IMG/VR virus record: IMGVR_UViG_3300045988_127105
Coordinates: 8,249-72,248 of that record
Length of the DNA: 64,000 nt
Reading direction: 5' to 3' (one strand)
Source: a virus
Both the position numbers and the translations under genes were made by a program. Under the pieces are notes generated by a model. The model made no database searches and had not been told where the DNA came from. It saw only the letters and a program-made list of their open reading frames with translations. Shown here one piece after another: positions 1-64,000 of this stretch (within the stretch, counting starts at the first letter, position 1; the number at the start of each line of letters is the position of its first letter).

Positions 1-2
1 GC

Positions 3-176
3 ATCATGTGGGGCAAGCGAGGCGACTTCAAAGGATTTCTTAAGGCTGGTATGCCCGTTATCCTTATAATGATGGTGATACCAGGCATCAATGGTCTGCT
101 TCACCTTTACTGTTACTTGATTGGATACATTTTGTTTAAGTTGTTTTCATATACTAAGAAGGTTTTATTAGGTTAG
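3..176 (+). CDS. possible 3' end of a membrane-protein gene entering from the left edge (partial)
   Basis: Frame 3 is open from the window edge to TAG 174-176 and has a hydrophobic tail (MPVILIMMVIPGINGLLHLYCYLIGYILF). A + sense hairpin with T-run follows at 222-256. A minus-strand frame (GTG near 106, running off the edge) is also open, so the strand is unsettled. Confidence 0.3.
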   Translation: MMWGKRGDFKGFLKAGMPVILIMMVIPGINGLLHLYCYLIGYILFKLFSYTKKVLLG

Positions 177-221
177 TTAAGAAAGGGTTTAATACTTTTT
201 TCATTGAAAATTATAAGTAGA

Positions 222-256
222 AGAAGGCTGTCCGTGATGGATAGCCTTCTTTTTTT
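222..256 (+). terminator. intrinsic terminator-like hairpin
   Basis: Stem AGAAGGCT (222-229) pairs with AGCCTTCT (243-250). The loop is GTCCGTGATGGAT and a T7 run follows. It abuts the stop of the minus-strand 888-aa ORF. Confidence 0.6.
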
Positions 257-2921
257 ATCTCATCTTTTCCGTAAATAGTGGCTGAAAATCCACAACCGTT
301 CCGGCAAACGCATCCGTAGCAAGCATATTGCTTAGCTTATACCTTAGGGTGTAGTATTTCCATGGCTTGCCGTGCAACGAATGTAGCTCACACCAGTTCC
401 TACAATCGTTTGAGCCATATATACGTAGCGCTATCTTGCCGTTCGCCGTATCAAAGAGGTGCAATATCTGATGTATTGTCTTTAGCTGCAACGACGAACC
501 TAACTTCAGAGGACGTGTCGTAAATGTTCCGCTATATAGTGTTGTGTCGTCATTGATGTCTGGCTTCGATGTTAGTGATAGTACAGTCGCGTCATTGAGC
601 TGTATGATGTTGTCGGGATAGTTATTCACCACAGCAATCACCTTTCCTGGCAACGATGCCTTGGCGAAGGTTCCGTCATGTATCGAATATACATATTCAT
701 ATTGCTCCTTGGGGTTGATGATATGCAGTAGCGAGTCACGGTAGTCGTACGCTATTAACGAATCTCTAAGGTACCCAAGGAAGTCTCCATTGCCTACTTC
801 AAGAAATTGCGACGGGTTGCGTCCTCGTAATTTGTCCGACACACAAGTCACCTTTCCTCCCGACACAGCCATAAGACCCTTGGCCGAAGTAAAGAATACA
901 ACACTGCCCGTTGGCGTTATCGATGCAGCATTGTTGCACACCTCGCGCGATATGGGGTAACTCGCTGCATACAATCCTTCCGAACTTACCGACATGCCAT
1001 AAATGCCTTCCGTCGTGAAAACTAACAGAGGGTACTGGCCAAACTGTCCTTGTGATATTGGCTCTGTGTTGGCTACTATGCCGAGTATGTTGCCCGTGCC
1101 TACTGTGTTGTCTCCTGAGGCTTGGAAGACAAAGGGATTGTTCACTATTGAGGTGAATATCTGTGATGATAGAAACTCGTAGGCTGTTGGGTCTGGCGAA
1201 GGGCGGCTCACGTTCTCATTCGTAATCGTTGAATACAGAGGCAGTGTGCGGAATGCGTAGGCTCCATTAAGGCGCTCATGACGCTGTAGGGGTATACGGA
1301 AGCTTGCTGCACTTTTTGAGTCGTATACTATTACCTCGGTAGCATTCGTATCGGGATAGTAGAACCATGAGTTGGCTACCTCTTTTAGTGTTTCTACCAT
1401 GTCTGATACTACCCATGTATCCATTGTATCGCTGACGATATGCACAAAATACTGCAACCTGCAATCTCGCTGCACTATGTCCGAGTTGGCGATGAACGAC
1501 GAAAAGCCTTTGAATGGATAACGCTTTACCCCAAAGAGGTTTAGTCGTTTGTTGTACGTATACATACTCTCTGGTTTCATCGTTGTCCATCCGTAATAAT
1601 CGTCTACTGACAGTTGCTCCTGTTGTAACAGTGCGCTCACTACTCCTTGCTTTATTGGCGCATCCTTCCATACTGTATTGTATATCTTATCTATCTTTAC
1701 AGAGAATAGTTTAAAGAACTGTGTCTTTGCCAGCAACTCGTCTATTATCTCGTCCTCTGTCTTGAACTTTTTGGGCAATACAATATCTCTTGCCGGGAAT
1801 GTCTTGAGGTCGAAAACTATCTTCTTTCTTGCATTACCTCTGAATACAGCCTCGTCATATCTCATTCCTAAGAAATCTACTACCTCTGTATTGTTTGTTT
1901 GTTCCGGATTCATGATGCTCCAATTGTCGTCTACATTAAAAGGTAGCACCTCGTCCGAAGCGAACACTACTATATCCTTCACTATGTCGCTCCACTCGTC
2001 TATGTCTTCTCCACCTACCTGATATTGCAGTTTTACGTACGAAGGACAATAGAGTAGTTTTAACGCCGAGCCTGTATCCTCCACTACCTCATGATTTTTC
2101 CATCCTACGGGCACAATGTAGTTGTTGCGTGTTATCGTAGGAAACACAGCCACGGGTGCCGATATACGTGCATAGGTACCGTCGAAAAGGCGTAGCGCAA
2201 ATCGCACAAAAAAGGGGAATGCAAATGCGTTTTTCTCCTTGACAAGGTTTAGTATCAGGGATACATGGCCAGATATGGCTGTCTGCAAGTCGTCCACACG
2301 GTCGTCCTTTGGTCTGAATGTTTCGTATCTGGTGCCTGCTTCTAATGCGTTGCTACCAAGATGACTGAATGATCCGTCGTCGTTGTAGTAAGCACCAACA
2401 GTCGGATGGTCTACCAGGTAGTCTATGTCGCACAATTGGCTCTTCTTGGTTACAAGCGACTCGATGATAGGTGCTGAGGTTCGGAATTTTACCCTTGGCT
2501 TGGGCAACTCATTGCCAAGATATTTGTACGTTCCTCCTTTATATAATAGGTATGCAAAGCCTTTGTCTGTGGCCACAATAAGCGTATTGCCTACCGACGA
2601 TATATTGTTAAGGCTTTTACCTATTGGTATACTCGTCTGTTGTGTTTTGACTATTGACGATTTTTCGAAGTCTACTTCTACAAACGTGATATTGCCCAAC
2701 ACCTTATCGTATAGAATGGCATTGCAGTAGTCGGGTCCTTTGTGTATGTAGACCACTTGTTGGTTGATAACGGTACCTGAAAGAGGGGAAGGTAATTGTA
2801 TAGGGTGCATTTCGCCTGACTTATACACCATTCCTACCAACTCTACAAGTTCCGTATCATCTGTCAACATTCCCGATAGCGATGTTGTTATTCCTTTTGA
2901 GTATGATAGTGATTTCTGCAT
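255..2921 (-). CDS. large virion-module protein (888 aa), function unassigned
   Basis: ATG-initiated 888-aa ORF, 12 nt downstream of terL on the same strand. No family recognised by eye. Size and position fit a tail or nozzle-type structural protein. Confidence 0.8.
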   Translation of the reverse strand: MQKSLSYSKGITTSLSGMLTDDTELVELVGMVYKSGEMHPIQLPSPLSGTVINQQVVYIHKGPDYCNAILYDKVLGNITFVEVDFEKSSIVKTQQTSIPIGKSLNNISSVGNTLIVATDKGFAYLLYKGGTYKYLGNELPKPRVKFRTSAPIIESLVTKKSQLCDIDYLVDHPTVGAYYNDDGSFSHLGSNALEAGTRYETFRPKDDRVDDLQTAISGHVSLILNLVKEKNAFAFPFFVRFALRLFDGTYARISAPVAVFPTITRNNYIVPVGWKNHEVVEDTGSALKLLYCPSYVKLQYQVGGEDIDEWSDIVKDIVVFASDEVLPFNVDDNWSIMNPEQTNNTEVVDFLGMRYDEAVFRGNARKKIVFDLKTFPARDIVLPKKFKTEDEIIDELLAKTQFFKLFSVKIDKIYNTVWKDAPIKQGVVSALLQQEQLSVDDYYGWTTMKPESMYTYNKRLNLFGVKRYPFKGFSSFIANSDIVQRDCRLQYFVHIVSDTMDTWVVSDMVETLKEVANSWFYYPDTNATEVIVYDSKSAASFRIPLQRHERLNGAYAFRTLPLYSTITNENVSRPSPDPTAYEFLSSQIFTSIVNNPFVFQASGDNTVGTGNILGIVANTEPISQGQFGQYPLLVFTTEGIYGMSVSSEGLYAASYPISREVCNNAASITPTGSVVFFTSAKGLMAVSGGKVTCVSDKLRGRNPSQFLEVGNGDFLGYLRDSLIAYDYRDSLLHIINPKEQYEYVYSIHDGTFAKASLPGKVIAVVNNYPDNIIQLNDATVLSLTSKPDINDDTTLYSGTFTTRPLKLGSSLQLKTIHQILHLFDTANGKIALRIYGSNDCRNWCELHSLHGKPWKYYTLRYKLSNMLATDAFAGTVVDFQPLFTEKMR

Positions 2922-2933
2922 ATCTGTTTTCTT

Positions 2934-5072
2934 TTATATTGATGCCTCTGTCTTCACTCCGTCCGAATGTCCTCTTAGGCCTTCGTCTGTTCTCCACTTA
3001 GGCATTTCCATTTCATGTGTCGATACATATAGGGCTATGGCTGTTGACATCAGTACGTCGTCATGATTGCCCGAACCATCGATGTTTCCAAGCGAACCGT
3101 CTTCTTTTCTCTCGTAGATACGTAGCTCATGATACATTTCTGTGTCTGGCTCATGCCAGAGTCCATCATCCACAAAAGCCTCAAGGTTATCTATCAGCCA
3201 GCCTTTCGTTATTTTATTGGTCTGGAATCCATACTTGGCAAGTACATTGCCCGTCGTGTCCTCAGGCGACGAGCGCCTCTGGTACAGGTTGGGATAGTAG
3301 TCCGCTATCTCATTGATTATAGAGCCAAAGTGGTCGCCCTCGGTGTTGTTGTTCTTCTCGCGGTCGGCCGTGTTGCTCTCTATCACAAGCAGCGCATCGT
3401 CGTAATAGTGAGCAAGAGCTGCTGCCTTCCACGCAAGTACGTCATGTCTGCAATGCCCTCTGTATCGGGCTACCACACGTGGCTTATCCTTCATTGATGG
3501 CATCATGCCCATTCTGTCAAGCACGGTCATTACGGTATAGTCCGAAGTGGACGACTTGCCTCCAATATCCACGCTCACCACATATCTGTCTGCTACATGC
3601 AATATCTTGTTGTTTGGCAAGCTCCATATCTTCAACTCGCCTTCTCTGTCTTCCCTTATCGTTATCTTTGCATTCTTTATAGCCTCCGTCGATTTCTCAC
3701 CAGTGGTTACAATGTCTGCCATGTACTTAGGCTTCTTTACCTCGCCCTGCCTTAGGTCGTCTATTGAGTATGGGTTAAATACGAGTTTGCCCGAGTTTCT
3801 AAATGCCTCTTCCTCGTCGATAGGGGCCTCAGTCGCACAGAATGCGTGTGTCTTAAATTTGTTTCGGTAGTTTCTATACCAGTTGATTGCCTGGAAACAA
3901 GCTCCCTTTTCCCACATTCGCCAAAAGAATTTGCCTGTCTCTCTATATCCCTTGGGACAGGTTGAGCGGCCTTTGTTCTTTAGCAGCCACATAGCAAACT
4001 CCCTCTCGTCCTCCACTGGCTCCATGTCGTTCTCAATGATGAAGCAGGGTATGAAGATGAATGCGTATGCGTCATTGTTCGATGGGTCCATTGCCAGTTG
4101 GCAACGGTCATAGAAGAAGCCCGAAGTTCCTCGTCCTGTTGACTCAAACACCTCTACGTTGTCTTCTTTGTTATGTATACCGCCTGAGATAGACGAGATT
4201 ACACCCTCTGGGTCATGCTCTGGTGTCTTCTTCCAATATGCCACCTCCGAATAGTGAGCACAGTGGAAGTTGTTACCACGCACGGCATCAAAGTTATCGA
4301 ACGAGGCTACCGTCAGCGTCGAACGCCTCAACGCCTTGTTGCCATCAGTCACAATAAAGTCGTCGGGTGAGTTCTCGTATGGCGATAGCCTCAACTGTGT
4401 TCCTGGGTGTCCTATCGTCCATCCTTTCTGTCTTTCCACCGCCTTTCGGTACATCGCCTTAATCTTCTTCGACGTTCCTTTCACCTGCGACAGAACAATA
4501 GCGTTCCAACCGTCATGCCGAAAGTCTTGAATCCACTTAATATACAGCTGCGTCAATGTCGAGCCACCCCATTGTCGTGCCTTCAGAATTACAACACGTA
4601 TTGCCTTTTTCTTGTGTCTCAGCTCCTCAAACAGATTGATAAGTCTTCGCTGCGGATAGTTAAGCCTGAACGGTATCATTTCACCTGATACCTTGTCCTC
4701 AATCTTATCCGTCACGAGCAATGCAAACTCTGGGTCTTCTCTGAATCTCACCTTGAATATCTCAAAGGTCAGCAGCTTTCTTAGCTTCTGTGTGTCTTCC
4801 GAATCTTCGTCATACTCCTTGTGAAGCACTTGTATTAATACTTCTTTCATCGAGCCGAAATGCTGTAGGTTTTTATACAGCAGGGTTCTCATGCACTCCT
4901 TCGGTACATACATCTTCGGAATGATGAAGTCTGGAATCTCAAGACATACTCTGTTCTTAAAATCATAACAACCCACACCTGTCCACGGGTCATACTCACC
5001 GAAAATTTCATCATATCGTTTCTTATTTTCGGCAAGCAATTTATCTATGTCAAGGTCGGTTATTGTCGTCAT
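2934..5072 (-). CDS. terL: terminase large subunit
   Basis: 712 aa. TerL-type P-loop variant ILKARQWGGSTL, downstream acidic Walker-B-like segment (HYSEVAYW), and a C-terminal nuclease-like VSVDIGGKSSTSDYTVMTVLDR. Confidence 0.85.
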   Translation of the reverse strand: MTTITDLDIDKLLAENKKRYDEIFGEYDPWTGVGCYDFKNRVCLEIPDFIIPKMYVPKECMRTLLYKNLQHFGSMKEVLIQVLHKEYDEDSEDTQKLRKLLTFEIFKVRFREDPEFALLVTDKIEDKVSGEMIPFRLNYPQRRLINLFEELRHKKKAIRVVILKARQWGGSTLTQLYIKWIQDFRHDGWNAIVLSQVKGTSKKIKAMYRKAVERQKGWTIGHPGTQLRLSPYENSPDDFIVTDGNKALRRSTLTVASFDNFDAVRGNNFHCAHYSEVAYWKKTPEHDPEGVISSISGGIHNKEDNVEVFESTGRGTSGFFYDRCQLAMDPSNNDAYAFIFIPCFIIENDMEPVEDEREFAMWLLKNKGRSTCPKGYRETGKFFWRMWEKGACFQAINWYRNYRNKFKTHAFCATEAPIDEEEAFRNSGKLVFNPYSIDDLRQGEVKKPKYMADIVTTGEKSTEAIKNAKITIREDREGELKIWSLPNNKILHVADRYVVSVDIGGKSSTSDYTVMTVLDRMGMMPSMKDKPRVVARYRGHCRHDVLAWKAAALAHYYDDALLVIESNTADREKNNNTEGDHFGSIINEIADYYPNLYQRRSSPEDTTGNVLAKYGFQTNKITKGWLIDNLEAFVDDGLWHEPDTEMYHELRIYERKEDGSLGNIDGSGNHDDVLMSTAIALYVSTHEMEMPKWRTDEGLRGHSDGVKTEASI

Positions 5073-5075
5073 GTC

Positions 5076-5447
5076 TTATAATCCTTCGTATTCTTTCAGT
5101 TCCTCATAGTCCGCATCCTCTATCTTCGGCACAGGCTCTGCCCCTATAGCCAACGGATCATCTGTCTTTGTGGTCGATAACGCCACCAATTCCTGGAAGT
5201 CCTTGTTTATACCCACCGACACATCCACCTGCGACTGCTTCGGCACCACATGTTTCTGCATGTCATGATACAGCAGCAACCAAGCTTTCGGGTCATGATC
5301 CGCAAGCTCCTCAAACAGCTCCTCAAACTTTTCCTGATTCTTCGATAGCAAATCACGGATAAATTCCTTCTGTGCCTTCTTTCCTTTCGGCAACAGCTTC
5401 TTCCTGTTCTCCGACAAAAGAGGTATGTCGTCCAATGTCTTCACCAT
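5076..5447 (-). CDS. small acidic protein upstream of terL (possible terminase small subunit)
   Basis: 123-aa ORF ending 3 nt before the terL start. The call rests on position only. Confidence 0.55.
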   Translation of the reverse strand: MVKTLDDIPLLSENRKKLLPKGKKAQKEFIRDLLSKNQEKFEELFEELADHDPKAWLLLYHDMQKHVVPKQSQVDVSVGINKDFQELVALSTTKTDDPLAIGAEPVPKIEDADYEELKEYEGL

Positions 5448-5483
5448 ATATTTTCCTTTCCTTCGGTGTTACAACACCTCACA

Positions 5484-6089
5484 TCAAAACGGATTCAAGT
5501 GTTTCCTAATCGTTCCCGGCAACACCCTACTGCTCAGTTCTTTTATCACCTTCTCTCCGTCCTCCAAGTTTTTCCCCCTGTCTATCGTTCTCTGGTCTCT
5601 CGATGTTAACGTGTTGGAGAGATATTCAAACAACGCCCCATCTACCAAATACTTATGAATGGCTTGCACCAACGCATCATACACCGTCGCATCCCAATAA
5701 TCCGGCATCACCAGTATTATCTCTTTCTCCTGCCATTCTTTCAGTTCGTTCATTCTCGCTACTCCTTCTGGTTTAGCCACATAAGCCGACAGTATTCTTT
5801 CCACCGACGCTATATATTGGTCAAACCATCTGTAGAACATTGGTCTGTGCGTGTCCGCTTCCGATGTTGTCACCTCAGTCTCTTCCTGTGTCTTCCTCGT
5901 AGCCTTGTCTATCAATGATGTCACAGAGTCCACATCAAACAACAGTTGGTCTGCCTGTATGTAGATATGCTTTATGCTATGCCCGTATGCTCTCCTTGGT
6001 GGTTGTGGCTCAAGGGGGTTTGCTACTGGTATCCACCCTCTCTGTCTTGAAGCTACAAACGGATGCAATTCCGAAAAATCCTTTTTCAT
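5484..6089 (-). CDS. hypothetical virion-module protein
   Basis: 201-aa ATG ORF, tightly packed in the minus-strand structural operon. Ends with TGA. Confidence 0.7.
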   Translation of the reverse strand: MKKDFSELHPFVASRQRGWIPVANPLEPQPPRRAYGHSIKHIYIQADQLLFDVDSVTSLIDKATRKTQEETEVTTSEADTHRPMFYRWFDQYIASVERILSAYVAKPEGVARMNELKEWQEKEIILVMPDYWDATVYDALVQAIHKYLVDGALFEYLSNTLTSRDQRTIDRGKNLEDGEKVIKELSSRVLPGTIRKHLNPF

Positions 6090-6102
6090 GTCCTTTTTGT
6101 TT

Positions 6103-6891
6103 TTAGTAGTACTCCCTCGACACTATCACCGTAAACTCCACATACACATTGTCTGTATGTCGTGAGAATAGTCTTATCCTCGCTACTCCCGTGTTACGTG
6201 GCACAAGCTCAAATGTCATTGGTGCTCTGTAGCGCAGTATCTCCACTATGCTTGGGTCTTCCGAGCGTGCTTCAATGTCGTCTACTGCTCCTTCGTCAAT
6301 ACTGTACGACACCGTGGCATTCTCGTCCACGCGTATTATTATCTCGCCCTCCGCGTCTGTTCCGTCTACCTTTGCCGTTAGTGTTGTGGGATATTTTATT
6401 GTTGGTACTGCTGGAGCCGACAATACAAAGCAGCGTCTTATCGCAATCTCGTCCGCTGCTACTGCCGACTGATACGGTGCTGCCTGGTTTAGGTTGCCCA
6501 GTTTTACCCACCATTCGTAGCACATTGTGTCCTCTACAAACTTAGATACAAGTCTTGCCAACGTGTCTGTCAACGATCCGTTGTATCTTCGCGACACGTT
6601 TAGCGTAAACTCCACTATGTCGTTTGTCTTGTCGTTGTAGTATATGGCATTGTCGCCTATCGTCTGGGCTGTGGGCACATAGTAGTCTACAAAGATTATC
6701 TTTGCTTTTTCGAGTGCTGTTGTCAGGTCATGGTCCAATGTGCGCTCATGCACCTCTTCGTCTCCTGCTATCTCGAAGTATGGCGTTTTCTGCCCTGGCT
6801 GTGCTGCCTCGTCTATCTTGCCTTTAAGATAGGTCGCTGCCTTTACAGCCTCGATTATCACGGATTTTATTATCTGAAATTTTATTATCAT
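6103..6891 (-). CDS. hypothetical virion-module protein
   Basis: 262-aa ATG ORF. The C-terminal ~90 aa are beta-rich (TLTAKVDGTDAEGEIIIRVDENATVSYS...), which suggests an Ig-like domain but is not verified. Confidence 0.7.
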   Translation of the reverse strand: MIIKFQIIKSVIIEAVKAATYLKGKIDEAAQPGQKTPYFEIAGDEEVHERTLDHDLTTALEKAKIIFVDYYVPTAQTIGDNAIYYNDKTNDIVEFTLNVSRRYNGSLTDTLARLVSKFVEDTMCYEWWVKLGNLNQAAPYQSAVAADEIAIRRCFVLSAPAVPTIKYPTTLTAKVDGTDAEGEIIIRVDENATVSYSIDEGAVDDIEARSEDPSIVEILRYRAPMTFELVPRNTGVARIRLFSRHTDNVYVEFTVIVSREYY

Positions 6892-6916
6892 GGTGACTTA
6901 CTGTTTTTGTTTATAC

Positions 6917-7414
6917 CTATAGTTCAACCGAGCCCACACAGTCCGCGAGCGTCTTGTCCGCACTGCCTGGCGGTGTCTTCGTAAATATCAGTCGTGTGGC
7001 TGCAAGTAGCTGTGCCTGCACGTCCGTAGCATATTTTCCAGCAAGGTCTGGCAGTACCATCGCCAATACCGATTGCGTTACATAAGCAATGAGTAGCGAC
7101 TTTACACTGTCTTGTGCTGCTCCTGATAGTGCATCGTTGCTTCGTGTAGTGTTCACAACGAACGCTATATATTCTGCTTTCTGTCCTCCTGCCTTCTTCC
7201 CAACTTCATACCCCGACAACACTGGCGATAGATTTGATGTCACAAGCTGCGCTCCGTCTATTATGCATTGTCGCATTACCGTGTCTTCCACACTTGATAG
7301 TGTTGACACCGAGAACAGCGTGTCGCCCTTCTGTGTGCTATGGTGTTTTCCTATGATGGACAGTTGCCGTTTTACGGCTTCTTTCACATCTTCAATATAT
7401 ATGGCTATATCCAT
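6917..7414 (-). CDS. hypothetical virion-module protein
   Basis: 165-aa ATG ORF between the portal and downstream structural genes. Confidence 0.7.
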   Translation of the reverse strand: MDIAIYIEDVKEAVKRQLSIIGKHHSTQKGDTLFSVSTLSSVEDTVMRQCIIDGAQLVTSNLSPVLSGYEVGKKAGGQKAEYIAFVVNTTRSNDALSGAAQDSVKSLLIAYVTQSVLAMVLPDLAGKYATDVQAQLLAATRLIFTKTPPGSADKTLADCVGSVEL

Positions 7415-7430
7415 ATTTTACATTTTTATA

Positions 7431-9422
7431 TTATTGCATCAAGTATCCTTGCGCTTGTTCTACTGCCTGTTGGTTTGCCTCGGGCACTACTCCGTTCTGT
7501 GGCGCTTGCTGCCCCATTGCCTCTTGCTGCGCCCTTAGCTCTTCCATATTACTCTGCACGTCCTGCAGCAGCTTGTCTGCAAACGGCTCATTCAGGTTCT
7601 GTAGATACTGTATGATGTTGATGGCTCCCTTGTCAAACAACATGTCAAGCTTGTCGTTTACGTTGTTCTGATAGGTGGCTGTAGCAGCAGCGTTCTTGAT
7701 AGAAATCTTGAACATTATGTCTCTTGCGCCCAGTCTGTCATACTCTATCGGGTATGTGCTATCGCTATTGAAGATGGGTCGGCCGTCCTCATAGTATTGT
7801 TTTATCGTCATGCACTTCTTCTGTGCAATATTTTCAGTAAACGATTCCATGTCTTTCAGTATCGAGTAGAGCGAGGTTGAGGCATTCTGCGACTCTTGCG
7901 CATATCTCGAGGCCGATGTTCCAGCCGTTGGCGTCTTGCCTTGCAATGCGCCCGACACATTCGACACTTCGCGCATCAGGTTCAGCTCCATCTGCAACAG
8001 CTCGTTTGTTCCAAGATTCACGGCGTTCGACGTGATAATGTCTGGCCTTGAGTTTGGCAGCGTTGCCTTTGGCGTGTAGAATATCATTCCGTCATACTCC
8101 GTCGCTTGCTCGGCAAACTCGTCTGGTGTCATTCCGTCCAATACCTGTGTAGGGATAAGCCATACACCCTTGGCCGACGAGCGTATTGCCATGTCGTTCA
8201 TTATTATCAAACGGTTTATGTATCTCTGCTGGTCTATCACGTTTGCCATGAACGGATGTATTTCTCCGTTGATGTACGGATAGAGCTTTATCGTGAATGG
8301 ATGCGACTTAAAGTCGTATGGCGTCTCTCCGCTGCATAGCACGGTTCCGTCTGGTGCCATAAACGTGTAGTACCAATACTTGTCTGCCACTTTCTTTGCC
8401 GTGATATAGGCTCTGTCTTCTGGCGGTACTCCCATCAGGTCATACTGCTCCTTTCTCTTCACGTTCTTCGCGTTTAGCTCCGCTATCAACACTTTGTCGT
8501 CACATTCTATGCGGAAGTAGGCATCACTTTCGTTTTTCGCTATCGGGTCGTAGCATTGGTATCTGTATTTCGTTTCCGTCGTCCACGCTTCTATTACTCT
8601 CACATATCGTCCGCGCTTCGACGGTATATCAAATGATATGTTCGACAGGTCGTTTGTGTCGTTGTGCATAGTTCCTTCCGTCTGACTGTCGTCTGGGTCT
8701 ATGTCGAATATCCTGTTCAGGTCGTCTATACTAAGTCCATACTCGTCTTTCGCAAATTTCTTGTACAGGTCGTTTATAGATTCGTCATGCAGCACGCCTA
8801 TCAGCGACAGGTCAAGGTGTCTTGGGTCCGAACCTCCCTCCCAAAACACATAGTTTGGCTCTATGTAGTCTGTCCACGAGTCTTCTATCTCCTGTGTTCT
8901 GTCTTCGTATGTCTCTCTACACACCATTACTCCTCCTACAAGGTAGTCTTCAAGCGCGTGTTTCAACAATATCTCCATCTGTGTGTTTTGCCAGTTGCAT
9001 TGCATAGTTGCCGACATCATATCCGACAGGCTTTGCGACGATCGTGTTCTTGCAAAGCACACTGGCTCTGTACCTTGCTTTGCGTACATTCCCACAAGTG
9101 TGTTCAATATCGACACCATCACATTGTTCGACAACGGCACAGAGCCTTTCCTTTTCAGGTATTCTCTTTCCGTCATGTCATAGTAGTATCCGTTCTTGTA
9201 CACTCTCACTGTGTCGCCCCATTGGTCGCCGTAGCAGTATCTCTTGGCTCTGTCTCTAACCATACGCACAGCCTCCAGGTTGTTCCATGCCTGCCAACAT
9301 CGCTGCAGCAGCTCATAGTCCGTCTTCTTGCCCGACTGCCTTTCCTTACGTCTCCGTACGGTGTCAAACGTCTTGCCCGAAGTCGGCATTACACGTGATA
9401 AGGTGGGTATATTTTTCTGCAT
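7431..9422 (-). CDS. portal protein (candidate)
   Basis: 663 aa, first gene of the minus structural operon. N-terminal RAKRYCYGDQWGD resembles the Y-x-G-x-QW motif of podovirus-type portals. Size and context fit. Confidence 0.7.
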   Translation of the reverse strand: MQKNIPTLSRVMPTSGKTFDTVRRRKERQSGKKTDYELLQRCWQAWNNLEAVRMVRDRAKRYCYGDQWGDTVRVYKNGYYYDMTEREYLKRKGSVPLSNNVMVSILNTLVGMYAKQGTEPVCFARTRSSQSLSDMMSATMQCNWQNTQMEILLKHALEDYLVGGVMVCRETYEDRTQEIEDSWTDYIEPNYVFWEGGSDPRHLDLSLIGVLHDESINDLYKKFAKDEYGLSIDDLNRIFDIDPDDSQTEGTMHNDTNDLSNISFDIPSKRGRYVRVIEAWTTETKYRYQCYDPIAKNESDAYFRIECDDKVLIAELNAKNVKRKEQYDLMGVPPEDRAYITAKKVADKYWYYTFMAPDGTVLCSGETPYDFKSHPFTIKLYPYINGEIHPFMANVIDQQRYINRLIIMNDMAIRSSAKGVWLIPTQVLDGMTPDEFAEQATEYDGMIFYTPKATLPNSRPDIITSNAVNLGTNELLQMELNLMREVSNVSGALQGKTPTAGTSASRYAQESQNASTSLYSILKDMESFTENIAQKKCMTIKQYYEDGRPIFNSDSTYPIEYDRLGARDIMFKISIKNAAATATYQNNVNDKLDMLFDKGAINIIQYLQNLNEPFADKLLQDVQSNMEELRAQQEAMGQQAPQNGVVPEANQQAVEQAQGYLMQ

Positions 9423-9452
9423 ATTTCTATCTTATGTCATTGTCTATCAGCG

Positions 9453-9460
9453 CAAAAATA
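9453..9460 (-). promoter_or_regulatory. candidate Bacteroidota -7 box (TATTTTTG on the minus strand)
   Basis: The + strand reads CAAAAATA, which is TAnnTTTG on the minus strand. It lies 31 nt upstream of the portal ATG. No clean -33 TTTG at canonical spacing. Confidence 0.4.
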
Positions 9461-9624
9461 CTCTAAATGACAGCATGAAATGCCGTGTTTCGTCTGTTCA
9501 AAAGTTGCAAGTACGAAACACGGAAAAACGGACGCAAAAAATCGGGATATTCGCAAGCGTAAACTAAAATATGTAGATACCCGGAAAAGGTAAAGGATAA
9601 TACACCTTATTATATATAAAAAAT

Positions 9625-10386
9625 ATGGCAGAAGAAAATAATGAAATCAAGACCGAAGCTCAGTCGCAAGCAGCGGCTACAGCTCCACCCGTGGACGACC
9701 GACCCAACCGCAAGGCTTTCTCCGAGCGTTTCGCCAAACGCCACAAGGACATCGACTTTGAGGATAAGGAGGCTCGCTACGCTGCTATGAACGACGATGC
9801 CGACGCTCTCTCTCGCTACGAGGAGGACGGAAAGGCTCTCAGCGAAATGTTCGACAACAACCGTTGGGTTGCAGCTATGGCTATGGACCTTACAAAGAAT
9901 CCCAACCTTAACCCTATCACATGGATAGCTTCTCATGGCATCGACATCGGCGCTGCTATGCAGGACGAGAAGATAGGCAAGGAGGTGGCTCAGCAGATTG
10001 CTGACTTCCAACAGAAGAAGGCTGACGAGGAAAACCACGAGAAGGAACTCGTCTCCAATCTACAGAAGTCGGCCGATGCTATGGACGAACTTGGTCTTGA
10101 CGACGACGCTAAAGCCGACCTTTGGGAGAGTTTCTTCAAGGTTATCGGCGACGCCGAGGATGGTATAGTCTCCACCGAGACGTGGCAGCTCTTCAAAAAC
10201 GCGCAAAACTACGACGCTGATGTGGCTTCGGCTCGCGAGGAGGGTGCTATGCAAGGCCGTAACGAAAAGATTCAGAACAGGGTCAAGCGTTCCGAAAAGA
10301 CCGAAATTCCGCCTTCTCTCAGTACTAACGGTGGCGTGTCGCCCACCAAAAAGAAGTCCAGTGGCTTCTGGGATGGTCTGGTTTAA
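9625..10386 (+). CDS. scaffolding-like protein (acidic, helical)
   Basis: 253 aa, rich in D/E/K/A. Lies immediately upstream of the capsid candidate and diverges from the portal operon. Confidence 0.55.
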   Translation: MAEENNEIKTEAQSQAAATAPPVDDRPNRKAFSERFAKRHKDIDFEDKEARYAAMNDDADALSRYEEDGKALSEMFDNNRWVAAMAMDLTKNPNLNPITWIASHGIDIGAAMQDEKIGKEVAQQIADFQQKKADEENHEKELVSNLQKSADAMDELGLDDDAKADLWESFFKVIGDAEDGIVSTETWQLFKNAQNYDADVASAREEGAMQGRNEKIQNRVKRSEKTEIPPSLSTNGGVSPTKKKSSGFWDGLV

Positions 10387-10433
10387 AATTAAAACACATT
10401 TTATTATTTATTAATTTCTAAAATATCAATTAA

Positions 10434-12119
10434 ATGAAACACTATCGGTTTATTAATTTTATTAAAAGCGGACATTTCCTTACTTGGCTCTTACTCATGC
10501 TTCTCTCCGTTGTAACTGGTGGCTCGTCGCTCATGGCTGTTGGCGACAATGTTGCGCCTCAGATTGGCGACGAGGGTCCTGACCCGGCTTCCTCTGCTGA
10601 GGCTGCTGCCAACGAACCCGTTGAGCCTGGCAAGAGCGACCTCAACAGTCCCGGTGGCAAAAAGGACGGACAGGATTTGACTGGCTCTCAGGCTTCATCC
10701 ACCCAGCTCAAAGAGGGTGACATGATTGACGATGAATGGGATAATAACATTGTCAAATTCTACCCATACAAGACTCCGCTTCTCAGTATCGCTCGACAGG
10801 TCGCTGGTAAGGTTCCTATCAAGAACTGGACTGCCAAACACATGCGCATCGGTGGCGAAACTCTCGATGGTAAGACTACTGCTCCAATCACTGGTGGCGA
10901 CACCATCGAGCTTAACTCTACCAACTTCTCTGGTTCTCTCCGTCCGTTCTACAAGTGCTCTACTGTCTACGTTCCCGACGTTGAGGGCTACAAGGAAGGT
11001 TCTACTACCGTGCGCGAGGGCGTTCTTCAGCTCTACGTTATCGAGTCCAACGGCAAGAAGGTCACTCTCCAGGCTACCAACGGCAAGGCTAAGGACAATG
11101 GCACTCCTGCCGACGACCTTGACAGCATGACCTGCCCCGACATTCCTTCGGGCTCTGTCTTCCTCGTTGGCTCAACTGCCGCAAGCGAGTCTCAGCTTAT
11201 GGTTCCTCCTGAGAACATGCAGCCTCGCGAGAAGGAGGTTTGTGTGCAGAAGAAGCTGCTCAACATTCTCTTCACTACCGACTACGAGAAAGTACAGACC
11301 AAGGTGCCTATCACCGTCAAAGACCTCAAGGCTGACGCTATCATGAAGTACAACCTCCGCGCCGAGCGTTCTTACTGGCTTGGTACTAAACGACGCTTCA
11401 AGGTGCTCACCGAGGATGGTGCTGTAGAGGACGTTTACATTGCTGAGGGCATCTTGTCTCAGATTACCAATAAGTATGCTATTGGCGACGTTCATGAGTG
11501 GGCCGATTGGATTGCTCTCTCTAAGCTTCAGTTTACCGACTTTGCCGAGAACAACCACGCTTACGTCTTCGCTGGCAAGAACTTCATCGAGCGCATGGAG
11601 AAGATGAAGATTGACAAGGATGGCAAGAACGACATCATCAATCACGACGAGTTCGACCTTACTTTCAAGCGCATCAAGGACACATTCGGTACTTTCGATG
11701 TTGTTTGGGATCAGACTCTCGACCTTATGCACATGGAGGACTTTGCCGTTATCATCGACCTTAAGGCGAGTCGTCGCTACGTGCGTGTTGCCAACAAGGA
11801 GCGCACCAACGACATGTCTAAGGGTGCAGGTGCTATCCGCGACGCTAAGCGTTGGATTCACGAGGAGGCCGATTGTATCGCTCTCCGTGGCTACAACTCT
11901 ATACTTGTTGGTCCTGAGGAAAAGATTTCTAAGCTTGGCGGGTCCACTCTTACCACTATCATCTCTGTTCCCAAACTCCCCGAGACTCCGTCTAACGGCA
12001 TGAAGGCTGCCCTTACCGAGGACTACGTCTCTGGCGATGTTCAGTACGACAAGGGTACCGTCTACTACTACAACGGCACCAAGTGGGAACTCTACAGTGG
12101 TCAGGACGTGGCTGCATAA
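10434..12119 (+). CDS. major capsid protein (candidate)
   Basis: 561 aa directly after the scaffold-like gene. A YKTPLLSIARQV...NWTAKHMRIGGE segment is typical of HK97-fold capsid N-arms. A hairpin follows the gene. An alternative start exists at 10533 (MAVGDN). Confidence 0.6.
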   Translation: MKHYRFINFIKSGHFLTWLLLMLLSVVTGGSSLMAVGDNVAPQIGDEGPDPASSAEAAANEPVEPGKSDLNSPGGKKDGQDLTGSQASSTQLKEGDMIDDEWDNNIVKFYPYKTPLLSIARQVAGKVPIKNWTAKHMRIGGETLDGKTTAPITGGDTIELNSTNFSGSLRPFYKCSTVYVPDVEGYKEGSTTVREGVLQLYVIESNGKKVTLQATNGKAKDNGTPADDLDSMTCPDIPSGSVFLVGSTAASESQLMVPPENMQPREKEVCVQKKLLNILFTTDYEKVQTKVPITVKDLKADAIMKYNLRAERSYWLGTKRRFKVLTEDGAVEDVYIAEGILSQITNKYAIGDVHEWADWIALSKLQFTDFAENNHAYVFAGKNFIERMEKMKIDKDGKNDIINHDEFDLTFKRIKDTFGTFDVVWDQTLDLMHMEDFAVIIDLKASRRYVRVANKERTNDMSKGAGAIRDAKRWIHEEADCIALRGYNSILVGPEEKISKLGGSTLTTIISVPKLPETPSNGMKAALTEDYVSGDVQYDKGTVYYYNGTKWELYSGQDVAA

Positions 12120-12159
12120 AGTTTTTTATTTCCGTAATAAATTAGTTGTCCCGATAAGT

Positions 12160-12201
12160 CCTCGCTGAGCAACGGCTTTGCTCGCTAATGTCTCAGCGAG
12201 G
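12160..12201 (+). terminator. hairpin downstream of the capsid gene (terminator or attenuator candidate)
   Basis: 10-bp stem CCTCGCTGAG / CTCAGCGAGG with a 22-nt loop, followed by CTTATCTTT. Confidence 0.4.
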
Positions 12202-12225
12202 CTTATCTTTAAAATCAAAAACTCA

Positions 12226-12645
12226 ATGATTAAGATATATAGATTAAAACAGGCTCTCAACAATGGTCATCATGTTCTTGTTGGCGCAGGTGGCAACAAG
12301 GTTCACTACGAGTTCACAGGTGGCAACGTCATTGCTGGCACTTGTCCTGAACTTTCTCTTAAAGGCAAGTACTTTCAAGACCTTCTTGAGAGCAGTAAGC
12401 TCTTCAAGTCCGGTACAGTGGTGTTGGTCCGCGAAATCGAAACCTCAGACGACATCGACCCCGTCCCAGCTCCCGAGCCAACGCCCAAGAAGCAGGTGGA
12501 TAGTGTCGATTCCGTCACAACCCCCGACGAGCTTCTTGTTTACGTCAACACTAACTACTCCAAGAATTTCACCAGTCCTGCCAAGGCTCTCGCTTTTGCA
12601 GCTAAGGAAGGCATCGTCTTCCCCAAACTATCCCTTGGCGAGTAG
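12226..12645 (+). CDS. hypothetical head-associated protein
   Basis: ATG at 12226 (MIKIYRLKQ...), 139 aa. The longer track ORF starting at 12178 overlaps the hairpin. Confidence 0.65.
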   Translation: MIKIYRLKQALNNGHHVLVGAGGNKVHYEFTGGNVIAGTCPELSLKGKYFQDLLESSKLFKSGTVVLVREIETSDDIDPVPAPEPTPKKQVDSVDSVTTPDELLVYVNTNYSKNFTSPAKALAFAAKEGIVFPKLSLGE

Positions 12646-12663
12646 TTTCTTAAAGCATTAGTT

Positions 12664-13332
12664 ATGACTATCTCCGAAATCATCAACAAAGTAAAATGGT
12701 GTATCGACCACGAGACTCATGAGGATGCCAAGCTTGCCGACAATGGAGAGGACTCCTACATGGATAATATCATACGTGCCAAAATCAACGACGCACGCCG
12801 ATGGCTCGCCGTAGCCACCTCCCAATCCATCACCCTCTCCTCCTCTCCAAGCTCCTCTTCCTCCTCCAGTGTTACAACACTCACTATCACCCCATATGAT
12901 GGCTTTTCCGACATCGCCACCATCACCATCCCCTTGTCTCTTTCCACCGTCACCTTAACTCGCGTACGTCTCTCGTCATGGCACAAGGCTGCCATACCTA
13001 TTCTCGACACCTCCGACGACGCCATGCTTATGTTCGACGACACTGCAAAGGGTACTGTCAACCGACCTCTCGCCACTGTCATGCAAGGCTCTCCCACGAG
13101 AATCCTTGTTCAGCCTTACACCTCTGCCGACACTGCCGAGATTGTCTATATCGGTATAGCTTCCGACATCGACACTTCTTCTGATGATACCACCGTAGAT
13201 ATTCCAACCATCCACGAGTCTGCCTTCATCTACTACATTGCCTACCTCTTGCTTACCGCCTACCAAGACCCACGTGCGCAAGCAATGTTCGCTATTGCAG
13301 TCCAGCTGACAGGCTCCAAACAGTCCGTATAG
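12664..13332 (+). CDS. hypothetical virion protein (connector/adaptor-size)
   Basis: 222-aa ATG ORF with a poly-Ser tract (SSSPSSSSSSS). Confidence 0.7.
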   Translation: MTISEIINKVKWCIDHETHEDAKLADNGEDSYMDNIIRAKINDARRWLAVATSQSITLSSSPSSSSSSSVTTLTITPYDGFSDIATITIPLSLSTVTLTRVRLSSWHKAAIPILDTSDDAMLMFDDTAKGTVNRPLATVMQGSPTRILVQPYTSADTAEIVYIGIASDIDTSSDDTTVDIPTIHESAFIYYIAYLLLTAYQDPRAQAMFAIAVQLTGSKQSV

Positions 13333-13334
13333 TT

Positions 13335-13613
13335 ATGTACACTCTCACTGCATCATACTCTCCCGAAGAACTTGCCTGGATCACTCCCGAAGTTCAGTTT
13401 AACCGTGACATCTACCTCATCGTCACCCTCAAACGCCCCGGCAAACTCATCATCCGGCAACGTGTCTCCGATGGTTCCAATCCGCGCGTGCCTATCCGAC
13501 GTCACAAAGATATGACCTCCTTCAAGCTCCGCCTTACCATCCTCCCCGAAACCGTCGGTCTACAAATTTTCACATCTACCGAACCAAACGAAATTAAATA
13601 TGCCTACATTTAG
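13335..13613 (+). CDS. hypothetical virion protein
   Basis: 92-aa ATG ORF, 2 nt after the previous stop. Confidence 0.6.
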   Translation: MYTLTASYSPEELAWITPEVQFNRDIYLIVTLKRPGKLIIRQRVSDGSNPRVPIRRHKDMTSFKLRLTILPETVGLQIFTSTEPNEIKYAYI

Positions 13614-13815
13614 AGAAGACCCTAAAATCGGTTCTAAGGTCCCATTAATCAAAACTGCCGACCTTAACGACAAGTCGGTCACAGAGAAGAAGCTCGCCGA
13701 CGGTGCTGTAACAAAAGATAAACTCTCTCATGAGGTTCTGAACGGGCTTCCGATGGAGAGAATAACAGAAGAAGAAATTGAAATAATAGTAGGAGAGAAA
13801 GGAGACATAAAATGA
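13600..13815 (+). CDS. hypothetical small virion protein
   Basis: 71-aa ATG ORF overlapping its neighbours by 14 and 4 nt (ATGA coupling with the next gene). Confidence 0.55.
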   Translation: MPTFREDPKIGSKVPLIKTADLNDKSVTEKKLADGAVTKDKLSHEVLNGLPMERITEEEIEIIVGEKGDIK

Positions 13816-14627
13816 ATAAGTTTGTAGATGATAAAGGACTTAAAAGATATACTGACAATATGAAACTTCTTCTTAAGAAGAAAGTTTCTAAGAAAAGACC
13901 TTATGGTCAGATAGTTATTGGTAAGTCAATAAATCCAAAATCGTATGATTGGGGAACAATATATGCTTTTCGTGGACATCCATGTATAACAGTATGGAGT
14001 AATAATGCATTTGAGACATTTAATATAATTATTCGTGATACTACAGGTAAAGATGTAAGTAATACATATCAATCATCAGGAACAGTACTTACTAACACAA
14101 AAGCTAAATATGTTCATTTAATACACTTAATTGGATATCCAAAAATTCCATGTGGTTTTAGCATGTTTAATCCATATACAAATGGAGATACTACTATACA
14201 TTTACAAGAAATTAAGATTCCAGCGGATAACCTTACTGGTACTTCAAAAAACTACAGTTGGGTTAATGGAAAACGTGTGACAAGTAAAAAAGGAACTTTT
14301 AAAATAGCTTGTGAAATTTTGAGATATAAATTTGACAAGACTAACAAGAATGCTGCTGTTAATATAGTAAAGGCTTATCAATCAAATACAAATGGTATTT
14401 TTGGAGTACCATATTGGAAGCATGGTGTATTTCGAGGTAAACCTTATAGAGATAAATTTCCTAATAAAAAGAAAAAATATACAAGATTTACGAGAAAAAC
14501 TTCTGGATTAGGTGGTGGTCTATGGCTTGTACGTTTTTATGATAGAAAAAGTAAGACATATATGAATGATGTAAAAGTATATGTAAGGAAAACTAAAGAA
14601 GGAAAGCTTATTTTCAAAAGGACATAA
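13812..14627 (+). CDS. fibre/receptor-binding candidate 1 (low-GC cassette)
   Basis: 271 aa. The N-terminus MNKFVDDKGLKRYTDNM shares a motif with the next two ORFs. The DNA is visibly more AT-rich than its neighbours. Lys-rich. Confidence 0.65.
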   Translation: MNKFVDDKGLKRYTDNMKLLLKKKVSKKRPYGQIVIGKSINPKSYDWGTIYAFRGHPCITVWSNNAFETFNIIIRDTTGKDVSNTYQSSGTVLTNTKAKYVHLIHLIGYPKIPCGFSMFNPYTNGDTTIHLQEIKIPADNLTGTSKNYSWVNGKRVTSKKGTFKIACEILRYKFDKTNKNAAVNIVKAYQSNTNGIFGVPYWKHGVFRGKPYRDKFPNKKKKYTRFTRKTSGLGGGLWLVRFYDRKSKTYMNDVKVYVRKTKEGKLIFKRT

Positions 14628-14811
14628 AAAATGGGTAGCGTTAGACAAAAAGGATACTACACCACAAGGCATGTACTTCATTAACCGTCTAACTTACCAC
14701 CCATTGCAAAGATACTATATAATATTCAGTTTTGCAAGAGTTTGAGTAATAAAATAAAGATAAAATATAAAGTTTAACAAACATTAGTAATAAATTAACA
14801 AACAAACAATT

Positions 14812-15384
14812 ATGACAAAATTTATAGACAGTTTAGGACTAAAAAGATTAGTCACAAAGATTGCTGAAGCAGTTGGGAAGGGAACTTGGTTGCCAGTGAA
14901 GAAAGGAAAAGGAGAACGAGCTGTTGAAGAAGGAATAGGCACTGCTTTAGGTAGCTATTCTCATGCCGAAAATAATGCTACTGCTTCAGGAGATGGTTCA
15001 CATGCAGAAGGTAATAAGACTACAGCATTAGGTGACTTCTCTCATACAGAAGGTGATTCTACAACTGCATCTGGTTTTGCTTCACATGCCCAAGGTTCTT
15101 CTAATTATGATGATCCATCATTTATGGATGTGGTTGGTGTTGGTAATGATAACACTACCAAAAACGCTTCTGTAATATATGTAAAGCGTGATACAGAAGG
15201 TTACCCCGATCAAAGCGATCCTAAAAATGGCTATCAATATCTCATAGGTATTGGAGGTTATCAAGGTAGAAATATTGCAGAGGGCATGAAGAGTGTGCAA
15301 GAAGTGATAGCAGACCTTGAAAAAGGAGTGGCAGCAACAGAGACTATGACTGTTGAAGAGATTAGGGAAATAATGAGTGCATAG
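14812..15384 (+). CDS. fibre candidate 2 with Hep_Hag/YadA-head-like repeats
   Basis: 190 aa, N-terminus MTKFIDSLGLKRLV. Tandem SHAEGN-TTA-G units (SHAENNATASGDGSHAEGNKTTALGDFSHTEGDSTTASGFASHAQG). Confidence 0.7.
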   Translation: MTKFIDSLGLKRLVTKIAEAVGKGTWLPVKKGKGERAVEEGIGTALGSYSHAENNATASGDGSHAEGNKTTALGDFSHTEGDSTTASGFASHAQGSSNYDDPSFMDVVGVGNDNTTKNASVIYVKRDTEGYPDQSDPKNGYQYLIGIGGYQGRNIAEGMKSVQEVIADLEKGVAATETMTVEEIREIMSA

Positions 15385-15435
15385 AAATAAACGAAAAGAT
15401 AAATAGTAACATAAAATTTTTTTAAACAAATCGTT

Positions 15436-16308
15436 ATGACAAAGTATTTAGACAAGGTAGGCCTTACAGAGTATACTAAACTGATGAAGGCTCATGTAGC
15501 AAAGAGTACATTGAAACTTGGTGAATCATCTGGTACGGCTTATGACGGAGCAAAGGGTAAGGCAAATGCCGACTTCATTAATGGAGTGAAAAACGGTAAC
15601 CTCGCTCTTGTGTCACCAGAAATCAGAGGCAGATGGAATGTGTTCAACGCAGCTGGTACAGTAGTGGAATCAATGGGTTCACCATCAACCTCTCTGTCAC
15701 TTGAAAACGGTTATCAAGCATCATGGACAGGCTCATTCTTATATCCAGCAGCAAAGGAAGGCCAGAAAGTTCCAACAAGTGTATCTGGTAATTGGACTGC
15801 ACTTCCAGCAGCAAATACACCATCTGCAACATACAAAACCCCAGAGAAGGTAAAAACTGACACCACTATCTCGGCAACTATCGCAGCTGCCAAAACTGGT
15901 CTTATGGTTGTTGGTTCAGATGTAAAGCCTGCAAGTGGCAATGACACAAAGACAGCATCTGCAAGCGTACACTTCTATCATCGCCGTTATTTTGGTTTGG
16001 CATCAACATCAAGTATAACAGCAGATGTTATAAAGGGTTTGAGTAAGACAGATCTTAATAATTCACGCACAGCAAAGCTTGAAGGTATTTCGGCAACAGA
16101 TGCTCAGTACTATGTAATAGCTTATCCAAAGATAATGGGTGAGTTGACCAAGATAGTACAGAATGGAGCCACACCATTGCTGAATGGAGGTTTTGAAAAG
16201 AGTGAGGTAACAGTGACAAATGCAGCTGGTGCTTCAATAGTTTACTTGGTATACCGTACAGTAAACCCAGGAGCATTGAAGGATAACTCATTCCTGGATA
16301 TAGCATAA
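15436..16308 (+). CDS. fibre candidate 3
   Basis: 290 aa. N-terminus MTKYLDKVGLTEYTKLM shares the M-x-K-F/Y-x-D-x-x-G-L motif. Confidence 0.7.
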   Translation: MTKYLDKVGLTEYTKLMKAHVAKSTLKLGESSGTAYDGAKGKANADFINGVKNGNLALVSPEIRGRWNVFNAAGTVVESMGSPSTSLSLENGYQASWTGSFLYPAAKEGQKVPTSVSGNWTALPAANTPSATYKTPEKVKTDTTISATIAAAKTGLMVVGSDVKPASGNDTKTASASVHFYHRRYFGLASTSSITADVIKGLSKTDLNNSRTAKLEGISATDAQYYVIAYPKIMGELTKIVQNGATPLLNGGFEKSEVTVTNAAGASIVYLVYRTVNPGALKDNSFLDIA

Positions 16309-16341
16309 ATAATTGTTTAACATTAAAAACATAAAAAAGAT

Positions 16342-17367
16342 ATGGCATTAAAACAAGCAAATACGCTGGCTCCAAGTAATGTGTCAGCAACAGGTTTTGC
16401 CTTGGCAGACGCAAGACATATTGGAGGTCATAAAGTTGTAGCAAGTCTAACAGCTTTGTATGCATTACAGGATTGGCAGCTACTTAATCCTGGAGAAACA
16501 GACACAGCATTGGCATTAGGTCAGCAGTGGTATGTTAAGGGAATTGGTTTCTATAGACTAACCAACTGGGCTAATCGTAAAACATCAAGTGGTTGGATAA
16601 AGGAAGTAGATCCAAATAACATTGACACTACACTATTTCAGATTGTTTCTGCTCTTCCTACAAGTGGCATTAATAAGAATCGTATATATCTTGTAGCTTC
16701 GGCAAACAGAGACCCTAATGGTAAAAATATATATGCCGAGTATATCTATACTGGTGATACCTCAGCCACCTATGACGCAACCAAGTGGGAGAAAATTGGT
16801 GAATATACACCAACCGTGGACTTATCTCCTTACATGAAGTTGGAGCAGAAGGGTGTGGCTAATGGTGTAGCTACCTTGGATGCAAAGGGTAAGGTTACTG
16901 ATGGTCAGTTGTGGGATGCAACAAGCGAGAATCATGGCTTGATGTCAGAAACAGATAAGAAAATTCTTGATACAATCAATGATGAACTATATGCGGGTAA
17001 ATACTCTGATGTATGTAAGTTTGATGATATATTTACACCTATTATAGATGTGGAGATACTTCAGAATTCACTTGCTGAGTCTGTTGTAAACTATGATATT
17101 GTCTATCTTACAACTAAAAATATGTTTGTAGCAAGACATGAGGGTAAATATTATAATAACTGGGCGCATAGAGCAGAAACCTTTGGTGACTCAAATACTC
17201 CAGTAGAAGGTAAATTGTATTTAAAGAAAGCAGGACAGATATCAGTGGCTGGTTCGATTGTATCACCTACTTTATATACAGGTGATAGTAAGGGTCTTTA
17301 TCCTCTTGCTAATCAGAACGATATTCAAGTAATGTCTAATGAGGAGATTGATGCTTTGTTTGCATAA
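16342..17367 (+). CDS. tail fibre-like protein
   Basis: 341 aa. The motif GVANGVATLDAKGKVTDGQLW is common in phage tail fibres. Last gene before the convergent terminator. Confidence 0.7.
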   Translation: MALKQANTLAPSNVSATGFALADARHIGGHKVVASLTALYALQDWQLLNPGETDTALALGQQWYVKGIGFYRLTNWANRKTSSGWIKEVDPNNIDTTLFQIVSALPTSGINKNRIYLVASANRDPNGKNIYAEYIYTGDTSATYDATKWEKIGEYTPTVDLSPYMKLEQKGVANGVATLDAKGKVTDGQLWDATSENHGLMSETDKKILDTINDELYAGKYSDVCKFDDIFTPIIDVEILQNSLAESVVNYDIVYLTTKNMFVARHEGKYYNNWAHRAETFGDSNTPVEGKLYLKKAGQISVAGSIVSPTLYTGDSKGLYPLANQNDIQVMSNEEIDALFA

Positions 17368-17389
17368 ACATAAGCTATAACAAGTAAGT

Positions 17390-17432
17390 AAAAAAGTGGT
17401 GAACTTTTAGAAGGTTCACCACTTTTTCTTTT
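17390..17432. terminator. bidirectional intrinsic terminator
   Basis: Stem AGTGGTGAAC (17395-17404) pairs with GTTCACCACT (17414-17423). Flanked by A5 on one side and TTTTCTTTT on the other. Lies between convergent genes. Confidence 0.75.
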
Positions 17433-17434
17433 CT

Positions 17435-20400
17435 TTATTCTATCCTATCCAAATCTTCTACAGCCTCCTGCATTATCATCTCAATATTCTTATTCGCGAA
17501 GTCCACCTGCTTCTTATCATCGGCCCACTTCTTTCTCATCGTGTTCCAGTGTCTCATTCGCTTTTCCGCATTCTTGATGATATTCACCTTTCTTTGCTCA
17601 GGCGAACCTTCGAACTTTTCCAATGCAGCAGCATTTTCAATCCTCTTCATCGTAGGCACGTTCTTCGAGTTCAGCTTGTCGTTATTGGCGATAGTCTGTT
17701 CCATTTCCTCCTTGTAGTTATACCATTTGGCTTTGGTTCTCGCCATGCTCGACTGTTCTCTTGGAGTATAGAAGAGTGAGCGCAAGAATGGCACGTCGCC
17801 CACTTCTATCTCGTCTGTCTTGCCAGTCGTTGCCTTTGCGACCAAGCCTGCAGTGCGTTGAGTAAATGTGCCCATACCACCACTCCACGAACCGAAGAAA
17901 TGATTGAGCATCGACGGGTCTGTTGCCCAGTCAAGAACCTCGTTGCCCTTCATTTCCGGATTGCCAGGAGCTATATTGTTGGTCTTGGCGTTCACCCACT
18001 TGTTCAAGTCCACAAGTCTTGCCGGAACATTATTATAGGCGTTCTGCCATGCCGGGTTAAGCTCTGTCTTATCGCCCGTTCGTCTTATTGGCGCACCCTT
18101 CCAGTCGTTGTTAAGCCACCATTCAATGAACGGAACTATAGCAGTAGGAGCAATACCTTCTGTAGTCATGCCAACTCCATTTTCCAAGCTCTTTTCATAG
18201 TTCGGATTATTCAAGAAGTCCATTACTGGGAATAGCTGCGACATACAGCCCACGGCATCCATCGCCATGTTTCTCTGGCTCTTCACGTTCTTGGCAAATG
18301 TCTGTCCGGCTGCCAAGTCACCAAGACTATAGAACGCTCTCAATTCAATGGCCAACGGCACAGTCACAAATTTGTTATTGCCCACATATATACACAGGTT
18401 GTTTCGTCTGATATAGTCAGGCAACTCGCCGTACGGATCCTTCACGTTACCTCTGTCCTTATCGTCCTCATTCTGTATAATAGCATTGTTGACAGCAGCC
18501 ATAATCAACGCTAAGGCAAACGGTGCAGATGTCATAGCAACAGTAGTACCCACAGGCGCACGCTTGATATTCTTGAACAACAGGTTCGTGCTCTGAATGC
18601 CAGCATTAAAGAACATCGAGTAGTTTCTTAGGTAGCCAGCCACAAAACCGTATGTGTTTCGCCTTGCCTTCTGCCAATCACCCATTTCTCCGTTCTTGAA
18701 GCTCTTTATAGCATCACCCGAACCATGACGGTTGAAGTTTGTCGATACCTCCTTTGCGTCATACGCGCTTCTTGCTGCCGAACGTCCCAAGTCTCTTGAT
18801 GTGCAATATGTGGCAAATCGTGCCATGTTCTCAGCCACCTCGTTCAGATTCTCCACGTTCTCGCCTAATTTCTTAAGCACTTCCACAGCATTAACCATAA
18901 CCTTCTTCGCGCCCTTTGCCGATTCCTTCTCCACGATACTCTTGTAGCTCTTCTCCATATCGTGCATCGAGAACAACTGTACAAAGCCTGTCTCGCCACC
19001 GTTCTCCATGAACTCCTTGAAGTATCGCTCCATCTTCGAGTTGCCAAGCGTGCCCTCTCTGTATCGGGCATACAGTCCGAAGCCTACACCATTCTTGAAG
19101 TCTTTCATCTTCATGCTCTTTAAGCTTCCTGCACCCTCATTGTAGAACATATTCAGCGGATTAAGCTCACCATAATAGCGTGACCACTTTGCAAGATATC
19201 TTCCACCTTCCTTTGCAGCAACATGCGAAGATGCAAATTCCATGTCTCTCACGATGTTTCTCATCACAAACTCTGGGCTCCACGATGTTGAGGCCATAGC
19301 CATCCATCGTGTCACAGCCTGCAACGACCTGACGCTTGCCTTGCCGTTCTCCAGCATTCCGTTCAAAGCCTGTGCTGCTCTCGGATTGCCAAGCACCACA
19401 AATCTGTGTGTTCTTCCGGCTATCTTCACGTCCACAAAGTGTTGGCTCTTGTCCTTCGCTCTTTGGAACTTGAAGCCTATGTCCGTTCCATTGCTCAGAC
19501 TCTTTGCCTCACCCTTAGCTTGCTTGGTCCTCATGTCCGTTTCAAAGGCATCCACAATGCTCGCAACATCATCTGCGCTTGCTCCTTCAGGAATCTGCGG
19601 ATAAGCCTCCTCCCAAATGTCGTTGCCGTTCAAGTCCGTGCCAGTTTTCTCAACCCACACCTTTGTCTCCTTCACAAGGTTCTGCTCTCCGCTGTTTCTC
19701 ACGAATCGCGCAAAGGCTAACTTAATAGAGTTCTGACCTCCGTTTCTTATCGCACGGTTGCCCATCAAACCTATCTGTGCCAATATCTCCACATTGCTCA
19801 GACTCTTTCGTCCCTTGGCGTTCATCAGCGTCGTGCCAATATAATTGCTCGGGTCGCCCATTTCTGTCACATATCCGTATACGTCCTCAGCGGTTGCCTC
19901 GTCAAACTTTCTCAACGGTACATACCAGTCAAACATATTCAACACTCCGTCGTGTGTCTCCTTGGTGATAATGTTATTCTCGTAGTCCGAATTTACCGAA
20001 TAGTCTGTAGCTGCCTTCACCTTCTTCCAGAAGTCGGCAACTGAGCCTTTCTTCATGCTTTCCATGCTCGCCTCCTGGCTCACAACCTCGTCAATAGCTC
20101 CGGCATCATCATAAGGCGATTTCATATCGTCAATGCCCTGCAATCCGTGCATACCCGAATAGTCATGCTCTTCTGCCTTAAAGTCCTTATCCAAGTTCTG
20201 TACTATCCACTCGTCCATCTGACGGTAGTACTCCTTCAAGTCTATCTGTCCCGAGTCAAGCTTCTTTCTAAGGTCGCTTCTCTCGTCCTTCCAAGCAGTC
20301 TCCAAAGCATCAACACTATCGGATTCTTCACTTTTCACTTTTCCCTTTTCACTCCTTATCCAGTCTCTCACGAACAGCACACGGTTTCTCTCCAATCCAT

Positions 20401-23400
20401 GTTTTCTAATCATATACAGGTTGAAGTTCCTTATTCTGTCCTCCACCTTCTTGCCATCGAAGCTATCCAAAACGCTCGACATAGCCTTGCTAAGCGGGTC
20501 CATATAGCGTATTTCGAAGAGCTTTGATTTGTCGCTCATCATGCCCTCCGTGATATTCTGCATCAGATATGGGTTCATCGAACTATTCACATCTTCAATC
20601 TTCCTGATAGACGGATCAATAGCCTCCATCAGTTTCTTCAACGAGAGCATATTATCCATGAAAGCCTCCGTAGCCATATAGCTATGACGGTCCAGGGCAT
20701 GATGGTATCTATCCAAAGCGGTAGCAGCACTTGGAGCCGTGCGGTAGTGTATCTCTCCGTCCGTTGCCTCCAGCCATTCCTCGCGACTCATACCCTCGAA
20801 GTCATGGCTCTTGCCGTCGTTGTCATACAGCTCGCCGCCCTCAATCTTCGTGTACTCCGTCTTCTCATGCTCTATCTTCCACCTCACAGCCTCAGCTCTC
20901 ATCTTCCACAGCGGACTGTCTCCATGCTTCTGCACATTCTTCGCCAACCAAAGCATATACTTCACGGCCTTTACGTTAGGCGAAACTCTGTAGCCTATCT
21001 CATGCAGGGCATCTGTCACCTTATTCTTAATGTAGTTCCAGAATCCCGGCTCACCCTTTCCGTCCTCTGCGCTCTTGGCGATAAACTCCTCAATAGCGTC
21101 ATAGAATCCAAGGTGATTCATGTTCATCTTTTCCTTCACATAAGCTCTCAGCTCGGCATTGATAGGATTATCCAAGTCCATCCAAAGACCACGCATGTAG
21201 TCATTGAATTTATCTCCAAGCAATCCTCTCATGCCCTTGTGTCCTACGGTCTCGTGCCATACGGTTTTCTCCGCGGTATACGAGTCATGGATATTCGGCA
21301 TATACAGATGCACCTCGCCCGTCTTCTCGTCATACCAGCCAGTCACCTGCTTGCCATTCTCTATGTCCTTGCGCACCTTCGGGTTCTCAATCTCCTCAAC
21401 CGAGTTCACCATCTTCACCTTGCCTCCAGTTCTCTTCGCAACCTTCTCCACGGTCTTGATGATACGCTCGCTCACAGCATTCGAAGTCCCCGAAGTCTTC
21501 TCAGGTGTTACAACACCATCGCCTTCTTTTCTAAAGAAAGTCTCCCCATCTGTTAAATTTTTACTCTCATCAAGCAATTTTTTGCCCGAATCGTAGGATT
21601 TCTCAACTCCTTGCAGTAACTTTGCGGTTGAAATATAACCGTTGGTTGTACTGTTCAAAGGGAGACTGTCGGATTCGTTCGCTTTCTCGGAACCTTCCGA
21701 CGTTATATTTTTAGAGTTGCTTGGTGTCATGTCCAAAGGGGAACTGTCGGGTAACACCGCTGTGCCAGGAGTGTCAGGCAGCTCTATTTTTGTTACCTCA
21801 TAGCTATGAGGTTTATTTTCTTCCCCACCTCTGAACTCTTGCATAGTAGTCTTCACACGGTATATCTTACCGTCCATCTCTACTGCGCCATAAAGTCTAT
21901 GTACAAGGATATTGTTTCCATATCCAAGCTCGGCTTTTCTTTTTCCGGTTTCGTCCTTTACGTTATAATCCGCGTGAATCTCAGCCTCGATGCTCTCATG
22001 AATAACATCTGTAAGCTTTGGAAGGACGGAAAGATGAATATCAAGATTCTCACTTTTACGAACAGCACTTTCTGAAAGATATTTTTCAACAGCCCTTTTG
22101 CTGATAATATAAGGTGTACCATCGCGCATAGTAGGCATTTCTGTCTTTCCCATTGTTACAAGGTTTTCTCTTGCCCATTCTCTGGCATTTTTCAAAGAAG
22201 TTTCAATATTGTTACCAAAGGGAGACTTCTCAACCTCTACCACCTTCACCTTCTCCTTATTCAGATTAGGCATAACGATTCCTTTCTCCTCCACAGCTCT
22301 GTCTCTCACAGCATCAAAGTGTTCCTTGCTGTCTGAGAAGGTATCACCAAGCTCCATGCGGTAATGCACCTTGCTTTCTTCCTTTACCTTTACGCCAAGC
22401 TCCGAAAGTCTGTCAAGTACATCCTTTAGCTTTTCTTCCTTTACCTCGGCAAGCATCGTGTTTCCTCTTGTCTCAAAGTTACCGCCATCTACCATTTTCA
22501 GCAGCTCCTTATCAAGGAAATACTTGCCTCCTTTCTTGTTGCTCTTCGGGACACGAATAGTATAGTTTCGTGCCATTTTCATATAGTCGAAGCCTTGCTC
22601 TATCTTCACGTCTCCGTCCGAAGAAGTCACCTCTGTTATACCACCCTTGTTCGATGGCAATTCAAATTTTTCAGCTACGCTATTTATAGGCTTCTCGTTG
22701 GCAAGACCATTCGGCTCAAAATTCCCAGGCATCAAAATGCCTGTCTTCACATCGCCTGTGTCTGTTGTGTACTTCACCAACTGACCGCCCAAGCCTTGCT
22801 CCTTAGTGTCAATCAAAGCTTGCAGCAAGTTTCCGGTAATGATATATCCGTCCTTACGGCTCTCGTTACTTGTCAGCTTGTCCCAGTTGGAGGTATCCAT
22901 ACTCAGCACGCGCAGATGATTGTCACCCATCGCGGATGCCTGTCTTGTCAGTCTGTCAATTATGCCTATAACGTCTGCCTTGTCGCTTCCTAATCCTGCC
23001 TTTCCATTTATGGGGAATGTTATCTTTCTTCGTCCGTCCAAGGTAGCGAACGATACGGTAGAGGCATTTGGCGAGAAGTTGTCGGTTATCTTTATGTCTA
23101 TCAGTCTGCCATAGCTATTGCCGAATCCGCTCAACTCAGCAGGATTGTTCATGTCTGTTGGCAGTACAAATGCGTCTTCCGTGTTGAAGGTTTCAAGAAT
23201 ACGGTAGAACATTTCAGCCTTAGCCTTCAAGTTCTTCACCACCTCTTCGCCCTTTTCATTCTCTACTTTGTAGATGTTATCTTGTTGGTAAATGGCCATT
23301 TGGGCAATCTGCTCGTCTGTCATGCCCGAGTTCTTCTGATTTCGCAACGCATCCTTTAGATGCTTTTCACGGGCTTTGGCAGCTGCCTTCCTGGCACGCT

Positions 23401-26400
23401 CTTCTATCTTTGCCCCTTCTTCTTTTGCCTTGTTGATGAAGTAATCTTCTATTGCCTTTTTCTTTTCTTTCTTGTACTCGTCCCAACTCTTGCCGCCCGT
23501 GAGTCCGTCCTGAGCTTTCTTTACTTCCTCAGCTTTCATAGGCTTTTTCAGCACAGCCATATTCACCTTCTCTACATAAGTATTGTCGGCAAAAGCATTG
23601 TCACCTCCTGGCTCTGAGCCTTCCTTCCAAACGCCCTTGTTTATGGTCTTTGCTTTCAGTGGCAACTCGGTTATCTCCAAGTCGTTTTCGCCCATTTCGT
23701 TCAGACGTTGTATCTCGGCTGCATAAAGGTCGCCTATCTCTTGCAACATCTTCTCTTGCTCTTTCACTTTCAGCAAAGCCATACGGCCAAGCAACTTGCT
23801 CGCGTCGCCTCCTGCCTCACTACTCATGCCGTCAGAAGAAGAAACCAACTTTTGTGGGTCTACTGCCGACAAGTCTGCTCCATAAGACTTCTCCCATCCG
23901 AATGGGTCTGCCATACGTGCATACAAGTCAAGGTGCTCTGCCATGTATTCCTTCACTACCTTGTCGCCGTACTTATTGGTAATGTCGGCTACTTCCATTT
24001 CATTGAACTTGCTCTTCTGTGAAGAAGTGGTGTTTGCGTCCAATGATTTCAGCTTTGCCTTGAACATCATCAACAGTCGCTGCTCTGCCGGGATAAGCGA
24101 CACAACGTATTCGTATGCGCCTCTTGCCACCTGTCCCGTTCTGTCTATACGTCCACGCATCTGCACCTCATCGTTCACGTCAAGCTGCTGCTGGGCAACA
24201 ATCATCACTCGTTTTCTCTGGTCGGCATATTTGCTTGAAGCATGGAGTGATATACCAGTTGCCGCACTCTTGTTCAAGATTAGCGCGTCTATCTGCCCGT
24301 CGTTAAACTCTCTCGCAAGTTTCTTCTTGTCTGTGTCCGCACGCTTCACCTTCGTTACCGTGCCGTTCTCGTTATACGCAAACTCTGTCTGCCTGCCAGT
24401 CAACTCGCCTACCTTATATCCTGCCTTCGTCAATTCGTTCTTGATAACGTCGATAGGAGAGAGGGATAGTCCGGTACTTGTCTTTCTTATCTTTTCTTCA
24501 AGCGCATGGTATGCTTCAACGGCATCTGCGCCTAAGTCTGATAGGTTTATGTATCCGCTTTCGCTTTCGTCTTTAGCGTTCTTGCTTGTATAGCGAAGCG
24601 TACCTTCAAGTCCTTTCTTTAGTGATGTGCCCAAGTCGGGAGCGTCCATTTCTTCGCCAAGCGCAAGGTTACCCGTCTGCGACTCGTTGGTATTGTTCAA
24701 TGCTATCACAGGCTTCATGCCTTGCTTCAAGTAGTCAATAGCTCTTTCTGCTGCCGACTTTGCTTTAAGCGAGAGAAGCACTTGCTGCACAGTATTGAAT
24801 GCCTTGCTTGCAAACGGTTGGTTCTTTATTCCCAAGGCTTCTGTGCCACGCTTTATGCCCATCGACGACTGCACCTCTGCAAGTTCTTCATTACGTCTGT
24901 CTACGTATGCGCTTACATAGGTTCTTTGGAAGTTGATGATGTCGTTGAACAGACCGATGATGCTGTCATACTGCTCGCGCTGTTCGGCAACAACTTCGGG
25001 GTCGTCAATGGCTTTCCAGTCAATAGTCACGCCTGTCATGTCTCGCTCGCGACGTATCATCTGTCCGCATTGTGTCAGCGCCTGACTCATGATTTCCTGT
25101 AGTGTGGCTCCTCCACGCTTCACGGCGTCTATCAAGTCGGATGCTTTTAGTCCTCCCTGGTTCATTGCTGTTCTTAGCGCATAGATTGGCATGTTGTCGG
25201 GACGCTTTGCGAATGTTGCAGAGAAGAATGTTACGTTCTTTGCCTTCTGAATGATGTGCTGGAAGTAGTTGCCTTGACCGCTGTCACCTCCTGCGGTATG
25301 GCTCTCATCCAATATCAGATAGCCGTTCTTCATGAGCTTTTCTATAGCGTCACGTCGGGCTTGTCCGCTGATTGCTGCTGCACCAAACTTTTTGCCTTTG
25401 GCTAATTTTCTTTCCTTACGATTGCCATTCTCGTCAAACTCATATACGCCGTTGCTTACTTGGCTGTATGTCGTCAGAACGTAATCATACTCCTTTGGTA
25501 GTTCTCCGTTCTTTTCTATATAGTCAAGCACTCTCTTTACTTCACTCTTTGAAGGCAAGGCAAATACTACGTTTCCGTCAGCGTCTGTAATGGCAGCTTC
25601 TTTTGCGCTTCCAAATACAAACGGTCTCAATTCTTTGCTACCTATGTCTACCAAGTCACGATATACGTCACTCAGCAATCCTGCTGTCTTTGTGAAGTAT
25701 ACTGGCACTTGTCCTTGTTTCTTGGCGTATCTGATAAGCGATGCTGCCTGTCTACCCTTGCCAATACCTGTCATATCACCGATGATAAAGGCATTGCCTT
25801 TCTTTGCCTGTTGCAAAGCGAGAGCTACTGAGTCTACTTGCTCTGCTGCAAGATGTGCGTATAGGTCTGCTTTATCGTTGTAGCCCAGTTCGTCTACCAA
25901 GAATTGGTCTGCATCACCCAGTTTTTCGAGGTTCTTATTAACTGCGTCTTGTTGGTCGGCTGGCATAACGGCTTTAAGAGTGAAAGGGTTTTCACTTCTT
26001 GGCGTATAAGCAACCTTTTCGGCACTTAGTCCACGTACGGGTCTGTCCACCCGCTCCAGTTGTCCCCGTGGTCTCCCTCCGTTCCCGGCATCGGTAGTTT
26101 CATCAGCATTTGGCTGAGTGTTAGGTCGTCCATTTCCTCCTGGTTCATTTCCTCGCTGCTTGTTGGTTCCAGTGGTTGGTTCCTTGCTTGGAGTAGGCTC
26201 TGCCCCTGCTCCGTTTGCTCCAGTAGCTCCATCAGGAAGTCCTCCATTTTCTCCTGGCTTGGTTCCTCCTTCTGTCCCCAATACATTGTCGGAAACTGGT
26301 TCGGCAGTCTTGTCATGTACTCCTCCAGTACGAACTGAAGGCTTTTGTTCGCCTCCTCCGTTTCCTCCTGCTCGTACTCCCTCTTCATTAACGTCAGCAA

Positions 26401-29400
26401 CGCTTGGTCTATTAGGTTTTGCGTTAGCGTCTTCTCCTCCTTCTCCGACGGGAGAATCCATCCTTCCACTTCGTAGTATATCATCGTTTATTCTTTTATA
26501 AAGTTCGTCATAACTCTTCACGGCTTCCGCTCTTGCCTTGTCCTTCACTGGCGGATAGGCATTCTCGTCAAAGCGTCGTCCGTTTATTAATATAATGCGT
26601 GTCGGGTATGTTGTGCCCTGCTTTGCGTACAGGCTTCCATCCACGTTTATCACGTCCTCCACATTATAGTGGCTGTAGAGAAAACCAAGCAGAGCCTTAT
26701 CCTTCGGATTCAGACTTCCGTTCTTGGCGTATTCCGTCTTGCCGCCGATGATGATGGCTGCACGACCGTTGTCTTTCATGCTCTCCAAGGCATTGATAGC
26801 CATCTGTCCCTCCAAAGAAGAAATCTTGTAGCCGTCATATTCCTTAGTGGTAGCACTTCCAAATGGTGGGTTTGTCACAACCACGTCCACGTCCTTGTCC
26901 GCGAACGGCTGTGTTCCGTCTTGGCTTGTTATGTTCTTGAAGCCTTGTCTCTGCAAGTTTGCAAGTCGCTGTGCGTCGATGTCGTTCACATGTACAGCAT
27001 CCTTTGGCAAGCCGATTGTCAGCATTCCGTTTCCGGCACTTGGCTCCAATGCGCTCTTTACTTCAATTCCTGCCTTCACGTACATGTCTGCAAGGAATGC
27101 GTAAGGCGCAGGTGTGGAATACTGCTGCTTCATCACTCTCTCTGAGTCACGCTGATTAAGGCTCGGCTGATTCTCGTAGAGTTTCTTTATACGTTTGAAC
27201 TTCTCGGTATTATTGGTTGACTCCGAAGAAGCGATACCTCTCGCTCTATGTACGATGGCTGTCTCTGCAAGTTCCTGCAAGTCCGTGTCCTTCACGTCTT
27301 TCAGTCCGCATTTTTCTGCCATCTTTCTCAGCTCCACAATGCCGTTAAACTTATGACCGAAACCAAGCTGAATGTTAACTTTATCAACAAATCTTTTCTC
27401 GCGTAACTTTCTATCCTCTGCTTCCTTGGAGTCGCCCACAAGCTCCTCCTTGTGCTTAGGCGAACTCTTCTCGTAGTAGTCTGCCCATTCTTTCAAACTC
27501 ATGCGCTGCTCGCCGTCGCGATAGCGAATGTTCATCATCTGCTCGTAGATGGCATCCACATCTTCCTTCTTGAACACCTGGGCTGCTGGAGCAAACTCCT
27601 TGCGCATTTCTTTCACCACGTCTTCAAGATTGTGCATACCTCTCTTTATTCTTAGGTAAGCGTTCTCTGCCATTGCGCTCACAAGCTTAGGCAACACTTC
27701 AAGCTGTCTTGCATTAAGCCCAATGAACGATGCCGACAAATCCTCTCTGCCTGCTTTCAGCAAGTCGTTCCAAAGGTCGTTAACCTTCTTGTTCGACGCT
27801 TCCACAGCTGCATCGTCTGCCTTTTGCTGAGGCTTCTTCACTTCGCCCATAGCTTCTGCTGCAGCCTCTTTCTCTTTAGCAAACTTCTCGGCAGCGTTCT
27901 TTAGTCCCTCAATAGGGCTTGCTGAGGCTTCCACCTTAGGAGTTTCGGTAGTTTCTGTTTTATTATCCGCTTGCTTAGTGGCGTTTTTCATCTTCGCATC
28001 CTTCACCTTTTCATAGATGCTCTCATAAACGGCACGATGCAAATCATCCGTCACCTCGCCATTCAGATAATCCACCGCCATATCCTTAGCAATGTCGTCC
28101 ACATCGCTACTCCTAATCTCGCCCTCAGTCAAAGGATGGTCTTTCTTGTAGTTCTCCGCAGCCTTACCAATCGGATCAAACGCTTTCTCTTCTTTCTTAG
28201 GAAGAATGGCAAGCGGTTCCTCACCCTTCGGCGCTGTAGCGTCTTTTATATCGCCCTTCGGTGTTACAACACCCTCAACCTTACTATCGGATTCTTCACT
28301 CTTCACTTTTCCCTTTTCACTTCCCCTCGGGTCCACTCCCTTAGCCCAGTCTGCCAGCACCTTGTCTGCCACTTCCTCAGCCGTAGTAAAGTGAATGCCA
28401 AGCACATCTGCAACGCCCTTCCAATACTTTGTCAGAGCCACCTTTACTTTTTCCAGGAATCCTTGTGCCTTCGCGCTCTCAGTCACGCTCTTGCCTTCCT
28501 CCGCAGCAAGCTTTCTCACCACGTCCTCAAGCTTCTTCGTTCCCTCGCGTCCCGAGTAGGTTGTTATCATTTCCTCATACAAGGCGTCGCCTTCCAGTTC
28601 GGGGTACAACTTCTGCACCTCTTCCTTCAGACCCTCCACCTTGTCGAAGAGCTTCTTCACATTCTCCCACTCCTTGGGGTTCACCTTACGCAGCATGTCA
28701 CACCACAAGTGCGCATACTCATGCAATGGTGTCTCCGGCTTCATCTTCTTCGTGTCGAGATAAATCTTCTCTCCGTCAGTAAAGCCATACACCTCACCTT
28801 TCGCAGTACGGAACTCCTTCACGCTGTTGTCTATCTGCAAGCCTCTCTTCAACGCCTCGTTTATCTGGTCCGACTTCTTCACGCCCTTTTCGGGTGCGCC
28901 AATCTTGAAGCCTGCCTTCTCAAACTCTATGCGCTGTCTTGGTGTCAGCACGTTCTCGGGTATCTCAACCTTAGCGTCGCCCACAAACTCCTTGGCTCTC
29001 TGTGCAACCTCAGCGTCCGACAACACTCTCACGGGCTTGCACCAACGAGAGAGAATAACCTTTCTTGCACGACCAGTCTGCTTGTACACCTCGCCACTTA
29101 CAACACCACTCTTCCAGTCTACCTCACCTACAGCGTCCTTGGCTCTTTCTGCCTTGTACCCGCTGCTCAGTTCGCTCACCGGAACCTCGCATTCCACGAC
29201 AACGATGTTCGGGCGAATCCAAGCCGACTTGAACTGGTCGTTCAACGGCGAGCGTGAAGTATGCCAATACGGATTGTATGCAGCAGGAATGTCCGTAGCC
29301 TTCTTGCCAGTCGCATCCTTGCCGCCCTTGTCGAGCTTGAACTTCCATTTCAGTTCGCCCGTCTTCTTGTCTACCTTCTGTTCTTTGGTCTTCGAGTCAA

Positions 29401-32400
29401 TATCGGGAATAGCCAAGTCTGGGTTCTCGTCTGCACGTATCCACACGCCAAGCTCGTTAGCCTCCACACGCTTGCCGTTCACGGCTGCTGCCATTGGAGG
29501 ATAGAGCTTACCGTCTATCACCTGCATCGCACGATACACCTTTACGGTCTCGCCATTCTCAAGCTCCTCAAGTGTAGCCTCGTCAGTCTCCTTGTGGTAC
29601 TTCAAGTCCGAATCGGTCTCCTCGCTCTCACGGATCACCTCCTCAGCTTCCTTCTCGTCCGTCACCACCTCAATACCAGTCTTCTTGGTTATCTCCGTAG
29701 CGATCCGCTTGATAGCCTTGTCTACTTCTCGCTGACCTTTTCTTGCTTGAACGTCTCTATCAGGGCTTCCTCCATTGTCATTCCCGGGTTTGCCTTCCTT
29801 ATCTCCCTCCAATGGGCCACCGTTTTCTTCGGTAGATACATCATCGATATTCTTCCGCTCGAGTGTCTTATCTCCACTCTTTGCAAGTCCTTCTTTTCTT
29901 CTTCTGTCATTTTCTCGTTCTTTTAATGATTTTTCTGATATGTTTAATAGAGTAGGATTATCTGTAATTTCAGACATTGCATCCTTGCCGTGTTCTTGTG
30001 CGTATGTTACAAGATGTGCTAAAGCTTCGTCGGCAAGCATATAAAGCGCATCTGTATCATCCATTTCCGAAGCTCGTTCTGTATACTCTTTCATATTTGA
30101 CAGAACTTCAACAACTCGTTCAAGTTCCTCTCGTGTAAGAGTATTCATATCTGTTATCGAATATACAAGAGCCTCGACCCTTGAAGGGTCTACTTCATTG
30201 TCCGCATGAACCGACTCATGCTCAAATGTCTCACGCAATTCTTCAGAGCCAGTACTGCCTTCAAGGTATATATGAATCTTACCATCTTCGTAATATCCTG
30301 GATAATGAGCACCCTCTGGCATATTTTCGATAATGGTCTTATCATTTTCTGTTTTCGCCGCATCCGCCAAGTCCTGCTTCGTCCTCAACACAACAGGCTC
30401 GTCATACCCATTACTCTTGGCAAACTCTTTCACATACTCTCCCATTTGGTCGAGTATACGCTCACGTTCTTCACCCTTGGCTTCCTTAAGCTGCTCTACG
30501 GCTTTGTTGTAGTCTGCTTCGCTTGTGATGACGTTTCCTCCTGGTGCTTGCGGTTCAGTTCCCTCAGAGCTGCCAGCATCGCCATTTCCTTCTTTGCTTG
30601 AATGTCTTGTTTCATAGTTCTTCCAGTTTCTAAGTTTCAAAAATTCCTTTATAAACTCTTCATTCGTAGGTCTCTCGCCGAACATTTCCGTCTGGTTGGC
30701 GTCAGCATAAGGAGCGGCATTTCTGTTATACGCCATCATCAGCTCACGGAAGTCCTCAACCTTACCCTCCAGAGCAAGAGCAATAGCCTGAGATATAGGG
30801 TCAAATCTGTCCGCAGCGTTCTCGCCAAACATAGCAGGAGTGCGCAAGTATGCATCCACACCGCTTCCGCCTTGACGAGCTTCGTACAGCAACTGCACTG
30901 CCTGGTCTATCTCCTTCATCAGAGCATAGTCGCCAAGTTTCATATTGTCCGTCACGGCACGGATGCCGTTCAGAGCCTTGGTTTTCAGCATAGCGTCAGC
31001 GCCCATCATGCGGATAGTGTTCTCCGAGAACACACTGCCCAATAGCAGGTTCTTCACGAAGTCCTTGCCTGCTGCCGAAAGCTTGTCCTCGCCCTCACGC
31101 AATCCCGCTATCTCGTTCAGACCAATCACGCCCTTATCAATTAAACGCTTTAGCAACGAGTTTATTGCAGTAGGATTGTTAAAGAATGCGTCAAGACTGC
31201 CACTGCCCTCTATCTCGGCTATAATGGCACCTACCTCGTCAGTACTTAACACCTTGGCATTCTTTACCGACTGCTCTGTATTGCCAATACTCTTGGTCTC
31301 TTGCCTGTTGAAAAGGTCAAATGTCTTACTTGTAAGCGGCATCTTTTTGTCGGGTACAAAATATACTGTACCCTTAAAGCCTGCCTCTTCTATTTGCTTT
31401 GGAGTCCAGCCGAAGCCTTCTGCGTTTTCACTTAGGCTCTCATAATACTTGCCGTCAGTACCATAGCGTTCCGCAAGTTGTTTACCCATTGTCGTGCCAT
31501 TTCCGCTTAACAGAATACCATCCTGCACAACTGGCACATTCTTTAGTGCTTGTCCGCCAAAGTCTCTGCCAATTTTCTCTGTAAACAGACGCGACTCCTT
31601 GTCTTTGTAAGAACGTGAGTTTGAGGAAGACCCGTCTTCATTAACTGGGAACCCCTCGTTCTGCTTAAAGTCATTAAACGGATCGTGCGAAGGTGTAAGT
31701 CCTGAAACCTCGCCATAAAAGTATTGACCTGTTATCTTAGTTCCGTCAGGAAGAGTGATAGAACCACGTCGTCCGGGAATCTTCTTTGATTTCTCGAACT
31801 TCTCTCGCACAGCAACACTCACTTCACCTACCGAACCTACACTACCTTCTTCACCTACACTACCTACCTTCTCCATTCCAGCCTTAACCTTATTCGCGGT
31901 CATTACCTTCTTGATATTGGTATATAGCTCCAGCTCTGCTTTGGCGGCATCAACCGCCTTCGTCTTCTGAGCCTCAGCTTCCTTGGCGTCGTTCAAATCT
32001 CCCGTGTAGTCCACCTTTATTTTTTCGGCTTCCTTCAGCATCTTCTCGGCTCTCTTTATCTGTCCGTCTACAGCAGTTTCTGCGTTCTCGCCAAACTGCG
32101 AAGACATCCACTCCGCTCCCTGTTCAGGTGTCATTTGCGAATAGTCAGCAGTCTCACGGCCTTTCGTGTCCTTCATCATCGGCACAGGTGACCCATCGGC
32201 AAATGTTAAAGTTTCGTTACTTCCATTGCCATTATCGGATGGATTCTTTTTTTCTCCTTCCCCTATAGGCTTTACATCTTCAACTCCAGGCGCCGACGCG
32301 CCCTCCTTCGGTGTTACAACACTCTCAGTCTTAGTATCGGATTTTTCACTTTTCTCTTTTACCTTTTCACTCTCAGCGTAAGCCACCGAGTTCATAACCT

Positions 32401-35400
32401 CCAACATCTCCTGATAGTTCTTGGCATAGTCCTCCGTCTTTTCCACATGGTCAAGCTGCACGTCCTTCTTGCTTACGAAGTCCATTTCCTTTGTATTCGG
32501 GTCAAGCACGCTAAGCATGTCGCCAACGTTTTCTCTCGCTCTACCTTCACTATCAAACGCAACATCGCCAGCTCCAACAATCAGCAGTCTGCCATTGTTG
32601 TCCTTCACAAACAACATCTGGCCGCCCTCTTGCTTCTCGCCGTTCAGCTCGCCCTTGTAGCTCCATTGCTCCACATGTTTCTGCACGGTCTCAGCAATCT
32701 TCTGTTCAGTTCCGCGATACATGCCCACAGCCTTAGCCTTGGCGTTGATATAGTCGGCAAAAGGTGCAAGCTGTTCCTGCGTCAGTCCCGAGTTTATCAG
32801 CTCCATGTATATCTGAGGTTCCGAAAGACCCTCCTTTGTCAGTCTCTCATACTCCTGCTTCAACACATCGTTGCTTTCCAAGGCTGCATTAAACGCCTTC
32901 TCTGCATTCTTCATGTTGTTCAGCACCTCATCCACAGCCTCGTTGTTAGGATTCTCCGTGCCAAGGTTATTCTCCTCAACCACGTCCTTGCCCTCTGTCT
33001 GCGACTGGTCGGGATGCAACGTTCCTTCCGGGAACTGTTCTCCCTCATAAGCCTTTCTCAGAGCCACACAAGCGTTCTGTTCCTCCTCGCTACGCTTCAA
33101 CGGGTCTTTGTCCATAGCTGCCTTCAACTGTTCAGCAGTAAAGCCAAACGTCTCAGCTACAGTCTCCAATGTTTCTTGTGCCGTTTTTTCGTCCTTTATC
33201 TGAGCTGCACCATAGGCATTACTCAAACGTTGGTTTTCGCGTCTCAGTCTGAGTGAGTAAACTACAGAGTCTCGTTCGTCTTCAGTTTTGACGATATGTT
33301 CTGACAATAGCTCTCCATATTTACTATACTCGCTTATAGTGCCTCCTCCATAACCAATATACTCCATCATAGGACGTGACGAAGGAACCGTTCCCATAAC
33401 CAAAGCAGAGAACTTAGCCTTTGTGTCCCAAGGTATTGTATTGTCTGCCATTATCTCATCATAGGCAGTCTTCACAAATTCAGCGTCCGTATCCTTATAC
33501 GACTCCTCGCCCTTTCCTCTGGCTGTTGTCTTCTTGGTTCGCAATGCCCAATGAGTAAATCCTTCCGGTCTTAACGGCATGTCTTCTATAAGCCTTTCGT
33601 ACATTTTTCGTAACGGTGCCTTGTTACTTCCGAACAACTGTTCTTTCTCCTCATTGGTGAATGTATATCCACCAAATGATGCTCGCTGACCGTCAGACAC
33701 CATAAGGTTGGCAAGGTTTCTCTTCACCATGTCAAGATAGCTTTCCTTTTTGCCATCCTTCGTATAACGATTAGGCAGTCTTGCGTGTGTCAGCTTCAAG
33801 GCTACAACGTTGGCACAAGCCTCAAGTGTGCCTTCAACGCTCCAGAAGTCGGTATCATGTCCCTCTATCATCTTGGCGACATTACCACCGACGTGCATAC
33901 CCCAACCTTCCATCGCTATTTGAAACACCTTGGCTGGAATACGCTTCACGCCACTCACATTATAGATTCCTGCACCTACAGCACCACCAATGCCACCCAT
34001 AGTAGCCCAGCTTGCGCCCTCAGAAAGACCGCCCATAGTCATAAGCTTCACGGTATTGCCTATCGAAGTGTCGTCGCCAGTAGAGTAGTTCTGCACGGCT
34101 GCATTCGTCGAACCGTACAGCACACCCGTCACGCCTTGACTCACAGCACCCGCTGTAGCCATTCTGACGATACGACCGCGCAATGACGTGTTCGCTATTC
34201 TTGCAGCCTGGGCTACTCCGTTACCCATAACCTTGCCTGCCACGGCTGCACCAGCCTTTCCTAATGCACCAAACACAGGAGCGTCTGCAGCAAAGCTCAA
34301 TGTTCCGCGTGCCACTCTCGCACCCATACCCGGTTTAACATAAGGATTTTCCCCGTTGTCGGTCATAGCCATTCCTTGCTGAGCATACTGTCTCTGCTTC
34401 TTCGACATCATACCCATCGACAAGATAGTGCCTATCATCGAGTCGTTGACACCACGGATGATATATTCTGCCGTACTCTTAGGCATATTACGGCTCAATT
34501 CGCTCTTCTCAAACTCCTCAGCTATCTTTGCTTGCAAGCCAGGAGCTATATAATTCTTTACATAATCCTCTGGGTCGATACCTAACGAAGCTGCCTTTTC
34601 TGCTATTTCCTTCTGCATCTTCGGGTCGGAGAACAACCCAGCCATGTCTTTCTCGGCATTCTTGCTGAGCTGATTCATTAGCTTGTCAGGATCAAGGGCT
34701 TCATTGTAAGCCTTACCTGCTGCCATATATGCAAATGGAGAGGCCTTGCTCAAAGCATCTTCTGCTGCAACACCTTTAACTGTCGCATCCTTAAACATCT
34801 TTTGGATACTATTGTTTATATATCCGCCAAGCTGTTTGTCAACAAGCTGTCTGCTGCTTTCTTCCAACTCATCCTCCAACTGTCCGCGTGTCTTAACAAT
34901 ATTGTTGTTCACGTCCTCGTTCCCAAGGTCAAAGGCAGGAGCATTACGTCTGTCTCGCTCACGGTTTGTAAATTGTCTTCCTGCCTGCTCCACATTCTGC
35001 CCCACGATATGCTGTCTCTCCCTTGTCTGCTTCACCATCTGTTTCACAGCACCCGGCTTTGTGTAGCTCACGGGAGCCTGTAATCTCTGTACGGCATTCG
35101 CATTCTTCAATCCGCGCACAAGCTCGCTATCATTCTCCATCGGCGCTGAAGCGCTCTCATATGCCGTAGTGTTTCCATGTGTTACAACACCACCGCCCCA
35201 CTTCTCTTTCGCCACGCTCTGTTGTGCTCTGCCTAATGCGGTCTTTGGTTGCTGCTGAGGCTTTGTCGCTCTTGGCTTCTGCAACTTGCGCATAAACTCC
35301 TCATACGAACCACCCAAGTCAGCACCATTCTTTGTGAACAGGTCGTACACAGCCTTTCTGTTGGCATAATTGCTGTTACCAGTAAACTTCTTTTCGAATG

Positions 35401-35476
35401 TATTATAGTCCTGGCTATAGCCGTTGTCAGCCATAAGCTTGTACATCCTCTGCAACTTACTTCTATCTATTGCCAT
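17435..35476 (-). CDS. giant polyvalent multi-domain protein (6,013 aa) with a DarB-like methyltransferase-helicase core
   Basis: Uninterrupted ATG..TAA ORF.
- MTase motif I EPSAGNG: aa 2811, nt 27026-27046.
- MTase motif IV NPPF: aa 2869, nt 26861-26872.
- Helicase motif I GDMTGIGKGR: aa ~3240.
- Helicase motif II DESH: aa 3390, nt 25298-25309.
- Helicase motif VI QMRGRIDRTGQ: aa 3772.
- HESVH at aa 1753, HEYAH at aa 2252, HETVGH at aa 4741.
- Gly-rich hydrophobic region aa ~380-510; TM-like segment aa ~5640-5665. Confidence 0.9.
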   Translation of the reverse strand: MAIDRSKLQRMYKLMADNGYSQDYNTFEKKFTGNSNYANRKAVYDLFTKNGADLGGSYEEFMRKLQKPRATKPQQQPKTALGRAQQSVAKEKWGGGVVTHGNTTAYESASAPMENDSELVRGLKNANAVQRLQAPVSYTKPGAVKQMVKQTRERQHIVGQNVEQAGRQFTNRERDRRNAPAFDLGNEDVNNNIVKTRGQLEDELEESSRQLVDKQLGGYINNSIQKMFKDATVKGVAAEDALSKASPFAYMAAGKAYNEALDPDKLMNQLSKNAEKDMAGLFSDPKMQKEIAEKAASLGIDPEDYVKNYIAPGLQAKIAEEFEKSELSRNMPKSTAEYIIRGVNDSMIGTILSMGMMSKKQRQYAQQGMAMTDNGENPYVKPGMGARVARGTLSFAADAPVFGALGKAGAAVAGKVMGNGVAQAARIANTSLRGRIVRMATAGAVSQGVTGVLYGSTNAAVQNYSTGDDTSIGNTVKLMTMGGLSEGASWATMGGIGGAVGAGIYNVSGVKRIPAKVFQIAMEGWGMHVGGNVAKMIEGHDTDFWSVEGTLEACANVVALKLTHARLPNRYTKDGKKESYLDMVKRNLANLMVSDGQRASFGGYTFTNEEKEQLFGSNKAPLRKMYERLIEDMPLRPEGFTHWALRTKKTTARGKGEESYKDTDAEFVKTAYDEIMADNTIPWDTKAKFSALVMGTVPSSRPMMEYIGYGGGTISEYSKYGELLSEHIVKTEDERDSVVYSLRLRRENQRLSNAYGAAQIKDEKTAQETLETVAETFGFTAEQLKAAMDKDPLKRSEEEQNACVALRKAYEGEQFPEGTLHPDQSQTEGKDVVEENNLGTENPNNEAVDEVLNNMKNAEKAFNAALESNDVLKQEYERLTKEGLSEPQIYMELINSGLTQEQLAPFADYINAKAKAVGMYRGTEQKIAETVQKHVEQWSYKGELNGEKQEGGQMLFVKDNNGRLLIVGAGDVAFDSEGRARENVGDMLSVLDPNTKEMDFVSKKDVQLDHVEKTEDYAKNYQEMLEVMNSVAYAESEKVKEKSEKSDTKTESVVTPKEGASAPGVEDVKPIGEGEKKNPSDNGNGSNETLTFADGSPVPMMKDTKGRETADYSQMTPEQGAEWMSSQFGENAETAVDGQIKRAEKMLKEAEKIKVDYTGDLNDAKEAEAQKTKAVDAAKAELELYTNIKKVMTANKVKAGMEKVGSVGEEGSVGSVGEVSVAVREKFEKSKKIPGRRGSITLPDGTKITGQYFYGEVSGLTPSHDPFNDFKQNEGFPVNEDGSSSNSRSYKDKESRLFTEKIGRDFGGQALKNVPVVQDGILLSGNGTTMGKQLAERYGTDGKYYESLSENAEGFGWTPKQIEEAGFKGTVYFVPDKKMPLTSKTFDLFNRQETKSIGNTEQSVKNAKVLSTDEVGAIIAEIEGSGSLDAFFNNPTAINSLLKRLIDKGVIGLNEIAGLREGEDKLSAAGKDFVKNLLLGSVFSENTIRMMGADAMLKTKALNGIRAVTDNMKLGDYALMKEIDQAVQLLYEARQGGSGVDAYLRTPAMFGENAADRFDPISQAIALALEGKVEDFRELMMAYNRNAAPYADANQTEMFGERPTNEEFIKEFLKLRNWKNYETRHSSKEGNGDAGSSEGTEPQAPGGNVITSEADYNKAVEQLKEAKGEERERILDQMGEYVKEFAKSNGYDEPVVLRTKQDLADAAKTENDKTIIENMPEGAHYPGYYEDGKIHIYLEGSTGSEELRETFEHESVHADNEVDPSRVEALVYSITDMNTLTREELERVVEVLSNMKEYTERASEMDDTDALYMLADEALAHLVTYAQEHGKDAMSEITDNPTLLNISEKSLKERENDRRRKEGLAKSGDKTLERKNIDDVSTEENGGPLEGDKEGKPGNDNGGSPDRDVQARKGQREVDKAIKRIATEITKKTGIEVVTDEKEAEEVIRESEETDSDLKYHKETDEATLEELENGETVKVYRAMQVIDGKLYPPMAAAVNGKRVEANELGVWIRADENPDLAIPDIDSKTKEQKVDKKTGELKWKFKLDKGGKDATGKKATDIPAAYNPYWHTSRSPLNDQFKSAWIRPNIVVVECEVPVSELSSGYKAERAKDAVGEVDWKSGVVSGEVYKQTGRARKVILSRWCKPVRVLSDAEVAQRAKEFVGDAKVEIPENVLTPRQRIEFEKAGFKIGAPEKGVKKSDQINEALKRGLQIDNSVKEFRTAKGEVYGFTDGEKIYLDTKKMKPETPLHEYAHLWCDMLRKVNPKEWENVKKLFDKVEGLKEEVQKLYPELEGDALYEEMITTYSGREGTKKLEDVVRKLAAEEGKSVTESAKAQGFLEKVKVALTKYWKGVADVLGIHFTTAEEVADKVLADWAKGVDPRGSEKGKVKSEESDSKVEGVVTPKGDIKDATAPKGEEPLAILPKKEEKAFDPIGKAAENYKKDHPLTEGEIRSSDVDDIAKDMAVDYLNGEVTDDLHRAVYESIYEKVKDAKMKNATKQADNKTETTETPKVEASASPIEGLKNAAEKFAKEKEAAAEAMGEVKKPQQKADDAAVEASNKKVNDLWNDLLKAGREDLSASFIGLNARQLEVLPKLVSAMAENAYLRIKRGMHNLEDVVKEMRKEFAPAAQVFKKEDVDAIYEQMMNIRYRDGEQRMSLKEWADYYEKSSPKHKEELVGDSKEAEDRKLREKRFVDKVNIQLGFGHKFNGIVELRKMAEKCGLKDVKDTDLQELAETAIVHRARGIASSESTNNTEKFKRIKKLYENQPSLNQRDSERVMKQQYSTPAPYAFLADMYVKAGIEVKSALEPSAGNGMLTIGLPKDAVHVNDIDAQRLANLQRQGFKNITSQDGTQPFADKDVDVVVTNPPFGSATTKEYDGYKISSLEGQMAINALESMKDNGRAAIIIGGKTEYAKNGSLNPKDKALLGFLYSHYNVEDVINVDGSLYAKQGTTYPTRIILINGRRFDENAYPPVKDKARAEAVKSYDELYKRINDDILRSGRMDSPVGEGGEDANAKPNRPSVADVNEEGVRAGGNGGGEQKPSVRTGGVHDKTAEPVSDNVLGTEGGTKPGENGGLPDGATGANGAGAEPTPSKEPTTGTNKQRGNEPGGNGRPNTQPNADETTDAGNGGRPRGQLERVDRPVRGLSAEKVAYTPRSENPFTLKAVMPADQQDAVNKNLEKLGDADQFLVDELGYNDKADLYAHLAAEQVDSVALALQQAKKGNAFIIGDMTGIGKGRQAASLIRYAKKQGQVPVYFTKTAGLLSDVYRDLVDIGSKELRPFVFGSAKEAAITDADGNVVFALPSKSEVKRVLDYIEKNGELPKEYDYVLTTYSQVSNGVYEFDENGNRKERKLAKGKKFGAAAISGQARRDAIEKLMKNGYLILDESHTAGGDSGQGNYFQHIIQKAKNVTFFSATFAKRPDNMPIYALRTAMNQGGLKASDLIDAVKRGGATLQEIMSQALTQCGQMIRRERDMTGVTIDWKAIDDPEVVAEQREQYDSIIGLFNDIINFQRTYVSAYVDRRNEELAEVQSSMGIKRGTEALGIKNQPFASKAFNTVQQVLLSLKAKSAAERAIDYLKQGMKPVIALNNTNESQTGNLALGEEMDAPDLGTSLKKGLEGTLRYTSKNAKDESESGYINLSDLGADAVEAYHALEEKIRKTSTGLSLSPIDVIKNELTKAGYKVGELTGRQTEFAYNENGTVTKVKRADTDKKKLAREFNDGQIDALILNKSAATGISLHASSKYADQRKRVMIVAQQQLDVNDEVQMRGRIDRTGQVARGAYEYVVSLIPAEQRLLMMFKAKLKSLDANTTSSQKSKFNEMEVADITNKYGDKVVKEYMAEHLDLYARMADPFGWEKSYGADLSAVDPQKLVSSSDGMSSEAGGDASKLLGRMALLKVKEQEKMLQEIGDLYAAEIQRLNEMGENDLEITELPLKAKTINKGVWKEGSEPGGDNAFADNTYVEKVNMAVLKKPMKAEEVKKAQDGLTGGKSWDEYKKEKKKAIEDYFINKAKEEGAKIEERARKAAAKAREKHLKDALRNQKNSGMTDEQIAQMAIYQQDNIYKVENEKGEEVVKNLKAKAEMFYRILETFNTEDAFVLPTDMNNPAELSGFGNSYGRLIDIKITDNFSPNASTVSFATLDGRRKITFPINGKAGLGSDKADVIGIIDRLTRQASAMGDNHLRVLSMDTSNWDKLTSNESRKDGYIITGNLLQALIDTKEQGLGGQLVKYTTDTGDVKTGILMPGNFEPNGLANEKPINSVAEKFELPSNKGGITEVTSSDGDVKIEQGFDYMKMARNYTIRVPKSNKKGGKYFLDKELLKMVDGGNFETRGNTMLAEVKEEKLKDVLDRLSELGVKVKEESKVHYRMELGDTFSDSKEHFDAVRDRAVEEKGIVMPNLNKEKVKVVEVEKSPFGNNIETSLKNAREWARENLVTMGKTEMPTMRDGTPYIISKRAVEKYLSESAVRKSENLDIHLSVLPKLTDVIHESIEAEIHADYNVKDETGKRKAELGYGNNILVHRLYGAVEMDGKIYRVKTTMQEFRGGEENKPHSYEVTKIELPDTPGTAVLPDSSPLDMTPSNSKNITSEGSEKANESDSLPLNSTTNGYISTAKLLQGVEKSYDSGKKLLDESKNLTDGETFFRKEGDGVVTPEKTSGTSNAVSERIIKTVEKVAKRTGGKVKMVNSVEEIENPKVRKDIENGKQVTGWYDEKTGEVHLYMPNIHDSYTAEKTVWHETVGHKGMRGLLGDKFNDYMRGLWMDLDNPINAELRAYVKEKMNMNHLGFYDAIEEFIAKSAEDGKGEPGFWNYIKNKVTDALHEIGYRVSPNVKAVKYMLWLAKNVQKHGDSPLWKMRAEAVRWKIEHEKTEYTKIEGGELYDNDGKSHDFEGMSREEWLEATDGEIHYRTAPSAATALDRYHHALDRHSYMATEAFMDNMLSLKKLMEAIDPSIRKIEDVNSSMNPYLMQNITEGMMSDKSKLFEIRYMDPLSKAMSSVLDSFDGKKVEDRIRNFNLYMIRKHGLERNRVLFVRDWIRSEKGKVKSEESDSVDALETAWKDERSDLRKKLDSGQIDLKEYYRQMDEWIVQNLDKDFKAEEHDYSGMHGLQGIDDMKSPYDDAGAIDEVVSQEASMESMKKGSVADFWKKVKAATDYSVNSDYENNIITKETHDGVLNMFDWYVPLRKFDEATAEDVYGYVTEMGDPSNYIGTTLMNAKGRKSLSNVEILAQIGLMGNRAIRNGGQNSIKLAFARFVRNSGEQNLVKETKVWVEKTGTDLNGNDIWEEAYPQIPEGASADDVASIVDAFETDMRTKQAKGEAKSLSNGTDIGFKFQRAKDKSQHFVDVKIAGRTHRFVVLGNPRAAQALNGMLENGKASVRSLQAVTRWMAMASTSWSPEFVMRNIVRDMEFASSHVAAKEGGRYLAKWSRYYGELNPLNMFYNEGAGSLKSMKMKDFKNGVGFGLYARYREGTLGNSKMERYFKEFMENGGETGFVQLFSMHDMEKSYKSIVEKESAKGAKKVMVNAVEVLKKLGENVENLNEVAENMARFATYCTSRDLGRSAARSAYDAKEVSTNFNRHGSGDAIKSFKNGEMGDWQKARRNTYGFVAGYLRNYSMFFNAGIQSTNLLFKNIKRAPVGTTVAMTSAPFALALIMAAVNNAIIQNEDDKDRGNVKDPYGELPDYIRRNNLCIYVGNNKFVTVPLAIELRAFYSLGDLAAGQTFAKNVKSQRNMAMDAVGCMSQLFPVMDFLNNPNYEKSLENGVGMTTEGIAPTAIVPFIEWWLNNDWKGAPIRRTGDKTELNPAWQNAYNNVPARLVDLNKWVNAKTNNIAPGNPEMKGNEVLDWATDPSMLNHFFGSWSGGMGTFTQRTAGLVAKATTGKTDEIEVGDVPFLRSLFYTPREQSSMARTKAKWYNYKEEMEQTIANNDKLNSKNVPTMKRIENAAALEKFEGSPEQRKVNIIKNAEKRMRHWNTMRKKWADDKKQVDFANKNIEMIMQEAVEDLDRIE

Positions 35477-35488
35477 ATATTTTTCAAA

Positions 35489-36691
35489 TTAAAGTTTAAA
35501 ACCCGATGCCCAACCTCTTTTCTTCGGCTTGGCGTTATTCTTTCGTGAGGCTCTTGCCTTGTTCTGCTGCTGAGCCGCCTGACTCGTCATAGAAGGGCCT
35601 TTCTTTCGTTGTGTCGTTGTAACCTCCTCGCCTTTAGAATTGTAGGCCTTCGTGCTAACCGAAGTACTTGACTCACCATGCGGCAACGCTCCATACTCAC
35701 GATAATATTCTTGCTCCCACATCGTCTGGTTTGGTTGATAACGCATTTTGCCGCTTTTGTCCACAAACCAATACTTGCCGCCCGATGTCTTGCCTCCTCT
35801 GCCAGAACCGCTCTTTGCTGCTCGTTTTGCAGATATGGCAATGCGTCTGTCTGTCTGACCGTTCTTAATTTTGTCCTGCTCCTTCTTATACGCAAACTTA
35901 TCATCGGCAAGCTTGGCGTTATGTTCATCCTTTCCTTTCTGATGCCCAAATCTGTCCTCAGCCAATTTTTGTGCCTTTTCACGTATGCCAAGAGCAAGGT
36001 TTTTATAAGCTCTGTCTGCATCTGCTGCATCCATCTTTATCTGCAAGTTGGCATTCTTATACGCAGCGTCAGCCTCAGCAGCAGCCTTTCTCGCACGTTC
36101 TGCCTTTCTCTTGTCAAGGTCTGCTTGCATCTCGGCAGTCGGACTATTAAACTTCTGTAGCGCAGCGCCCTTGGAGGTATTATAGATATTCCCCATGTGT
36201 CGTATTGCATCAGCTAAAGTGGCTATGCGCATATTGTTTCTCGTCATGCGCTCGTCATAATCATCATCACTCTCGCCTTCACGCCTTCCTGGTCGCTTCT
36301 TCGACAATCCGCCAAGCCACTTAAAGAAACCACCATCCCTTTGACTATCGTCCTTCTCAAACACAGCAGTAACACCCTTATCACCACCAACAGCACCCAA
36401 ATCAACACCACCCAAAGGCTTAGAGTTAAGAGCGTAAGAGGATGGCATACTTCCCTCTAACTCCCTCGGATTTGACGTCTGCCACGGTTGTTGAGCATTG
36501 CTGCCCTCATTCACTGGCTTACCGTAAGGTGACCATCCTACATTTACAGGCATATTCTCAAACGTAGTAGGTCGTTTACCGCTAAACACATTAGCCGGTT
36601 GCTGAGGCTGTGCCAAAACACCAGGAGCCACAACACCAGGCTGTGTTACAACACCCTCCCTCTTCTCCTTATCGTCCAATACTGTGTTCAT
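35489..36691 (-). CDS. basic, low-complexity protein (internal or ejected virion protein candidate)
   Basis: 400 aa, K/R/G-rich with a coiled-coil middle. Its stop lies 12 nt upstream of the giant ORF's start. Confidence 0.75.
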   Translation of the reverse strand: MNTVLDDKEKREGVVTQPGVVAPGVLAQPQQPANVFSGKRPTTFENMPVNVGWSPYGKPVNEGSNAQQPWQTSNPRELEGSMPSSYALNSKPLGGVDLGAVGGDKGVTAVFEKDDSQRDGGFFKWLGGLSKKRPGRREGESDDDYDERMTRNNMRIATLADAIRHMGNIYNTSKGAALQKFNSPTAEMQADLDKRKAERARKAAAEADAAYKNANLQIKMDAADADRAYKNLALGIREKAQKLAEDRFGHQKGKDEHNAKLADDKFAYKKEQDKIKNGQTDRRIAISAKRAAKSGSGRGGKTSGGKYWFVDKSGKMRYQPNQTMWEQEYYREYGALPHGESSTSVSTKAYNSKGEEVTTTQRKKGPSMTSQAAQQQNKARASRKNNAKPKKRGWASGFKL

Positions 36692-37463
36692 AATCCTCCA
36701 CGTTTTTCTTCAACAAGTCAAACGCCTGACCAAGGGTATTGACAAACTTCTCTGCCTTTTCCCTACGCTTGTACTGAAATTCTATCTCCTTGTTCAGTAC
36801 AGCAATCACCTCGCACTTCTCTGACATGCGCTTAGCGTTCTTCTTTATCCTCTCTATCACCTTGTCCTTATACGCCAAAGCCTTCTCGTCCGACTTCAAG
36901 CAACGCTCAAATCTGTCACGCTCAGCACACACATCCTTGAAGAGAGCGTTCAAGTTCTCCAGCTCGGCCTTCAACGACTCAACCTCAGACGCAGGCTTGT
37001 TCTTCTTTGACTTTTCGACCTTCTCTTCAGTAACAGGATTGATAATATCTTTTTTAACTTTATGCCAAAACGACTCTTCATGGCTCTTTTGTGCAACGTT
37101 TGCCTTGTCAATCTTAGCGTTGATGGCATCTTCAACGGCCTGCATAGCCGTCTTTGCTGTCTCCTTGCGATACAATTCACCATATGTCATAGCACGCCCC
37201 CACGGTTCCAAAGAAAGAATAATTACTTCAGAAAATCCTCCAATGGACCGCAAAGTCTCTTCTTGCAGCTCCATAAGCTCCTTAAATTCCTTTGTCTCAG
37301 CAAGCTTCTTGCGCTCATACTCTCGGTTTGCAACCTCGTCGTCCAAAGCTCCCTTGAACTCCTTTGCCGCATTGACAAGCTCCTCAAAGCCATCCATATT
37401 GGCGTTGTTCTTCACCGTATTATTCACGTTCTTAACGTTCTTTCTGTTCTTAAATCTCTTCAT
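36669..37463 (-). CDS. coiled-coil protein
   Basis: ATG at 37463 (MKRFKNRKN...); the track start at 37472 is TTG. 264 aa, highly charged and helical. Overlaps the next gene by 23 nt. Confidence 0.7.
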   Translation of the reverse strand: MKRFKNRKNVKNVNNTVKNNANMDGFEELVNAAKEFKGALDDEVANREYERKKLAETKEFKELMELQEETLRSIGGFSEVIILSLEPWGRAMTYGELYRKETAKTAMQAVEDAINAKIDKANVAQKSHEESFWHKVKKDIINPVTEEKVEKSKKNKPASEVESLKAELENLNALFKDVCAERDRFERCLKSDEKALAYKDKVIERIKKNAKRMSEKCEVIAVLNKEIEFQYKRREKAEKFVNTLGQAFDLLKKNVEDYEHSIGR

Positions 37464-37502
37464 ATTGAGCAATAATTTTAATTTGAAAAAAAATATATAT
37501 GA

Positions 37503-38243
37503 TTAAACTCCCGTCACATTCTTCAACAACTTATCGCCAAAGTAGTCACTCGCTGTCTTTTCTCCAGCAACACCAGATGCACCTGTATCAGCTTTACCCG
37601 GACCATCCAACGCCGATGCTGCACTCATCATAGCATTACTCATATTCTGAGCTGCTTCAGCCGTATTCGCTGCCTGCTGATTGTAAATATTCTCTCTCTG
37701 CTTAGAAAGACTCTGCTCGTTCCTCATGTGCTGATCAGAAACACTCGCCTTTCTCGCCGTGTCATTGGCGCCAATATTCGCAATAGTATTACCCATCGTC
37801 CTATTTGCTGCCTCCTTTGCCATAGCTGTACTCGCGGCTGTTCCGCCACCAACTGCTGCAGCTCCATCCGCCTTACGAATGTAATTGTCCTGAACCTCCT
37901 GAGCCCTACGCATCAAGTTCTGACCAGCCTTTGTATCCAAGTAGTCCGTATTATACTCCTTGTCATACCAAGCCTTCTCCGCATTCGTGCGATATTTCTG
38001 CTCGGCCAATGCTCTCTTGGCTGCCTTACGCGACTTAAGACCTCCAAACAACGAACTACCTACACTCAAACCTAAACTGGCTGCACCAAGCAAACCTATC
38101 ATCGGATTATTCGCACCCGACAACTCACTAAAGCCTAATGGCAACCTAAAGTATCTGCTAATGTCTGTCATATCTATATCTTTTTTAATAACCATAACTA
38201 ACATTCTTTCTCTCCAGTACCTTTTTCTTGGGGAATATAACAT
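37503..38243 (-). CDS. hypothetical protein with an N-terminal hydrophobic segment
   Basis: 246-aa ORF. The longest start (38243) lies inside the tandem repeat array, so internal ATGs at 38204, 38195 or 38171 are more plausible. Contains MIGLLGAASLGLSVGSSLFGGL. Confidence 0.65.
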   Translation of the reverse strand: MLYSPRKRYWRERMLVMVIKKDIDMTDISRYFRLPLGFSELSGANNPMIGLLGAASLGLSVGSSLFGGLKSRKAAKRALAEQKYRTNAEKAWYDKEYNTDYLDTKAGQNLMRRAQEVQDNYIRKADGAAAVGGGTAASTAMAKEAANRTMGNTIANIGANDTARKASVSDQHMRNEQSLSKQRENIYNQQAANTAEAAQNMSNAMMSAASALDGPGKADTGASGVAGEKTASDYFGDKLLKNVTGV

Positions 38244-38398
38244 TGACCCCCTTTCCGGTAGTACCTTTTCCAGGAAATATACTAACGACCTCCTTTCTGT
38301 GGAGTACCTTTTCTGGGGAAAATGATGATGACCTCCTTTGAGAACAGTACCTTTTTATACCTATGCTTTTATCTACTATAATTCGCAGCCAGTACCTA
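38216..38398. repeat. tandem 43-44 bp repeat array (about 3.5 units plus a partial unit)
   Basis: AGTACCTTTT at 38216, 38260, 38303 and 38346, with partial AGTACCTA at 38391. GACCYCCTTT at 38245, 38287 and 38330. GGGGAA/GGAAA between them in each unit. Confidence 0.85.
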
Positions 38399-39187
38399 AG
38401 CCCCCACCCCCTTTGGGTCGTTCATCATCCACCTATGCCTCATCGCTTCCTTATCCTCGCCATCATGCTCTAACCTCTCCAACACGCCAACGCTCCAATC
38501 TATCCTCCCATATCACCCACCATGCCACATACCACTCATGCCACTATCGCCACCCCTCCACATCATCAAGAGCAATCATCTTTCCCTCGTTCTCTCTACC
38601 ATGCGCCTACCAAAGCCACTTTGTAACCTCCTAACTCACTATCTATCAGCCATTTACTCTTTTAACTTCTGACCCCGCAAGGGTCATGTGTCAAGTAACA
38701 CAACATTTGGAAGTCGAAAAAGGCAAGGACAGAAAGCCAAAGAGCGCATCCAAGAACCATAAAGCCATTACAACAAGCCAAAAGCCACAAAAAGAAGCCA
38801 TAAAAGGTCCTTAGTTTGCGTCAAATTTATGGAGAATAACAACATCTTTTTCCGTTTTTCGTCATGTCACAATTTTTTACTTTCCCTCACAAACCCATTT
38901 GTCGAGGCTTTTACCTAAAAATCCGACTTTTTAAACAGTACAAGCGGTCTAACCCCCGTAATTTTTGAGACCGAGAGTTGATTTAGTTCCGAGACAGAAC
39001 AATTAAAAGGCATATAAATGTACGCACGAAAAACCGCTTTTGTAACAAAAAAGTCAAAAGAAGACAAAACAAAGAGTTGCAAAGGTCAGTAAAAACGGCT
39101 TGCAAGTCGGAAAATCATGAAAAAACCACAAAACACGCCTTATACGCTCAATAATGCGCACATAGCACCTCACCGCATAAACACAAA

Positions 39188-39216
39188 AAGCCACTCCTGT
39201 GAGGATAGAGTGACTT
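39188..39216 (-). terminator. intrinsic terminator after the HTH gene (minus sense)
   Basis: Minus sense reads AAGTCACTC-TATCCTCACAG-GAGTGGCTT followed by TTTTGTGTTT. Lies 110 nt downstream of the 39327 stop. Confidence 0.55.
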
Positions 39217-39275
39217 ATATATATAATATAGGATAAAAGGTGTTTATCTGTATTGGATAAAGGGAGAACAATGGG

Positions 39276-39311
39276 GAGATAAGGGGGCTGCCGCCCCCAA
39301 GGGCTTACGCC
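39276..39311. repeat. hairpin-plus-flank element, copy 1
   Basis: GAGATAAG-GGGGGC-TGCC-GCCCCC-AAGGGCTTACGCC. Confidence 0.7.
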
Positions 39312-39326
39312 CTCCCTCCGCTGAGG

Positions 39327-39647
39327 CTACCGCCTTGGATGCGTGCTTGATAACTCGTCTACTATTGTCCAAAACTCCTCGAAGCTATCGGCAGTGTAGT
39401 GCACACCATCGCAGCGGACGAAAGCAGCGAAATCTATATCCTTATTTTGAGATTGTACGCACACCTCCTCGGGAGAAGCAAATAGTTGCCACATCGGTAC
39501 ACTTAATACGCTCGCCCATTTTTCGAGGGTTGGGTATGAAGGTTTGTTAATCTGCAAATACAGCGCTGTATAGCTAATATTAAGCATCGCAGCGAACTCC
39601 TTAAGCGAAATATGTCGCTCATTAAGTATTTCTTTAATACGTGTCAT
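39327..39647 (-). CDS. XRE-family HTH transcriptional regulator (repressor candidate)
   Basis: 106 aa. ISLKEFAAMLNISYTALYLQINKPSYPTLEKWASVLSVPMWQLF matches the Cro/CI-type HTH pattern. Diverges from the early operon, with operator-like repeats between. Confidence 0.8.
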   Translation of the reverse strand: MTRIKEILNERHISLKEFAAMLNISYTALYLQINKPSYPTLEKWASVLSVPMWQLFASPEEVCVQSQNKDIDFAAFVRCDGVHYTADSFEEFWTIVDELSSTHPRR

Positions 39648-39779
39648 ATCTGTTAATAAGTATTTACTTGTGCAAATATACTCATTTTCTTGTTAACATT
39701 AAGCATATACTTAGTTAATACGTGTTAATATTAAGTATTTTATTAACGAAAAACTTGCACGACATTAAGTATTTACTTA
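39621..39779. promoter_or_regulatory. five operator-like 16-bp repeats (consensus ATTAAGTATTTACTTA)
   Basis: Copies at 39621-39636, 39655-39670, 39698-39713, 39730-39745 and 39764-39779. The last overlaps the -7 box; the first lies inside the start of the HTH gene. Confidence 0.65.
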
Positions 39780-39785
39780 ACTTTG
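39778..39785 (+). promoter_or_regulatory. Bacteroidota-type -7 box TAACTTTG (early rightward promoter)
   Basis: Exact TAnnTTTG, followed by CA, 58 nt upstream of the first early ATG. The same 10-mer TAACTTTGCA recurs at 44098 and 63816. Confidence 0.65.
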
Positions 39786-39843
39786 CAAGCGTAATCAAGA
39801 GATTACTTCAACATTAGTATTAACAATTAAAACATACACGATT

Positions 39844-40032
39844 ATGACTACACGAAAAAACAAGTACTGCTACGGTTGGAACATCAGAACCAATTACGGC
39901 TACGGATGGGAAGTAGAAGCAACATACGACAAGAAAGAAACATCCTATGCACAAGTTAAGAAAGATGCACAAGAATACCGCATTGCTGGCGCACGTGTCA
40001 GAATATCTAACACAAGATGGCTCAACAACTAA
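39844..40032 (+). CDS. hypothetical early protein
   Basis: 62-aa ATG ORF preceded by the TTAAAACATACA leader motif. Confidence 0.55.
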   Translation: MTTRKNKYCYGWNIRTNYGYGWEVEATYDKKETSYAQVKKDAQEYRIAGARVRISNTRWLNN

Positions 40033-40034
40033 CA

Positions 40035-40072
40035 GAAGATAAGGAGGGGCGTTGCCCCTCCAAGGCTTCGCC
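40035..40072. repeat. hairpin-plus-flank element, copy 2
   Basis: GAAGATAA-GGAGGGGC-GTT-GCCCCTCC-AAGGCTTCGCC. Confidence 0.75.
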
Positions 40073-40102
40073 AAACATTAATAACAATAAAACATACACA
40101 TT

Positions 40103-40285
40103 ATGAGAAAGTATATAGTTATCGACATTTGTAAGCAGTCGGGCAAGTACAAATTGCAAATAGTTGCACAGTATACCGACAGAGAAAAAGCACGAAACGA
40201 CGCACAGCAGCGCAACGAGAGCAATACAAATAGAAATCATTATTACAAGGTTTACATAATATCACATCCTTTATTATCATGTTAG
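40103..40285 (+). CDS. hypothetical early protein
   Basis: 60-aa ATG ORF preceded by ATAAAACATACA. Confidence 0.5.
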   Translation: MRKYIVIDICKQSGKYKLQIVAQYTDREKARNDAQQRNESNTNRNHYYKVYIISHPLLSC

Positions 40286-40509
40286 CTATGAAGAAGTATA
40301 CAACAAAACAGCTCAAAGAGCTTGTCAAGACAGGTGCAGCAATAGACGTTACGGACGCTATCAGCACAACAGCTATCCCAGAGTGGTACGAAAAAATAGG
40401 CTACTCAAAAGGCATTAACGGTCTCAATGGTCTACTAATGAAGGGCAAGAGTGGTAAGCTATACGCAATTACATCAAGGTCTACAGCAATAAGCCTCTTC
40501 ACTTGTTGA
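40279..40509 (+). CDS. hypothetical early protein
   Basis: 76-aa ORF with an alternative ATG at 40288 (MKKYTTKQ). Confidence 0.5.
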   Translation: MLAMKKYTTKQLKELVKTGAAIDVTDAISTTAIPEWYEKIGYSKGINGLNGLLMKGKSGKLYAITSRSTAISLFTC

Positions 40510-40596
40510 AGAAATTCATCCGTGAGCGATAAGGCGCACATCACGTTCGAGACGTGACACGGAGCTAATAATATAATAATTTAAAACTATAGAATT

Positions 40597-40920
40597 ATGG
40601 AATATTTAAAGACACAGGAGTACAACACACGTATTGACGTGTATTTCGACGGAGAGAAGTACGTTTTTGTCAACGCTTTTCACGGTCTTGTAGCTATAGC
40701 AAGACGGCAAGGGCTTGTTGATTTCACGCAAGACGGATATATGGCTCACGTCAAATTCATAGTAGAAAAGGCTTCCACAATCACGAAGAATGCAATCACC
40801 CGTCTTATTCACAAGCAGGAAAGCAAATTTGTTTCCGCAGTTGTTGATATTGAATGGATTGAGACCACACAAGAAAACCTCCCTTACTTTGTCAGCGTAA
40901 ATCTTGAAAAACGAGGTTAG
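40597..40920 (+). CDS. hypothetical early protein
   Basis: 107-aa ATG ORF preceded by TTTAAAACTATA. Confidence 0.6.
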   Translation: MEYLKTQEYNTRIDVYFDGEKYVFVNAFHGLVAIARRQGLVDFTQDGYMAHVKFIVEKASTITKNAITRLIHKQESKFVSAVVDIEWIETTQENLPYFVSVNLEKRG

Positions 40921-41002
40921 CTAACTACTTGTAAAGCCGTGACCGATTGAAAGGCAAGCGGAGCGAGACCGCACACGGCACTAACTTTTAAAACATACAG
41001 AT

Positions 41003-41092
41003 ATGATAGAACTTATAATTGTAGTTATGGTTGCCTCCTATGTAGCGGGTATATATGTAGGTAGACATTGGAGAGAGTTTACACAGGAATAA
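41003..41092 (+). CDS. 29-aa hydrophobic micro-protein (candidate)
   Basis: MIELIIVVMVASYVAGIYVGRHWREFTQE. The ATG is preceded by the conserved TTAAAACATACAG leader. Too short for the ORF track. Confidence 0.4.
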   Translation: MIELIIVVMVASYVAGIYVGRHWREFTQE

Positions 41093-41096
41093 ATCG

Positions 41097-41132
41097 GAAG
41101 ATAAGGGAGGCACAGCCTCCCAATGCTTCGCC
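41097..41132. repeat. hairpin-plus-flank element, copy 3
   Basis: GAAGATAA-GGGAGGC-ACA-GCCTCCC-AATGCTTCGCC. Confidence 0.75.
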
Positions 41133-41145
41133 TAACTTAAATCTC

Positions 41146-41337
41146 ATGGCACAGAAGACAAGAGTAGTTAATCTTACACCGATAGACGCTATACTTTTGC
41201 GCAATGTCTTTAATTGCTATATCGACAACAAGCGCAAGCAGCTACAGCGTAAGAACCTCGCACCGATAACACGAAGGTTTATCGATGACGATATTGAATG
41301 TATAACAGAACTCATGACAAAAATCTTTAACAAATGA
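41146..41337 (+). CDS. hypothetical early protein
   Basis: ATG at 41146 (MAQKTRVVNL...), 63 aa. The track start at 41068 is TTG and runs through the hairpin element. Confidence 0.5.
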   Translation: MAQKTRVVNLTPIDAILLRNVFNCYIDNKRKQLQRKNLAPITRRFIDDDIECITELMTKIFNK

Positions 41338-41558
41338 ACAAATTATTAGTATTAGCACTGATAGCAAGCACATCGCTTGCAATCGTAACAACAAAGAAAG
41401 CGACAGATGAAGAGTACGACAAACAGCAAATAAAGGAGGACGTACGACAGCTAATGAACGACATCGACCAGTACGGAGACATCGACACGTATACAGGTTC
41501 AGACCACTTCGAACGTCTGTACGAATGGTCGCACAATCTTAAAAACAAAGAACAATGA
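41334..41558 (+). CDS. hypothetical protein with a signal-peptide-like N-terminus
   Basis: 74 aa, MNKLLVLALIASTSLAIVTT. ATGA overlap with the previous gene. Confidence 0.55.
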   Translation: MNKLLVLALIASTSLAIVTTKKATDEEYDKQQIKEDVRQLMNDIDQYGDIDTYTGSDHFERLYEWSHNLKNKEQ

Positions 41559-41794
41559 TTGAAGAAGTAAAAATCAATGGCACACCCTTTTTTGTGGGTT
41601 TGGCAGATGTGTACGGTGGAAAGATGTGGTTCATCTGCAAATGGTATCTTGACAACGAACCATCCACTCGTAGATTCTGGACTAAGAAGGAACTCGAAAA
41701 CCACTTGCGTAAAATCGAGAATAAAATCATCAAGCGTGAGCTACTCACAATGTTACACAAGATACACGGCAGAGCAGTCTGTTACGCACGTTAG
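41555..41794 (+). CDS. hypothetical early protein
   Basis: 79-aa ATG ORF, ATGA-coupled. Confidence 0.55.
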   Translation: MIEEVKINGTPFFVGLADVYGGKMWFICKWYLDNEPSTRRFWTKKELENHLRKIENKIIKRELLTMLHKIHGRAVCYAR

Positions 41795-41866
41795 CAACTA
41801 TCCGTTGGGGATAGAAACCATTTCGGAGCGACACCGACAACGGAACGAACTTAAAACATATAAAAT

Positions 41867-42214
41867 ATGAAGACAAACATTATTCCATGTCCTATCAATG
41901 AGAAGGACTTATGTAGCGACACCCTATTTGACGGTCTATTTGATAATAGTCAGTATGTGGAGCGAGGAAACAGATATGTCGGTTTTATCTGCGACCAAGT
42001 CGCCAAGGTTGAGTATAACAACAACTTCGTTCACATGTCATTCGAAAACTCTCTACACGATAGAGAGGCAAAGCAAATCGAAGAGTGGGCACGTGAGATA
42101 GAAGACAGCTACAACGAAAATCTGATAGACGAAGATGTTCGGTTAAATGTACGCTTTAAAGTCTTTGCGAAGTCTTGCGATACATACTTCGAATATATCA
42201 TCAACGAGAAGTAA
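41867..42214 (+). CDS. hypothetical early protein
   Basis: 115-aa ATG ORF preceded by TTAAAACATATAAAAT. Confidence 0.6.
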   Translation: MKTNIIPCPINEKDLCSDTLFDGLFDNSQYVERGNRYVGFICDQVAKVEYNNNFVHMSFENSLHDREAKQIEEWAREIEDSYNENLIDEDVRLNVRFKVFAKSCDTYFEYIINEK

Positions 42215-42304
42215 CCCCACAGGCTGAATGTGGTTCAAGCCACTCCACTTCGATGCAAGGTCGGAGCAGCCACCAATATTAATAACAATTTAAATCATAC
42301 TATT

Positions 42305-42493
42305 ATGGCAAAGTACAAAGTATTGGTTATTGAAACCTTAAGCAAAGAGGTTGTTATCGAGGCTAATAGCGCAAAAGAGGCAAAGGCTATCGCTAACGAT
42401 ATACGCAGCAAAGGAGAGCTAATCCTTACGGCTGATGATTTTGATAACTTCTCAATCCATTGTTGGGAAACTTGTAAACTTAACGAAAAATAG
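42305..42493 (+). CDS. hypothetical early protein
   Basis: ATG at 42305 (MAKYKVLVIE...), 62 aa. Confidence 0.5.
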   Translation: MAKYKVLVIETLSKEVVIEANSAKEAKAIANDIRSKGELILTADDFDNFSIHCWETCKLNEK

Positions 42494-42500
42494 AAGCACT

Positions 42501-42872
42501 ATGACATTACAGGAATATCTTGAAACCAAGTTGGGTGAAATGGCAAGCCAAGACCCAAACTTCCGTGAGCGTTACGAGGATAAGAAGAAGTCTATGAAAG
42601 ATTGCCTCCTTTATGTCACACAACAGGCACGCAAACAAGCAATACGTGGTTGTGCAGCCATATCCGACGAAGACGTGCTACAGATGGCAGTCCACTATTA
42701 TCAGGAGAAGGACGTAGAGCCAACCAAAGAAACGGCACAGGCTAAGGTTGTGGCAGCAGCACCCAAGGACAACAAGCCCAAAACAGCTGTTCTCATACCG
42801 AAGCCACAGCCAAAGAAAAAGGCTAAGAAAGTAGACAACTCATTACAACTTGATTTATTTGGAGAATTTTAA
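42501..42872 (+). CDS. PcfK-like protein
   Basis: 123 aa. TLQEYLETKLGEMASQDPNFRERYEDKKKSMKDCLLYVTQQARKQ...ISDEDVLQMAVHYYQEKDVE matches my recollection of the PcfK-like family. Ends in QLDLFGEF. Confidence 0.65.
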   Translation: MTLQEYLETKLGEMASQDPNFRERYEDKKKSMKDCLLYVTQQARKQAIRGCAAISDEDVLQMAVHYYQEKDVEPTKETAQAKVVAAAPKDNKPKTAVLIPKPQPKKKAKKVDNSLQLDLFGEF

Positions 42873-42873
42873 T

Positions 42874-44070
42874 ATGAAACCACGCAACAAGATAGAACAA
42901 GAGGTCGTTAACCTCTCACACAAGTTAGGCGAGATAGGCAAACGTGACAACGCTCGCCTAATCCGCAACACATACGGCTCTTGCAAGTACGAGGATATGT
43001 ACAACCGATGCTATGCCGTTATCAACCAGTCTTACAAAGGTTGGCAAGTGCTCAGATATTTCCGTATCGACCGTCACGGCAAGCGTGATATTTCTTATAG
43101 CACATGGGAGGTGTTCCAACTTTGGAACAAGGTAGGCGAAAAGCAGATACTTATAGCACGTCAGAGAGCGTTCCATTATTACGTAGACGCTTTCCTCCTT
43201 TCCTCCCCAATGGAGATACGTCAGAACCCCAAATACTGCGCATCGTGGCTGCACTTCACCGACGTAGGCTTTTCTTACATGTACGACAAGTCCGTTGATA
43301 GCACATACAAGTATTGCGACAACCTTATACCTACCAATGAGCGCAAGCAATGGTATCGTTTCCTGTCCGTAGACAAGTTTGCCGAGACAATCCTTAAGCA
43401 GCGTCACGAACTCGCCGAGTACATGCTTACTAACAACATACTTGACAAGGAATACATGAAAGCCATACGCATTATGTTCCGCCACAACTATGTGCCAATG
43501 AACGAAGGGCACACGGCATACAATCTCTACTTCGACATGCTACAAAACATGAAGTATATAGGTTGCGACCTCTCCAACCCTCATTTCGTGTGTCCCGACA
43601 ATCTCATGCACACGCACGACTGGGCATTGCACGCTCGTCAGGCTCTTGAAGCCAAGCGCAAGACCAAAGCCGAGCACGAAGAGGAGATACAGCGCATCAA
43701 GCGTGCTATGGATAAGAACGAGAAGTACATCAAGGCTCGTAGCTGCTTCTTCGACATGACCATCAGCGACAGCCTAATCTCGTGTCATGTCCTACAGTCG
43801 GTAGACGAGTTCTACGAGGAAGGCACAGCGATGCACCATTGTGTATACGCAAACAAGTATTACGAAAAGCAGAACTCGCTTATTCTTTCCGCTCGCATCG
43901 ACAACAAGCGTATCGAGACCGTCGAGGTAGACTTGCAGCAGATGAAGGTAGTTCAGTGCTACGGTGCTTGCGACAAGTTCACGCTCTATCACGACCGCAT
44001 TGTCAATCTCGTCAACAACAACATGGCTACAATAAAACAATGTATGACATCTAAACAAATAGCGATATGA
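42874..44070 (+). CDS. PcfJ-like protein
   Basis: 398 aa immediately after the PcfK-like gene, the canonical PcfK-PcfJ pairing. C-terminal ...GTAMHHCVYANKYYEKQNSLILSARI... region. Ends with TGA. Confidence 0.6.
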   Translation: MKPRNKIEQEVVNLSHKLGEIGKRDNARLIRNTYGSCKYEDMYNRCYAVINQSYKGWQVLRYFRIDRHGKRDISYSTWEVFQLWNKVGEKQILIARQRAFHYYVDAFLLSSPMEIRQNPKYCASWLHFTDVGFSYMYDKSVDSTYKYCDNLIPTNERKQWYRFLSVDKFAETILKQRHELAEYMLTNNILDKEYMKAIRIMFRHNYVPMNEGHTAYNLYFDMLQNMKYIGCDLSNPHFVCPDNLMHTHDWALHARQALEAKRKTKAEHEEEIQRIKRAMDKNEKYIKARSCFFDMTISDSLISCHVLQSVDEFYEEGTAMHHCVYANKYYEKQNSLILSARIDNKRIETVEVDLQQMKVVQCYGACDKFTLYHDRIVNLVNNNMATIKQCMTSKQIAI

Positions 44071-44097
44071 CATGAAACAAGATTAGATAATTTTTAT

Positions 44098-44105
44098 TAA
44101 CTTTG
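44098..44105 (+). promoter_or_regulatory. Bacteroidota-type -7 box TAACTTTG
   Basis: Exact TAnnTTTG plus CA, 45 nt upstream of ATG 44150. Confidence 0.55.
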
Positions 44106-44149
44106 CAGAAACCTAATCAGCCCTCGACATCACGGCTAAGTCAGTATTT

Positions 44150-44419
44150 ATGAAACTATCATCACACACAGGCGAAATCCTCAATCGACGCACGGTCTAC
44201 TACGTCACTGTATACGGAAAAGAGCACAACATCCCCTGCTTCCTTAGCGGACCATTATCATTCGTCGCCAACCGTTCCGATGCAGCTCTGTTTGACACAA
44301 AAGAAGAAGCCGAAGATTTGATAACGCAAGCCGAAGCCAACGGCTTGTGTGCCATTTTGGGAGGCGTGTTGAAGGTATCATCCGGTGTCCAGTATCTCAC
44401 TTGTCAGTGGAAGTTCTAA
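44150..44419 (+). CDS. hypothetical protein
   Basis: 89-aa ATG ORF. Confidence 0.6.
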   Translation: MKLSSHTGEILNRRTVYYVTVYGKEHNIPCFLSGPLSFVANRSDAALFDTKEEAEDLITQAEANGLCAILGGVLKVSSGVQYLTCQWKF

Positions 44420-44720
44420 AACACAAAAAAGCCTCGACCTAAGCCGAGGCTACGCAAGACTTTTACGTCTCGAATCTACGATAGTAGAAATTTGTACTTC
44501 AAGTACGTTTAAATCCACAATCCTTTTGGGATTGACCGTCAACGGAAGAGTGATTTTTATTACAATTCCATAAAGGTACGATTAAAAGTCCTCCGAAGAC
44601 AGCACAAAGATAATACTTTGCATACATTAACAACTTTAACACACCGTAAGACTATGAAGAAACAAGATTGGTTACTTGTAATAATCATCATACTCTCTAT
44701 ATTTATATCATGCTGACGTT

Positions 44721-45416
44721 ATGAAATCAATAATAGTAATATACGACGACCTCCTCGAACTCGACCGCACGGAAGTAGCCTATCAAGGTGAGACGCAGCT
44801 CAAATCAATCGTCAAGTCGCTCATGGCGGACTATCCCGAGAGCGAGAAGGCAGAAGTCTACAACAAGATTACACAATCTCTTGTCTATGCTTACAGACGT
44901 GACAGCAAAGGCAATGTCTACGAGATAGAGCGATACGTCCGCAAGCGAGCCGTTAGCCACGCCCCTCGCAACACCGTCAAGCTATACACGCAGCGCATGA
45001 CGTTTTGGATGGAGCCAGCTGTCTACGAGCGACTTGATGCGCTAAGAGGAAAGCGAGCTAAGTATGTTCGTGATGCAGTAGTCGAGAAGTTGGAGCGTGA
45101 AGGCAATCCACTTCCTCCCGACCCATGTCCCAAGGCAGAAGGCCACCCCGACCGACGATACCACCGAATGTTCAAGAACTTGCCTCAAAGCATACGCACA
45201 TACGATGCACGTACCGCCTACCGCTCACCGTTCACCATCACCAAGACCCCCGAAAATCTATGGCGAGTCTCCTATGGCGAATACTCCACCCTACAAGGCG
45301 CACCTTCTACCGAGAACAAAGACCTTCTCTCGGCTCTTGAATGGCTCGATATGTGGATTAAGAAATACGGCAACAAGTGGATCGTCGGCAAAGTGATAAA
45401 GGATGAGGAGAAATAA
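44721..45416 (+). CDS. hypothetical protein with a central ribbon-helix-helix-like segment
   Basis: 231 aa. RMTFWMEPAVYERLDALRGKRAKYVRDAVVEKLERE resembles a CopG/RHH motif. Confidence 0.65.
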   Translation: MKSIIVIYDDLLELDRTEVAYQGETQLKSIVKSLMADYPESEKAEVYNKITQSLVYAYRRDSKGNVYEIERYVRKRAVSHAPRNTVKLYTQRMTFWMEPAVYERLDALRGKRAKYVRDAVVEKLEREGNPLPPDPCPKAEGHPDRRYHRMFKNLPQSIRTYDARTAYRSPFTITKTPENLWRVSYGEYSTLQGAPSTENKDLLSALEWLDMWIKKYGNKWIVGKVIKDEEK

Positions 45417-45434
45417 TCTCCTTATCCTTTTTTT
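45401..45434 (+). terminator. intrinsic terminator
   Basis: GGATGAGGAGA-AATAA-TCTCCTTATCC followed by T7. Spans the stop codon. Confidence 0.7.
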
Positions 45435-45538
45435 AATATATATCAAGAAAAACGTGCATTTGTTTACAAAATCTTTCTAAAAACTTTCATTTTGTTATTA
45501 TTTTCGCTATATTTACGTTTTTCTAAAACAATAAGGTT

Positions 45539-46006
45539 ATGAAAGAGTTACCCAAACACACAACAGCAGAGGTGAGCGTAATACTCAACCGCTCAATTTT
45601 CTTCTTCTATTCTAAGGCTCTTCGATACGTGCCTGTTTCCCTCATGCTCTGTCATTGGTATGGAGTATACAGTTTTCACAACAATCCACGTGAGATACTC
45701 ATCGACATTCGGGAGAACGAGGAGTGTATCGCCTATCTCTACTTCATGGTCTACATCTTCCCCGTTGTCTTCATGCTCCCTGCAAGTCACTTTTTCAAGC
45801 TATGTTGGATATGGCGCATACCGTTCGTCTACATCATTGGCACAAATGCCATACGGCTCTATTACGGCTCATGGCTCATAACCAAAGAAATGTACGATGC
45901 CGACTTCATCCTTATCCTCATGACCTTGGCTCTGTATGTCTGTGCCATCGTACAGGTGACATGCCGCATCTTCCGACACAGAACGTCTAACACTAAAACC
46001 AAATAA
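45539..46006 (+). CDS. multi-pass membrane protein
   Basis: 155 aa with about four hydrophobic segments. Confidence 0.65.
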   Translation: MKELPKHTTAEVSVILNRSIFFFYSKALRYVPVSLMLCHWYGVYSFHNNPREILIDIRENEECIAYLYFMVYIFPVVFMLPASHFFKLCWIWRIPFVYIIGTNAIRLYYGSWLITKEMYDADFILILMTLALYVCAIVQVTCRIFRHRTSNTKTK

Positions 46007-46011
46007 TAACT

Positions 46012-46476
46012 ATGAATGTACGCAACTTACTTGCTGACGCTTTCGATAGCGCAGCTTCACGCATCCGCAACAACTCTTGCGGAATGACAGACCAGGAGAT
46101 GGAGTCTGCTCTTCACAAAATGCTCTATCTGCTCGACTCCGACCACCATTTCAACGAAGACAACGCACGTGCTGCCATCGCACGTATGTACTACTTCTGT
46201 GACGACACGCACAAATGCTATGCTCCGTTCTTTGCATACGAGGAGATAAAGGCAGCTTACGACAAGATTCAACCGACCATGCCCGACGATTACAACTTTT
46301 GGGACTTTTGTGTTACCGTCAACCTCATGTACTCAAACCACATCGAAACACTCCGCTCATGGTTTCGTGACCGCAGCCGACTGCTACAAAAGTCTTGCGA
46401 ACTCGCACGCAGCTTTCTCCTTGACGAGGATACCGACCACCCATCTGATAAAATTTGGTGGTATGTAAATTCTTAA
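46012..46476 (+). CDS. hypothetical protein
   Basis: 154-aa ATG ORF, last gene of the rightward block. Confidence 0.65.
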   Translation: MNVRNLLADAFDSAASRIRNNSCGMTDQEMESALHKMLYLLDSDHHFNEDNARAAIARMYYFCDDTHKCYAPFFAYEEIKAAYDKIQPTMPDDYNFWDFCVTVNLMYSNHIETLRSWFRDRSRLLQKSCELARSFLLDEDTDHPSDKIWWYVNS

Positions 46477-46479
46477 TCG

Positions 46480-46520
46480 AAAAGCGGATGAATAGGTTTC
46501 CCCTGTCCATCCGCTTTTTT
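46480..46520. terminator. bidirectional intrinsic terminator
   Basis: AAAAGCGGATG (46480-90) pairs with CATCCGCTTTT (46508-18), with T-runs in both senses. Lies between convergent genes. Confidence 0.75.
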
Positions 46521-46525
46521 CTGTA

Positions 46526-47257
46526 TCAAGCCTCCATATACTTCTCCACAATGTCCGTGTTCAAGTCAGCTGCATATTTACAAGCCTCCTCGTACATTTC
46601 TATGTCTGCCAACTTCCTACATATTATGTCGCCAGCCAACACACAGTTGCTGTCCTTGTTGCAGTCTATGTTTCCGCCACCGCACCTCATTATCGGTGCT
46701 ACAGCCTTATCCCAGTTCGCCTTTACAGCAGCAAACGAACTCTCTGCCTTGAACATTTCCGTCAAGTCAACGCCAATGTTTTTCGAACCGTCACGCAAGA
46801 ACTTCCCGAACGTGTTCTCCGCAATGTCGTTCAGCGTAGATGCAGTCAGAAGATAAGATTTCAGTGTGTGCTCCTCTATCTTCTCTCCCATAAGCAGTGC
46901 GTCATAGCTCCACCTCAATTTTTGCACGTCCACCTTCATTTTGTCCGCAACAGCGTCTGACACATCAAGCCACATCTGGTACTTGTCCCACAGCTTCATC
47001 TTCATCTTGCTGTTCCAACTTTCGTATGCGCCCAGAGCAGCGTTCGCATCCTTCTTCACCTCGAACTTCCAAAATCTGCTTTCCTTCAGCAACGGCATTG
47101 CGTCTACCATCGCACTCTGTGCCAAGTTATATACCGAGCCTATTATTATGTAGTACATTGAACAACGCTCGTCAATGTCTTTAAGTACTCTTCGAGCAAC
47201 ATCAGGATGCACTGCCAACATATTTCTACCTATTCTTGCCATACTTCTTATAATCAT
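46526..47257 (-). CDS. hypothetical protein
   Basis: 243-aa ATG ORF, last gene of the long leftward block. Confidence 0.7.
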   Translation of the reverse strand: MIIRSMARIGRNMLAVHPDVARRVLKDIDERCSMYYIIIGSVYNLAQSAMVDAMPLLKESRFWKFEVKKDANAALGAYESWNSKMKMKLWDKYQMWLDVSDAVADKMKVDVQKLRWSYDALLMGEKIEEHTLKSYLLTASTLNDIAENTFGKFLRDGSKNIGVDLTEMFKAESSFAAVKANWDKAVAPIMRCGGGNIDCNKDSNCVLAGDIICRKLADIEMYEEACKYAADLNTDIVEKYMEA

Positions 47258-47579
47258 TACATTTCTTTCTCAAAAACGACTCTATATTTTGTTTCTCCTC
47301 CATGAGTCGCTTCTTGCTTTCAAAGCTCAAAAGACTTGGTACTGTTGCGTGTACCCTACCAGTATATTTATTACGTACAAATATGTGAGTAAATACTTTA
47401 CAATCGTGTTTGTTGGGCAATGGGATAATGCCGAACAGCTTTCTTTGTGAACAAAGATATATATATCCCATTAGGAAGACCTCCGCTACCTCCTCTCCGC
47501 AAATCTTCATTTCTTTTTCTGCTTCCAATATCATGTTGTCAACAGAAACCTTGGTGCCGTAGATAATTCTTTTCTTCAT
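47226..47579 (-). CDS. hypothetical protein
   Basis: 117-aa ATG ORF. Confidence 0.6.
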   Translation of the reverse strand: MKKRIIYGTKVSVDNMILEAEKEMKICGEEVAEVFLMGYIYLCSQRKLFGIIPLPNKHDCKVFTHIFVRNKYTGRVHATVPSLLSFESKKRLMEEKQNIESFLRKKCNDYKKYGKNR

Positions 47580-47603
47580 AGTGTGTTTGTTTAATGCTGC
47601 AAC

Positions 47604-47810
47604 TTAATCCCACGGTGTTTTGATTCTGCGTCGCTTTATATCTTTATCCGCCCACCACACAAACAAACGGGCAGCAATATAGATAACAACAATAAAGAGA
47701 ATCGGCATGAGTACTACCCACCACGACCAGTTAATCACTCCGCAGATTTTCAACACGATAAAGGCAAGCTGCAATGTTGCCATGAAAAAATCTAAAATGT
47801 TAATCTTCAT
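47604..47810 (-). CDS. small two-TM membrane protein (holin-size)
   Basis: 68 aa with two hydrophobic helices and a basic tail (DKDIKRRRIKTPWD). Confidence 0.55.
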   Translation of the reverse strand: MKINILDFFMATLQLAFIVLKICGVINWSWWVVLMPILFIVVIYIAARLFVWWADKDIKRRRIKTPWD

Positions 47811-47815
47811 ATTAT

Positions 47816-48076
47816 TTAAATTTTATAAATTTGTGGTGGTATAAAACCACCTTTATTTTTATTCAAAAATTCATCGAAGGGCTTCTTCTTTTTCCCTCTT
47901 GGAACGCTCAGAAAAACCATATCGAAGGACGGTTTGCTATATTCTCTATAAACATATTTATATCGATTATTATAACGGTCACTAATTTTCGTCAGTTTTA
48001 TGTTATTCTTCTTGCAAGAAGGATATTCAACTGGAACTTCCTTCTTAGCCTTTTTCTTTGCAATACGTATTTTCAT
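47816..48076 (-). CDS. small basic protein
   Basis: ATG at 48076 (MKIRIAKKKAKK...), 86 aa. The track start at 48136 is TTG. Confidence 0.45.
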   Translation of the reverse strand: MKIRIAKKKAKKEVPVEYPSCKKNNIKLTKISDRYNNRYKYVYREYSKPSFDMVFLSVPRGKKKKPFDEFLNKNKGGFIPPQIYKI

Positions 48077-48222
48077 GCCGCCTCCATTCTTTAATTTTAA
48101 ACCTTGAGCAGCGGAAGTAAGTCCTATAAGGGACAAACTCCCCCTTGCTCTTTTCCTCTTCCATGCGTCTTTTATAGAACATGGTCAGCTCACGACTCGC
48201 TTTCCGGTCTAACAGATTGCCG

Positions 48223-48633
48223 TTATAGACTCTCCATCTTACTGGATATAGAAAAATCTGCCTTCCCATTACTGTTTCCTTCCTTACCGCTTTGCTTGGC
48301 GAACACTTGTTGTATAAATTGTTCCAACTCCCTGTTGTGTCGTGCAATTCTTCTTTCCATTCGTTTTACTTTAATAGCATTCAAGAGGGACTGTGTATAC
48401 TTCGGCAAACGACGCATAGCCTCATCAAGCCGCATGTCATAGCTTTTTAACCAGTATAAGACACGACGGTGTTTCACTTTTGTACCCTTTGAGGCATACA
48501 TCCAACCTGCAAGAAAGACCCATCGTCTAAACCAATAAGGATAACGTTTGCGTCTTTTACCTCTACATTCCAGACTATAAAGCTCATAGAAGTCACTCGC
48601 CTTAATTATCTTCTTTGCTAATCTTGCTTTCAT
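48223..48633 (-). CDS. basic hypothetical protein
   Basis: 136-aa ATG ORF (MKARLAKKIIK...). An alternative frame at 48045..48347 overlaps its 3' end. Confidence 0.5.
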   Translation of the reverse strand: MKARLAKKIIKASDFYELYSLECRGKRRKRYPYWFRRWVFLAGWMYASKGTKVKHRRVLYWLKSYDMRLDEAMRRLPKYTQSLLNAIKVKRMERRIARHNRELEQFIQQVFAKQSGKEGNSNGKADFSISSKMESL

Positions 48634-49030
48634 CTTCTTTTCCTTCTTTTGCTTTATTGTCGAACATGTTTCCGATAATTTTCCAAAACCGCAATCGGTC
48701 TCTTACATTCTGAGGAACGACATCTGCCCCCATGTATGGCTTTATACCACTAAGCTTAAATGCTCCATGCTTGAAAACGACAGTAACATGAAATTCGTAA
48801 GCAATACATTTGTGACAAATATAAAGGAGAATGTCCCCCTCGTATATTTCCTTGTCGTCATTATCTTTCAGTCCAGTATATTGCCCGACCGTCTCTGGGT
48901 CAACCTCATACCCAACAACCATTGTACGAGGTTCTAAGCCCGTAGTTGTCACTTTTTTGTTGTGAACCAAGTCACCATATCGCCAAGCGTCTGTGAAGAC
49001 GTCTTTGCCACGAAATTTGATTGTTCTCAT
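48602..49030 (-). CDS. YopX-family protein
   Basis: 142 aa. MRTIKFRGKD...PETVGQYTGLKDNDDKEIYEGDILLY matches the YopX hallmark. Confidence 0.75.
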   Translation of the reverse strand: MRTIKFRGKDVFTDAWRYGDLVHNKKVTTTGLEPRTMVVGYEVDPETVGQYTGLKDNDDKEIYEGDILLYICHKCIAYEFHVTVVFKHGAFKLSGIKPYMGADVVPQNVRDRLRFWKIIGNMFDNKAKEGKEDESKISKEDN

Positions 49031-49035
49031 AATCT

Positions 49036-49329
49036 CTATAAATCCGTTATGTTGTTATTGTTTTCGTCTGAAGCTATTACTTCTGGTTCAAGACTCAATG
49101 TTACCTTAACAGGTTCGTCTTCCCAAGACAAGTTACTAACGTTCCGAGGAACGACAAACCTGATTCTCTCATATTCTCTTACGGTCAATTCGTCATTGCA
49201 GCAATAAATGCCGTTCTTGGATTTACACCAGAATCCATACCACTCGTCACGAAACGGCTTATCCGGAAACAGCACGAGCGTATTGTCTCTATCGCAAGCG
49301 AGCCATAAATACTTTTTGCTTTCTTTCAT
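49036..49329 (-). CDS. hypothetical protein (paralog of the next gene)
   Basis: ATG at 49329 (MKESKKYLW...), 97 aa. C-terminal LSWEDEPVKV parallels LNWNDEPVELK in 49334..49543. Confidence 0.55.
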   Translation of the reverse strand: MKESKKYLWLACDRDNTLVLFPDKPFRDEWYGFWCKSKNGIYCCNDELTVREYERIRFVVPRNVSNLSWEDEPVKVTLSLEPEVIASDENNNNITDL

Positions 49330-49333
49330 AGAT

Positions 49334-49543
49334 CTATTCACTTTTAAGTTCCACAGGTTCATCATTCCAGTTAAGCTCTCGTCCGATAAGCTTCTTTATG
49401 CTGCCATTAGGAAGAAGGAAACCATAGGCTCCGTTTCTATCTTGTGGCAACCAATAGTTGTGCTCAACACAATCACCAGCCCACATATCAGGCTTACAGT
49501 TGAATATCCATTCACCAATATAATCTTTTGCTACCCATACCAT
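49334..49543 (-). CDS. hypothetical protein (paralog of the previous gene)
   Basis: 69-aa ATG ORF. Confidence 0.55.
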   Translation of the reverse strand: MVWVAKDYIGEWIFNCKPDMWAGDCVEHNYWLPQDRNGAYGFLLPNGSIKKLIGRELNWNDEPVELKSE

Positions 49544-49545
49544 GA

Positions 49546-49935
49546 TTATTCCTCCTTAATACCAAAGGGTGTACCATCAGCAAATGTATATTTTTCTAAA
49601 ATGGTGTCAAACGCCCAATATACATTCACGGCGAAATAACAGCGATCCTCCTCAATCTTACAAATAAAAGAATAAACGTCGTCTGTTTTATATTTTACCC
49701 ACCCGAACGGCTCATGCTTTTTCATTTCCTGCCAGCATTCTTCTGCATTAGCAAATGAGCGGTACTTGGGTTCTGGCTTGATGCGGTATTCATGAGATTT
49801 TATATCAAATGTTGGAGTGGCGGTTTCTATCCATTCTCCAGGATTATATTTTGAATTACTTCTAATCTCTATTGTCTTGCCTTCTGCAAATGCCTGTATA
49901 ATAGGCAGCAGTTCTTTCGCTTGTTTTCTGTCCAT
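49546..49935 (-). CDS. hypothetical protein
   Basis: 129-aa ATG ORF. Confidence 0.65.
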   Translation of the reverse strand: MDRKQAKELLPIIQAFAEGKTIEIRSNSKYNPGEWIETATPTFDIKSHEYRIKPEPKYRSFANAEECWQEMKKHEPFGWVKYKTDDVYSFICKIEEDRCYFAVNVYWAFDTILEKYTFADGTPFGIKEE

Positions 49936-50147
49936 TATTTATCCTCCAATTCTTTAAGAAAAACATACACATCTGTAAATGTAAAGTTTTTCAGTTCTTT
50001 ATATCTATTTACTATATCTTCTACAAGATACCATTTGTTTTTAATGATAACTTTCTCACCTATACGAGGAATATTATTGTAAGGGCATGTTTCATATTGC
50101 AATATGGAGTTTTCCTCATCCTCTTTTTTATAAAAAAATACATTCAT
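49935..50147 (-). CDS. hypothetical protein
   Basis: 70-aa ATG ORF. Confidence 0.55.
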   Translation of the reverse strand: MNVFFYKKEDEENSILQYETCPYNNIPRIGEKVIIKNKWYLVEDIVNRYKELKNFTFTDVYVFLKELEDK

Positions 50148-50178
50148 AACAATCCCTCCATGTCAATTATATTCTCCA

Positions 50179-50586
50179 TCATTTTTCATCCTCCAAAAAA
50201 TCAATGTTAAGTTTATACTTCTCTTTTACTTTATTGAATTTGTCCAAGAGGAAAGGATTTTGCAAGATTGCGTCCTTTACTTTCTGAACTGTTCCATTTT
50301 CAACTAATACGATAGTCTTACTACCTGGGCGTTCATCATCTGGAGAATAAGGGACACCGAAACCAATATAAAGAATACCATTTGTTATATAACGGAAAAA
50401 AGTTCCTGTAGCTTCATTTAAAAACTCGTCAGTTATGATTCTGTCTATCTTTTCAAAATCCTTATACTCTTTTCGTGTAAGATGAAAGTTGATTCCCAAA
50501 GGATAATGCCCAACACAGCCATCAGTACCGAAGTATATTATGCGGTTTGGCTGCTTATTATGTTCTACTGGTTCAGATGTTGACAT
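50179..50586 (-). CDS. hypothetical protein
   Basis: 135-aa ATG ORF. Confidence 0.65.
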   Translation of the reverse strand: MSTSEPVEHNKQPNRIIYFGTDGCVGHYPLGINFHLTRKEYKDFEKIDRIITDEFLNEATGTFFRYITNGILYIGFGVPYSPDDERPGSKTIVLVENGTVQKVKDAILQNPFLLDKFNKVKEKYKLNIDFLEDEK

Positions 50587-50588
50587 AG

Positions 50589-50765
50589 TTACAAATTTTC
50601 GATTTTTTCTATAAGTTGTTTACGTGAAAGTCCACTATAGTAATATTCACCATGTACTGTTAGGACGGAACTATTTCCACCGCACCAATCATGGATTTCC
50701 TTGATGTCTGATACTGGAATACTAACAGTATCGCGTGTATCAGAAATTACTTCTATAAACTTCAT
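50589..50765 (-). CDS. hypothetical 58-aa protein
   Basis: Hand-translated as MKFIEVISDTRDTVSIPVSDIKEIHDWCGGNSSVLTVHGEYYYSGLSRKQLIEKIENL. Its TAA lies 2 nt before the next ATG. Below the track cut-off. Confidence 0.5.
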   Translation of the reverse strand: MKFIEVISDTRDTVSIPVSDIKEIHDWCGGNSSVLTVHGEYYYSGLSRKQLIEKIENL

Positions 50766-50788
50766 TGTTCTTCTTCCTTTCTTGGTTT

Positions 50789-50920
50789 TTAATTTTCACA
50801 ACGGCATGTTGCTTCTCCGAAATTGATATTGGCAGGGAAAAAGTGATAATAACTACAATATCCACCAAATAGGTCCGCATAAGGACAGCACGGACAATCC
50901 CCTTGTATTACATTCTTCAT
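50789..50920 (-). CDS. 43-aa Cys-rich micro-protein (candidate)
   Basis: Hand-translated as MKNVIQGDCPCCPYADLFGGYCSYYHFFPANINFGEATCRCEN. Confidence 0.35.
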   Translation of the reverse strand: MKNVIQGDCPCCPYADLFGGYCSYYHFFPANINFGEATCRCEN

Positions 50921-50966
50921 CTTTGTTTATTTATCTCTCCCTGCTGTCACCAGGGAGAGGAGTTTT

Positions 50967-51287
50967 TTATTCTTTAAATCCGTAAAACTTTAACTCGTTA
51001 TACAGAGCTTGTATGTCTCGTTTAACAAGTTCTAATATGTCTTCTTTTTGTCTTATCTTCTCTCTTATAATAAATTCAACATCTCCTTCCCCTATAAAAA
51101 AGTATTTTCTTTTCATTGAGGAAAGGTTTAAACTATCGACATTATGAGTAAAACAGTTAATAGCAAGAATATAATTTCTGTCCTCTGGATGTATCATTAT
51201 GTACTTCCATCTACACAATTCTCCGTCTACTATTTCTGTTATTTCACAATTTGCTGTGAGTTGTAATATGTCTTTGAATCGTTCCAT
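50967..51287 (-). CDS. hypothetical protein
   Basis: 106-aa ATG ORF. Confidence 0.6.
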   Translation of the reverse strand: MERFKDILQLTANCEITEIVDGELCRWKYIMIHPEDRNYILAINCFTHNVDSLNLSSMKRKYFFIGEGDVEFIIREKIRQKEDILELVKRDIQALYNELKFYGFKE

Positions 51288-51306
51288 AAATTTATTTATT
51301 TTATTC

Positions 51307-51795
51307 TTACTCAGTTACCAATTCCCAGTCTTCTGCAAACACATCGCTTGACGATGGCACCCATGAGTCAGCACGTCCATCGGGGTTTATGATAAGCATC
51401 TGATTGGTGTAGTCGATATGTGGTTCTTTGCGAGCCATAATGATGTCCTTGGCAGACTGAGGAAGCGACTGCATGTTAGGAATGATGTCACCAGTGATAT
51501 GAGAAGGAACCTGCTTCACAATAAACAATCCCTTACCATTCCATCCCTTGCGTCTTACAGCAAGACCAGCCTTCAGTAAGTTAATAGCACCACCGAAGTT
51601 AACAGAACCTACTTCACGATAGGCTTCCTCAAACACACTCTTAGGAGACCAAGACTTATATCCGTCTTTGTACTCTACTAAGTAGCCATCTTCCTCAACG
51701 GTTGCTGGCTTCAGTTCTCTACCAAGCACTTTCTGTGCTTCTGTCATAGTCATAGGCTCTGCCATAATGACCTTCATACCAATAAACTTTTTCAT
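51307..51795 (-). CDS. DUF2829-domain protein (Tad2-like family)
   Basis: ATG at 51795 (MKKFIGMKV...), 162 aa. The C-terminal half, FGGAINLLKAGLAVRRKGWNGKG...INPDGRADSWVPSSSDVFAEDWELV, carries the DUF2829 hallmarks (GWNGKG and W-x-P-S-x-x-D-x-x-AEDW). Confidence 0.7.
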   Translation of the reverse strand: MKKFIGMKVIMAEPMTMTEAQKVLGRELKPATVEEDGYLVEYKDGYKSWSPKSVFEEAYREVGSVNFGGAINLLKAGLAVRRKGWNGKGLFIVKQVPSHITGDIIPNMQSLPQSAKDIIMARKEPHIDYTNQMLIINPDGRADSWVPSSSDVFAEDWELVTE

Positions 51796-51806
51796 ATTAT
51801 TTATAT

Positions 51807-52469
51807 TTAATCCCATAAGGGAATGGTTAGTTCGAACTCGTAGACGAAGACGTAGGGGTTGCGCTTCCATGTGCCTTTTCCTGCGATCTTGTCAATGAGC
51901 AGGGAGTATGGTTTTTTGGCTGTCCCATAGGTGGCAGATTCATCTGTGATGCTGTAAAAATGCGCCTTGTTTATTCTGCTCTCAAAATCCACGATACCCT
52001 CAGCCAAACAATCCTCTTCGCTGATGTCTTGCAGACGCTCGATACGAATGTTGGTGATGCGGATGCGGTTCGGCATGAGGTCTGCCTTAACGAACATTTT
52101 GTTTTTGCAACCTTTCTCGAATTTAATACACTCTAATGGCATCCCATGAATGCCACAAAGTCGATAGAACTCATCATTGTCTGCAAGGTCTATGTATCTT
52201 TGCGCAATAGCTACATTTTCTCCAACCTTGTATAGTGAATGTTCCAAGGCGTAATCAAGCATTTCTTTCAGTTCTTCACCCTCTGCTTTATAAAGTCGGT
52301 CTTTACAAGATTCCTTTCAATCAGCAATAGATTCTTTTGTCCAACCTTCGTACGTATTCAAACGCTCGAAAAGCATTGTAGGATTCAGAATACGCCTTGT
52401 CTGCGTCTTGCGACCTTCAAGTACGGCTTGGGTGAGTCCGTACCTGTTGTTGAACATGATTTTCTTCAT
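51807..52469 (-). pseudogene. ASCH-domain gene interrupted by one in-frame TGA
   Basis: The N-terminal 50 codons (ATG 52469; ...GLTQAVLEGRKTQTRRIL...) run into TGA at 52317-52319. The same frame continues into the 151-aa ORF 51807..52262 (...RIERLQDISEEDCLAEGI...). Confidence 0.7.
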
Positions 52470-52501
52470 AATTACATTCCGTTAATATGAATTACTTTTT
52501 C

Positions 52502-52687
52502 TCACTTGTGATACTCGTTCTTAATTGGTTCAACCTTGAATCTTTTATAGGATTTACTTCCCATAAGCTCATTATCATTGCCGAGGCCGAGATAATCCTC
52601 GACAATTTCTTTGACTTCATCTTGTGTGTAATCATCACCTTCTTCAAGAGTGATTGTTACCTTGAATGAATATTGTTTCTCCCTCAT
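52502..52687 (-). CDS. hypothetical protein
   Basis: 61-aa ATG ORF. Confidence 0.5.
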   Translation of the reverse strand: MREKQYSFKVTITLEEGDDYTQDEVKEIVEDYLGLGNDNELMGSKSYKRFKVEPIKNEYHK

Positions 52688-52716
52688 TCTCTAATACTTT
52701 TAGTGCTTTGTTTAAA

Positions 52717-53106
52717 TTATACTTTAAGTTCCGCGTCCAAGCCCAGTGCCCAAAGTATATGCTGTAGCTCGTGGACGTTATTTGCAACATTAAGTTTTAC
52801 ATAAAGTCCATCAGTAGTGCGTTTTAAGAAAACTCTTATACCATTTTCATATCCAAACTCTACTGACAAATACATGTATTTACTAATCATCATAAAGTAC
52901 CATCCTTCTGTTCTCTTCTTCCAACCGTTCTTTTCGAGGATTTCGGGAGTAAGAGGAATAGGCTCTAACAGGACATGTTCTACACATATTTGGTCTTTCC
53001 CATCAGCAAAACATACTAAGCCATCAGCATGTGTTGCCAGTATTGTAATAATATCCTTTCCGTACCTTACAAGGTCTCCTATCCTCAAGTCTTCTGCTTT
53101 AATCAT
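52717..53106 (-). CDS. hypothetical protein
   Basis: 129-aa ATG ORF. Confidence 0.65.
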   Translation of the reverse strand: MIKAEDLRIGDLVRYGKDIITILATHADGLVCFADGKDQICVEHVLLEPIPLTPEILEKNGWKKRTEGWYFMMISKYMYLSVEFGYENGIRVFLKRTTDGLYVKLNVANNVHELQHILWALGLDAELKV

Positions 53107-53305
53107 TTGTCACCTCCTTTCCCATTTCCTCAAGCTTTTGTTCGTAAATTTGGATTATTACGTTTTGCTTGTCGATAGTCTTTACGGCATCTTCAAAATG
53201 CTCGAGGAGACGGTTGTAAGCACTCAGTCGGCCAACTTTAAAGAACGCATAGAAGAGAGCTATGGTGATAGAGAGGCTGGCGATGATTTTTAATATTTCT
53301 ATCAT
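53099..53305 (-). CDS. small membrane-anchored protein
   Basis: 68 aa with a hydrophobic N-terminus. Confidence 0.5.
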   Translation of the reverse strand: MIEILKIIASLSITIALFYAFFKVGRLSAYNRLLEHFEDAVKTIDKQNVIIQIYEQKLEEMGKEVTND

Positions 53306-53314
53306 AAGCTTAAC

Positions 53315-53566
53315 TTAGAATTTTTCTCTGATTTTCTGATATTGTTTAACGAATTTCTTTTCCGTAACCCACTCGCTGTATCGTGTGCGATAGTAAGTCT
53401 TGGGTTTGCCTGATACCAAGCCGTTCTTGTCGCGAGGGGTATTGACGCTCTTGTATATCTTCGGAACGATGTCGGTGGACTGGTATGCCGTAATGTATTC
53501 GTCCTCGAAGGCTATGTGTGCGGTCTCACGGAACTTGACGTTTTCGAGAGAGAAGGGGCAGCTCAT
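53315..53566 (-). CDS. hypothetical protein
   Basis: ATG at 53566 (MSCPFSLENVK...), ATGA-coupled to the upstream gene's stop at 53563. Confidence 0.55.
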   Translation of the reverse strand: MSCPFSLENVKFRETAHIAFEDEYITAYQSTDIVPKIYKSVNTPRDKNGLVSGKPKTYYRTRYSEWVTEKKFVKQYQKIREKF

Positions 53567-54285
53567 TCGCTGCCTCCTTCCGTGTATGGGTCTGTTGTGC
53601 CAAGCAGGTGTTCGTTTGCCTCGTAGGGGATGCAGTAACGATAATGGGTGTTTATACAAACATAAGGATAGTATTTATCATCCTCATTATAATGTGAGAA
53701 AAAGTTAGCGTACCATAAATCTCCTTCTTCGTCCCTCACAAGCACCTTGTCAAACGGCTTGTACGGACATTCGGGCTTTACAGGCTCTACTTGCAGAGTG
53801 TCGGGATTGTAATTGCCACCAAAGAACTTTTCCATGTCGGAGATAAATTTGTCACGTTGTTCGTCACTTGCCTTGACAAAGTCATCTGTAGAAAGGACCC
53901 TTTTGTCTCTTTTTGCAAATCCCCCTTTTTTTAATTGAAAGACAGAAGCTTTGAAAGAGGTGTAAGAATCGTCAGTCCATTCTTCGACAAGAACTCCACA
54001 ACCATTGAATGAATGTATAGCCACGTCCCCTCGCTTGAAGAACTTGCTCCAGTCGCGCATTTCTGAGGAGGGAAAGAGGATGCATTCTGCAGAGTGGTAT
54101 TGTTCATAAAGTCGACCATCTGAAGTAAATGTACCAGTGCTATCAATACCAATAGTTATATTTATTGGATATGTATAATTACTGTTCACTTTCAAAAGTT
54201 CTATCTCGCCATATATCGGTGAGTACAGCTTCATCCCCTTCGGGCAGTCCTTCAATATCTCTGCTATATTAATCTTGTTTTCCAT
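53563..54285 (-). CDS. hypothetical protein
   Basis: 240-aa ATG ORF. Confidence 0.7.
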   Translation of the reverse strand: MENKINIAEILKDCPKGMKLYSPIYGEIELLKVNSNYTYPINITIGIDSTGTFTSDGRLYEQYHSAECILFPSSEMRDWSKFFKRGDVAIHSFNGCGVLVEEWTDDSYTSFKASVFQLKKGGFAKRDKRVLSTDDFVKASDEQRDKFISDMEKFFGGNYNPDTLQVEPVKPECPYKPFDKVLVRDEEGDLWYANFFSHYNEDDKYYPYVCINTHYRYCIPYEANEHLLGTTDPYTEGGSE

Positions 54286-54321
54286 TGTTGTAATTTTTAT
54301 TGTAAAACATTTCCGTAAATT

Positions 54322-54570
54322 CTATTTTCCCGTTGGTATTTCTTCGTCAGTTCCATGCGTGATCGAATCATATTGTCTGCAAATCTGCTTGTACACCAGC
54401 TTGCGCCATTCGTCAGCAGACTTGCCGTTTAGACTGTCAGCATACTCTTTGATAATAGTCAGAGCCTGATATGCGCCAAAGTAAGCACTATTTAAATTGC
54501 TCTGATGTATCTCTTTTTCTGTCACTCCACCAAGAAGGTGTATGAGCCATGTCTTGATTTTCTTCTTCAT
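54322..54570 (-). CDS. hypothetical protein
   Basis: 82-aa ATG ORF. Confidence 0.55.
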   Translation of the reverse strand: MKKKIKTWLIHLLGGVTEKEIHQSNLNSAYFGAYQALTIIKEYADSLNGKSADEWRKLVYKQICRQYDSITHGTDEEIPTGK

Positions 54571-54815
54571 AGTTGTATGTTTCCCCTTATGAAAGGTTGT
54601 GAGGATTGAGTCCTTAGAAGATGGACTTTGACTAACTTGTGTACAGCACGTGGCTGCGCCTTGTTAAAATCATTAACTATACGACGTTCAAGTTCTGTGT
54701 GCCATACAGGTTTATCTGTGCCAGGAAGAGTGTTTTCGGCACGGACTCGCTGACCGTTGTCAAAAGTGAGGATAGCTGTGCGCTGCTCACGAGGTACAAA
54801 TGGATTGTGTTTCAT
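54567..54815 (-). CDS. hypothetical protein
   Basis: 82-aa ATG ORF, ATGA-coupled. Confidence 0.55.
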   Translation of the reverse strand: MKHNPFVPREQRTAILTFDNGQRVRAENTLPGTDKPVWHTELERRIVNDFNKAQPRAVHKLVKVHLLRTQSSQPFIRGNIQL

Positions 54816-54928
54816 TTCGCACTCCTTTCTGAAGATTGTATCGTTTTGTTATTTTTTACTTTGATGTTTATAGGAGTATCTTCTTTGAAGTATTCCCATG
54901 ATAATCTTCCTTCATTACTCTGTCGTTT

Positions 54929-55576
54929 TTATCGTTTCTTTACATTCTCATACAGCTCCACGATTTCCTCGTCTGTCAGCTCACCTTCCTTGTCCAGTCC
55001 ATACAGAAAGAATTTCTCCTTTGATATGGACGTCACACCTGCCTGTGCTGCAAACACCGATATACCTCTTAGTGTGCCCGTCTTGCGGAATATGTCCACT
55101 ATCTTTCGCACGTAGGCGATGAAGTTTTGTGTCTGCTTGTCGTAGACAATTCTGCAATCTTTCGTCGGCTCATCTTTGTCTGACGGTTCTTCTGCACTGC
55201 TGTCAAACAGTTCCTCTATAGCGCCGATATTCAACCCAGCCTTGCGCAATTGGTTGCCGTACGCCTTTAAGCTGCCGCACAGTTGCTTCACTACCTCCAC
55301 CGTATAGCGTGCGCCCTTCAGTTTCTCATACTCTTGGTTGAGATTGTCGTACTGTTTTTTCAGGTGCTTGTATTCGCCCTCAATGGCGCTTTGCTTGTTC
55401 TTCGCCTCCATACGCTCAAGCATATTGCGATAGAGCACGTCCTTCTGCTCTACGAGCATGTTCAGACGTTCGTTCTCCTTTTTTAGCTCATCGCGCTCTG
55501 CCACCACCTTGTCGTAGTTGCGCAGTATTATACGTGCCTGGTCTATAGGCGAGAGGTCTTTGTTCATTGTTGCCAT
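54929..55576 (-). CDS. coiled-coil protein
   Basis: 215-aa ATG ORF. Confidence 0.7.
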   Translation of the reverse strand: MATMNKDLSPIDQARIILRNYDKVVAERDELKKENERLNMLVEQKDVLYRNMLERMEAKNKQSAIEGEYKHLKKQYDNLNQEYEKLKGARYTVEVVKQLCGSLKAYGNQLRKAGLNIGAIEELFDSSAEEPSDKDEPTKDCRIVYDKQTQNFIAYVRKIVDIFRKTGTLRGISVFAAQAGVTSISKEKFFLYGLDKEGELTDEEIVELYENVKKR

Positions 55577-55589
55577 AATTGTAATAGTT

Positions 55590-55886
55590 TTATTGCTTAT
55601 TGTTATTCGATTCTACTATGCAACTCAGCTGTTCCACCTGTTGCTGCAACTTAAACATCTCCTTGCTCGCATGGTCTCTCTCCATTCTTGCCTCTGCTAC
55701 AAGTACCGAACCTACAGCCACACTCGCTATCAGCACCACTGCTACGCATACCCACGGTAGTCTATGTGCAAATGTGTTCACGTCCTTACAGGCTCCCTTA
55801 GCAAAAGCCCAACCATACTTCAATGTGTACATGCCAGCCTCCTTCGTACTGACATTATCCACAAAGTCTATTCTTGTTGTCTTCAT
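55590..55886 (-). CDS. single-pass membrane protein
   Basis: 98 aa with the TM segment LPWVCVAVVLIASVAVGSVLV. Confidence 0.6.
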   Translation of the reverse strand: MKTTRIDFVDNVSTKEAGMYTLKYGWAFAKGACKDVNTFAHRLPWVCVAVVLIASVAVGSVLVAEARMERDHASKEMFKLQQQVEQLSCIVESNNNKQ

Positions 55887-55903
55887 ATTTCTTTATGTTT
55901 TAG

Positions 55904-56506
55904 TTATTTTCTTAATGATTTCCCCCTGAACACGATTTTCTTAGTTATCGCCCTCAGTCTGTCTACGGTTCGCTCCCCATATTTCTCCACCATCTTCTCT
56001 TGCGACAGATTGGTCGTAAACATCAGCAGCTTGCCTTTCTTTTCCGCCTCGTCTACAATGTCTGGGAACCTGAGGTTTCTGTTGCCATAATTTACATCCA
56101 CCGATTCCTTGCCCACATCATCTATATATATAATGTGTTTCTTCACGATGTCGTCGAATTCACTGTTCAAGTCTTTCGCGTCATATAGAGAGATTGTTTT
56201 GCGAGGGAAGTGATAAAAGTTAAACAGCACCGGGAGAATCTTTGCGCCTATCAGCGTCTTGCCTCTTCCACACTCGCCACAAAGCCACAGGCCACGCCCC
56301 TTGTTGTCCGTCAGCCATTCCGCCACTTCCTCGTATTCCGGCTGCCATACAGCGCCCTCACCGCAATAGTATTTCAGCCCGTTATACAGCAACAACTTTG
56401 CGTTGTCAATGTGTATGCTTACCTTCTTCGGCGACCCAAAGAAGCCTGTACCTTGCAGCGCCAGCTCGTATTCCTCCCACACGGTTTTTATGTCTTTTCC
56501 TACCAT
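55904..56506 (-). CDS. DnaC/IstB-like AAA+ helicase loader
   Basis: 200 aa. Walker A GECGRGKT, Walker B IIYIDDVG, and a C-terminal ...YGERTVDRLRAI...FRGKSLR pattern. Confidence 0.8.
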   Translation of the reverse strand: MVGKDIKTVWEEYELALQGTGFFGSPKKVSIHIDNAKLLLYNGLKYYCGEGAVWQPEYEEVAEWLTDNKGRGLWLCGECGRGKTLIGAKILPVLFNFYHFPRKTISLYDAKDLNSEFDDIVKKHIIYIDDVGKESVDVNYGNRNLRFPDIVDEAEKKGKLLMFTTNLSQEKMVEKYGERTVDRLRAITKKIVFRGKSLRK

Positions 56507-57078
56507 GTTTCTTCGTTTTTAAATTCGTCCTCCTCCTTATGATACACCATTCCGATGTCCTGCGAAGCCTTACGCGACAATTTCCTCTCGTCATCGTTCT
56601 TCTTCCACCTTGCCAGTCTCTTTGCTACCTCAAACGTTTTCTCTTTCTCGAATCTCATCTTCCTTCCACCTTCTTTAGTCTCAGTCCAATAGTTGTAAAA
56701 CTCAACAAGCATCGGCCTTGGGTAAGTTCCGCTGAAAGGTTTGAGCTGCATTCCAAACGCCAACTTTCTGTCTTTAAGTTCCTGCTCGGGTGTCCGTTTG
56801 GTGTCCGTTTGGTGTCCGCTGACGCTATCTAATCCCTTGGGTTTCAGTGAGATAAGTGTCCGTTTGGTGTCCGTTTGGTGTCCGTTGGTATACAAAACCT
56901 TAAGATCATACAGTTCCGTGAGATACCTGCTTGTCGTTGGTCTTGTAAGTCCAAAGCGCTCGCCCAATTCCTTCATTGACACGTCACATTCACCAGCCTT
57001 ACCGCATTTTCTCTTGATGTAGATGTACATGCCTATCTTCACCAAGTCAAGGTCAAGTATCTCATCGGGAATAGTCAT
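56500..57078 (-). CDS. replication initiator/organiser (lambda O-like role) with an N-terminal winged-helix segment
   Basis: 192 aa. HTH-like MKELGERFGLTRPTTSRYLTELYDL. Contains six 11-bp iterons in its own coding DNA. Overlaps the loader gene by 7 nt. Confidence 0.65.
   Translation of the reverse strand: MTIPDEILDLDLVKIGMYIYIKRKCGKAGECDVSMKELGERFGLTRPTTSRYLTELYDLKVLYTNGHQTDTKRTLISLKPKGLDSVSGHQTDTKRTPEQELKDRKLAFGMQLKPFSGTYPRPMLVEFYNYWTETKEGGRKMRFEKEKTFEVAKRLARWKKNDDERKLSRKASQDIGMVYHKEEDEFKNEETW
56789..56886. repeat. iteron array: two triplets of the 11-bp direct repeat GGTGTCCGTTT
   Basis: Copies at 56789, 56800, 56811 and at 56855, 56866, 56877. The triplets are 66 bp apart. The region encodes GHQTDTKRT twice. 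Confidence 0.85.
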
Positions 57079-57079
57079 A

Positions 57080-57358
57080 TTACAGCTTCATCAAGTTATA
57101 CCCGGTCACCGCATTAAACCACCGACCTTGCCACTCTCTTGTGTCAATGCTTATGTCGCATCTCACAGCGTCACCATTGCCAAGTTGGTTTACCACGTCT
57201 ACTTGCGCACCTCTAAACGTCACCACTATATTCTTCGGATATTGCAAGCTCGTCACATGCTCTATCACCACCTCACGTTCTCTCCACTCTCTGCCAGACT
57301 GGCTTATACCGCTCTTCTCAGGCAGAATCTTTATTATCGGTCCTTCTATATGTATCAT
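57080..57358 (-). CDS. DUF3127-family protein (OB-fold, SSB-like)
   Basis: 92 aa. ...KILPEKSGISQSGREWREREVVIE...YPKNIVVTFRG...DISIDTREWQGRWFNAVTGYN matches the DUF3127 pattern. Confidence 0.7.
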   Translation of the reverse strand: MIHIEGPIIKILPEKSGISQSGREWREREVVIEHVTSLQYPKNIVVTFRGAQVDVVNQLGNGDAVRCDISIDTREWQGRWFNAVTGYNLMKL

Positions 57359-57419
57359 CTTAATTCAAAATTTATTAATTCAAGATCGGCAAAGCCGACA
57401 ATTCCTAACTCGTAATTCC

Positions 57420-57839
57420 CTACACCCACCCTGCGCCACCGCTCGCCAGCTCTGCCTTTGCGCTTCTCAGTCCCCTCTCGTCGTCCTTGTCCGGTATTAT
57501 CACCTCGCTCATCGACGCATAATCCAGAAAGTTCCTTATCACGCTCGACATTTCAGCTGTAGTCAGGTAACACAGCGGTTTTGGTTTTTTACTTCCGTCT
57601 GCCAGGAATATATGCGGACACACGTCCTGCTGTATCGTCCGCAGCACACTATAGAAGGTCTCGCCCTGCTTATATCCATAGTAACTGATGATGAAGTTCA
57701 GATAAGCCATCTGCTTGTTCGTAGCCACCTCCCTGTGCTTCACTATGTCTATCGCATACCCGCAGTCGCGAGCCTTGTCTATCTCTCTCATAGCAGCCAT
57801 ATACTGCCTTGGGTCATTAAGCCGCTCAAAAGTCGCCAT
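57420..57839 (-). CDS. hypothetical protein
   Basis: 139-aa ATG ORF. Confidence 0.65.
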   Translation of the reverse strand: MATFERLNDPRQYMAAMREIDKARDCGYAIDIVKHREVATNKQMAYLNFIISYYGYKQGETFYSVLRTIQQDVCPHIFLADGSKKPKPLCYLTTAEMSSVIRNFLDYASMSEVIIPDKDDERGLRSAKAELASGGAGWV

Positions 57840-57871
57840 ACCCCCTTACCCCCTTTCAAATGATTTCATTC

Positions 57872-58090
57872 TTAATGTACCAAAATAGTACCATTAAAAT
57901 GTTGCCATTTTTCAAGAAACAGCCTTTGAAGTTCTCTTTTGACTTCGTTTAAGCATTTCAACTTCCACTTTGTGCAGCGTCCTTTTACAACAAATTCGCT
58001 ATAAGGGATTAACAATAATCCGCTTGTCGTATGTCGCATATGACGCTCAATGTGCTTCGCTGCCTTCTTTATCTTCCTCGGTACTCTCAT
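57872..58090 (-). CDS. small basic protein
   Basis: 72-aa ATG ORF. Confidence 0.5.
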   Translation of the reverse strand: MRVPRKIKKAAKHIERHMRHTTSGLLLIPYSEFVVKGRCTKWKLKCLNEVKRELQRLFLEKWQHFNGTILVH

Positions 58091-58334
58091 TGCTAAAATT
58101 TCTTTTAGTCCACTCCATTATTTCTTCGAAACTTTGTTCTCCGCTCTGAAGTTCCTTGATAAATTTTCGTAGCATATCTATTGCGTCGAAACGCGTTCGT
58201 GCCACCCAAACCTTGTCCTGTTCTTGGTTTGCGTAGTTAACAATTATTGTCAGCAACTCAAGCACACGTTTATCACCACTATTACGCACAAGTTCGTTAT
58301 AATCCTTTACGGATATTGTTACCATTGGTTCCAT
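58047..58334 (-). CDS. hypothetical protein
   Basis: ATG at 58334 (MEPMVTISVKDY...), 95 aa. The track start at 58394 is TTG. Confidence 0.55.
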   Translation of the reverse strand: MEPMVTISVKDYNELVRNSGDKRVLELLTIIVNYANQEQDKVWVARTRFDAIDMLRKFIKELQSGEQSFEEIMEWTKRNFSNESTEEDKEGSEAH

Positions 58335-58604
58335 AATTTCTGTTTTTAATTTTTTTTGATAGTATTTAATCTCCAAGACAGACAAGCACAGCAAACTGGA
58401 GTTTTGTCAGGGCTTTCACCTGTAGTTTCACGTCATTTTGCGGACGTTCCTTGTCTTGCTTTATTAGGCAAGGCTAATAAAGCAAGGCTTGAAACCTTTG
58501 CTGAATTGTCTATGCGGTAATTGATATTTTACGGCTACAGCAAATGCCAACCAGTCTAAAACGGCTCAACTTCATACTGTACTTGCTGTCAGGGAGAGTG
58601 CTTA

Positions 58605-59387
58605 TTACTTGGTCATCATGATCTGCGGCACATTTCCGTAAACCGGGAGCTTGCCATCCCACTTCTCAATCCACATTTTTTTGAGGATTGCAGGAGTGAG
58701 ACTTGCAGACTTGAGTTCGTTGGCCTCGCGCTCAGCACGTGCCTGCACGAGCATCTTCTCGGCTTCTGCCTTCTTGACGGCAACCTCGTTGAGTGCTCGC
58801 TGCGCCTCCTGAATGGCCTTGTTCTTCTGGTTGACTGCCTGCACGATAGAGTTTGGGTATTTGAGACCAGAGGTGAGTTGTTCGAGATGGAAGTGCTCAT
58901 TGGCAAGTGCTTCGCTTAGTTGTGCCTCTATAGCACGTTCAACAGTATCGCGATTGCTGACAATCTGGTCGGTGGTGTACTTGTTAAGCTGTATACGGAA
59001 GGCATCCTTGACGTAGTTGTACAGCGTACCATTGACAATACTGCCGAGTTCTTTGCGGTACTTTTTGAATACCTTGGGGGCGTTGCCGTCAATCATCTTG
59101 AGAGAGACTGTAGGGTCTACTGTGAACGCAGAACCGTCCTTTGCATTAACGGTGAAAGCGGGGTAGTCGATGGTCTGGACGAACGTGGGGTACTCGTAGA
59201 CCTCCTCGGTGAAGGGGTTGTACCACACACGGCCAGTGACGAGACTAACGTCGTCAACACCCTTGTCTGTACCATAAAGGTTAACGAGGATACCCTCGGA
59301 GCCTGCGTCGATGCGCTCGCTGCAAGAGGTTAGAGACACGGCTGCTGCGAGCAGCGAAAACATACAGATTGATTTAATTTTACTCAT
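58605..59387 (-). CDS. SPFH/Band-7 (prohibitin-like) lipoprotein
   Basis: 260 aa. Lipoprotein-type signal MSKIKSICMFSLLAAAVSLTSC. SPFH-like core and an Ala/Glu-rich coiled coil (QEAQRALNEVAVKKAEAEKMLVQARAEREA). GC visibly higher than the flanks. Confidence 0.75.
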   Translation of the reverse strand: MSKIKSICMFSLLAAAVSLTSCSERIDAGSEGILVNLYGTDKGVDDVSLVTGRVWYNPFTEEVYEYPTFVQTIDYPAFTVNAKDGSAFTVDPTVSLKMIDGNAPKVFKKYRKELGSIVNGTLYNYVKDAFRIQLNKYTTDQIVSNRDTVERAIEAQLSEALANEHFHLEQLTSGLKYPNSIVQAVNQKNKAIQEAQRALNEVAVKKAEAEKMLVQARAEREANELKSASLTPAILKKMWIEKWDGKLPVYGNVPQIMMTK

Positions 59388-59580
59388 TGTTTTTATTATT
59401 TTTAAAAGTGAGACAATTCGTTGCTAAGGACAAGAGCGTCCAAAATAAAAGGATTGCTACGCTAATCAGATTTGTTGCTGTGTCAGCTTTACTTACACCT
59501 CTCAGCGCAATGCTGACAACAATGAGTGTTGTAACAACCCACACCACAAAAGCGGTTACTTTCCATTTAGATATTTTCAT
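59380..59580 (-). CDS. two-TM small membrane protein upstream of the SPFH gene
   Basis: 66 aa. Overlaps the SPFH start by 8 nt. Confidence 0.6.
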   Translation of the reverse strand: MKISKWKVTAFVVWVVTTLIVVSIALRGVSKADTATNLISVAILLFWTLLSLATNCLTFKNNKNNE

Positions 59581-59594
59581 TTTGTTCTATTTTC

Positions 59595-60314
59595 TTACAT
59601 TAATACAATTTCCAGTCCCTTCTTCGCCACCCATGTCGGCACTCCAGTCTGTCCTGCCACCGTCAGCTCAGCGTGTTTCTTGTCCAGATGTCTCTCGCTT
59701 GCGTGTATCAGCGTTATCGTTCTCGCTGTCTTGTCCGCCTCACACATCTTCAAGTACTCCACACAATGTTTCAAGCTCATGTGACTCAGCCTTATTCTGT
59801 CCGCTTGTGATGCTACCGTACGTCCTCCTCTCACAGCCTCATCAAGTATATCATCCTGGTAGTTAGCCTCAATGAGATAATGCGACACTCCCTTCACTAC
59901 TTGATGCAGATTCCAACAGTCCGTAGAAAAAAAGAGCGTCTTCATTTCCGGATGATGCACGAGATAAGCGAAGCATTCCACGTCATGCTCAACTTTCAGA
60001 GGCGTTACTCTAAAGTCTCCCACTTGATATGTCTTGCCATGCTCCACCGCCGTAACACCAAACTTATTGTTCTCCTTTACAGCAGCTGTCGAGTATACGT
60101 CTATCCCGGCACTTGTAAACTCGCGCACATACTTACAATGGTCTCCATGTTCATGACTTACTATCATGCCACGTGCCCGACTTCTTTTAAGCCTTCCAAC
60201 CTCTTGATATTCTCTCAAATGACAGCCAGCCTCAATCAGAAGCTGGTCGCCATTCTCTGCTTCGAGCAAATAGCCATTGCCCTTACTCGAACTGCCTACG
60301 ATGCGTAGTTCCAT
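59595..60314 (-). CDS. MBL-fold metallo-hydrolase (nuclease candidate)
   Basis: 239 aa with the HxHxDH motif VSHEHGDH. Confidence 0.75.
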   Translation of the reverse strand: MELRIVGSSSKGNGYLLEAENGDQLLIEAGCHLREYQEVGRLKRSRARGMIVSHEHGDHCKYVREFTSAGIDVYSTAAVKENNKFGVTAVEHGKTYQVGDFRVTPLKVEHDVECFAYLVHHPEMKTLFFSTDCWNLHQVVKGVSHYLIEANYQDDILDEAVRGGRTVASQADRIRLSHMSLKHCVEYLKMCEADKTARTITLIHASERHLDKKHAELTVAGQTGVPTWVAKKGLEIVLM

Positions 60315-60940
60315 TACTTAAACGGATTATCGTCCTCTGCAGCCGTGGCAGCTTCAGCGCTTGCAGCGCCATCATTCACCACTTCTCCCGTCACGTCCTC
60401 CACACTCGGAACGCCGTACATTTCGTTCAGCCTCTTGCGCTGCTCGCTCCATTCCATTCCTACAAAAGCATAAGGCGATGAACAGAGCCTGAACACCTTT
60501 TCCGGACAAATCCCGTCAACAACCTTCTTAAAATCTCCAGCTGTCACTACCTCTCCGTCTACCTTGTACGTGTAGTTGTTAGTCACGCTACCATCTTTCT
60601 TGCGTGTCTCGGTAAGTATTCGGGTTAGCAAATGGTTCCCTGTCCACAAGGGTATGCCTTCAAGAAAGTCCGAGTCGTCACGCGTGCACAACCTAATCTC
60701 AACCGAGTGTTCCACATCTTCAATCTCGTTGCCGTGCTCGTCCTTGGTCTTTATACCAAACTTGGTGTCACCAGCTTGGTTCGTTCCAAACAGTACCCAA
60801 CTAATAGCGTCTGCTATCGTCGATTTATCTATGCCGTTACAGCCTTTCACCACATTGATGCGGCTGCTAAACTCGTAATCGGCTTTTTCCGCACCCTTGA
60901 AGTACCTCAGGTGCAACTCGTAAATACATATCTCTTTCAT
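60314..60940 (-). CDS. SMC/RecF/SbcC-head-like protein with a degenerate P-loop
   Basis: 208 aa. VVKGCNGIDKSTIADAISWVLFG resembles the SMC-type N-terminal head, but the last P-loop Gly is Asp. No C-terminal half is present. Acidic tail ...AAEDDNPFK. Confidence 0.6.
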   Translation of the reverse strand: MKEICIYELHLRYFKGAEKADYEFSSRINVVKGCNGIDKSTIADAISWVLFGTNQAGDTKFGIKTKDEHGNEIEDVEHSVEIRLCTRDDSDFLEGIPLWTGNHLLTRILTETRKKDGSVTNNYTYKVDGEVVTAGDFKKVVDGICPEKVFRLCSSPYAFVGMEWSEQRKRLNEMYGVPSVEDVTGEVVNDGAASAEAATAAEDDNPFK

Positions 60941-60944
60941 ATTA

Positions 60945-61151
60945 TCACAATTTAGAATCCTTCAAATATATTGTCACACCGTTCAGAGTCTTAAAGTAGT
61001 TTATGTCGCCATCTTTCAACAGCTCCTTCATTACCTCCCTCAAATCCTCCTGTACGGCTGTCTTCAATTCTGCAAAGCTCACACCCATCGGTCTCTTTGT
61101 ATCGTCGGGCATCATCTTCTGCAGTTTCTGTAAAACATATTCCTTGTTCAT
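60945..61151 (-). CDS. hypothetical protein
   Basis: 68-aa ATG ORF. Confidence 0.55.
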   Translation of the reverse strand: MNKEYVLQKLQKMMPDDTKRPMGVSFAELKTAVQEDLREVMKELLKDGDINYFKTLNGVTIYLKDSKL

Positions 61152-61267
61152 GTTATATTTTGTTTTATAGTTTCGTAGTAAAATATTGTTCTATTCTCAC
61201 GAACCGAACAATAAGAGCTTTGTTTATTGAATTTTAAATCATCAGAAATATGAGAATGAAATTATCG

Positions 61268-61347
61268 TGGGGGCAGAGGGAATCGAACCCTCACATCGGA
61301 ACCATCTCTTTATAACTCTACGCTACCCAAGCCGTAGTCACGCCCCC
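61268..61347 (-). tRNA. tRNA-like element (anticodon arm not foldable by eye)
   Basis: Minus sense reads GGGGGCG-TGA-CTAC-GGCTTGG-GTAG-...-GAGGG-TTCGATT-CCCTC-TGCCCCC-A. It has a 7-bp acceptor stem, a D-arm with GG, and a canonical T-arm. The middle 25 nt (CGTAGAGTTATAAAGAGATGGTTCC) give no anticodon stem. No CCA is encoded. Confidence 0.45.
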
Positions 61348-61487
61348 TTTTTAAAACTGCCCTATACTCACGCACCAGACAGCCGGAAACTAAAATCATG
61401 AAAGTGCAGCCACTGCTGCTTCCTAACAATAAAAACATTTTACAATCAATATGAGCTTATCAATTCATTCCTATATAAAAATCCTTA

Positions 61488-61973
61488 TTACACTTTATGC
61501 CATTCGTCATAATGCTTCTCCTCCTTTAGTCTTTTTATTTCTTTTTCGTAGTATTCAATGAGTTTTTCCAGTTCCCAATTCGACCATTTCTTTGTTTGGT
61601 TGTGCTTCACTCTCAACAACTCGTACTTCTGAGTTCCAAGTTTCTTTTCGAAGAATCTACTCAATTCTAACAGATGCGAACTGTTCATTCTGTTATCATA
61701 AGCACACTCCATAACCATATTGTCTGGGTCAAACCTTGTGTTCATATGGGCACGTCCCCAAAGGTGTGAGCAGTCGCCCTTCGCAAATGGGAGATAGCGT
61801 CCACACGTTGGGCAACGGAAATACCCATCCTTGTTTACATCACGCAATCGGATATACAAGCTCATTGTCTTGTCGAGCTTTGTTATAAGCGATTTTGTGC
61901 TTCTCCATTTTCCCGTCCTTGCAGTTTTCCCACAAGTGTCGGACTTGTTTTTATCTTTCTTCTTCCAAAACAT
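61488..61973 (-). CDS. ninG: NinG-like protein
   Basis: 161 aa. YIRLRD...CPTCG...CSHLWGRAHMNTRFDPDNMVMECAYDN parallels the lambda NinG pattern FIRERD..C.SCG...AGHY...LRFNERN...C..CN. Confidence 0.65.
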   Translation of the reverse strand: MFWKKKDKNKSDTCGKTARTGKWRSTKSLITKLDKTMSLYIRLRDVNKDGYFRCPTCGRYLPFAKGDCSHLWGRAHMNTRFDPDNMVMECAYDNRMNSSHLLELSRFFEKKLGTQKYELLRVKHNQTKKWSNWELEKLIEYYEKEIKRLKEEKHYDEWHKV

Positions 61974-61977
61974 ATCC

Positions 61978-62160
61978 TTAGTATATCTCCTCCTTCCTAC
62001 CCATGTCGGCAGAACGTTGTTTAATCTTCAAGATCAGGCAGTGTATCCGCCTCATGCGCCACTCGAATAGCCTCAGCGAGCAATCCCTGTCACTCTCGAG
62101 CAGCTTGTATATCTCGTCAACCCTATCTTGATAGGTGCGTGTCGTAAAAAGTTGCAGCAT
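61978..62160 (-). CDS. hypothetical protein
   Basis: ATG at 62160 (MLQLFTTRTYQ...), 60 aa. The longer track ORF starting at 62232 runs through a conserved-loop hairpin. Confidence 0.5.
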   Translation of the reverse strand: MLQLFTTRTYQDRVDEIYKLLESDRDCSLRLFEWRMRRIHCLILKIKQRSADMGRKEEIY

Positions 62161-62270
62161 AGCATTGGTTTTTAAAGATTTTAAAAAACTGCCTATCCTC
62201 ACGAACCAACAGCCCGAATAATCTAACGGCACAGACTCCTCCGTGTCACATCTTAAACAAACTGCTTTAA

Positions 62271-62290
62271 TATCTGATTGTCAGCTTTCT
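62271..62290. repeat. left copy of a perfect 20-bp inverted repeat
   Basis: TATCTGATTGTCAGCTTTCT, the exact reverse complement of 63839-63858. Confidence 0.95.
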
Positions 62291-62494
62291 CTATTCTTCA
62301 AACATCGGCAATCTCACCTTCCTTCCCCCTAAGGAGTCCAAGGCCATCTTGCGTATGTTCTGTGCCACGCTCGAGTGCGAACGGTAAGCAAGCGCATTGT
62401 ACACAGCTGTTCTTTTATATCCAAACCGATTCATCAGTACGGAAATTTGTTCCTTTGGAACAATTATTTTCGTTTTATTTATCAACTTTGCCAT
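62291..62494 (-). CDS. small DNA-binding-like protein (Cro-like position)
   Basis: ATG at 62494 (MAKLINKTKI...), 67 aa. ISVLMNRFGYKRTAVYNALAY is HTH-like. Its TAG abuts the left inverted-repeat copy. Confidence 0.55.
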   Translation of the reverse strand: MAKLINKTKIIVPKEQISVLMNRFGYKRTAVYNALAYRSHSSVAQNIRKMALDSLGGRKVRLPMFEE

Positions 62495-62530
62495 ATTATC
62501 TGTATATTTGCACAATAAATAAGTTTATGT

Positions 62531-62598
62531 AACGGTTGTAAACCGTTTTACCGATGCAAATGTACAACTATATGGGCAACTGCCCAAATATTTGGGCA
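62531..62598. promoter_or_regulatory. palindromic operator candidates between divergent HTH genes
   Basis: AACGGTT-gta-AACCGTT at 62531-62547. TGGGCA-ac-TGCCCAAATATTTGGGCA, including the perfect 18-bp palindrome at 62581-62598. A minus-sense -7 candidate TACATTTG lies at 62557-62564. Confidence 0.6.
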
Positions 62599-62659
62599 TA
62601 AAACTACTTTTTATTTATATATTTTTACATATGATTACATTAATAAACATTTTACAGCT

Positions 62660-63022
62660 ATGAAAACCATTATCGAACGCCTCGAAGCCCTACGCCGACA
62701 TTACAACCTCTCGGCTCGTGGTCTTGCCGATCGTCTTGACCAGCGTCCGTCTACGGTCGTAAACTATTGCAACGGCTCACAGCCACCTAAGTTGGAGTTT
62801 ATCGAACACGTGTTACAACTCTTCCCCGACATCTCTGCGGAATGGCTAATACGAGGCAAAGAGCCAATGCTCGTCACCGAGCATCCCGACCTTGCCGTGC
62901 TTAAGAAGAAGTACGAGACAGAAATACTCGTCAAGGAAGGCATCATTAAAGAGTTGCGCTCCATTATTCTGGAGAAGAACCAGAACAAGCAGTCTCCCGA
63001 CCGTCAACAACTTGTAGGGTAG
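62660..63022 (+). CDS. HTH transcriptional regulator (CI-like candidate) with a C-terminal coiled coil
   Basis: 120 aa. LSARGLADRLDQRPSTVVNYCNGSQPPKLEFIEHVLQLFPDISAEWLIRGKEPM matches the phage-repressor HTH pattern. Confidence 0.75.
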   Translation: MKTIIERLEALRRHYNLSARGLADRLDQRPSTVVNYCNGSQPPKLEFIEHVLQLFPDISAEWLIRGKEPMLVTEHPDLAVLKKKYETEILVKEGIIKELRSIILEKNQNKQSPDRQQLVG

Positions 63023-63072
63023 TCCCGTTATACCCTTGGCTTAAAAAAGACGATTAAAGCCGACAAAAAAAA

Positions 63073-63098
63073 GGTAGCTGTCCTCACGGATGGCTACC
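63073..63098 (-). terminator. intrinsic terminator (minus sense)
   Basis: Minus sense reads GGTAGCC-ATCCGTGAGGACA-GCTACC followed by T8. Confidence 0.7.
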
Positions 63099-63411
63099 TT
63101 ATCAATAAGGTTATGCAACTAAAAACGTAAATAATAACAACTCTTATATTAATTTCTTCGCGACTTCTCTATACCATATCGACTTTTAAAAGTTTTGTCT
63201 AAAATAAAGAGAAAGAAACAAAGAGAAAATACAATAATTTATCATCAATATTCTTCATTAAACTTCTAAAAGAGTTTCAGAAGGTTGAGGCTTTTTGAGC
63301 AGACTCTCCCCTTATAGAGGACTTGAAAATCCGTCTATAAGTGAGAGTCTGTATAACGATGAGTCCCGTCAGGATCAACCCCCGTCACCACCACTTGCCA
63401 GCTAACGACAG

Positions 63412-63561
63412 TTAGTGTATGAAGCTTTCGGTGTTCGCTACCGTCCTTCCCGCGTCTTCTTCAATCAACTCTTGCGCTTCTGCCCTGGGTCCCACTTGCA
63501 GTGTTTGTTTCAAGTCGAAATGTTGCGTGGTGTATTTAGCCGTCTCTTCCACTCCGACCAT
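63412..63561 (-). CDS. 49-aa ORF inside the structured non-coding region (weak)
   Basis: Hand-translated as MVGVEETAKYTTQHFDLKQTLQVGPRAEAQELIEEDAGRTVANTESFIH. Lies between a minus-sense -7 candidate (63698-63705) and the terminator at 63073. Confidence 0.25.
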   Translation of the reverse strand: MVGVEETAKYTTQHFDLKQTLQVGPRAEAQELIEEDAGRTVANTESFIH

Positions 63562-63815
63562 TTTGAATGGGGACAAAAAAAGAGTCCCCATTCAAAAGCT
63601 CGTGTAACGCTCCGAACTTTGAACGAGGACTCCACATATGTTGATTGAAGTATCCTAAATGCGCCTTATGTTAGTGCGTTACTACTAAAAAGCGATACAA
63701 AGATACGTTTTCTTGTTCATCCGACCAAATTCACTTTACATTCGTTAACACCATAAAAAATCATAATTCCGTAAACTATTTTATAAAATAGTTTGCTTGT
63801 TACCCAGAATTTACC

Positions 63816-63823
63816 TAACTTTG
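63816..63823 (+). promoter_or_regulatory. Bacteroidota-type -7 box TAACTTTG with a -33-like TTTG
   Basis: Exact TAnnTTTG plus CA. TTTG at 63792-63795 sits about 20 nt upstream. The promoter fires toward the right inverted-repeat copy. Confidence 0.6.
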
Positions 63824-63838
63824 CACCATAAAAACCAA

Positions 63839-63858
63839 AGAAAGCTGACAATCAGATA
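63839..63858. repeat. right copy of the perfect 20-bp inverted repeat
   Basis: AGAAAGCTGACAATCAGATA. Confidence 0.95.
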
Positions 63859-63924
63859 GTTACAATATATTATAAGTGAACCCTGCGAGGTCACTTTTAG
63901 ACAATATTGCTTTTTATTTGATTG

Positions 63925-63961
63925 TATCGCTAACAGCTTCTTTACCAAGCTGTTAGCGATA
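63925..63961 (+). terminator. 15-bp perfect hairpin (terminator or structural RNA element)
   Basis: TATCGCTAACAGCTT-CTTTACC-AAGCTGTTAGCGATA followed by TTATGCTTTGTG. Confidence 0.5.
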
Positions 63962-64000
63962 TTATGCTTTGTGTAAGCTGCTGCTAATAAACGAGTTACA

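Follow-up and report, generated by a model that had tools for sequence, protein, structure and literature searches.

The giant gene and its surroundings

The window (the whole stretch of 64,000 nucleotides that was analysed) carries on its minus strand a single unbroken reading frame of 18 kb, as the earlier note had reported; the frame begins with ATG, has no internal stop codon and encodes 6,013 aa plus a stop. It is the last gene of a four-gene operon within a virion module with a P22-type portal and an SU10-type adaptor, and the operon has the following features:

17391..17427, no strand: bidirectional terminator-like hairpin (17-pair stem, T-runs on both strands), closing the operon after the stop codon of the giant gene
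17435..35476, minus strand: whole giant gene, 6,013 aa plus stop; public contigs carry the exact protein, and other assemblies versions close to identical
35489..38243, minus strand: operon genes 1 to 3, upstream of the giant gene (246, 267 and 400 aa); a single TM-like segment in the T7-gp14-like product of the first

The upstream frames (37503-38243, 36669-37472 and 35489-36691) share the orientation of the giant gene, are tightly packed and have products with 14–21% K+R. Genes for the portal, the adaptor, a terminase-like and an internal-virion-protein-like product were identified in the window, and the proposed operon and virion-gene context was thereby upheld; approximately 8 kb of opposite-strand genes separate the giant gene from the portal gene. 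The product of the first operon gene (37503-38243) matched Pfam T7_gp14 over profile positions 5–164 of 187, with a score below the cutoff (E = 1.6e-4, 22 bits; cutoff 27), and a match to this gene was found upstream of the giant gene of Bacteroides phage BS-TP4, in a gp14-like region placed as it is here. The third operon gene encodes EGVVTQ at aa 12–17. PcfJ, PcfK and DpnD-PcfM-like genes occur ~7 kb from the giant gene. The phage is a podovirus-like gut phage of Bacteroidales, the host being probably Prevotella.

Conserved ends, exchangeable cassettes and linker repeats

Comparison with 120 relatives showed that the N-terminal ~1,650 aa and the C-terminal ~1,350 aa of the giant protein are kept throughout the family, each terminal module aligning in about 107–120 of the 120, while the centre is mosaic. 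The modules and cassettes, in order along the protein, are:

35186..35476, minus strand: variable N-terminal leader, aa 1-97, up to the first GVVT(H) joint (aa 97); common to only 24-73 of 120 relatives
30527..35185, minus strand: conserved N-terminal module, aa 98-1650, including a Gly/Ala-rich region (aa 380-530) and a ParB-like domain
31277..31729, minus strand: DdrB-like ParB domain, aa ~1250-1400; Pfam ddrB-ParB, 21 bits (cutoff 27.6)
29897..30409, minus strand: cassette z1, aa 1690-1860, a zincin-like module with HEXXH (HESVH), found in ~28 of 120 relatives; paralog of z3
28892..29629, minus strand: cassette domain X, aa ~1950-2195 (245 aa), enzyme-like; AF2 pLDDT mostly 78-95
28322..28864, minus strand: cassette z2, HEXXH (HEYAH) module, aa 2205-2385, by sequence unrelated to z1 and z3
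22343..28324, minus strand: DarB-like cassette, aa 2385-4378, exchanged as a unit: helical pre-domain, methyltransferase (MTase), G/P/N linker, Strawberry-notch (Sno) helicase, unassigned tail
21527..22345, minus strand: LPD3 cassette, aa 4378-4650; Pfam LPD3, 1.4e-8, 35 bits (cutoff 27), in ~38-44 of 120 relatives
17438..21484, minus strand: conserved C-terminal module, aa 4665-6013: z3 (HETVGH), helical region, TM-like helix, LPD38, helical tail

Residues 101–1650 were aligned in 113–120 of the relatives. Apart from ParB, neither Pfam nor PHROG gave any assignment within the N-terminal module. A glycine-zipper-like hydrophobic region had been described here, together with a TM-like helix near the C-terminus. 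The helix stands, aa 5644–5662 being the sole 19-aa stretch in the protein with a Kyte-Doolittle mean above 1.6 (1.76); the Gly/Ala-rich region (36% Gly+Ala) does contain five GxxxG motifs, but is only moderately hydrophobic (Kyte-Doolittle maximum 1.16).

The C-terminal module was aligned in ~107–110 of the relatives and retains about 100 invariant positions across families that are ~28% identical; it matched phrog_14770 (835 bits) and phrog_616 (91 bits). LPD38 (aa 5680–5898) scored 95–98 bits against a Pfam cutoff of 27 and lies inside a longer conserved region, an arrangement shared with the virion proteins that have an LPD38 module. Residues 5344–5898 align to 323 phage records, including proteins of Stx, Vibrio and Ralstonia phages. 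A structure model of the module was poor (pLDDT 56.8) and returned no structural match, and the role of the module is therefore argued from its conservation and position.

The DarB-like cassette, by contrast with these ends, aligns in only 13–14 of the 120 relatives, and the earlier description of the MTase-helicase pair as the core of the protein was rejected on these grounds. Orthologs of the cassette were found in BS-TP4 (43% identity) and as a stand-alone protein of 1,986 aa in Acinetobacter phage MD-2021a. Most relatives carry the reversed order, helicase then MTase, and a few have nuclease and kinase domains instead; one alternative payload combined PBECR3, LPD23, SprT-like and Kinase-PolyVal domains. 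Among 106 full-length relatives, 101 keep an MTase together with a helicase of either of two unrelated types, which argues that the dyad itself is selected. The remaining five are without any MTase, so that antirestriction by methylation is not obligatory for the family.

Exchange breakpoints among the relatives fall at repeated GVVTP linkers, which are direct repeats at the DNA level:

35164-35197, no strand: D9 copy (aa ~94-105), at the first GVVT(H) joint
32305..32371, no strand: D1 copy (aa ~1036-1057, ...SVVTPK...), exchange breakpoint
28255..28321, no strand: D1 reference copy (aa ~2386-2407, KVKSEESDSKVEGVVTPK), exchange breakpoint
21490..21523, no strand: D9 copy (aa ~4652-4662, GDGVVTPEK), at the C-module junction; breakpoint q4650-4665, hybrid joint in P0066
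20287..20353, no strand: D1 copy (aa ~5042-5063, KGKVKSEESDS)

D1 is a 67-nt repeat with three copies of 72–88% identity. Across the ORFs of the window (~19,250 aa) the motif VVT[P/H/Q] occurs five times, four times in the giant protein (shuffle expectation 0.09) and once in an adjoining operon gene, and it sits at module borders. It was absent from three sampled members of a subgroup of 68–72% identity and the same architecture (P0024, P0009 and P0015). Between two GVVTP joints, the DarB-like cassette plus LPD3 amounts to 2,252 aa.

Cassette domains and their counterparts in other phages

The DarB-like cassette includes three features that had been noted beforehand:

26477..27199, minus strand: N6-adenine DNA MTase, aa 2760-3000; TP motif at aa ~2788, EPSAGNG, NPPF; profile matches
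26027..26476, minus strand: G/P/N-rich low-complexity linker, aa 3001-3150, defined by composition
23627..25969, minus strand: Strawberry-notch-type SF2 ATPase/helicase, aa ~3170-3950, defined by Pfam; GIGKGR, DESH, QMRGRIDRTGQ

All of the motifs quoted in the earlier note were located: EPSAGNG at aa 2811, NPPF at 2869, GIGKGR at exactly 3237 (given as ~3240), DESH at 3390 and QMRGRIDRTGQ at 3772, besides HESVH at 1753, HEYAH at 2252 and HETVGH at 4741. A profile built from three MTase orthologs matched EcoR124II HsdM (7.5e-9) and StySJI M (9e-6), the HsdM match spanning the motifs QQYSTPAP, EPSAGNG and NPPF, while the Pfam MTS score (22.9 bits) was just under its cutoff of 23. The domain aligns with the P1 DarB MTase, with TP, EPSAGxG and N(P/V)PFG in the same order; profile match and collinearity together identify it as a predicted EcoKI-like N6-adenine DNA MTase, in keeping with the earlier N6-adenine call. 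The linker is likewise as described, with 21% G, 10% P and 9% N. No family was assigned to aa 2420–2759, before the MTase.

The helicase exceeded Pfam thresholds in both lobes, with AAA_34 (4.2e-15, 55.9 bits; cutoff 27) and Helicase_C_4 (2e-25, 90.5 bits; cutoff 30.5), and has motifs I, II and VI; it is of the Strawberry-notch-like SF2 type. The earlier call of an SNF2/DEAD helicase in a DarB-like pairing is thus retained for the fusion of MTase and SF2 helicase, but not for the helicase type, which is not SNF2-rel/Helicase_C. According to the available text of Iyer, Burroughs, Anand, de Souza and Aravind (2017), the antirestriction class DarB is recognised by its fusion of MTase and helicase, and the dyad joins an EcoKI/TaqI-like gamma-class MTase (TP and NPP(Y/F) motifs) at its C-terminus to an SF2 ATPase of the SWI2/SNF2 clade; LPD36, a domain of four helices with a GXGU motif, precedes the MTase, and a Strawberry-notch variant is recorded there in 'a few instances'. 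The same order, with the SF2 ATPase C-terminal to the MTase in one polypeptide, was found here, whereas a search for LPD domains in aa 2351–2850 gave no match, LPD36 included, even at E up to 5.

The HEXXH and HEXXXH modules had been described as three related zincin-like candidates. Relatedness was recovered for z1 and z3 (jackhmmer, 8e-41 and 2e-15), but jackhmmer gave no link between z2 and either of them. Their zincin identity is a candidate assignment drawn from motif, predicted topology and sub-threshold Pfam matches (z1 to DUF6782, E = 0.007; z2 to SprT-like, E = 0.11): AF2 models of both z1 (pLDDT 71–87) and z2 place three strands before a helix bearing HESVH or HEYAH, and families ~28% identical retain the z3 motif in the form HEAVAH, yet the best Foldseek match had E = 0.45, no Pfam threshold was passed and a PDB profile search was empty. 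The ParB-like domain is homologous to P1 DdrB by sequence (BLASTP, E = 2e-6) while falling below the ddrB-ParB cutoff, and it reads SGNGTTMG in place of SGNGRTMG; the active-site Arg is present in 103 of 119 relatives and is replaced by Thr here and in 15 others. Domain X has 85 homologs at variable positions within their proteins and occurs in 824 representative protein clusters, without a match in Pfam, PHROG, NCBIfam, PDB profiles or PDB folds. It is predicted to be a confidently folded, conserved, enzyme-like domain outside these known families.

The closest cultured relatives are the Bacteroides temperate phages BS-TP4, BKO1-TP3 and BF1-TP2, isolated phages of 64–68 kb whose publication does not discuss the giant protein. 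BS-TP4 gp3 (5,391 aa) and BKO1-TP3 gp55 (5,553 aa, annotated 'DarB-like antirestriction') are its giant relatives, and the portals are 34–38% identical. In BS-TP4 the MTase-Sno helicase core and the C-module align with the giant protein and ParB lies at about the same position (aa ~1275–1399), while the first ~2,700 aa of the giant protein were not alignable by tblastn; gp3 differs further in having an InPase domain and in a gene that abuts the portal.

P1 DarB resembles the giant protein in its N-terminal EcoKI-like adenine MTase followed by an SF2 helicase and in its length (2,255 aa, against the 2,252 aa of cassette plus LPD3). Its gene adjoins the portal gene, as do the giant genes of BS-TP4 and BKO1-TP3. 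DarB is a stand-alone protein, whereas the dyad here sits inside a 6,013-aa chassis of a podovirus-like genome, and its helicase belongs to SNF2-rel/ResIII plus Helicase_C rather than AAA_34 plus Helicase_C_4. BLASTP similarity between the two was limited to motifs (E = 0.003), the helicase match consisting of motif V only; jackhmmer seeded with P1 DarB found no member of the giant family, and tblastn with the MTase-helicase core did not find P1, Bcep22 or JC1. Orthology with DarB over the helicase was rejected on this evidence and the difference in Pfam families. Experimentally, P1 DarB is a 250-kDa head-packaged protein, thought to enter the cell, that shields DNA in cis against type I restriction; it needs DarA, Hdf, DdrA, DdrB and Ulx, and an N-terminal capsid-targeting signal of 30 aa.

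Two further proteins provide a precedent for a virion location, since both share the C-terminal module and were detected in purified virions. Bcep22 gp75 and JC1 gp69 (Bcep22-like podoviruses, Lessievirus; 'DarB-like') are likewise encoded by giant single ORFs in a virion module. JC1 gp69 (4,515 aa, 22% of the JC1 genome) has the same order of MTase, SF2 helicase, LPD3 and C-terminal LPD38, and was represented by 51 unique peptides from CsCl-purified virions; 'DarB-like' proteins of Ralstonia phages also match the C-module (E = 3e-11). JC1 gp69 differs in its N-terminal lytic transglycosylase and COG4646/HepA-type helicase, while the giant protein has the Strawberry-notch helicase, a distinct 1,650-aa N-module with ParB and the additional cassettes z1, X and z2, and is 1,500 aa longer; unlike JC1 gp69 or T7 gp16, it contained no peptidoglycan hydrolase in a Pfam search. 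The large polyvalent protein gp47 of the short-tailed phage phi24B (933W-like, PHROG 616; 2,811 aa with LPD5, LPD1, LPD38 and MuF-C) shares a C-terminal region of ~555 aa with LPD38 (24% identity, E~1e-21), and differs in that its reported domains do not include an MTase-helicase. It is abundant in the virion proteome and missing from the cryo-EM map, and its authors proposed that it is an ejection protein or conduit. The portal lineage of the present phage differs from those of Stx, Ralstonia and Vibrio phages, so that the transfer of a virion location draws solely on the shared C-module.

Proposed function and alternatives

The available text of Iyer et al. (2017) describes polyvalent proteins as combining many effector domains, with MPTase hubs, methylase-helicase dyads and LPDs, in late-gene contexts and with extensive domain shuffling between orthologs. 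The earlier assignment to this class is confirmed: the giant protein combines several unrelated domains (MTase, Sno helicase, LPD3, LPD38, a weak ddrB-ParB and three HEXXH/HEXXXH modules), of which the hallmark LPD3 and LPD38 exceed Pfam thresholds, and its gene has a phage packaging/late-gene neighbourhood. We consider it probable, by analogy with relatives, that it is a polyvalent protein packaged in the capsid and ejected with the DNA, made up of a delivery chassis and a payload serving counter-defence. The chassis would comprise the N-terminal ~1,650 aa and the C-terminal ~1,350 aa (HEXXXH module, helical region, single TM-like helix and LPD38), and these ends would bring the protein into the procapsid, let it leave by way of portal and tail, and make contact with the envelope, forming an ejectosome with the three small operon proteins, of which one is T7-gp14-like. 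Exchangeable effector cassettes (two HEXXH modules, domain X, LPD3 and the DarB-type dyad) make up the central ~3,000 aa, and recombination at the short repeated linkers (…KSEESDS…GVVTP…) would let related phages swap them. In the dyad an EcoKI-like N6-adenine MTase precedes a Strawberry-notch SF2 translocase; by binding the genome as it enters, the pair would protect it in cis, most likely from type I restriction, and the metallopeptidase-like modules may split the giant protein into separate units.

Several other readings bear on the same evidence. The protein could be mainly a structural ejectosome or conduit, an analogue of T7 gp15/gp16 or P22 gp7/gp20/gp16, in which the translocase pulls the genome in and the MTase, like the other cassettes, plays a lesser part. 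The podovirus-type portal and adaptor, the sub-threshold gp14-like start of the operon that the giant gene ends, the single conserved TM-like helix adjoining LPD38, the family's conservation of constant modules rather than enzymes, and the conduit proposal for phi24B gp47, which lacks a reported dyad, are all consistent with this. The T7 gp14/gp15/gp16 ejectosome consists of podovirus internal capsid proteins that leave with the DNA. Retention of the MTase beside one of two unrelated helicases nevertheless argues against a secondary role, as does the DarB class being marked by that very fusion, and no sequence or fold similarity was found to T7 gp15/gp16, N4 vRNAP or P22 ejection proteins; a mainly structural function is judged unlikely. 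It is also improbable that the protein is a polyprotein precursor cut at linkers of the GVVTP type, either ahead of head assembly or in the course of it, with only some fragments packaged, as for P1 DdrB, and the rest acting in the producing cell. The confinement of VVT[P/H/Q] to this protein and an adjoining operon gene, its place at module borders and the presence of three HEXXH/HEXXXH modules fit such processing, and MPTase-driven processing was proposed, citing P1 DdrB cleavage, in the available text of Iyer et al. (2017). But the linkers are conserved as DNA repeats and the motif is absent from P0024, P0009 and P0015 despite unchanged architecture, so that recombination joints account for the linkers without cleavage; the peptidase role of the modules is itself a candidate one, and N4 vRNAP (a packaged enzyme of ~3,500 aa), ArdC and TraC1 have MPTase domains and yet are transferred full length (Iyer et al. 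2017, available text). A speculative combination, which we regard as rather doubtful, is that the linkers are dual-purpose, serving both as in-frame recombination joints and as sites cut by the protein's own HEXXH/HEXXXH modules; a programmable polyprotein of 670 kDa would then be released after ejection as a membrane-associated chassis and free effectors, namely an MTase-helicase unit of the size of DarB and domain X, the latter a new counter-defence enzyme of wide occurrence.

Origin from a conjugative element, with delivery by a type IV secretion system, is suggested by the nearby PcfJ, PcfK and DpnD-PcfM-like genes and by the abundance of polyvalent MTase-helicase dyads on such elements too (Iyer et al. 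2017, available text). It is very improbable, given flanking portal, terminase-like, adaptor and internal-virion-protein-like genes, a contig of 72.5 kb, isolated phages of 64–68 kb as closest cultured relatives, and no relaxase or T4SS genes seen. The extreme length of the frame, and internal DNA repeats that could mislead assemblers, raise the question of an assembly chimera, which the earlier note had named as a concern, or of a decaying pseudogene open by chance. The identical product is recorded on two public contigs (the one examined being 72,476 bp), its 90% identity cluster holds versions of 6,011, 6,051 and 5,742 aa (at least 90% identical) under other source labels, and hundreds of relatives of ~5,000 aa are collinear; a chimera is therefore unlikely, chance cannot maintain an open frame of 18 kb, and the probability of either is close to negligible.

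The preferred reading, that of a delivered polyvalent protein, leaves the 2017 concept unchanged and mainly adds detail to it: the protein is very large, but it is within an already described class of phage proteins that are packed in the capsid and co-injected with DNA. Fixed N- and C-terminal modules, cassette exchange at direct-repeat linkers and domain X are not described in the available text of Iyer et al. (2017). Giant polyvalent proteins occupy roughly one quarter of the genome in these phages, and outside P1 hardly any of their properties have been put to the test. With its hundreds of gut-metagenome relatives, the giant protein shows clearly how members of the class are put together, with fixed ends and a middle that is re-equipped at short conserved joints. 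This architecture suggests which part might direct foreign cargo to the capsid, a use to which the DarB signal has been put in P1, and where new anti-defence enzymes may be sought in abundant phages of the human gut; domain X, with its many clusters and confidently predicted fold, is a concrete candidate for such an enzyme.

The giant gene and its domain content

The giant gene (17435-35476, minus strand) begins with ATG and encodes 6,013 aa with no interruption. The motifs listed in the earlier note were all recovered, at most three residues from where they had been placed: EPSAGNG (aa 2811), NPPF (2869), GIGKGR (3237), DESH (3390), QMRGRIDRTGQ (3772), HESVH (1753), HEYAH (2252) and HETVGH (4741). 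Composition bore out a G/P/N-rich linker (aa 3001-3150; 21% Gly, 10% Pro, 9% Asn), and hydropathy a TM-like helix at aa 5644-5662 (Kyte-Doolittle mean 1.76), the sole 19-residue stretch of the protein above the classical transmembrane threshold. A proposed glycine zipper (aa 380-530) held in its composition (36% Gly+Ala), but its hydrophobicity was only moderate. Three upstream operon ORFs (37503-38243, 36669-37472 and 35489-36691) share the orientation of the giant gene and are tightly packed, and a bidirectional terminator-like hairpin of 17 bp (17391-17427) lies 3' of the gene. Megablast found no near-identical phage genomes. The suspicion of a chimera was answered by an identical 6,013-aa product on two public contigs, one of 72,476 bp; since the 90%-identity cluster also includes versions of 6,011, 6,051 and 5,742 aa under other source labels, an assembly artefact is very unlikely.

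Four families passed the curated Pfam thresholds, and these are given here with two further domains.

Domains of the giant protein (minus strand)
aa ~1250-1400: DdrB-like ParB domain (Pfam 21 bits, under threshold)
aa ~1950-2195 (window 28892-29629, minus strand): domain X, ~245 aa, between HE-motif modules 1 and 2
aa ~3208-3504: AAA_34, one lobe of a Strawberry-notch-type SF2 ATPase (above threshold)
aa ~3687-3936: Helicase_C_4, the other lobe of the Strawberry-notch-type SF2 ATPase (above threshold)
aa ~4428-4552: LPD3 (above threshold)
aa ~5680-5898: LPD38 (above threshold)

The methyltransferase (MTase) was marginal in Pfam (MTS, 22.9 bits against a cutoff of 23). When the giant protein was combined with its orthologs from Bacteroides and Acinetobacter phages in one profile, two type I methylase subunits were matched: StySJI M (9e-6) and EcoR124II HsdM (7.5e-9), the latter over 189 aligned positions that include the TP motif, motif I and NPPF. 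Together with the two ATPase lobes, the HsdM match upheld the earlier MTase and helicase calls. In their account of the 'DNA methylase-helicase dyad', Iyer et al. describe an EcoKI-like gamma-class adenine MTase, typified by P1 DarB; by its profile matches, the MTase of the giant protein is of this kind.

The description of the core as DarB-like was sustained for the MTase and not for the helicase. The MTases are collinear (YSTPAP…LEPSAGNG…VVTNPPFG in the giant protein, YYTPKP…LEPSAGTG…VVGNVPFG in DarB; E=0.003), whereas the DarB helicase is SNF2-rel/ResIII plus Helicase_C and that of the giant protein belongs to another subfamily, Strawberry-notch (Sno); DarB-seeded searches gave no match in the giant protein's family. 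The dyad is thus DarB-like without being orthologous to DarB; judged by sequence, the two share an MTase lineage. The dyad would nevertheless act as that of DarB does, in antirestriction, by analogy with relatives and the literature. In Acinetobacter phage MD-2021a (L005, CAKLQH020000019, 5239-11199), a stand-alone 'N-6 DNA Methylase' of 1,986 aa aligned collinearly to 95% of aa 2751-3950, within the MTase-Sno-helicase cassette, at 28% identity; this cassette thus exists also as an independent, DarB-sized protein.

The ParB-like domain matched P1 DdrB by BLASTP (E=2e-6). Its motif at aa 1324-1331 (31484-31507, minus strand) reads SGNGTTMG, compared with SGNGRTMG in P1 DdrB; the Arg was kept in 103 of 119 relatives, as DGNGRTM[A/T], and replaced by Thr in the giant protein and 15 relatives. 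A conserved active-site Arg is attributed to the ParB superfamily in the relevant passage of Iyer et al. We infer that the Arg of SGNGRTMG is this residue, in which case it would have been lost in the 16-sequence sub-lineage and the domain may be catalytically inactive.

The three HE-motif modules had been regarded as related, zincin-like candidates. Iterative profile searches reciprocally linked module 1 (HESVH, aa 1690-1860) and module 3 (HETVGH, aa 4665-4900), at 8e-41 and 2e-15, but three-way paralogy was rejected because module 2 (HEYAH, aa 2205-2385) was linked to neither. Bacteroides-phage proteins of only ~28% identity still have HEAVAH where module 3 has its HEXXXH, which agrees with the HEXXXH variant that Iyer et al. 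report in their treatment of polyvalent-protein metallopeptidases. In an AlphaFold2 model of aa 1651-2400, modules 1 and 2 were confident (pLDDT 65-87), and each comprised three strands, the HEXXH helix and then another helix. Motif and predicted topology therefore favour the zincin call; on the other side, Pfam matches were below threshold (DUF6782, E=0.007; SprT-like, E=0.11), the best Foldseek match to the PDB had E=0.45, and a PDB profile search with the segment from module 1 through domain X to module 2 returned no match. A zincin-like fold is likely but unproven. Module 3 was also considered as the Pfam MuF_C 'metallopeptidase'; this was rejected, as MuF_C and HEAVAH are separate regions in Bacteroides-family proteins and MuF_C aligned to neither module 3 nor module 1.

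Domain X had no match in Pfam (E up to 5), PHROGs or NCBIfam, the last of which gave nothing useful. Smaller polyvalent-type proteins contain 85 homologs (36-86% identity), whose location in the chain varies, and an exhaustive search placed domain X in 824 representative clusters, 521 of them at E <=1e-30; among the 150 listed of these clusters, most proteins were 2,000-7,283 aa. Invariant polar and aromatic motifs were YRxMQ, DGxLYPPM, YNPYxHxS, NDQF, VxVExExP, AKD and LSR, and the AF2 fold was confident (pLDDT mostly 78-95). An R…TS…ExE-like pattern had raised the possibility of an ADP-ribosyltransferase; this reading was dropped because fold comparison with the PDB reached only E=0.45, no PDB profile matched, and BFVD returned weak matches only, to unnamed or uncharacterised viral models. 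Domain X makes a good candidate for a new enzyme family. Four proteins that contain it (P0405, P0367, P0362 and P0442) are up to 7,283, 6,743, 6,725 and 6,507 aa, and 6,013 aa is therefore no record for the class.

Family architecture and linker joints

Relatives number in the hundreds, the N-terminal half alone having 378 matches. A sequence search of the PDB with either half of the giant protein found none. Nearly all of the 120 relatives listed were ~5,000-5,240 aa long; many came from contigs of 50-75 kb, and a few were named 'LPD38 domain-containing protein [Prevotella sp.]'. When these 120 were mapped onto the giant protein, the ends were nearly constant: aa ~100-1650 aligned in 113-120 and aa ~4665-6013 in about 107-110. 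Coverage dropped between them, to ~52 for domain X with module 2, ~38-44 for the LPD3 block, ~28 for module 1 and just 13-14 for the MTase-Sno-helicase block (aa ~2385-4378). On these alignments, the centre of the family is a mosaic. One relative of 5,088 aa (P0008) is essentially the giant protein minus three cassettes, which explains the extra ~900 aa of the latter. The majority-type centre carries a ResIII/Helicase_C helicase and then an MTase, in reversed order relative to the giant protein; a minority type has a PBECR3 nuclease, LPD23, a SprT-like module and Kinase-PolyVal, without an MTase. Since the MTase was retained in 101 of 106 full-length relatives, the MTase-helicase pairing is strongly favoured, though supplied by non-orthologous cassettes.

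Exchange breakpoints (q~1041-1088, 1648-1663, 1856-1924, 2384-2426, 4375-4384 and 4650-4665) partly coincided with a repeated linker, …SEK.K.KSE(E/K)SD…(E/G)(G/S)VVTP(K/E)…, which was detected by tiled self-BLAST; whole-protein self-BLAST gave the identity match only. As DNA, the linkers form two sets of repeats: three copies of a 67-nt direct repeat, 72-88% identical, and two copies of a 34-nt one. The motif recurred in 49 of the 120 relatives listed, one to four times each and in matching linker contexts, its two flanks having recombined independently. For example, relative P0066 has a hybrid joint that combines the upstream context of the aa-4655 joint with the downstream context of the aa-2403 joint. 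Such flanks are direct sequence evidence for the exchange of in-frame cassettes at linker joints.

The ORFs of the window total ~19,250 aa and contain VVT[P/H/Q] five times, always in the giant protein or in the gene that directly precedes it; four copies fall in the giant protein, for which shuffling predicts 0.09.

VVT[P/H/Q] sites
35177-35188, minus strand: giant protein, aa 97
32309-32320, minus strand: giant protein, aa 1053
28259-28270, minus strand: giant protein, aa 2403
21503-21514, minus strand: giant protein, aa 4655
36641-36652, minus strand: 400-aa operon protein (35489-36691), aa 14-17, KEKREGVVTQPG

The motif could be a shared processing or targeting signal and not a recombination joint alone.

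Phage context and virion precedents

The window is phage DNA. Its portal gene was recognised by phrog_156 (6.6e-58) and Pfam P22_portal; an SU10-type adaptor and a terminase-like gene are also present, and one protein has an internal-virion-protein-like match. The first operon gene (37503-38243) encodes one TM-like segment. Against the family of T7 gp14, an internal virion protein, its match covered nearly the full length but stayed below threshold (E=1.6e-4); Bacteroides phage BS-TP4 also has a match to it, immediately 5' of the giant gene. Among cultured phages, the nearest relatives are three temperate phages of Bacteroides, with portals 34-38% identical to that of the window, and portal matches were restricted to these three. 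A giant gene adjoins the portal gene both in BS-TP4 (gp3, 5,391 aa, 'hypothetical protein') and in BKO1-TP3 (gp55, 5,553 aa, annotated 'DarB-like antirestriction'); the paper on the three phages leaves these two proteins without discussion. BS-TP4 gp3 (L001 1511-17686) differs from the giant protein in having an inorganic pyrophosphatase domain (InPase, 1.2e-51), and has a strong ddrB-ParB at aa 1275-1399, nearly where the ParB-like domain of the giant protein lies.

A low-GC island (14001-17367; GC 0.36-0.40, ~0.47 around it) is convergent with the giant gene and contains three genes, among which there was one YadA-head repeat match and one weak minor-tail match.

Genes of the low-GC island
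14812-15384, plus strand
15436-16308, plus strand
16342-17367, plus strand

These may be genes for receptor binding or fibres that were gained recently and, compared with the BS-TP4 order, entered between giant gene and portal. Elsewhere, PcfM (DpnD-PcfM), PcfK and PcfJ-like genes lie in the phage early region (42230-44070, plus strand); these families are named after the conjugative plasmid pCF10. At 61267-61364 (minus strand), ARAGORN reported a 'tRNA-???' of 98 nt whose anticodon has four bases (tggg); Rfam at gathering thresholds found neither a tRNA nor any other family across the window, so the call is probably spurious or else very atypical.

Precedents for packaging come from the C-module (aa ~4665-6013). 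Its residues 5344-5898 (~555 aa) matched 323 records of Stx-converting, Vibrio and Ralstonia phage proteins; a common virion lineage with those phages was rejected, given the restricted portal matches. Two of the matching proteins are known in virions. Particle proteomics of phi24B found gp47 (2,811 aa; LPD5, LPD1, LPD38, MuF-C) in abundance; the protein does not show in the cryo-EM map and has been proposed as a capsid-stored ejection protein. JC1 gp69 (4,515 aa), represented by 51 unique peptides in CsCl-purified virions, has MTase, helicase, LPD3 and LPD38 in the order of the giant protein, with an additional N-terminal lytic transglycosylase. P1 DarB is itself a 250-kDa head protein with an N-terminal 30-residue capsid-targeting signal (PMC9024508). 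About 100 positions of the C-module were invariant across families ~28% identical, including KHGLERN, GNPRAAQxxNG, NGGETG and NFNxxGSG, and by this conservation the module is strongly constrained. Its AlphaFold model was poor (mean pLDDT 56.8, mostly helical), making its Foldseek matches meaningless; fold and profile searches with it found no solved relative.

Probable role of the giant protein

The analysis showed the domain content, family, cassette architecture and context of the giant protein. We consider it fairly probable that the giant protein is packaged in the capsid and co-ejected with the DNA, with ends for delivery and a centre for payload. Packaging, ejection, antirestriction and cleavage would all follow by analogy with relatives and the literature. 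The protein would be packed into the capsid and exit together with the DNA, its constant ends and the three small operon proteins supplying packaging, exit and envelope contact. The central payload would be re-equipped among related phages through recombination at the joints; here, the main payload would be a DarB-type methyltransferase-translocase, most likely shielding the entering genome from type I restriction, and the HEXXH modules may process the giant protein.

It is conceivable that the linkers also serve as processing sites: between the last two VVT motifs lie 2,252 aa, which include the entire dyad with LPD3, compared with 2,255 aa for P1 DarB. This role is offered as hypothetical, since the linker motif was missing from sampled members of the 68-72%-identity subgroup. 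That the whole is a polyprotein, only partly packaged, seems unlikely, and a mainly structural or DNA-pulling role is improbable to the same degree. A conjugative-element protein is hardly credible, and an artefact of assembly still less so.

The polyvalent class and the dyad were already known, as were LPD38-bearing virion proteins in short-tailed phages and even annotated orthologs in isolated Bacteroides phages. The giant protein is, as the earlier note had claimed, a polyvalent protein, being an unusually large new member of that class. The arrangement of constant ends, swappable centre and repeated joints, together with domain X, makes a useful addition and leaves the polyvalent concept unchanged.

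Follow-up and report, generated by a model that had tools for sequence, protein, structure and literature searches.

In phages 186 and P2, one small protein (Apl and Cox, respectively) is both the excisionase and a regulator of the switch, with sites at att and at the early promoters; for Apl, binding occurs at att and at the pR-pL switch (PMC7498355). In attP sites of the lambda type, accessory sites for Xis, IHF and Fis lie between the integrase arm-type sites and the core (PMC2817482). Asymmetric sites within transcribed DNA are represented by the stoperators of cluster A mycobacteriophages (PMC9283540). The 64-kb window analyzed here (the whole stretch of 64,000 nt) represents, in its circular (attP) form, a temperate Prevotella/Segatella phage of ~71 kb that integrates into the 3' end of a tRNA gene. 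It carries a 20-bp inverted repeat with one copy beside the Cro-position gene (L copy) and the other within attP (P copy), and the features of this region are collected in Table 1.

Table 1. Features of the cro-cI-attP region, in window coordinates
Feature	Position	Strand	Details
Left terminator-like hairpin	62183-62218	-	conserved loop GGTTCGTGAGGATAG and U-run
Small hairpin downstream of L	62230-62245	-	CACGGA-GGAG-TCTGTG
Element C	62245-62270	-	directly after L copy; homologous to the bottom strand of 63895-63914
L copy of 20-mer	62271-62290	-	sense AGAAAGCTGACAATCAGATA; top-strand letters TATCTGATTGTCAGCTTTCT
Cro-position gene	62291-62494	-	67 aa + stop; divergent from CI-like gene
Palindromic operator	62582-62597	.	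GCCCAAATATTTGGGC; overlaps -33 element of cro promoter
CI-like HTH_3/HTH_19 repressor gene	62660-63022	+	120 aa
Variable cargo slot between cI and attP	63023-63790	.	no long ORF here
P-right, consensus Bacteroidetes-type promoter	63792-63823	+	TTTG -33 element (63792-63795), 20-nt spacer, TAACTTTG (63816-63823)
P copy of 20-mer	63839-63858	+	exact reverse complement of L copy; sense AGAAAGCTGACAATCAGATA
attP core	63876-63894	+	inverted half-sites GTGAACC/GGTCAC
P' inner arm	63895-63925	-	C' 63895-63914; B' ACAATCAAATA 63915-63925, an inverted partial copy of the 3' half of the 20-mer
Terminator-like hairpin T	63925-63961	+	15-bp perfect stem, U-rich tail

The inverted repeat and the early-operon side

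The original prediction took the inverted repeat to be exact and its chance occurrence to be negligible, and this was borne out. The two arms, 1548 nt apart, are the only matches to the 20-mer at ≤3 mismatches in the 64 kb; the shuffle expectation was 0.01 matches and none of 100 shuffles reached two. The repeat is conserved and the identity between its copies ends sharply at 20 nt in every lineage, with the flanks diverging. It is non-random and functional-looking. Both copies are sense-oriented in the outward divergent transcripts, each early in its unit or just after the first gene, as had been described. The L copy begins directly after the stop codon of the Cro-position gene (TAG, 62291-62293) and the P copy starts 14-15 nt after the -7 box of P-right, in all lineages; the abutting TAG and the promoter box 15 nt ahead of the right copy had both been placed correctly. 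The CUGA-CAA-UCAG mini-hairpin read in the 20-mer is present, but it is weak (4-bp stem, -2.0 kcal/mol) and its stem is broken without compensation in the P copies of lineage B and of L039. One compensated pair was found in L109, and L111 has independent small palindromes.

The gene ending at the L copy had been called Cro-size and HTH-like. Its size and position stand, and its AlphaFold2 model is confident (pLDDT 92.7) with a beta/three-helix/beta arrangement. Comparison of this model with the PDB gave no fold match, including to solved RDF or Cro folds, so the Cro label of this 67-aa protein is only positional. On the other side of the divergent promoters, the operator GCCCAAATATTTGGGC is unrelated to the 20-mer; in L073 it is changed symmetrically to GTCCAAATATTTGGAC while the 20-mer is constant. 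As a search probe, the CI-like protein retrieved close relatives only. The ~750 bp beyond the CI-like gene had been described as structured non-coding DNA. Here it indeed lacks a long ORF, with a hairpin lying at 63561-63597, but it is a variable cargo slot that holds RNase H, HNH or methylase genes in relatives.

Downstream of the L copy, the L copy and the next 25 nt form a mosaic duplicate of both attP inner arms. The homology of element C reaches the GTGAC half-site, with a score of 21 that was matched by 3 of 1000 shuffles. This L-side likeness emerges solely against the bottom strand of the P' arm; when the flank downstream of L was compared with the flank downstream of the right copy, in the geometry of the original prediction, no likeness was found beyond the 20-mer. 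The small hairpin that follows is compensated in relatives (ATGCGGA/TCCGCAT, AGCGGA/TCCGCT and GGACGGA/TCCGTCC). The left terminator-like hairpin is the first of three early-operon hairpins that have an invariant loop (GGTKCGKGAGNATAG) on different stems. A role of this left hairpin as a pseudo-core co-varying with the attP core was considered and rejected, as lineage B combines a tRNA-Lys core with the window-type left hairpin. The product of the first gene downstream is a conserved two-helix protein, small and basic, and p60 was modeled as a two-helix hairpin. The search for excisionase-like proteins gave a single weak match, a 98-aa HTH_17 protein with E = 5e-4, below the Pfam cutoff.

The attachment site

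No recombinase gene had been seen within the window, which is correct, and it had been advised to look beyond position 64000. A tyrosine integrase gene starts ~340 nt past the window end and encodes the Pfam domains Phage_integrase, Arm-DNA-bind_5 and SAM_5. Terminator-like hairpins had been placed after each copy of the repeat: the left one stands, but the right one (63876-63898) is the attP core, and the terminator-like hairpin on this side is T. The right 20-mer copy is therefore the innermost P-arm element, occupying ~+8 to +28 of the P-right transcript and ending 17 nt before the core.

Within the core, 63881-63894 (CCCTGCGAGGTCAC) matches the 3' end of the host tRNA-Arg(CCG) base for base, and both attL and attR junctions were recovered from public contigs. 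At attL, tRNA-Arg(CCG) is joined to the phage P' arm and int in four contigs (L102-L105), and in a sister lineage tRNA-Lys(UUU) is joined to P' with a matching core. At attR, sister-lineage contigs show P-right, the 20-mer and the core followed by host DNA, with P joined to the native tRNA-Lys trailer in five contigs. The P copy thus remains at the right end of the prophage in integrated contigs.

Three direct repeats at -86, -75 and -53 from int are putative integrase arm-type sites, and their motif is unlike the 20-mer. They are lineage-specific (GTATTACC, GTATTACA or TAATTATCAA), hold fixed positions and covary with the integrase lineage; together with the arm-binding domain of the integrase they complete the picture of an attP, the binding being predicted from sequence. 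The P copy lies inboard of these apparent arm-type repeats, across the crossover from int, between P-right and the core. A further partial inverted copy, A' (AGAAAGCTGATAA), is found in the P' arm ~55-67 nt past the window end. The motif AGAAAGCYGAYAA occurs only three times per phage, in L, in P and, on the inverted strand, in A', and exact ACAATCARATA is limited to L, P and B'.

Five of the six phage att regions examined have kept the -7 box of P-right, at positions -369 to -378 relative to the start of int; it is absent in L111. The P' inner-arm inverted repeat always abuts T, which in the lysogen is positioned between the host tRNA gene and int. As the promoter is on one side of the crossover, with T and int on the other, integration is bound to rewire the transcription of int. 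This splitting of promoter and terminator across the crossover point is an unusual anatomy. P-right was also considered as a late promoter in the style of lambda pR'/tR'; this was rejected because relatives with the opposite gene order have a convergent cI after P-right/attP/T/int, not lysis genes.

Conservation in relatives and the possible role of the element

The Cro-position protein was indexed in 129 blocks of the contig collection, and a search of GenBank phages with the 2.6-kb region gave no match. In related lineages the 20-mer pair is kept at corresponding positions, the kind of placement that the original prediction had proposed to look for, with 1-3 mismatches tolerated between the copies. 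The L copy is perfect, or changed only from A12 to T, where the Cro-position protein is only 50-60% identical. The elements lie at fixed distances from the stop codon, promoter and core. In L072 the 20-mer pair is kept, but L is no longer complementary to the P' inner arm. In relatives with the opposite gene order, the corresponding elements are direct repeats and not inverted.

Relatives with 57-71% integrase identity (L108, L110 and L111/L112) have different sequences, in which the site downstream of cro matches the att arms of the same phage. The scores of these own-arm matches were reached 0-2 times in 300 to 1000 shuffles; the match in L109 is weaker (22 of 300 shuffles). The relation of the element C type is much stronger in L108 (0 of 1000 shuffles) and is present in L110 and L111 as well. 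When sites were scored against arms across lineages, the matrix was largely diagonal, the sole exception being the L110 site, which scores 37 against the L108 arm and 32 against its own. For the most part, then, the site downstream of cro in distant relatives still corresponds to the attP arms of the same phage, and the two have co-evolved.

Our preferred reading, to which we assign a probability of about 0.4, is that one factor, specific to the phage, binds the 20-mers and through them acts both at attP and at the early operon. The sequences establish the anatomy, att junctions, conservation and the co-evolution of the site after cro with the attP arms; we infer action at the DNA level, binding by a protein and the outcome of that binding. 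One lineage-specific protein, a recombination-directionality or architectural factor or a regulator, would bind the 20-mer. At attP it would shape the recombination complex and would also cover the initial 30 nt of the P-right unit, whose transcription crosses attP in the direction of int; at the 3' end of cro its target would be transcription on its way into the early lytic operon. With one protein at both sites, a single molecule would govern integration/excision as well as the lytic program, which is the arrangement of 186 Apl and P2 Cox. The predicted accessory-site role fits the location of the P copy 17 nt from the core, the inverted partial copies in the other arm and the conservation. 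The constancy of the 20-mer, despite Cro identities of 50-60% and a changed CI/Cro operator, also argues for a shared factor, whereas the complementarity lost in L072 argues against it. Further points against a DNA-binding factor are the sense orientation of the full copies, the position of L at a stop codon, the abutment of the inner-arm repeat to T and the small palindrome of L111, whose spacer is 5 nt at one of its two sites and 7 nt at the other; these features fit RNA at least as well as DNA. Covariation of Cro, CI, p60 and the integrase N-domain singles out no binder, because all of them track phylogeny.

The 20-mer might instead act in both transcripts at the RNA level and not as DNA, which we regard as possible though rather unlikely. 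A P-right leader of ~135 nt would, in the circular form, cross attP and end at T, its 20-mer pairing with the stretch that immediately precedes T; the 3' UTR of cro (20-mer and element C) is complementary over ~32 nt to this pre-T segment, which in the lysogen becomes the 3' trailer of the host tRNA, so that integration would rewire an RNA-RNA interaction controlling int and/or early-operon read-through. The transcript-sense placement of both copies, at the cro stop and just past the -7 box in all lineages, favors this, as does the predicted duplex between L and the P' inner arm (-28.4 kcal/mol vs -11.0 +/- 2.4 for shuffled sequences), which is significant in eight of nine lineages with a largely diagonal matrix. 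In the window and in L108, L110 and L111, the lineages read for this, an L-homologous segment fills the core-to-T interval; the leader has a folding z of -5.2, and the small palindrome is compensated in a distant relative (CTGA/TCAG to CTAA/TTAG) with a varying loop length. For the mismatches of P to the reverse-complemented P' inner arm, a hand count over independent lineages gave five G-U-compatible transitions vs two, but this asymmetry is not significant, and between L and P' the count is about even. Other points weigh against RNA: A' is downstream of T and so would be present in read-through RNA only, the mini-hairpin is marginal and lost in two lineages, a search of Rfam at relaxed thresholds returned noise and no family match, and shared protein sites would equally yield every sequence relation used. 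No conserved partner exists for pairing with the 5' half of the 20-mer; this half can pair with the 5' arm of T in the window clade only (perfectly in the L039 variant) and not in L108, L109 and L110, so that its invasion of T as a cis or trans antiterminator was rejected. A fuller form of action as RNA, a switch dependent on the integration state and formed by the 20-mer and its neighbors, appears doubtful. In the free phage, the 5' 20-mer of the leader would pair with the pre-T segment; in the lysogen this RNA would be split and the pre-T segment made constitutively as the tRNA trailer, complementary to the cro/early-operon junction. The host tRNA promoter would then drive an antisense RNA for immunity or int control, with the P-arm 20-mer as a target mimic. 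A narrower special case is that of lambda-like nut sites, one of the two hypotheses of the original prediction; a hairpin and a purine-rich box would load a processive antiterminator that would let polymerase pass T on the right and the conserved-loop hairpins on the left. The geometry of nutL and nutR is indeed present, one copy just after cro and the other early in the opposite transcript, each before a predicted terminator; the compensated palindrome, the three invariant-loop hairpins, which suggest regulated termination, and the small basic two-helix protein of the first downstream gene also agree with it. Nevertheless, we consider it improbable, given a marginal 4-bp stem broken in the P copy of lineage B and L039, the opposite-strand partial copies in the P' arm for which it does not account, and a candidate protein gene that, unlike N, comes after the first terminator-like hairpin. 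Pfam and PHROGs searches of the neighboring genes gave no match to N, Q or a NusG-like protein, although small fast-evolving proteins could escape such searches.

The other proposal of the original prediction, which sees in the repeats either the recombination sites flanking a 1.55-kb inverton or the terminal repeats of a cassette that inserted here, is hardly tenable. A perfect 20-bp inverted repeat near a tyrosine recombinase gene invites it, one copy does lie within attP, and the L region is loosely similar to an att half-site, ending GTGAC. However, the integrase crossover is at the tRNA-derived core 63881-63894, outside the 20-mer. Inversion would be seen as a cro flank joined to GTTACAAT or a promoter flank joined to TTAAAGCAG; all 109 junctions (61 cro-side and 48 promoter-side), taken from fetched loci in public viral, metagenome and genome contigs, some of which share one contig, are parental and none is chimeric. 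The copies also differ by 1-3 nt in several viable-looking lineages, and relatives with the opposite gene order carry the elements in direct orientation. A cassette is made unlikely by the lack of a target-site duplication (flanks AATAG/TTAAAG vs ACCAA/GTTAC) and of an empty site, both copies being in place in every relative. Improbable as well is that the repeat has no present function, its copies being kept alike by gene conversion or being relics of module shuffling. The phage does encode RecT-type recombination functions and the region is mosaic, but the identity that stops at 20 nt in every lineage, the fixed positions relative to stop codon, promoter and core, and the same relation rebuilt from unrelated sequences in distant relatives all speak against it.

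With one copy inside attP, beside the copied tRNA 3' end, and the other a co-evolving duplicate at the end of the Cro-position gene, the element suggests that integration is linked to the lytic switch in these phages of gut Prevotella. The co-evolution of the cro site with the attP arm points to a direct link, physical or by RNA, from the integration machinery to the lytic switch. To our knowledge, such a link is known in the P2/186 group only, and here it is built differently. These phages are common in human-gut Prevotella/Segatella metagenomes, and the locus gives a testable model for the silence and excision of Bacteroidota prophages. If the element works as RNA, this would add a new means by which prophages turn a host tRNA gene to their own use.

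Comparison with known systems

The locus resembles 186 Apl and P2 Cox in that the same element is found in the attachment site and beside the lysis-lysogeny genes, which implies one factor for recombination and early transcription. The Apl/Cox sites are, however, direct-repeat arrays about one helical turn (about 10 bp) apart between divergent promoters, whereas here single asymmetric 20-bp sites are found, and the one away from attP follows the Cro-position gene. The first early protein also differs from a winged-helix RDF of the Apl/Cox type, its beta/three-helix/beta model having no RDF-like fold. With lambda-type attP sites the locus shares an arm-binding integrase, three direct repeats upstream of int and conserved elements before a tRNA-derived core; the extra inner-arm copy 1.55 kb away, the promoter across the core and the terminator in the P' arm set it apart.

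As in lambda nutL/nutR, an identical short sequence is present in both divergent transcripts flanking the immunity genes, and the left copy hugs the cro-position stop codon as nutR does. Unlike nut, the 4-bp hairpin is not always kept, no N homolog was found among the neighboring genes, partial copies are found on the opposite strand of the att arm, and the right copy lies inside attP. Stoperators number ~25-30 per genome in cluster A phages; like them, the 20-mer is asymmetric, lies within transcribed DNA in the orientation of the transcript, and is placed at the end of a gene and shortly after a promoter, but there are only two full copies in 64 kb and these are distinct from the palindromic cI/cro operator.

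Bacteroidales invertons are invertible promoters between inverted repeats, acted on by tyrosine or serine invertases. The present locus likewise has an inverted repeat near a tyrosine recombinase gene in a Bacteroidota genome, but no inverted junction was found, and it has a prophage integrase with a mapped tRNA att site and a 1.55-kb segment of two genes. In lambda sib, attP separates int from a cis-element, so that the integration state alters the int transcript. Repeated or complementary short segments around a putative small terminated RNA recall sib as well as the P4 CI and P1 c4 RNAs; the RNA is here predicted from sequence and, unlike sib, the element is upstream of int, on the promoter side.

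The 20-mer and the integration module

The perfect inverted repeat of the original prediction was found as described, with TATCTGATTGTCAGCTTTCT (left copy) and its reverse complement (right copy) separated by 1548 nt. These were the only two matches in the window when up to three mismatches were allowed (shuffle expectation 0.01), and the identity between them ended sharply at 20 nt. Each copy reads AGAAAGCTGACAATCAGATA in its own outward transcript. The left copy directly follows the TAG stop of the 67-aa gene in the cro position, and the right copy begins 15 nt past the promoter box TAACTTTG, both as claimed. A TTTG element lies 20 nt upstream of this box, a combination that fits the Bacteroidetes promoter consensus. 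The 20-mer is present in 13 IMG/VR contig stretches, and also in metagenome contigs and one Prevotella MAG.

That no recombinase gene is visible is true of the window alone, because the integrase lies outside it. Contig L001, the same phage in the same orientation, reaches 9.5 kb further and encodes a tyrosine integrase (domains Phage_integrase, Arm-DNA-bind_5 and SAM_5) ~340 nt past the window end, followed by a membrane protein, a GH19 endolysin and structural genes. Circular contigs gave a genome size of 71.1-71.5 kb. One minus-strand open reading frame (17435-35476) spans 6013 aa, which is unusually large for a 71-kb phage.

Contigs of sister lineages part ways exactly after GTGAcCCC(A)TGCGGATCAC, which corresponds to window 63876-63894, with some running on into the phage hairpin and int and others into host fimbrial or LRR protein genes. 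Prophage left ends were fetched using integrase homologs. In four contigs with a 99%-identical integrase, attL joins the 3' end of host tRNA-Arg(CCG), CCCTGCGAGGTCAC, which equals window 63881-63894, without a gap to phage TTTTAGACAATATTGC, the hairpin and int. A lineage with 78% integrase identity showed this junction type at tRNA-Lys(UUU), to which its own core matches, and attR in five contigs joins the phage P arm and core to the native tRNA-Lys trailer with its terminator. According to these junctions, what had been read as a terminator-like hairpin at 63876-63898 is instead the attP core, with inverted half-sites GTGAACC and GGTCAC around the tRNA 3'-end copy. Since attP is intact, the window represents a free or circular form of the phage.

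Features of the left site, the early operon and attP
Feature	Position	Description
Conserved-loop hairpin	~61185-61215 (-)	invariant 15-nt loop, U-run
tRNA-like gene	61267-61364 (-)	ARAGORN tRNA-???, 4-base anticodon
Conserved-loop hairpin	~61355-61390 (-)	
Conserved-loop hairpin	62183-62218 (-)	invariant 15-nt loop, U-run
Small hairpin	62230-62245	stem compensated in relatives
Element C	62245-62270	first 25 nt beyond left copy; sense TTAAAGCAGTTTGTTTAAGATGTGAC
20-mer, left copy	62271-62290 (-)	
cro-position gene	62291-62494 (-)	label positional only
cI-attP slot	63023-63790	
P-right promoter	63792-63823	box at 63816-63823
20-mer, right (P) copy	63839-63858 (+)	halves A AGAAAGCTG, B ACAATCAGATA
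Spacer	63859-63875	17 nt
attP core	63876-63894	
C'	63895-63914	
B'	63915-63925	bottom strand, ACAATCAAATA
Hairpin T	63925-63961	15-bp perfect stem, U-rich tail
A'	~55-67 nt past window end	bottom strand, AGAAAGCTGATAA
Three direct repeats, then int	downstream of A'	GTATTACC type

In relatives the three direct repeats lie at -86, -75 and -53 from int, and their sequence varies with the integrase lineage (GTATTACC, GTATTACA, TAATTATCAA). They are likely arm-type integrase sites, which would make the 20-mer a different, inner-arm element. In each phage AGAAAGCYGAYAA, with at most one mismatch, occurs only at the left copy, the P copy and A', and exact ACAATCARATA only at the left copy, the P copy and B'. 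Integration parts int from P-right. In the lysogen T separates int from the tRNA gene, a place at which it would halt read-through from the tRNA.

Between cI and attP lies a slot of variable cargo, which in relatives is occupied by RNase H, HNH endonuclease or DNA methylase genes; the window has no long ORF there, and all that the slot contains is a perfect 14-bp hairpin (63561-63597) along with a possible ORF of 59 aa on the minus strand. Host tRNA-Lys trailers at four attR flanks (L018, L114, L119 and L033) contain CAATCAA(A/C), which resembles half B of the 20-mer and stands just past the core with unchanged orientation; this may be chance. Large IMG/VR phage contigs (L055-L059; 70-128 kb, AT-rich by eye, lacking int) carry a tRNA-Arg(UCU) gene (L056, 60-230, for example) whose trailer and terminator are ~88% identical to the P' inner arm and T of this phage family; this reflects either capture of the tRNA gene from a lysogen attL or independent use of the trailer module.

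Co-variation of the cro-downstream site with the att arms

Element C aligns to the bottom strand of the P' inner arm (AAAGCAATATTGTCTAAAAGTGAC), and the alignment extends to the GTGAC half-site (score 21, equalled by 3/1000 shuffles). By this alignment the left site appears as a mosaic, having the 20-mer in common with the P arm and C with the P' arm.

Within the clade, flanks fall to 81-86% identity, but the 20-mers are unchanged or almost so; the P copies of L039 and of lineage B, which has a tRNA-Lys core, have 2-3 mismatches. Among relatives whose Cro-position protein is down to 50-60% identity, L073 has two perfect copies, L078 has T at position 12 in both, and L077 has it in one. Between the window and L073 the CI/Cro operator changed symmetrically (GCCCAAATATTTGGGC to GTCCAAATATTTGGAC) while the 20-mer remained constant, suggesting that the 20-mer is probably read by a different factor from the operator.

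Relatives at 57-71% integrase identity have other sequences, yet their post-cro site matches their own att inner arms. The site resembles the P' bottom strand in L108 (40 nt; 0/1000 shuffles) and L110 (1/300), both arms in L111/L112 (0-2/300) and, more weakly, the att region in L109 (22/300). The cross-lineage score matrix is mostly diagonal, the sole off-diagonal exception being the L110 site (37 against the L108 arm, 32 against its own). In L108 and L110, with the gene order attP, int, cI, cro, the equivalent elements form direct and not inverted repeats on the DNA, and the sense relative to cro transcription is retained. This co-variation is the strongest evidence for a functional link between the cro-downstream site and attP.

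The family has two genome arrangements. In the window type, attP-int separates cI from the lysis/structural genes; in L108 and L110 it has the structural genes on one side and cI on the other, and all modules run in one direction. The difference implies a large rearrangement, one end of which was at the attP module.

Three hairpins of the early leftward operon carry one invariant 15-nt loop, GGTKCGKGAGNATAG, unchanged even in relatives at 67-71% integrase identity. Their stems are unrelated yet compensated (CTGTT/GGCAG, CTGTC/GGCAG and ATTGTTC/GAACAAT), with a U-run after each. They resemble a set of terminators or processing sites that a factor would recognise, and they are better boxB-like candidates than the 20-mer. 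The tRNA-like gene that begins within the second of them has a weak Rfam tmRNA-clan match and could be a suppressor-type or processing tRNA-like element.

Action on DNA or on RNA

The proposal that the repeats bound an inverton or inserted cassette was rejected, subject to raw-read checks. Among all fetched loci no chimeric junction was found, all being parental (61 cro-stop/20-mer/TTAAAGCA and 48 promoter/20-mer/GTTAC); the integrase crossover falls at the tRNA core, and copies can differ by 1-3 nt.

Action at the DNA level ranks first, at a probability of about 0.4. A single phage-specific protein would bind at the P-arm 20-mer, at its partial counterparts in the P' arm and at the cro 3'-end copy. 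This explains most simply why both arms contain partial copies in inverted orientation, A' past the terminator among them. As precedents, 186 Apl and P2 Cox each work on att as well as on the switch (PMC7498355), and arm-binding integrases normally have accessory sites located from the arm-type sites inward to the core (PMC2817482).

Action at the RNA level comes second and seems to us less likely than not. From P-right to T a ~135-nt RNA is predicted (fold z = -5.2), and the cro 3' UTR is predicted to pair with the core-to-T segment, the tRNA 3' trailer in the lysogen, at -28.4 kcal/mol (shuffles -11 +/- 2.4), a pairing that holds in 8/9 lineages. Counts of G-U-compatible and incompatible transitions (5 vs 2 and ~4 vs 4) did not separate DNA-level from RNA-level action, and pairing of the 20-mer 5' half with T as an antiterminator is not conserved outside the window clade. 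A special case of RNA-level action, the nut-like sites originally suggested, is quite improbable. Their transcript geometry stands once the right-hand terminator is taken to be T and not the attP core, the left copy adjoins the cro stop as lambda nutR does, L109 has a compensated pair (CTGA/TCAG to CTAA/TTAG), and L111 has independent small palindromes with spacers of 5 and 7 nt at its two sites. However, two lineages have lost the CUGA-CAA-UCAG hairpin (-2.0 kcal/mol), neighbouring genes gave no N-, Q- or NusG-like match in Pfam or PHROGs, and the bottom-strand copies B', C' and A' are left unexplained. The likelihoods attached to these readings overlap and are not additive.

For DNA-level action, several candidate binders can be named. 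The cro-position protein (PHROG 16858) has a confident model (pLDDT 92.7) of beta/three-helix/beta form, to which no solved fold matched at E < 1, and may represent an undescribed small regulator family. The first gene past the left site, p60, encodes a conserved basic two-helix protein, and a 98-aa protein encoded past the lysis genes gave a weak match to the excisionase-type HTH_17 domain, below the Pfam cutoff. Identity patterns among the candidates all follow phylogeny and therefore single out none.

The 20-mer is a real, conserved, functional-looking element, and its context alters the meaning of the repeat: it is part of the integration module of a tRNA-integrating Prevotella phage, with a co-evolving copy at the lytic switch. 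The kinds involved are known, attP accessory architecture and Apl/Cox-like coupling, and what is found here is a variant of them rather than a new category.
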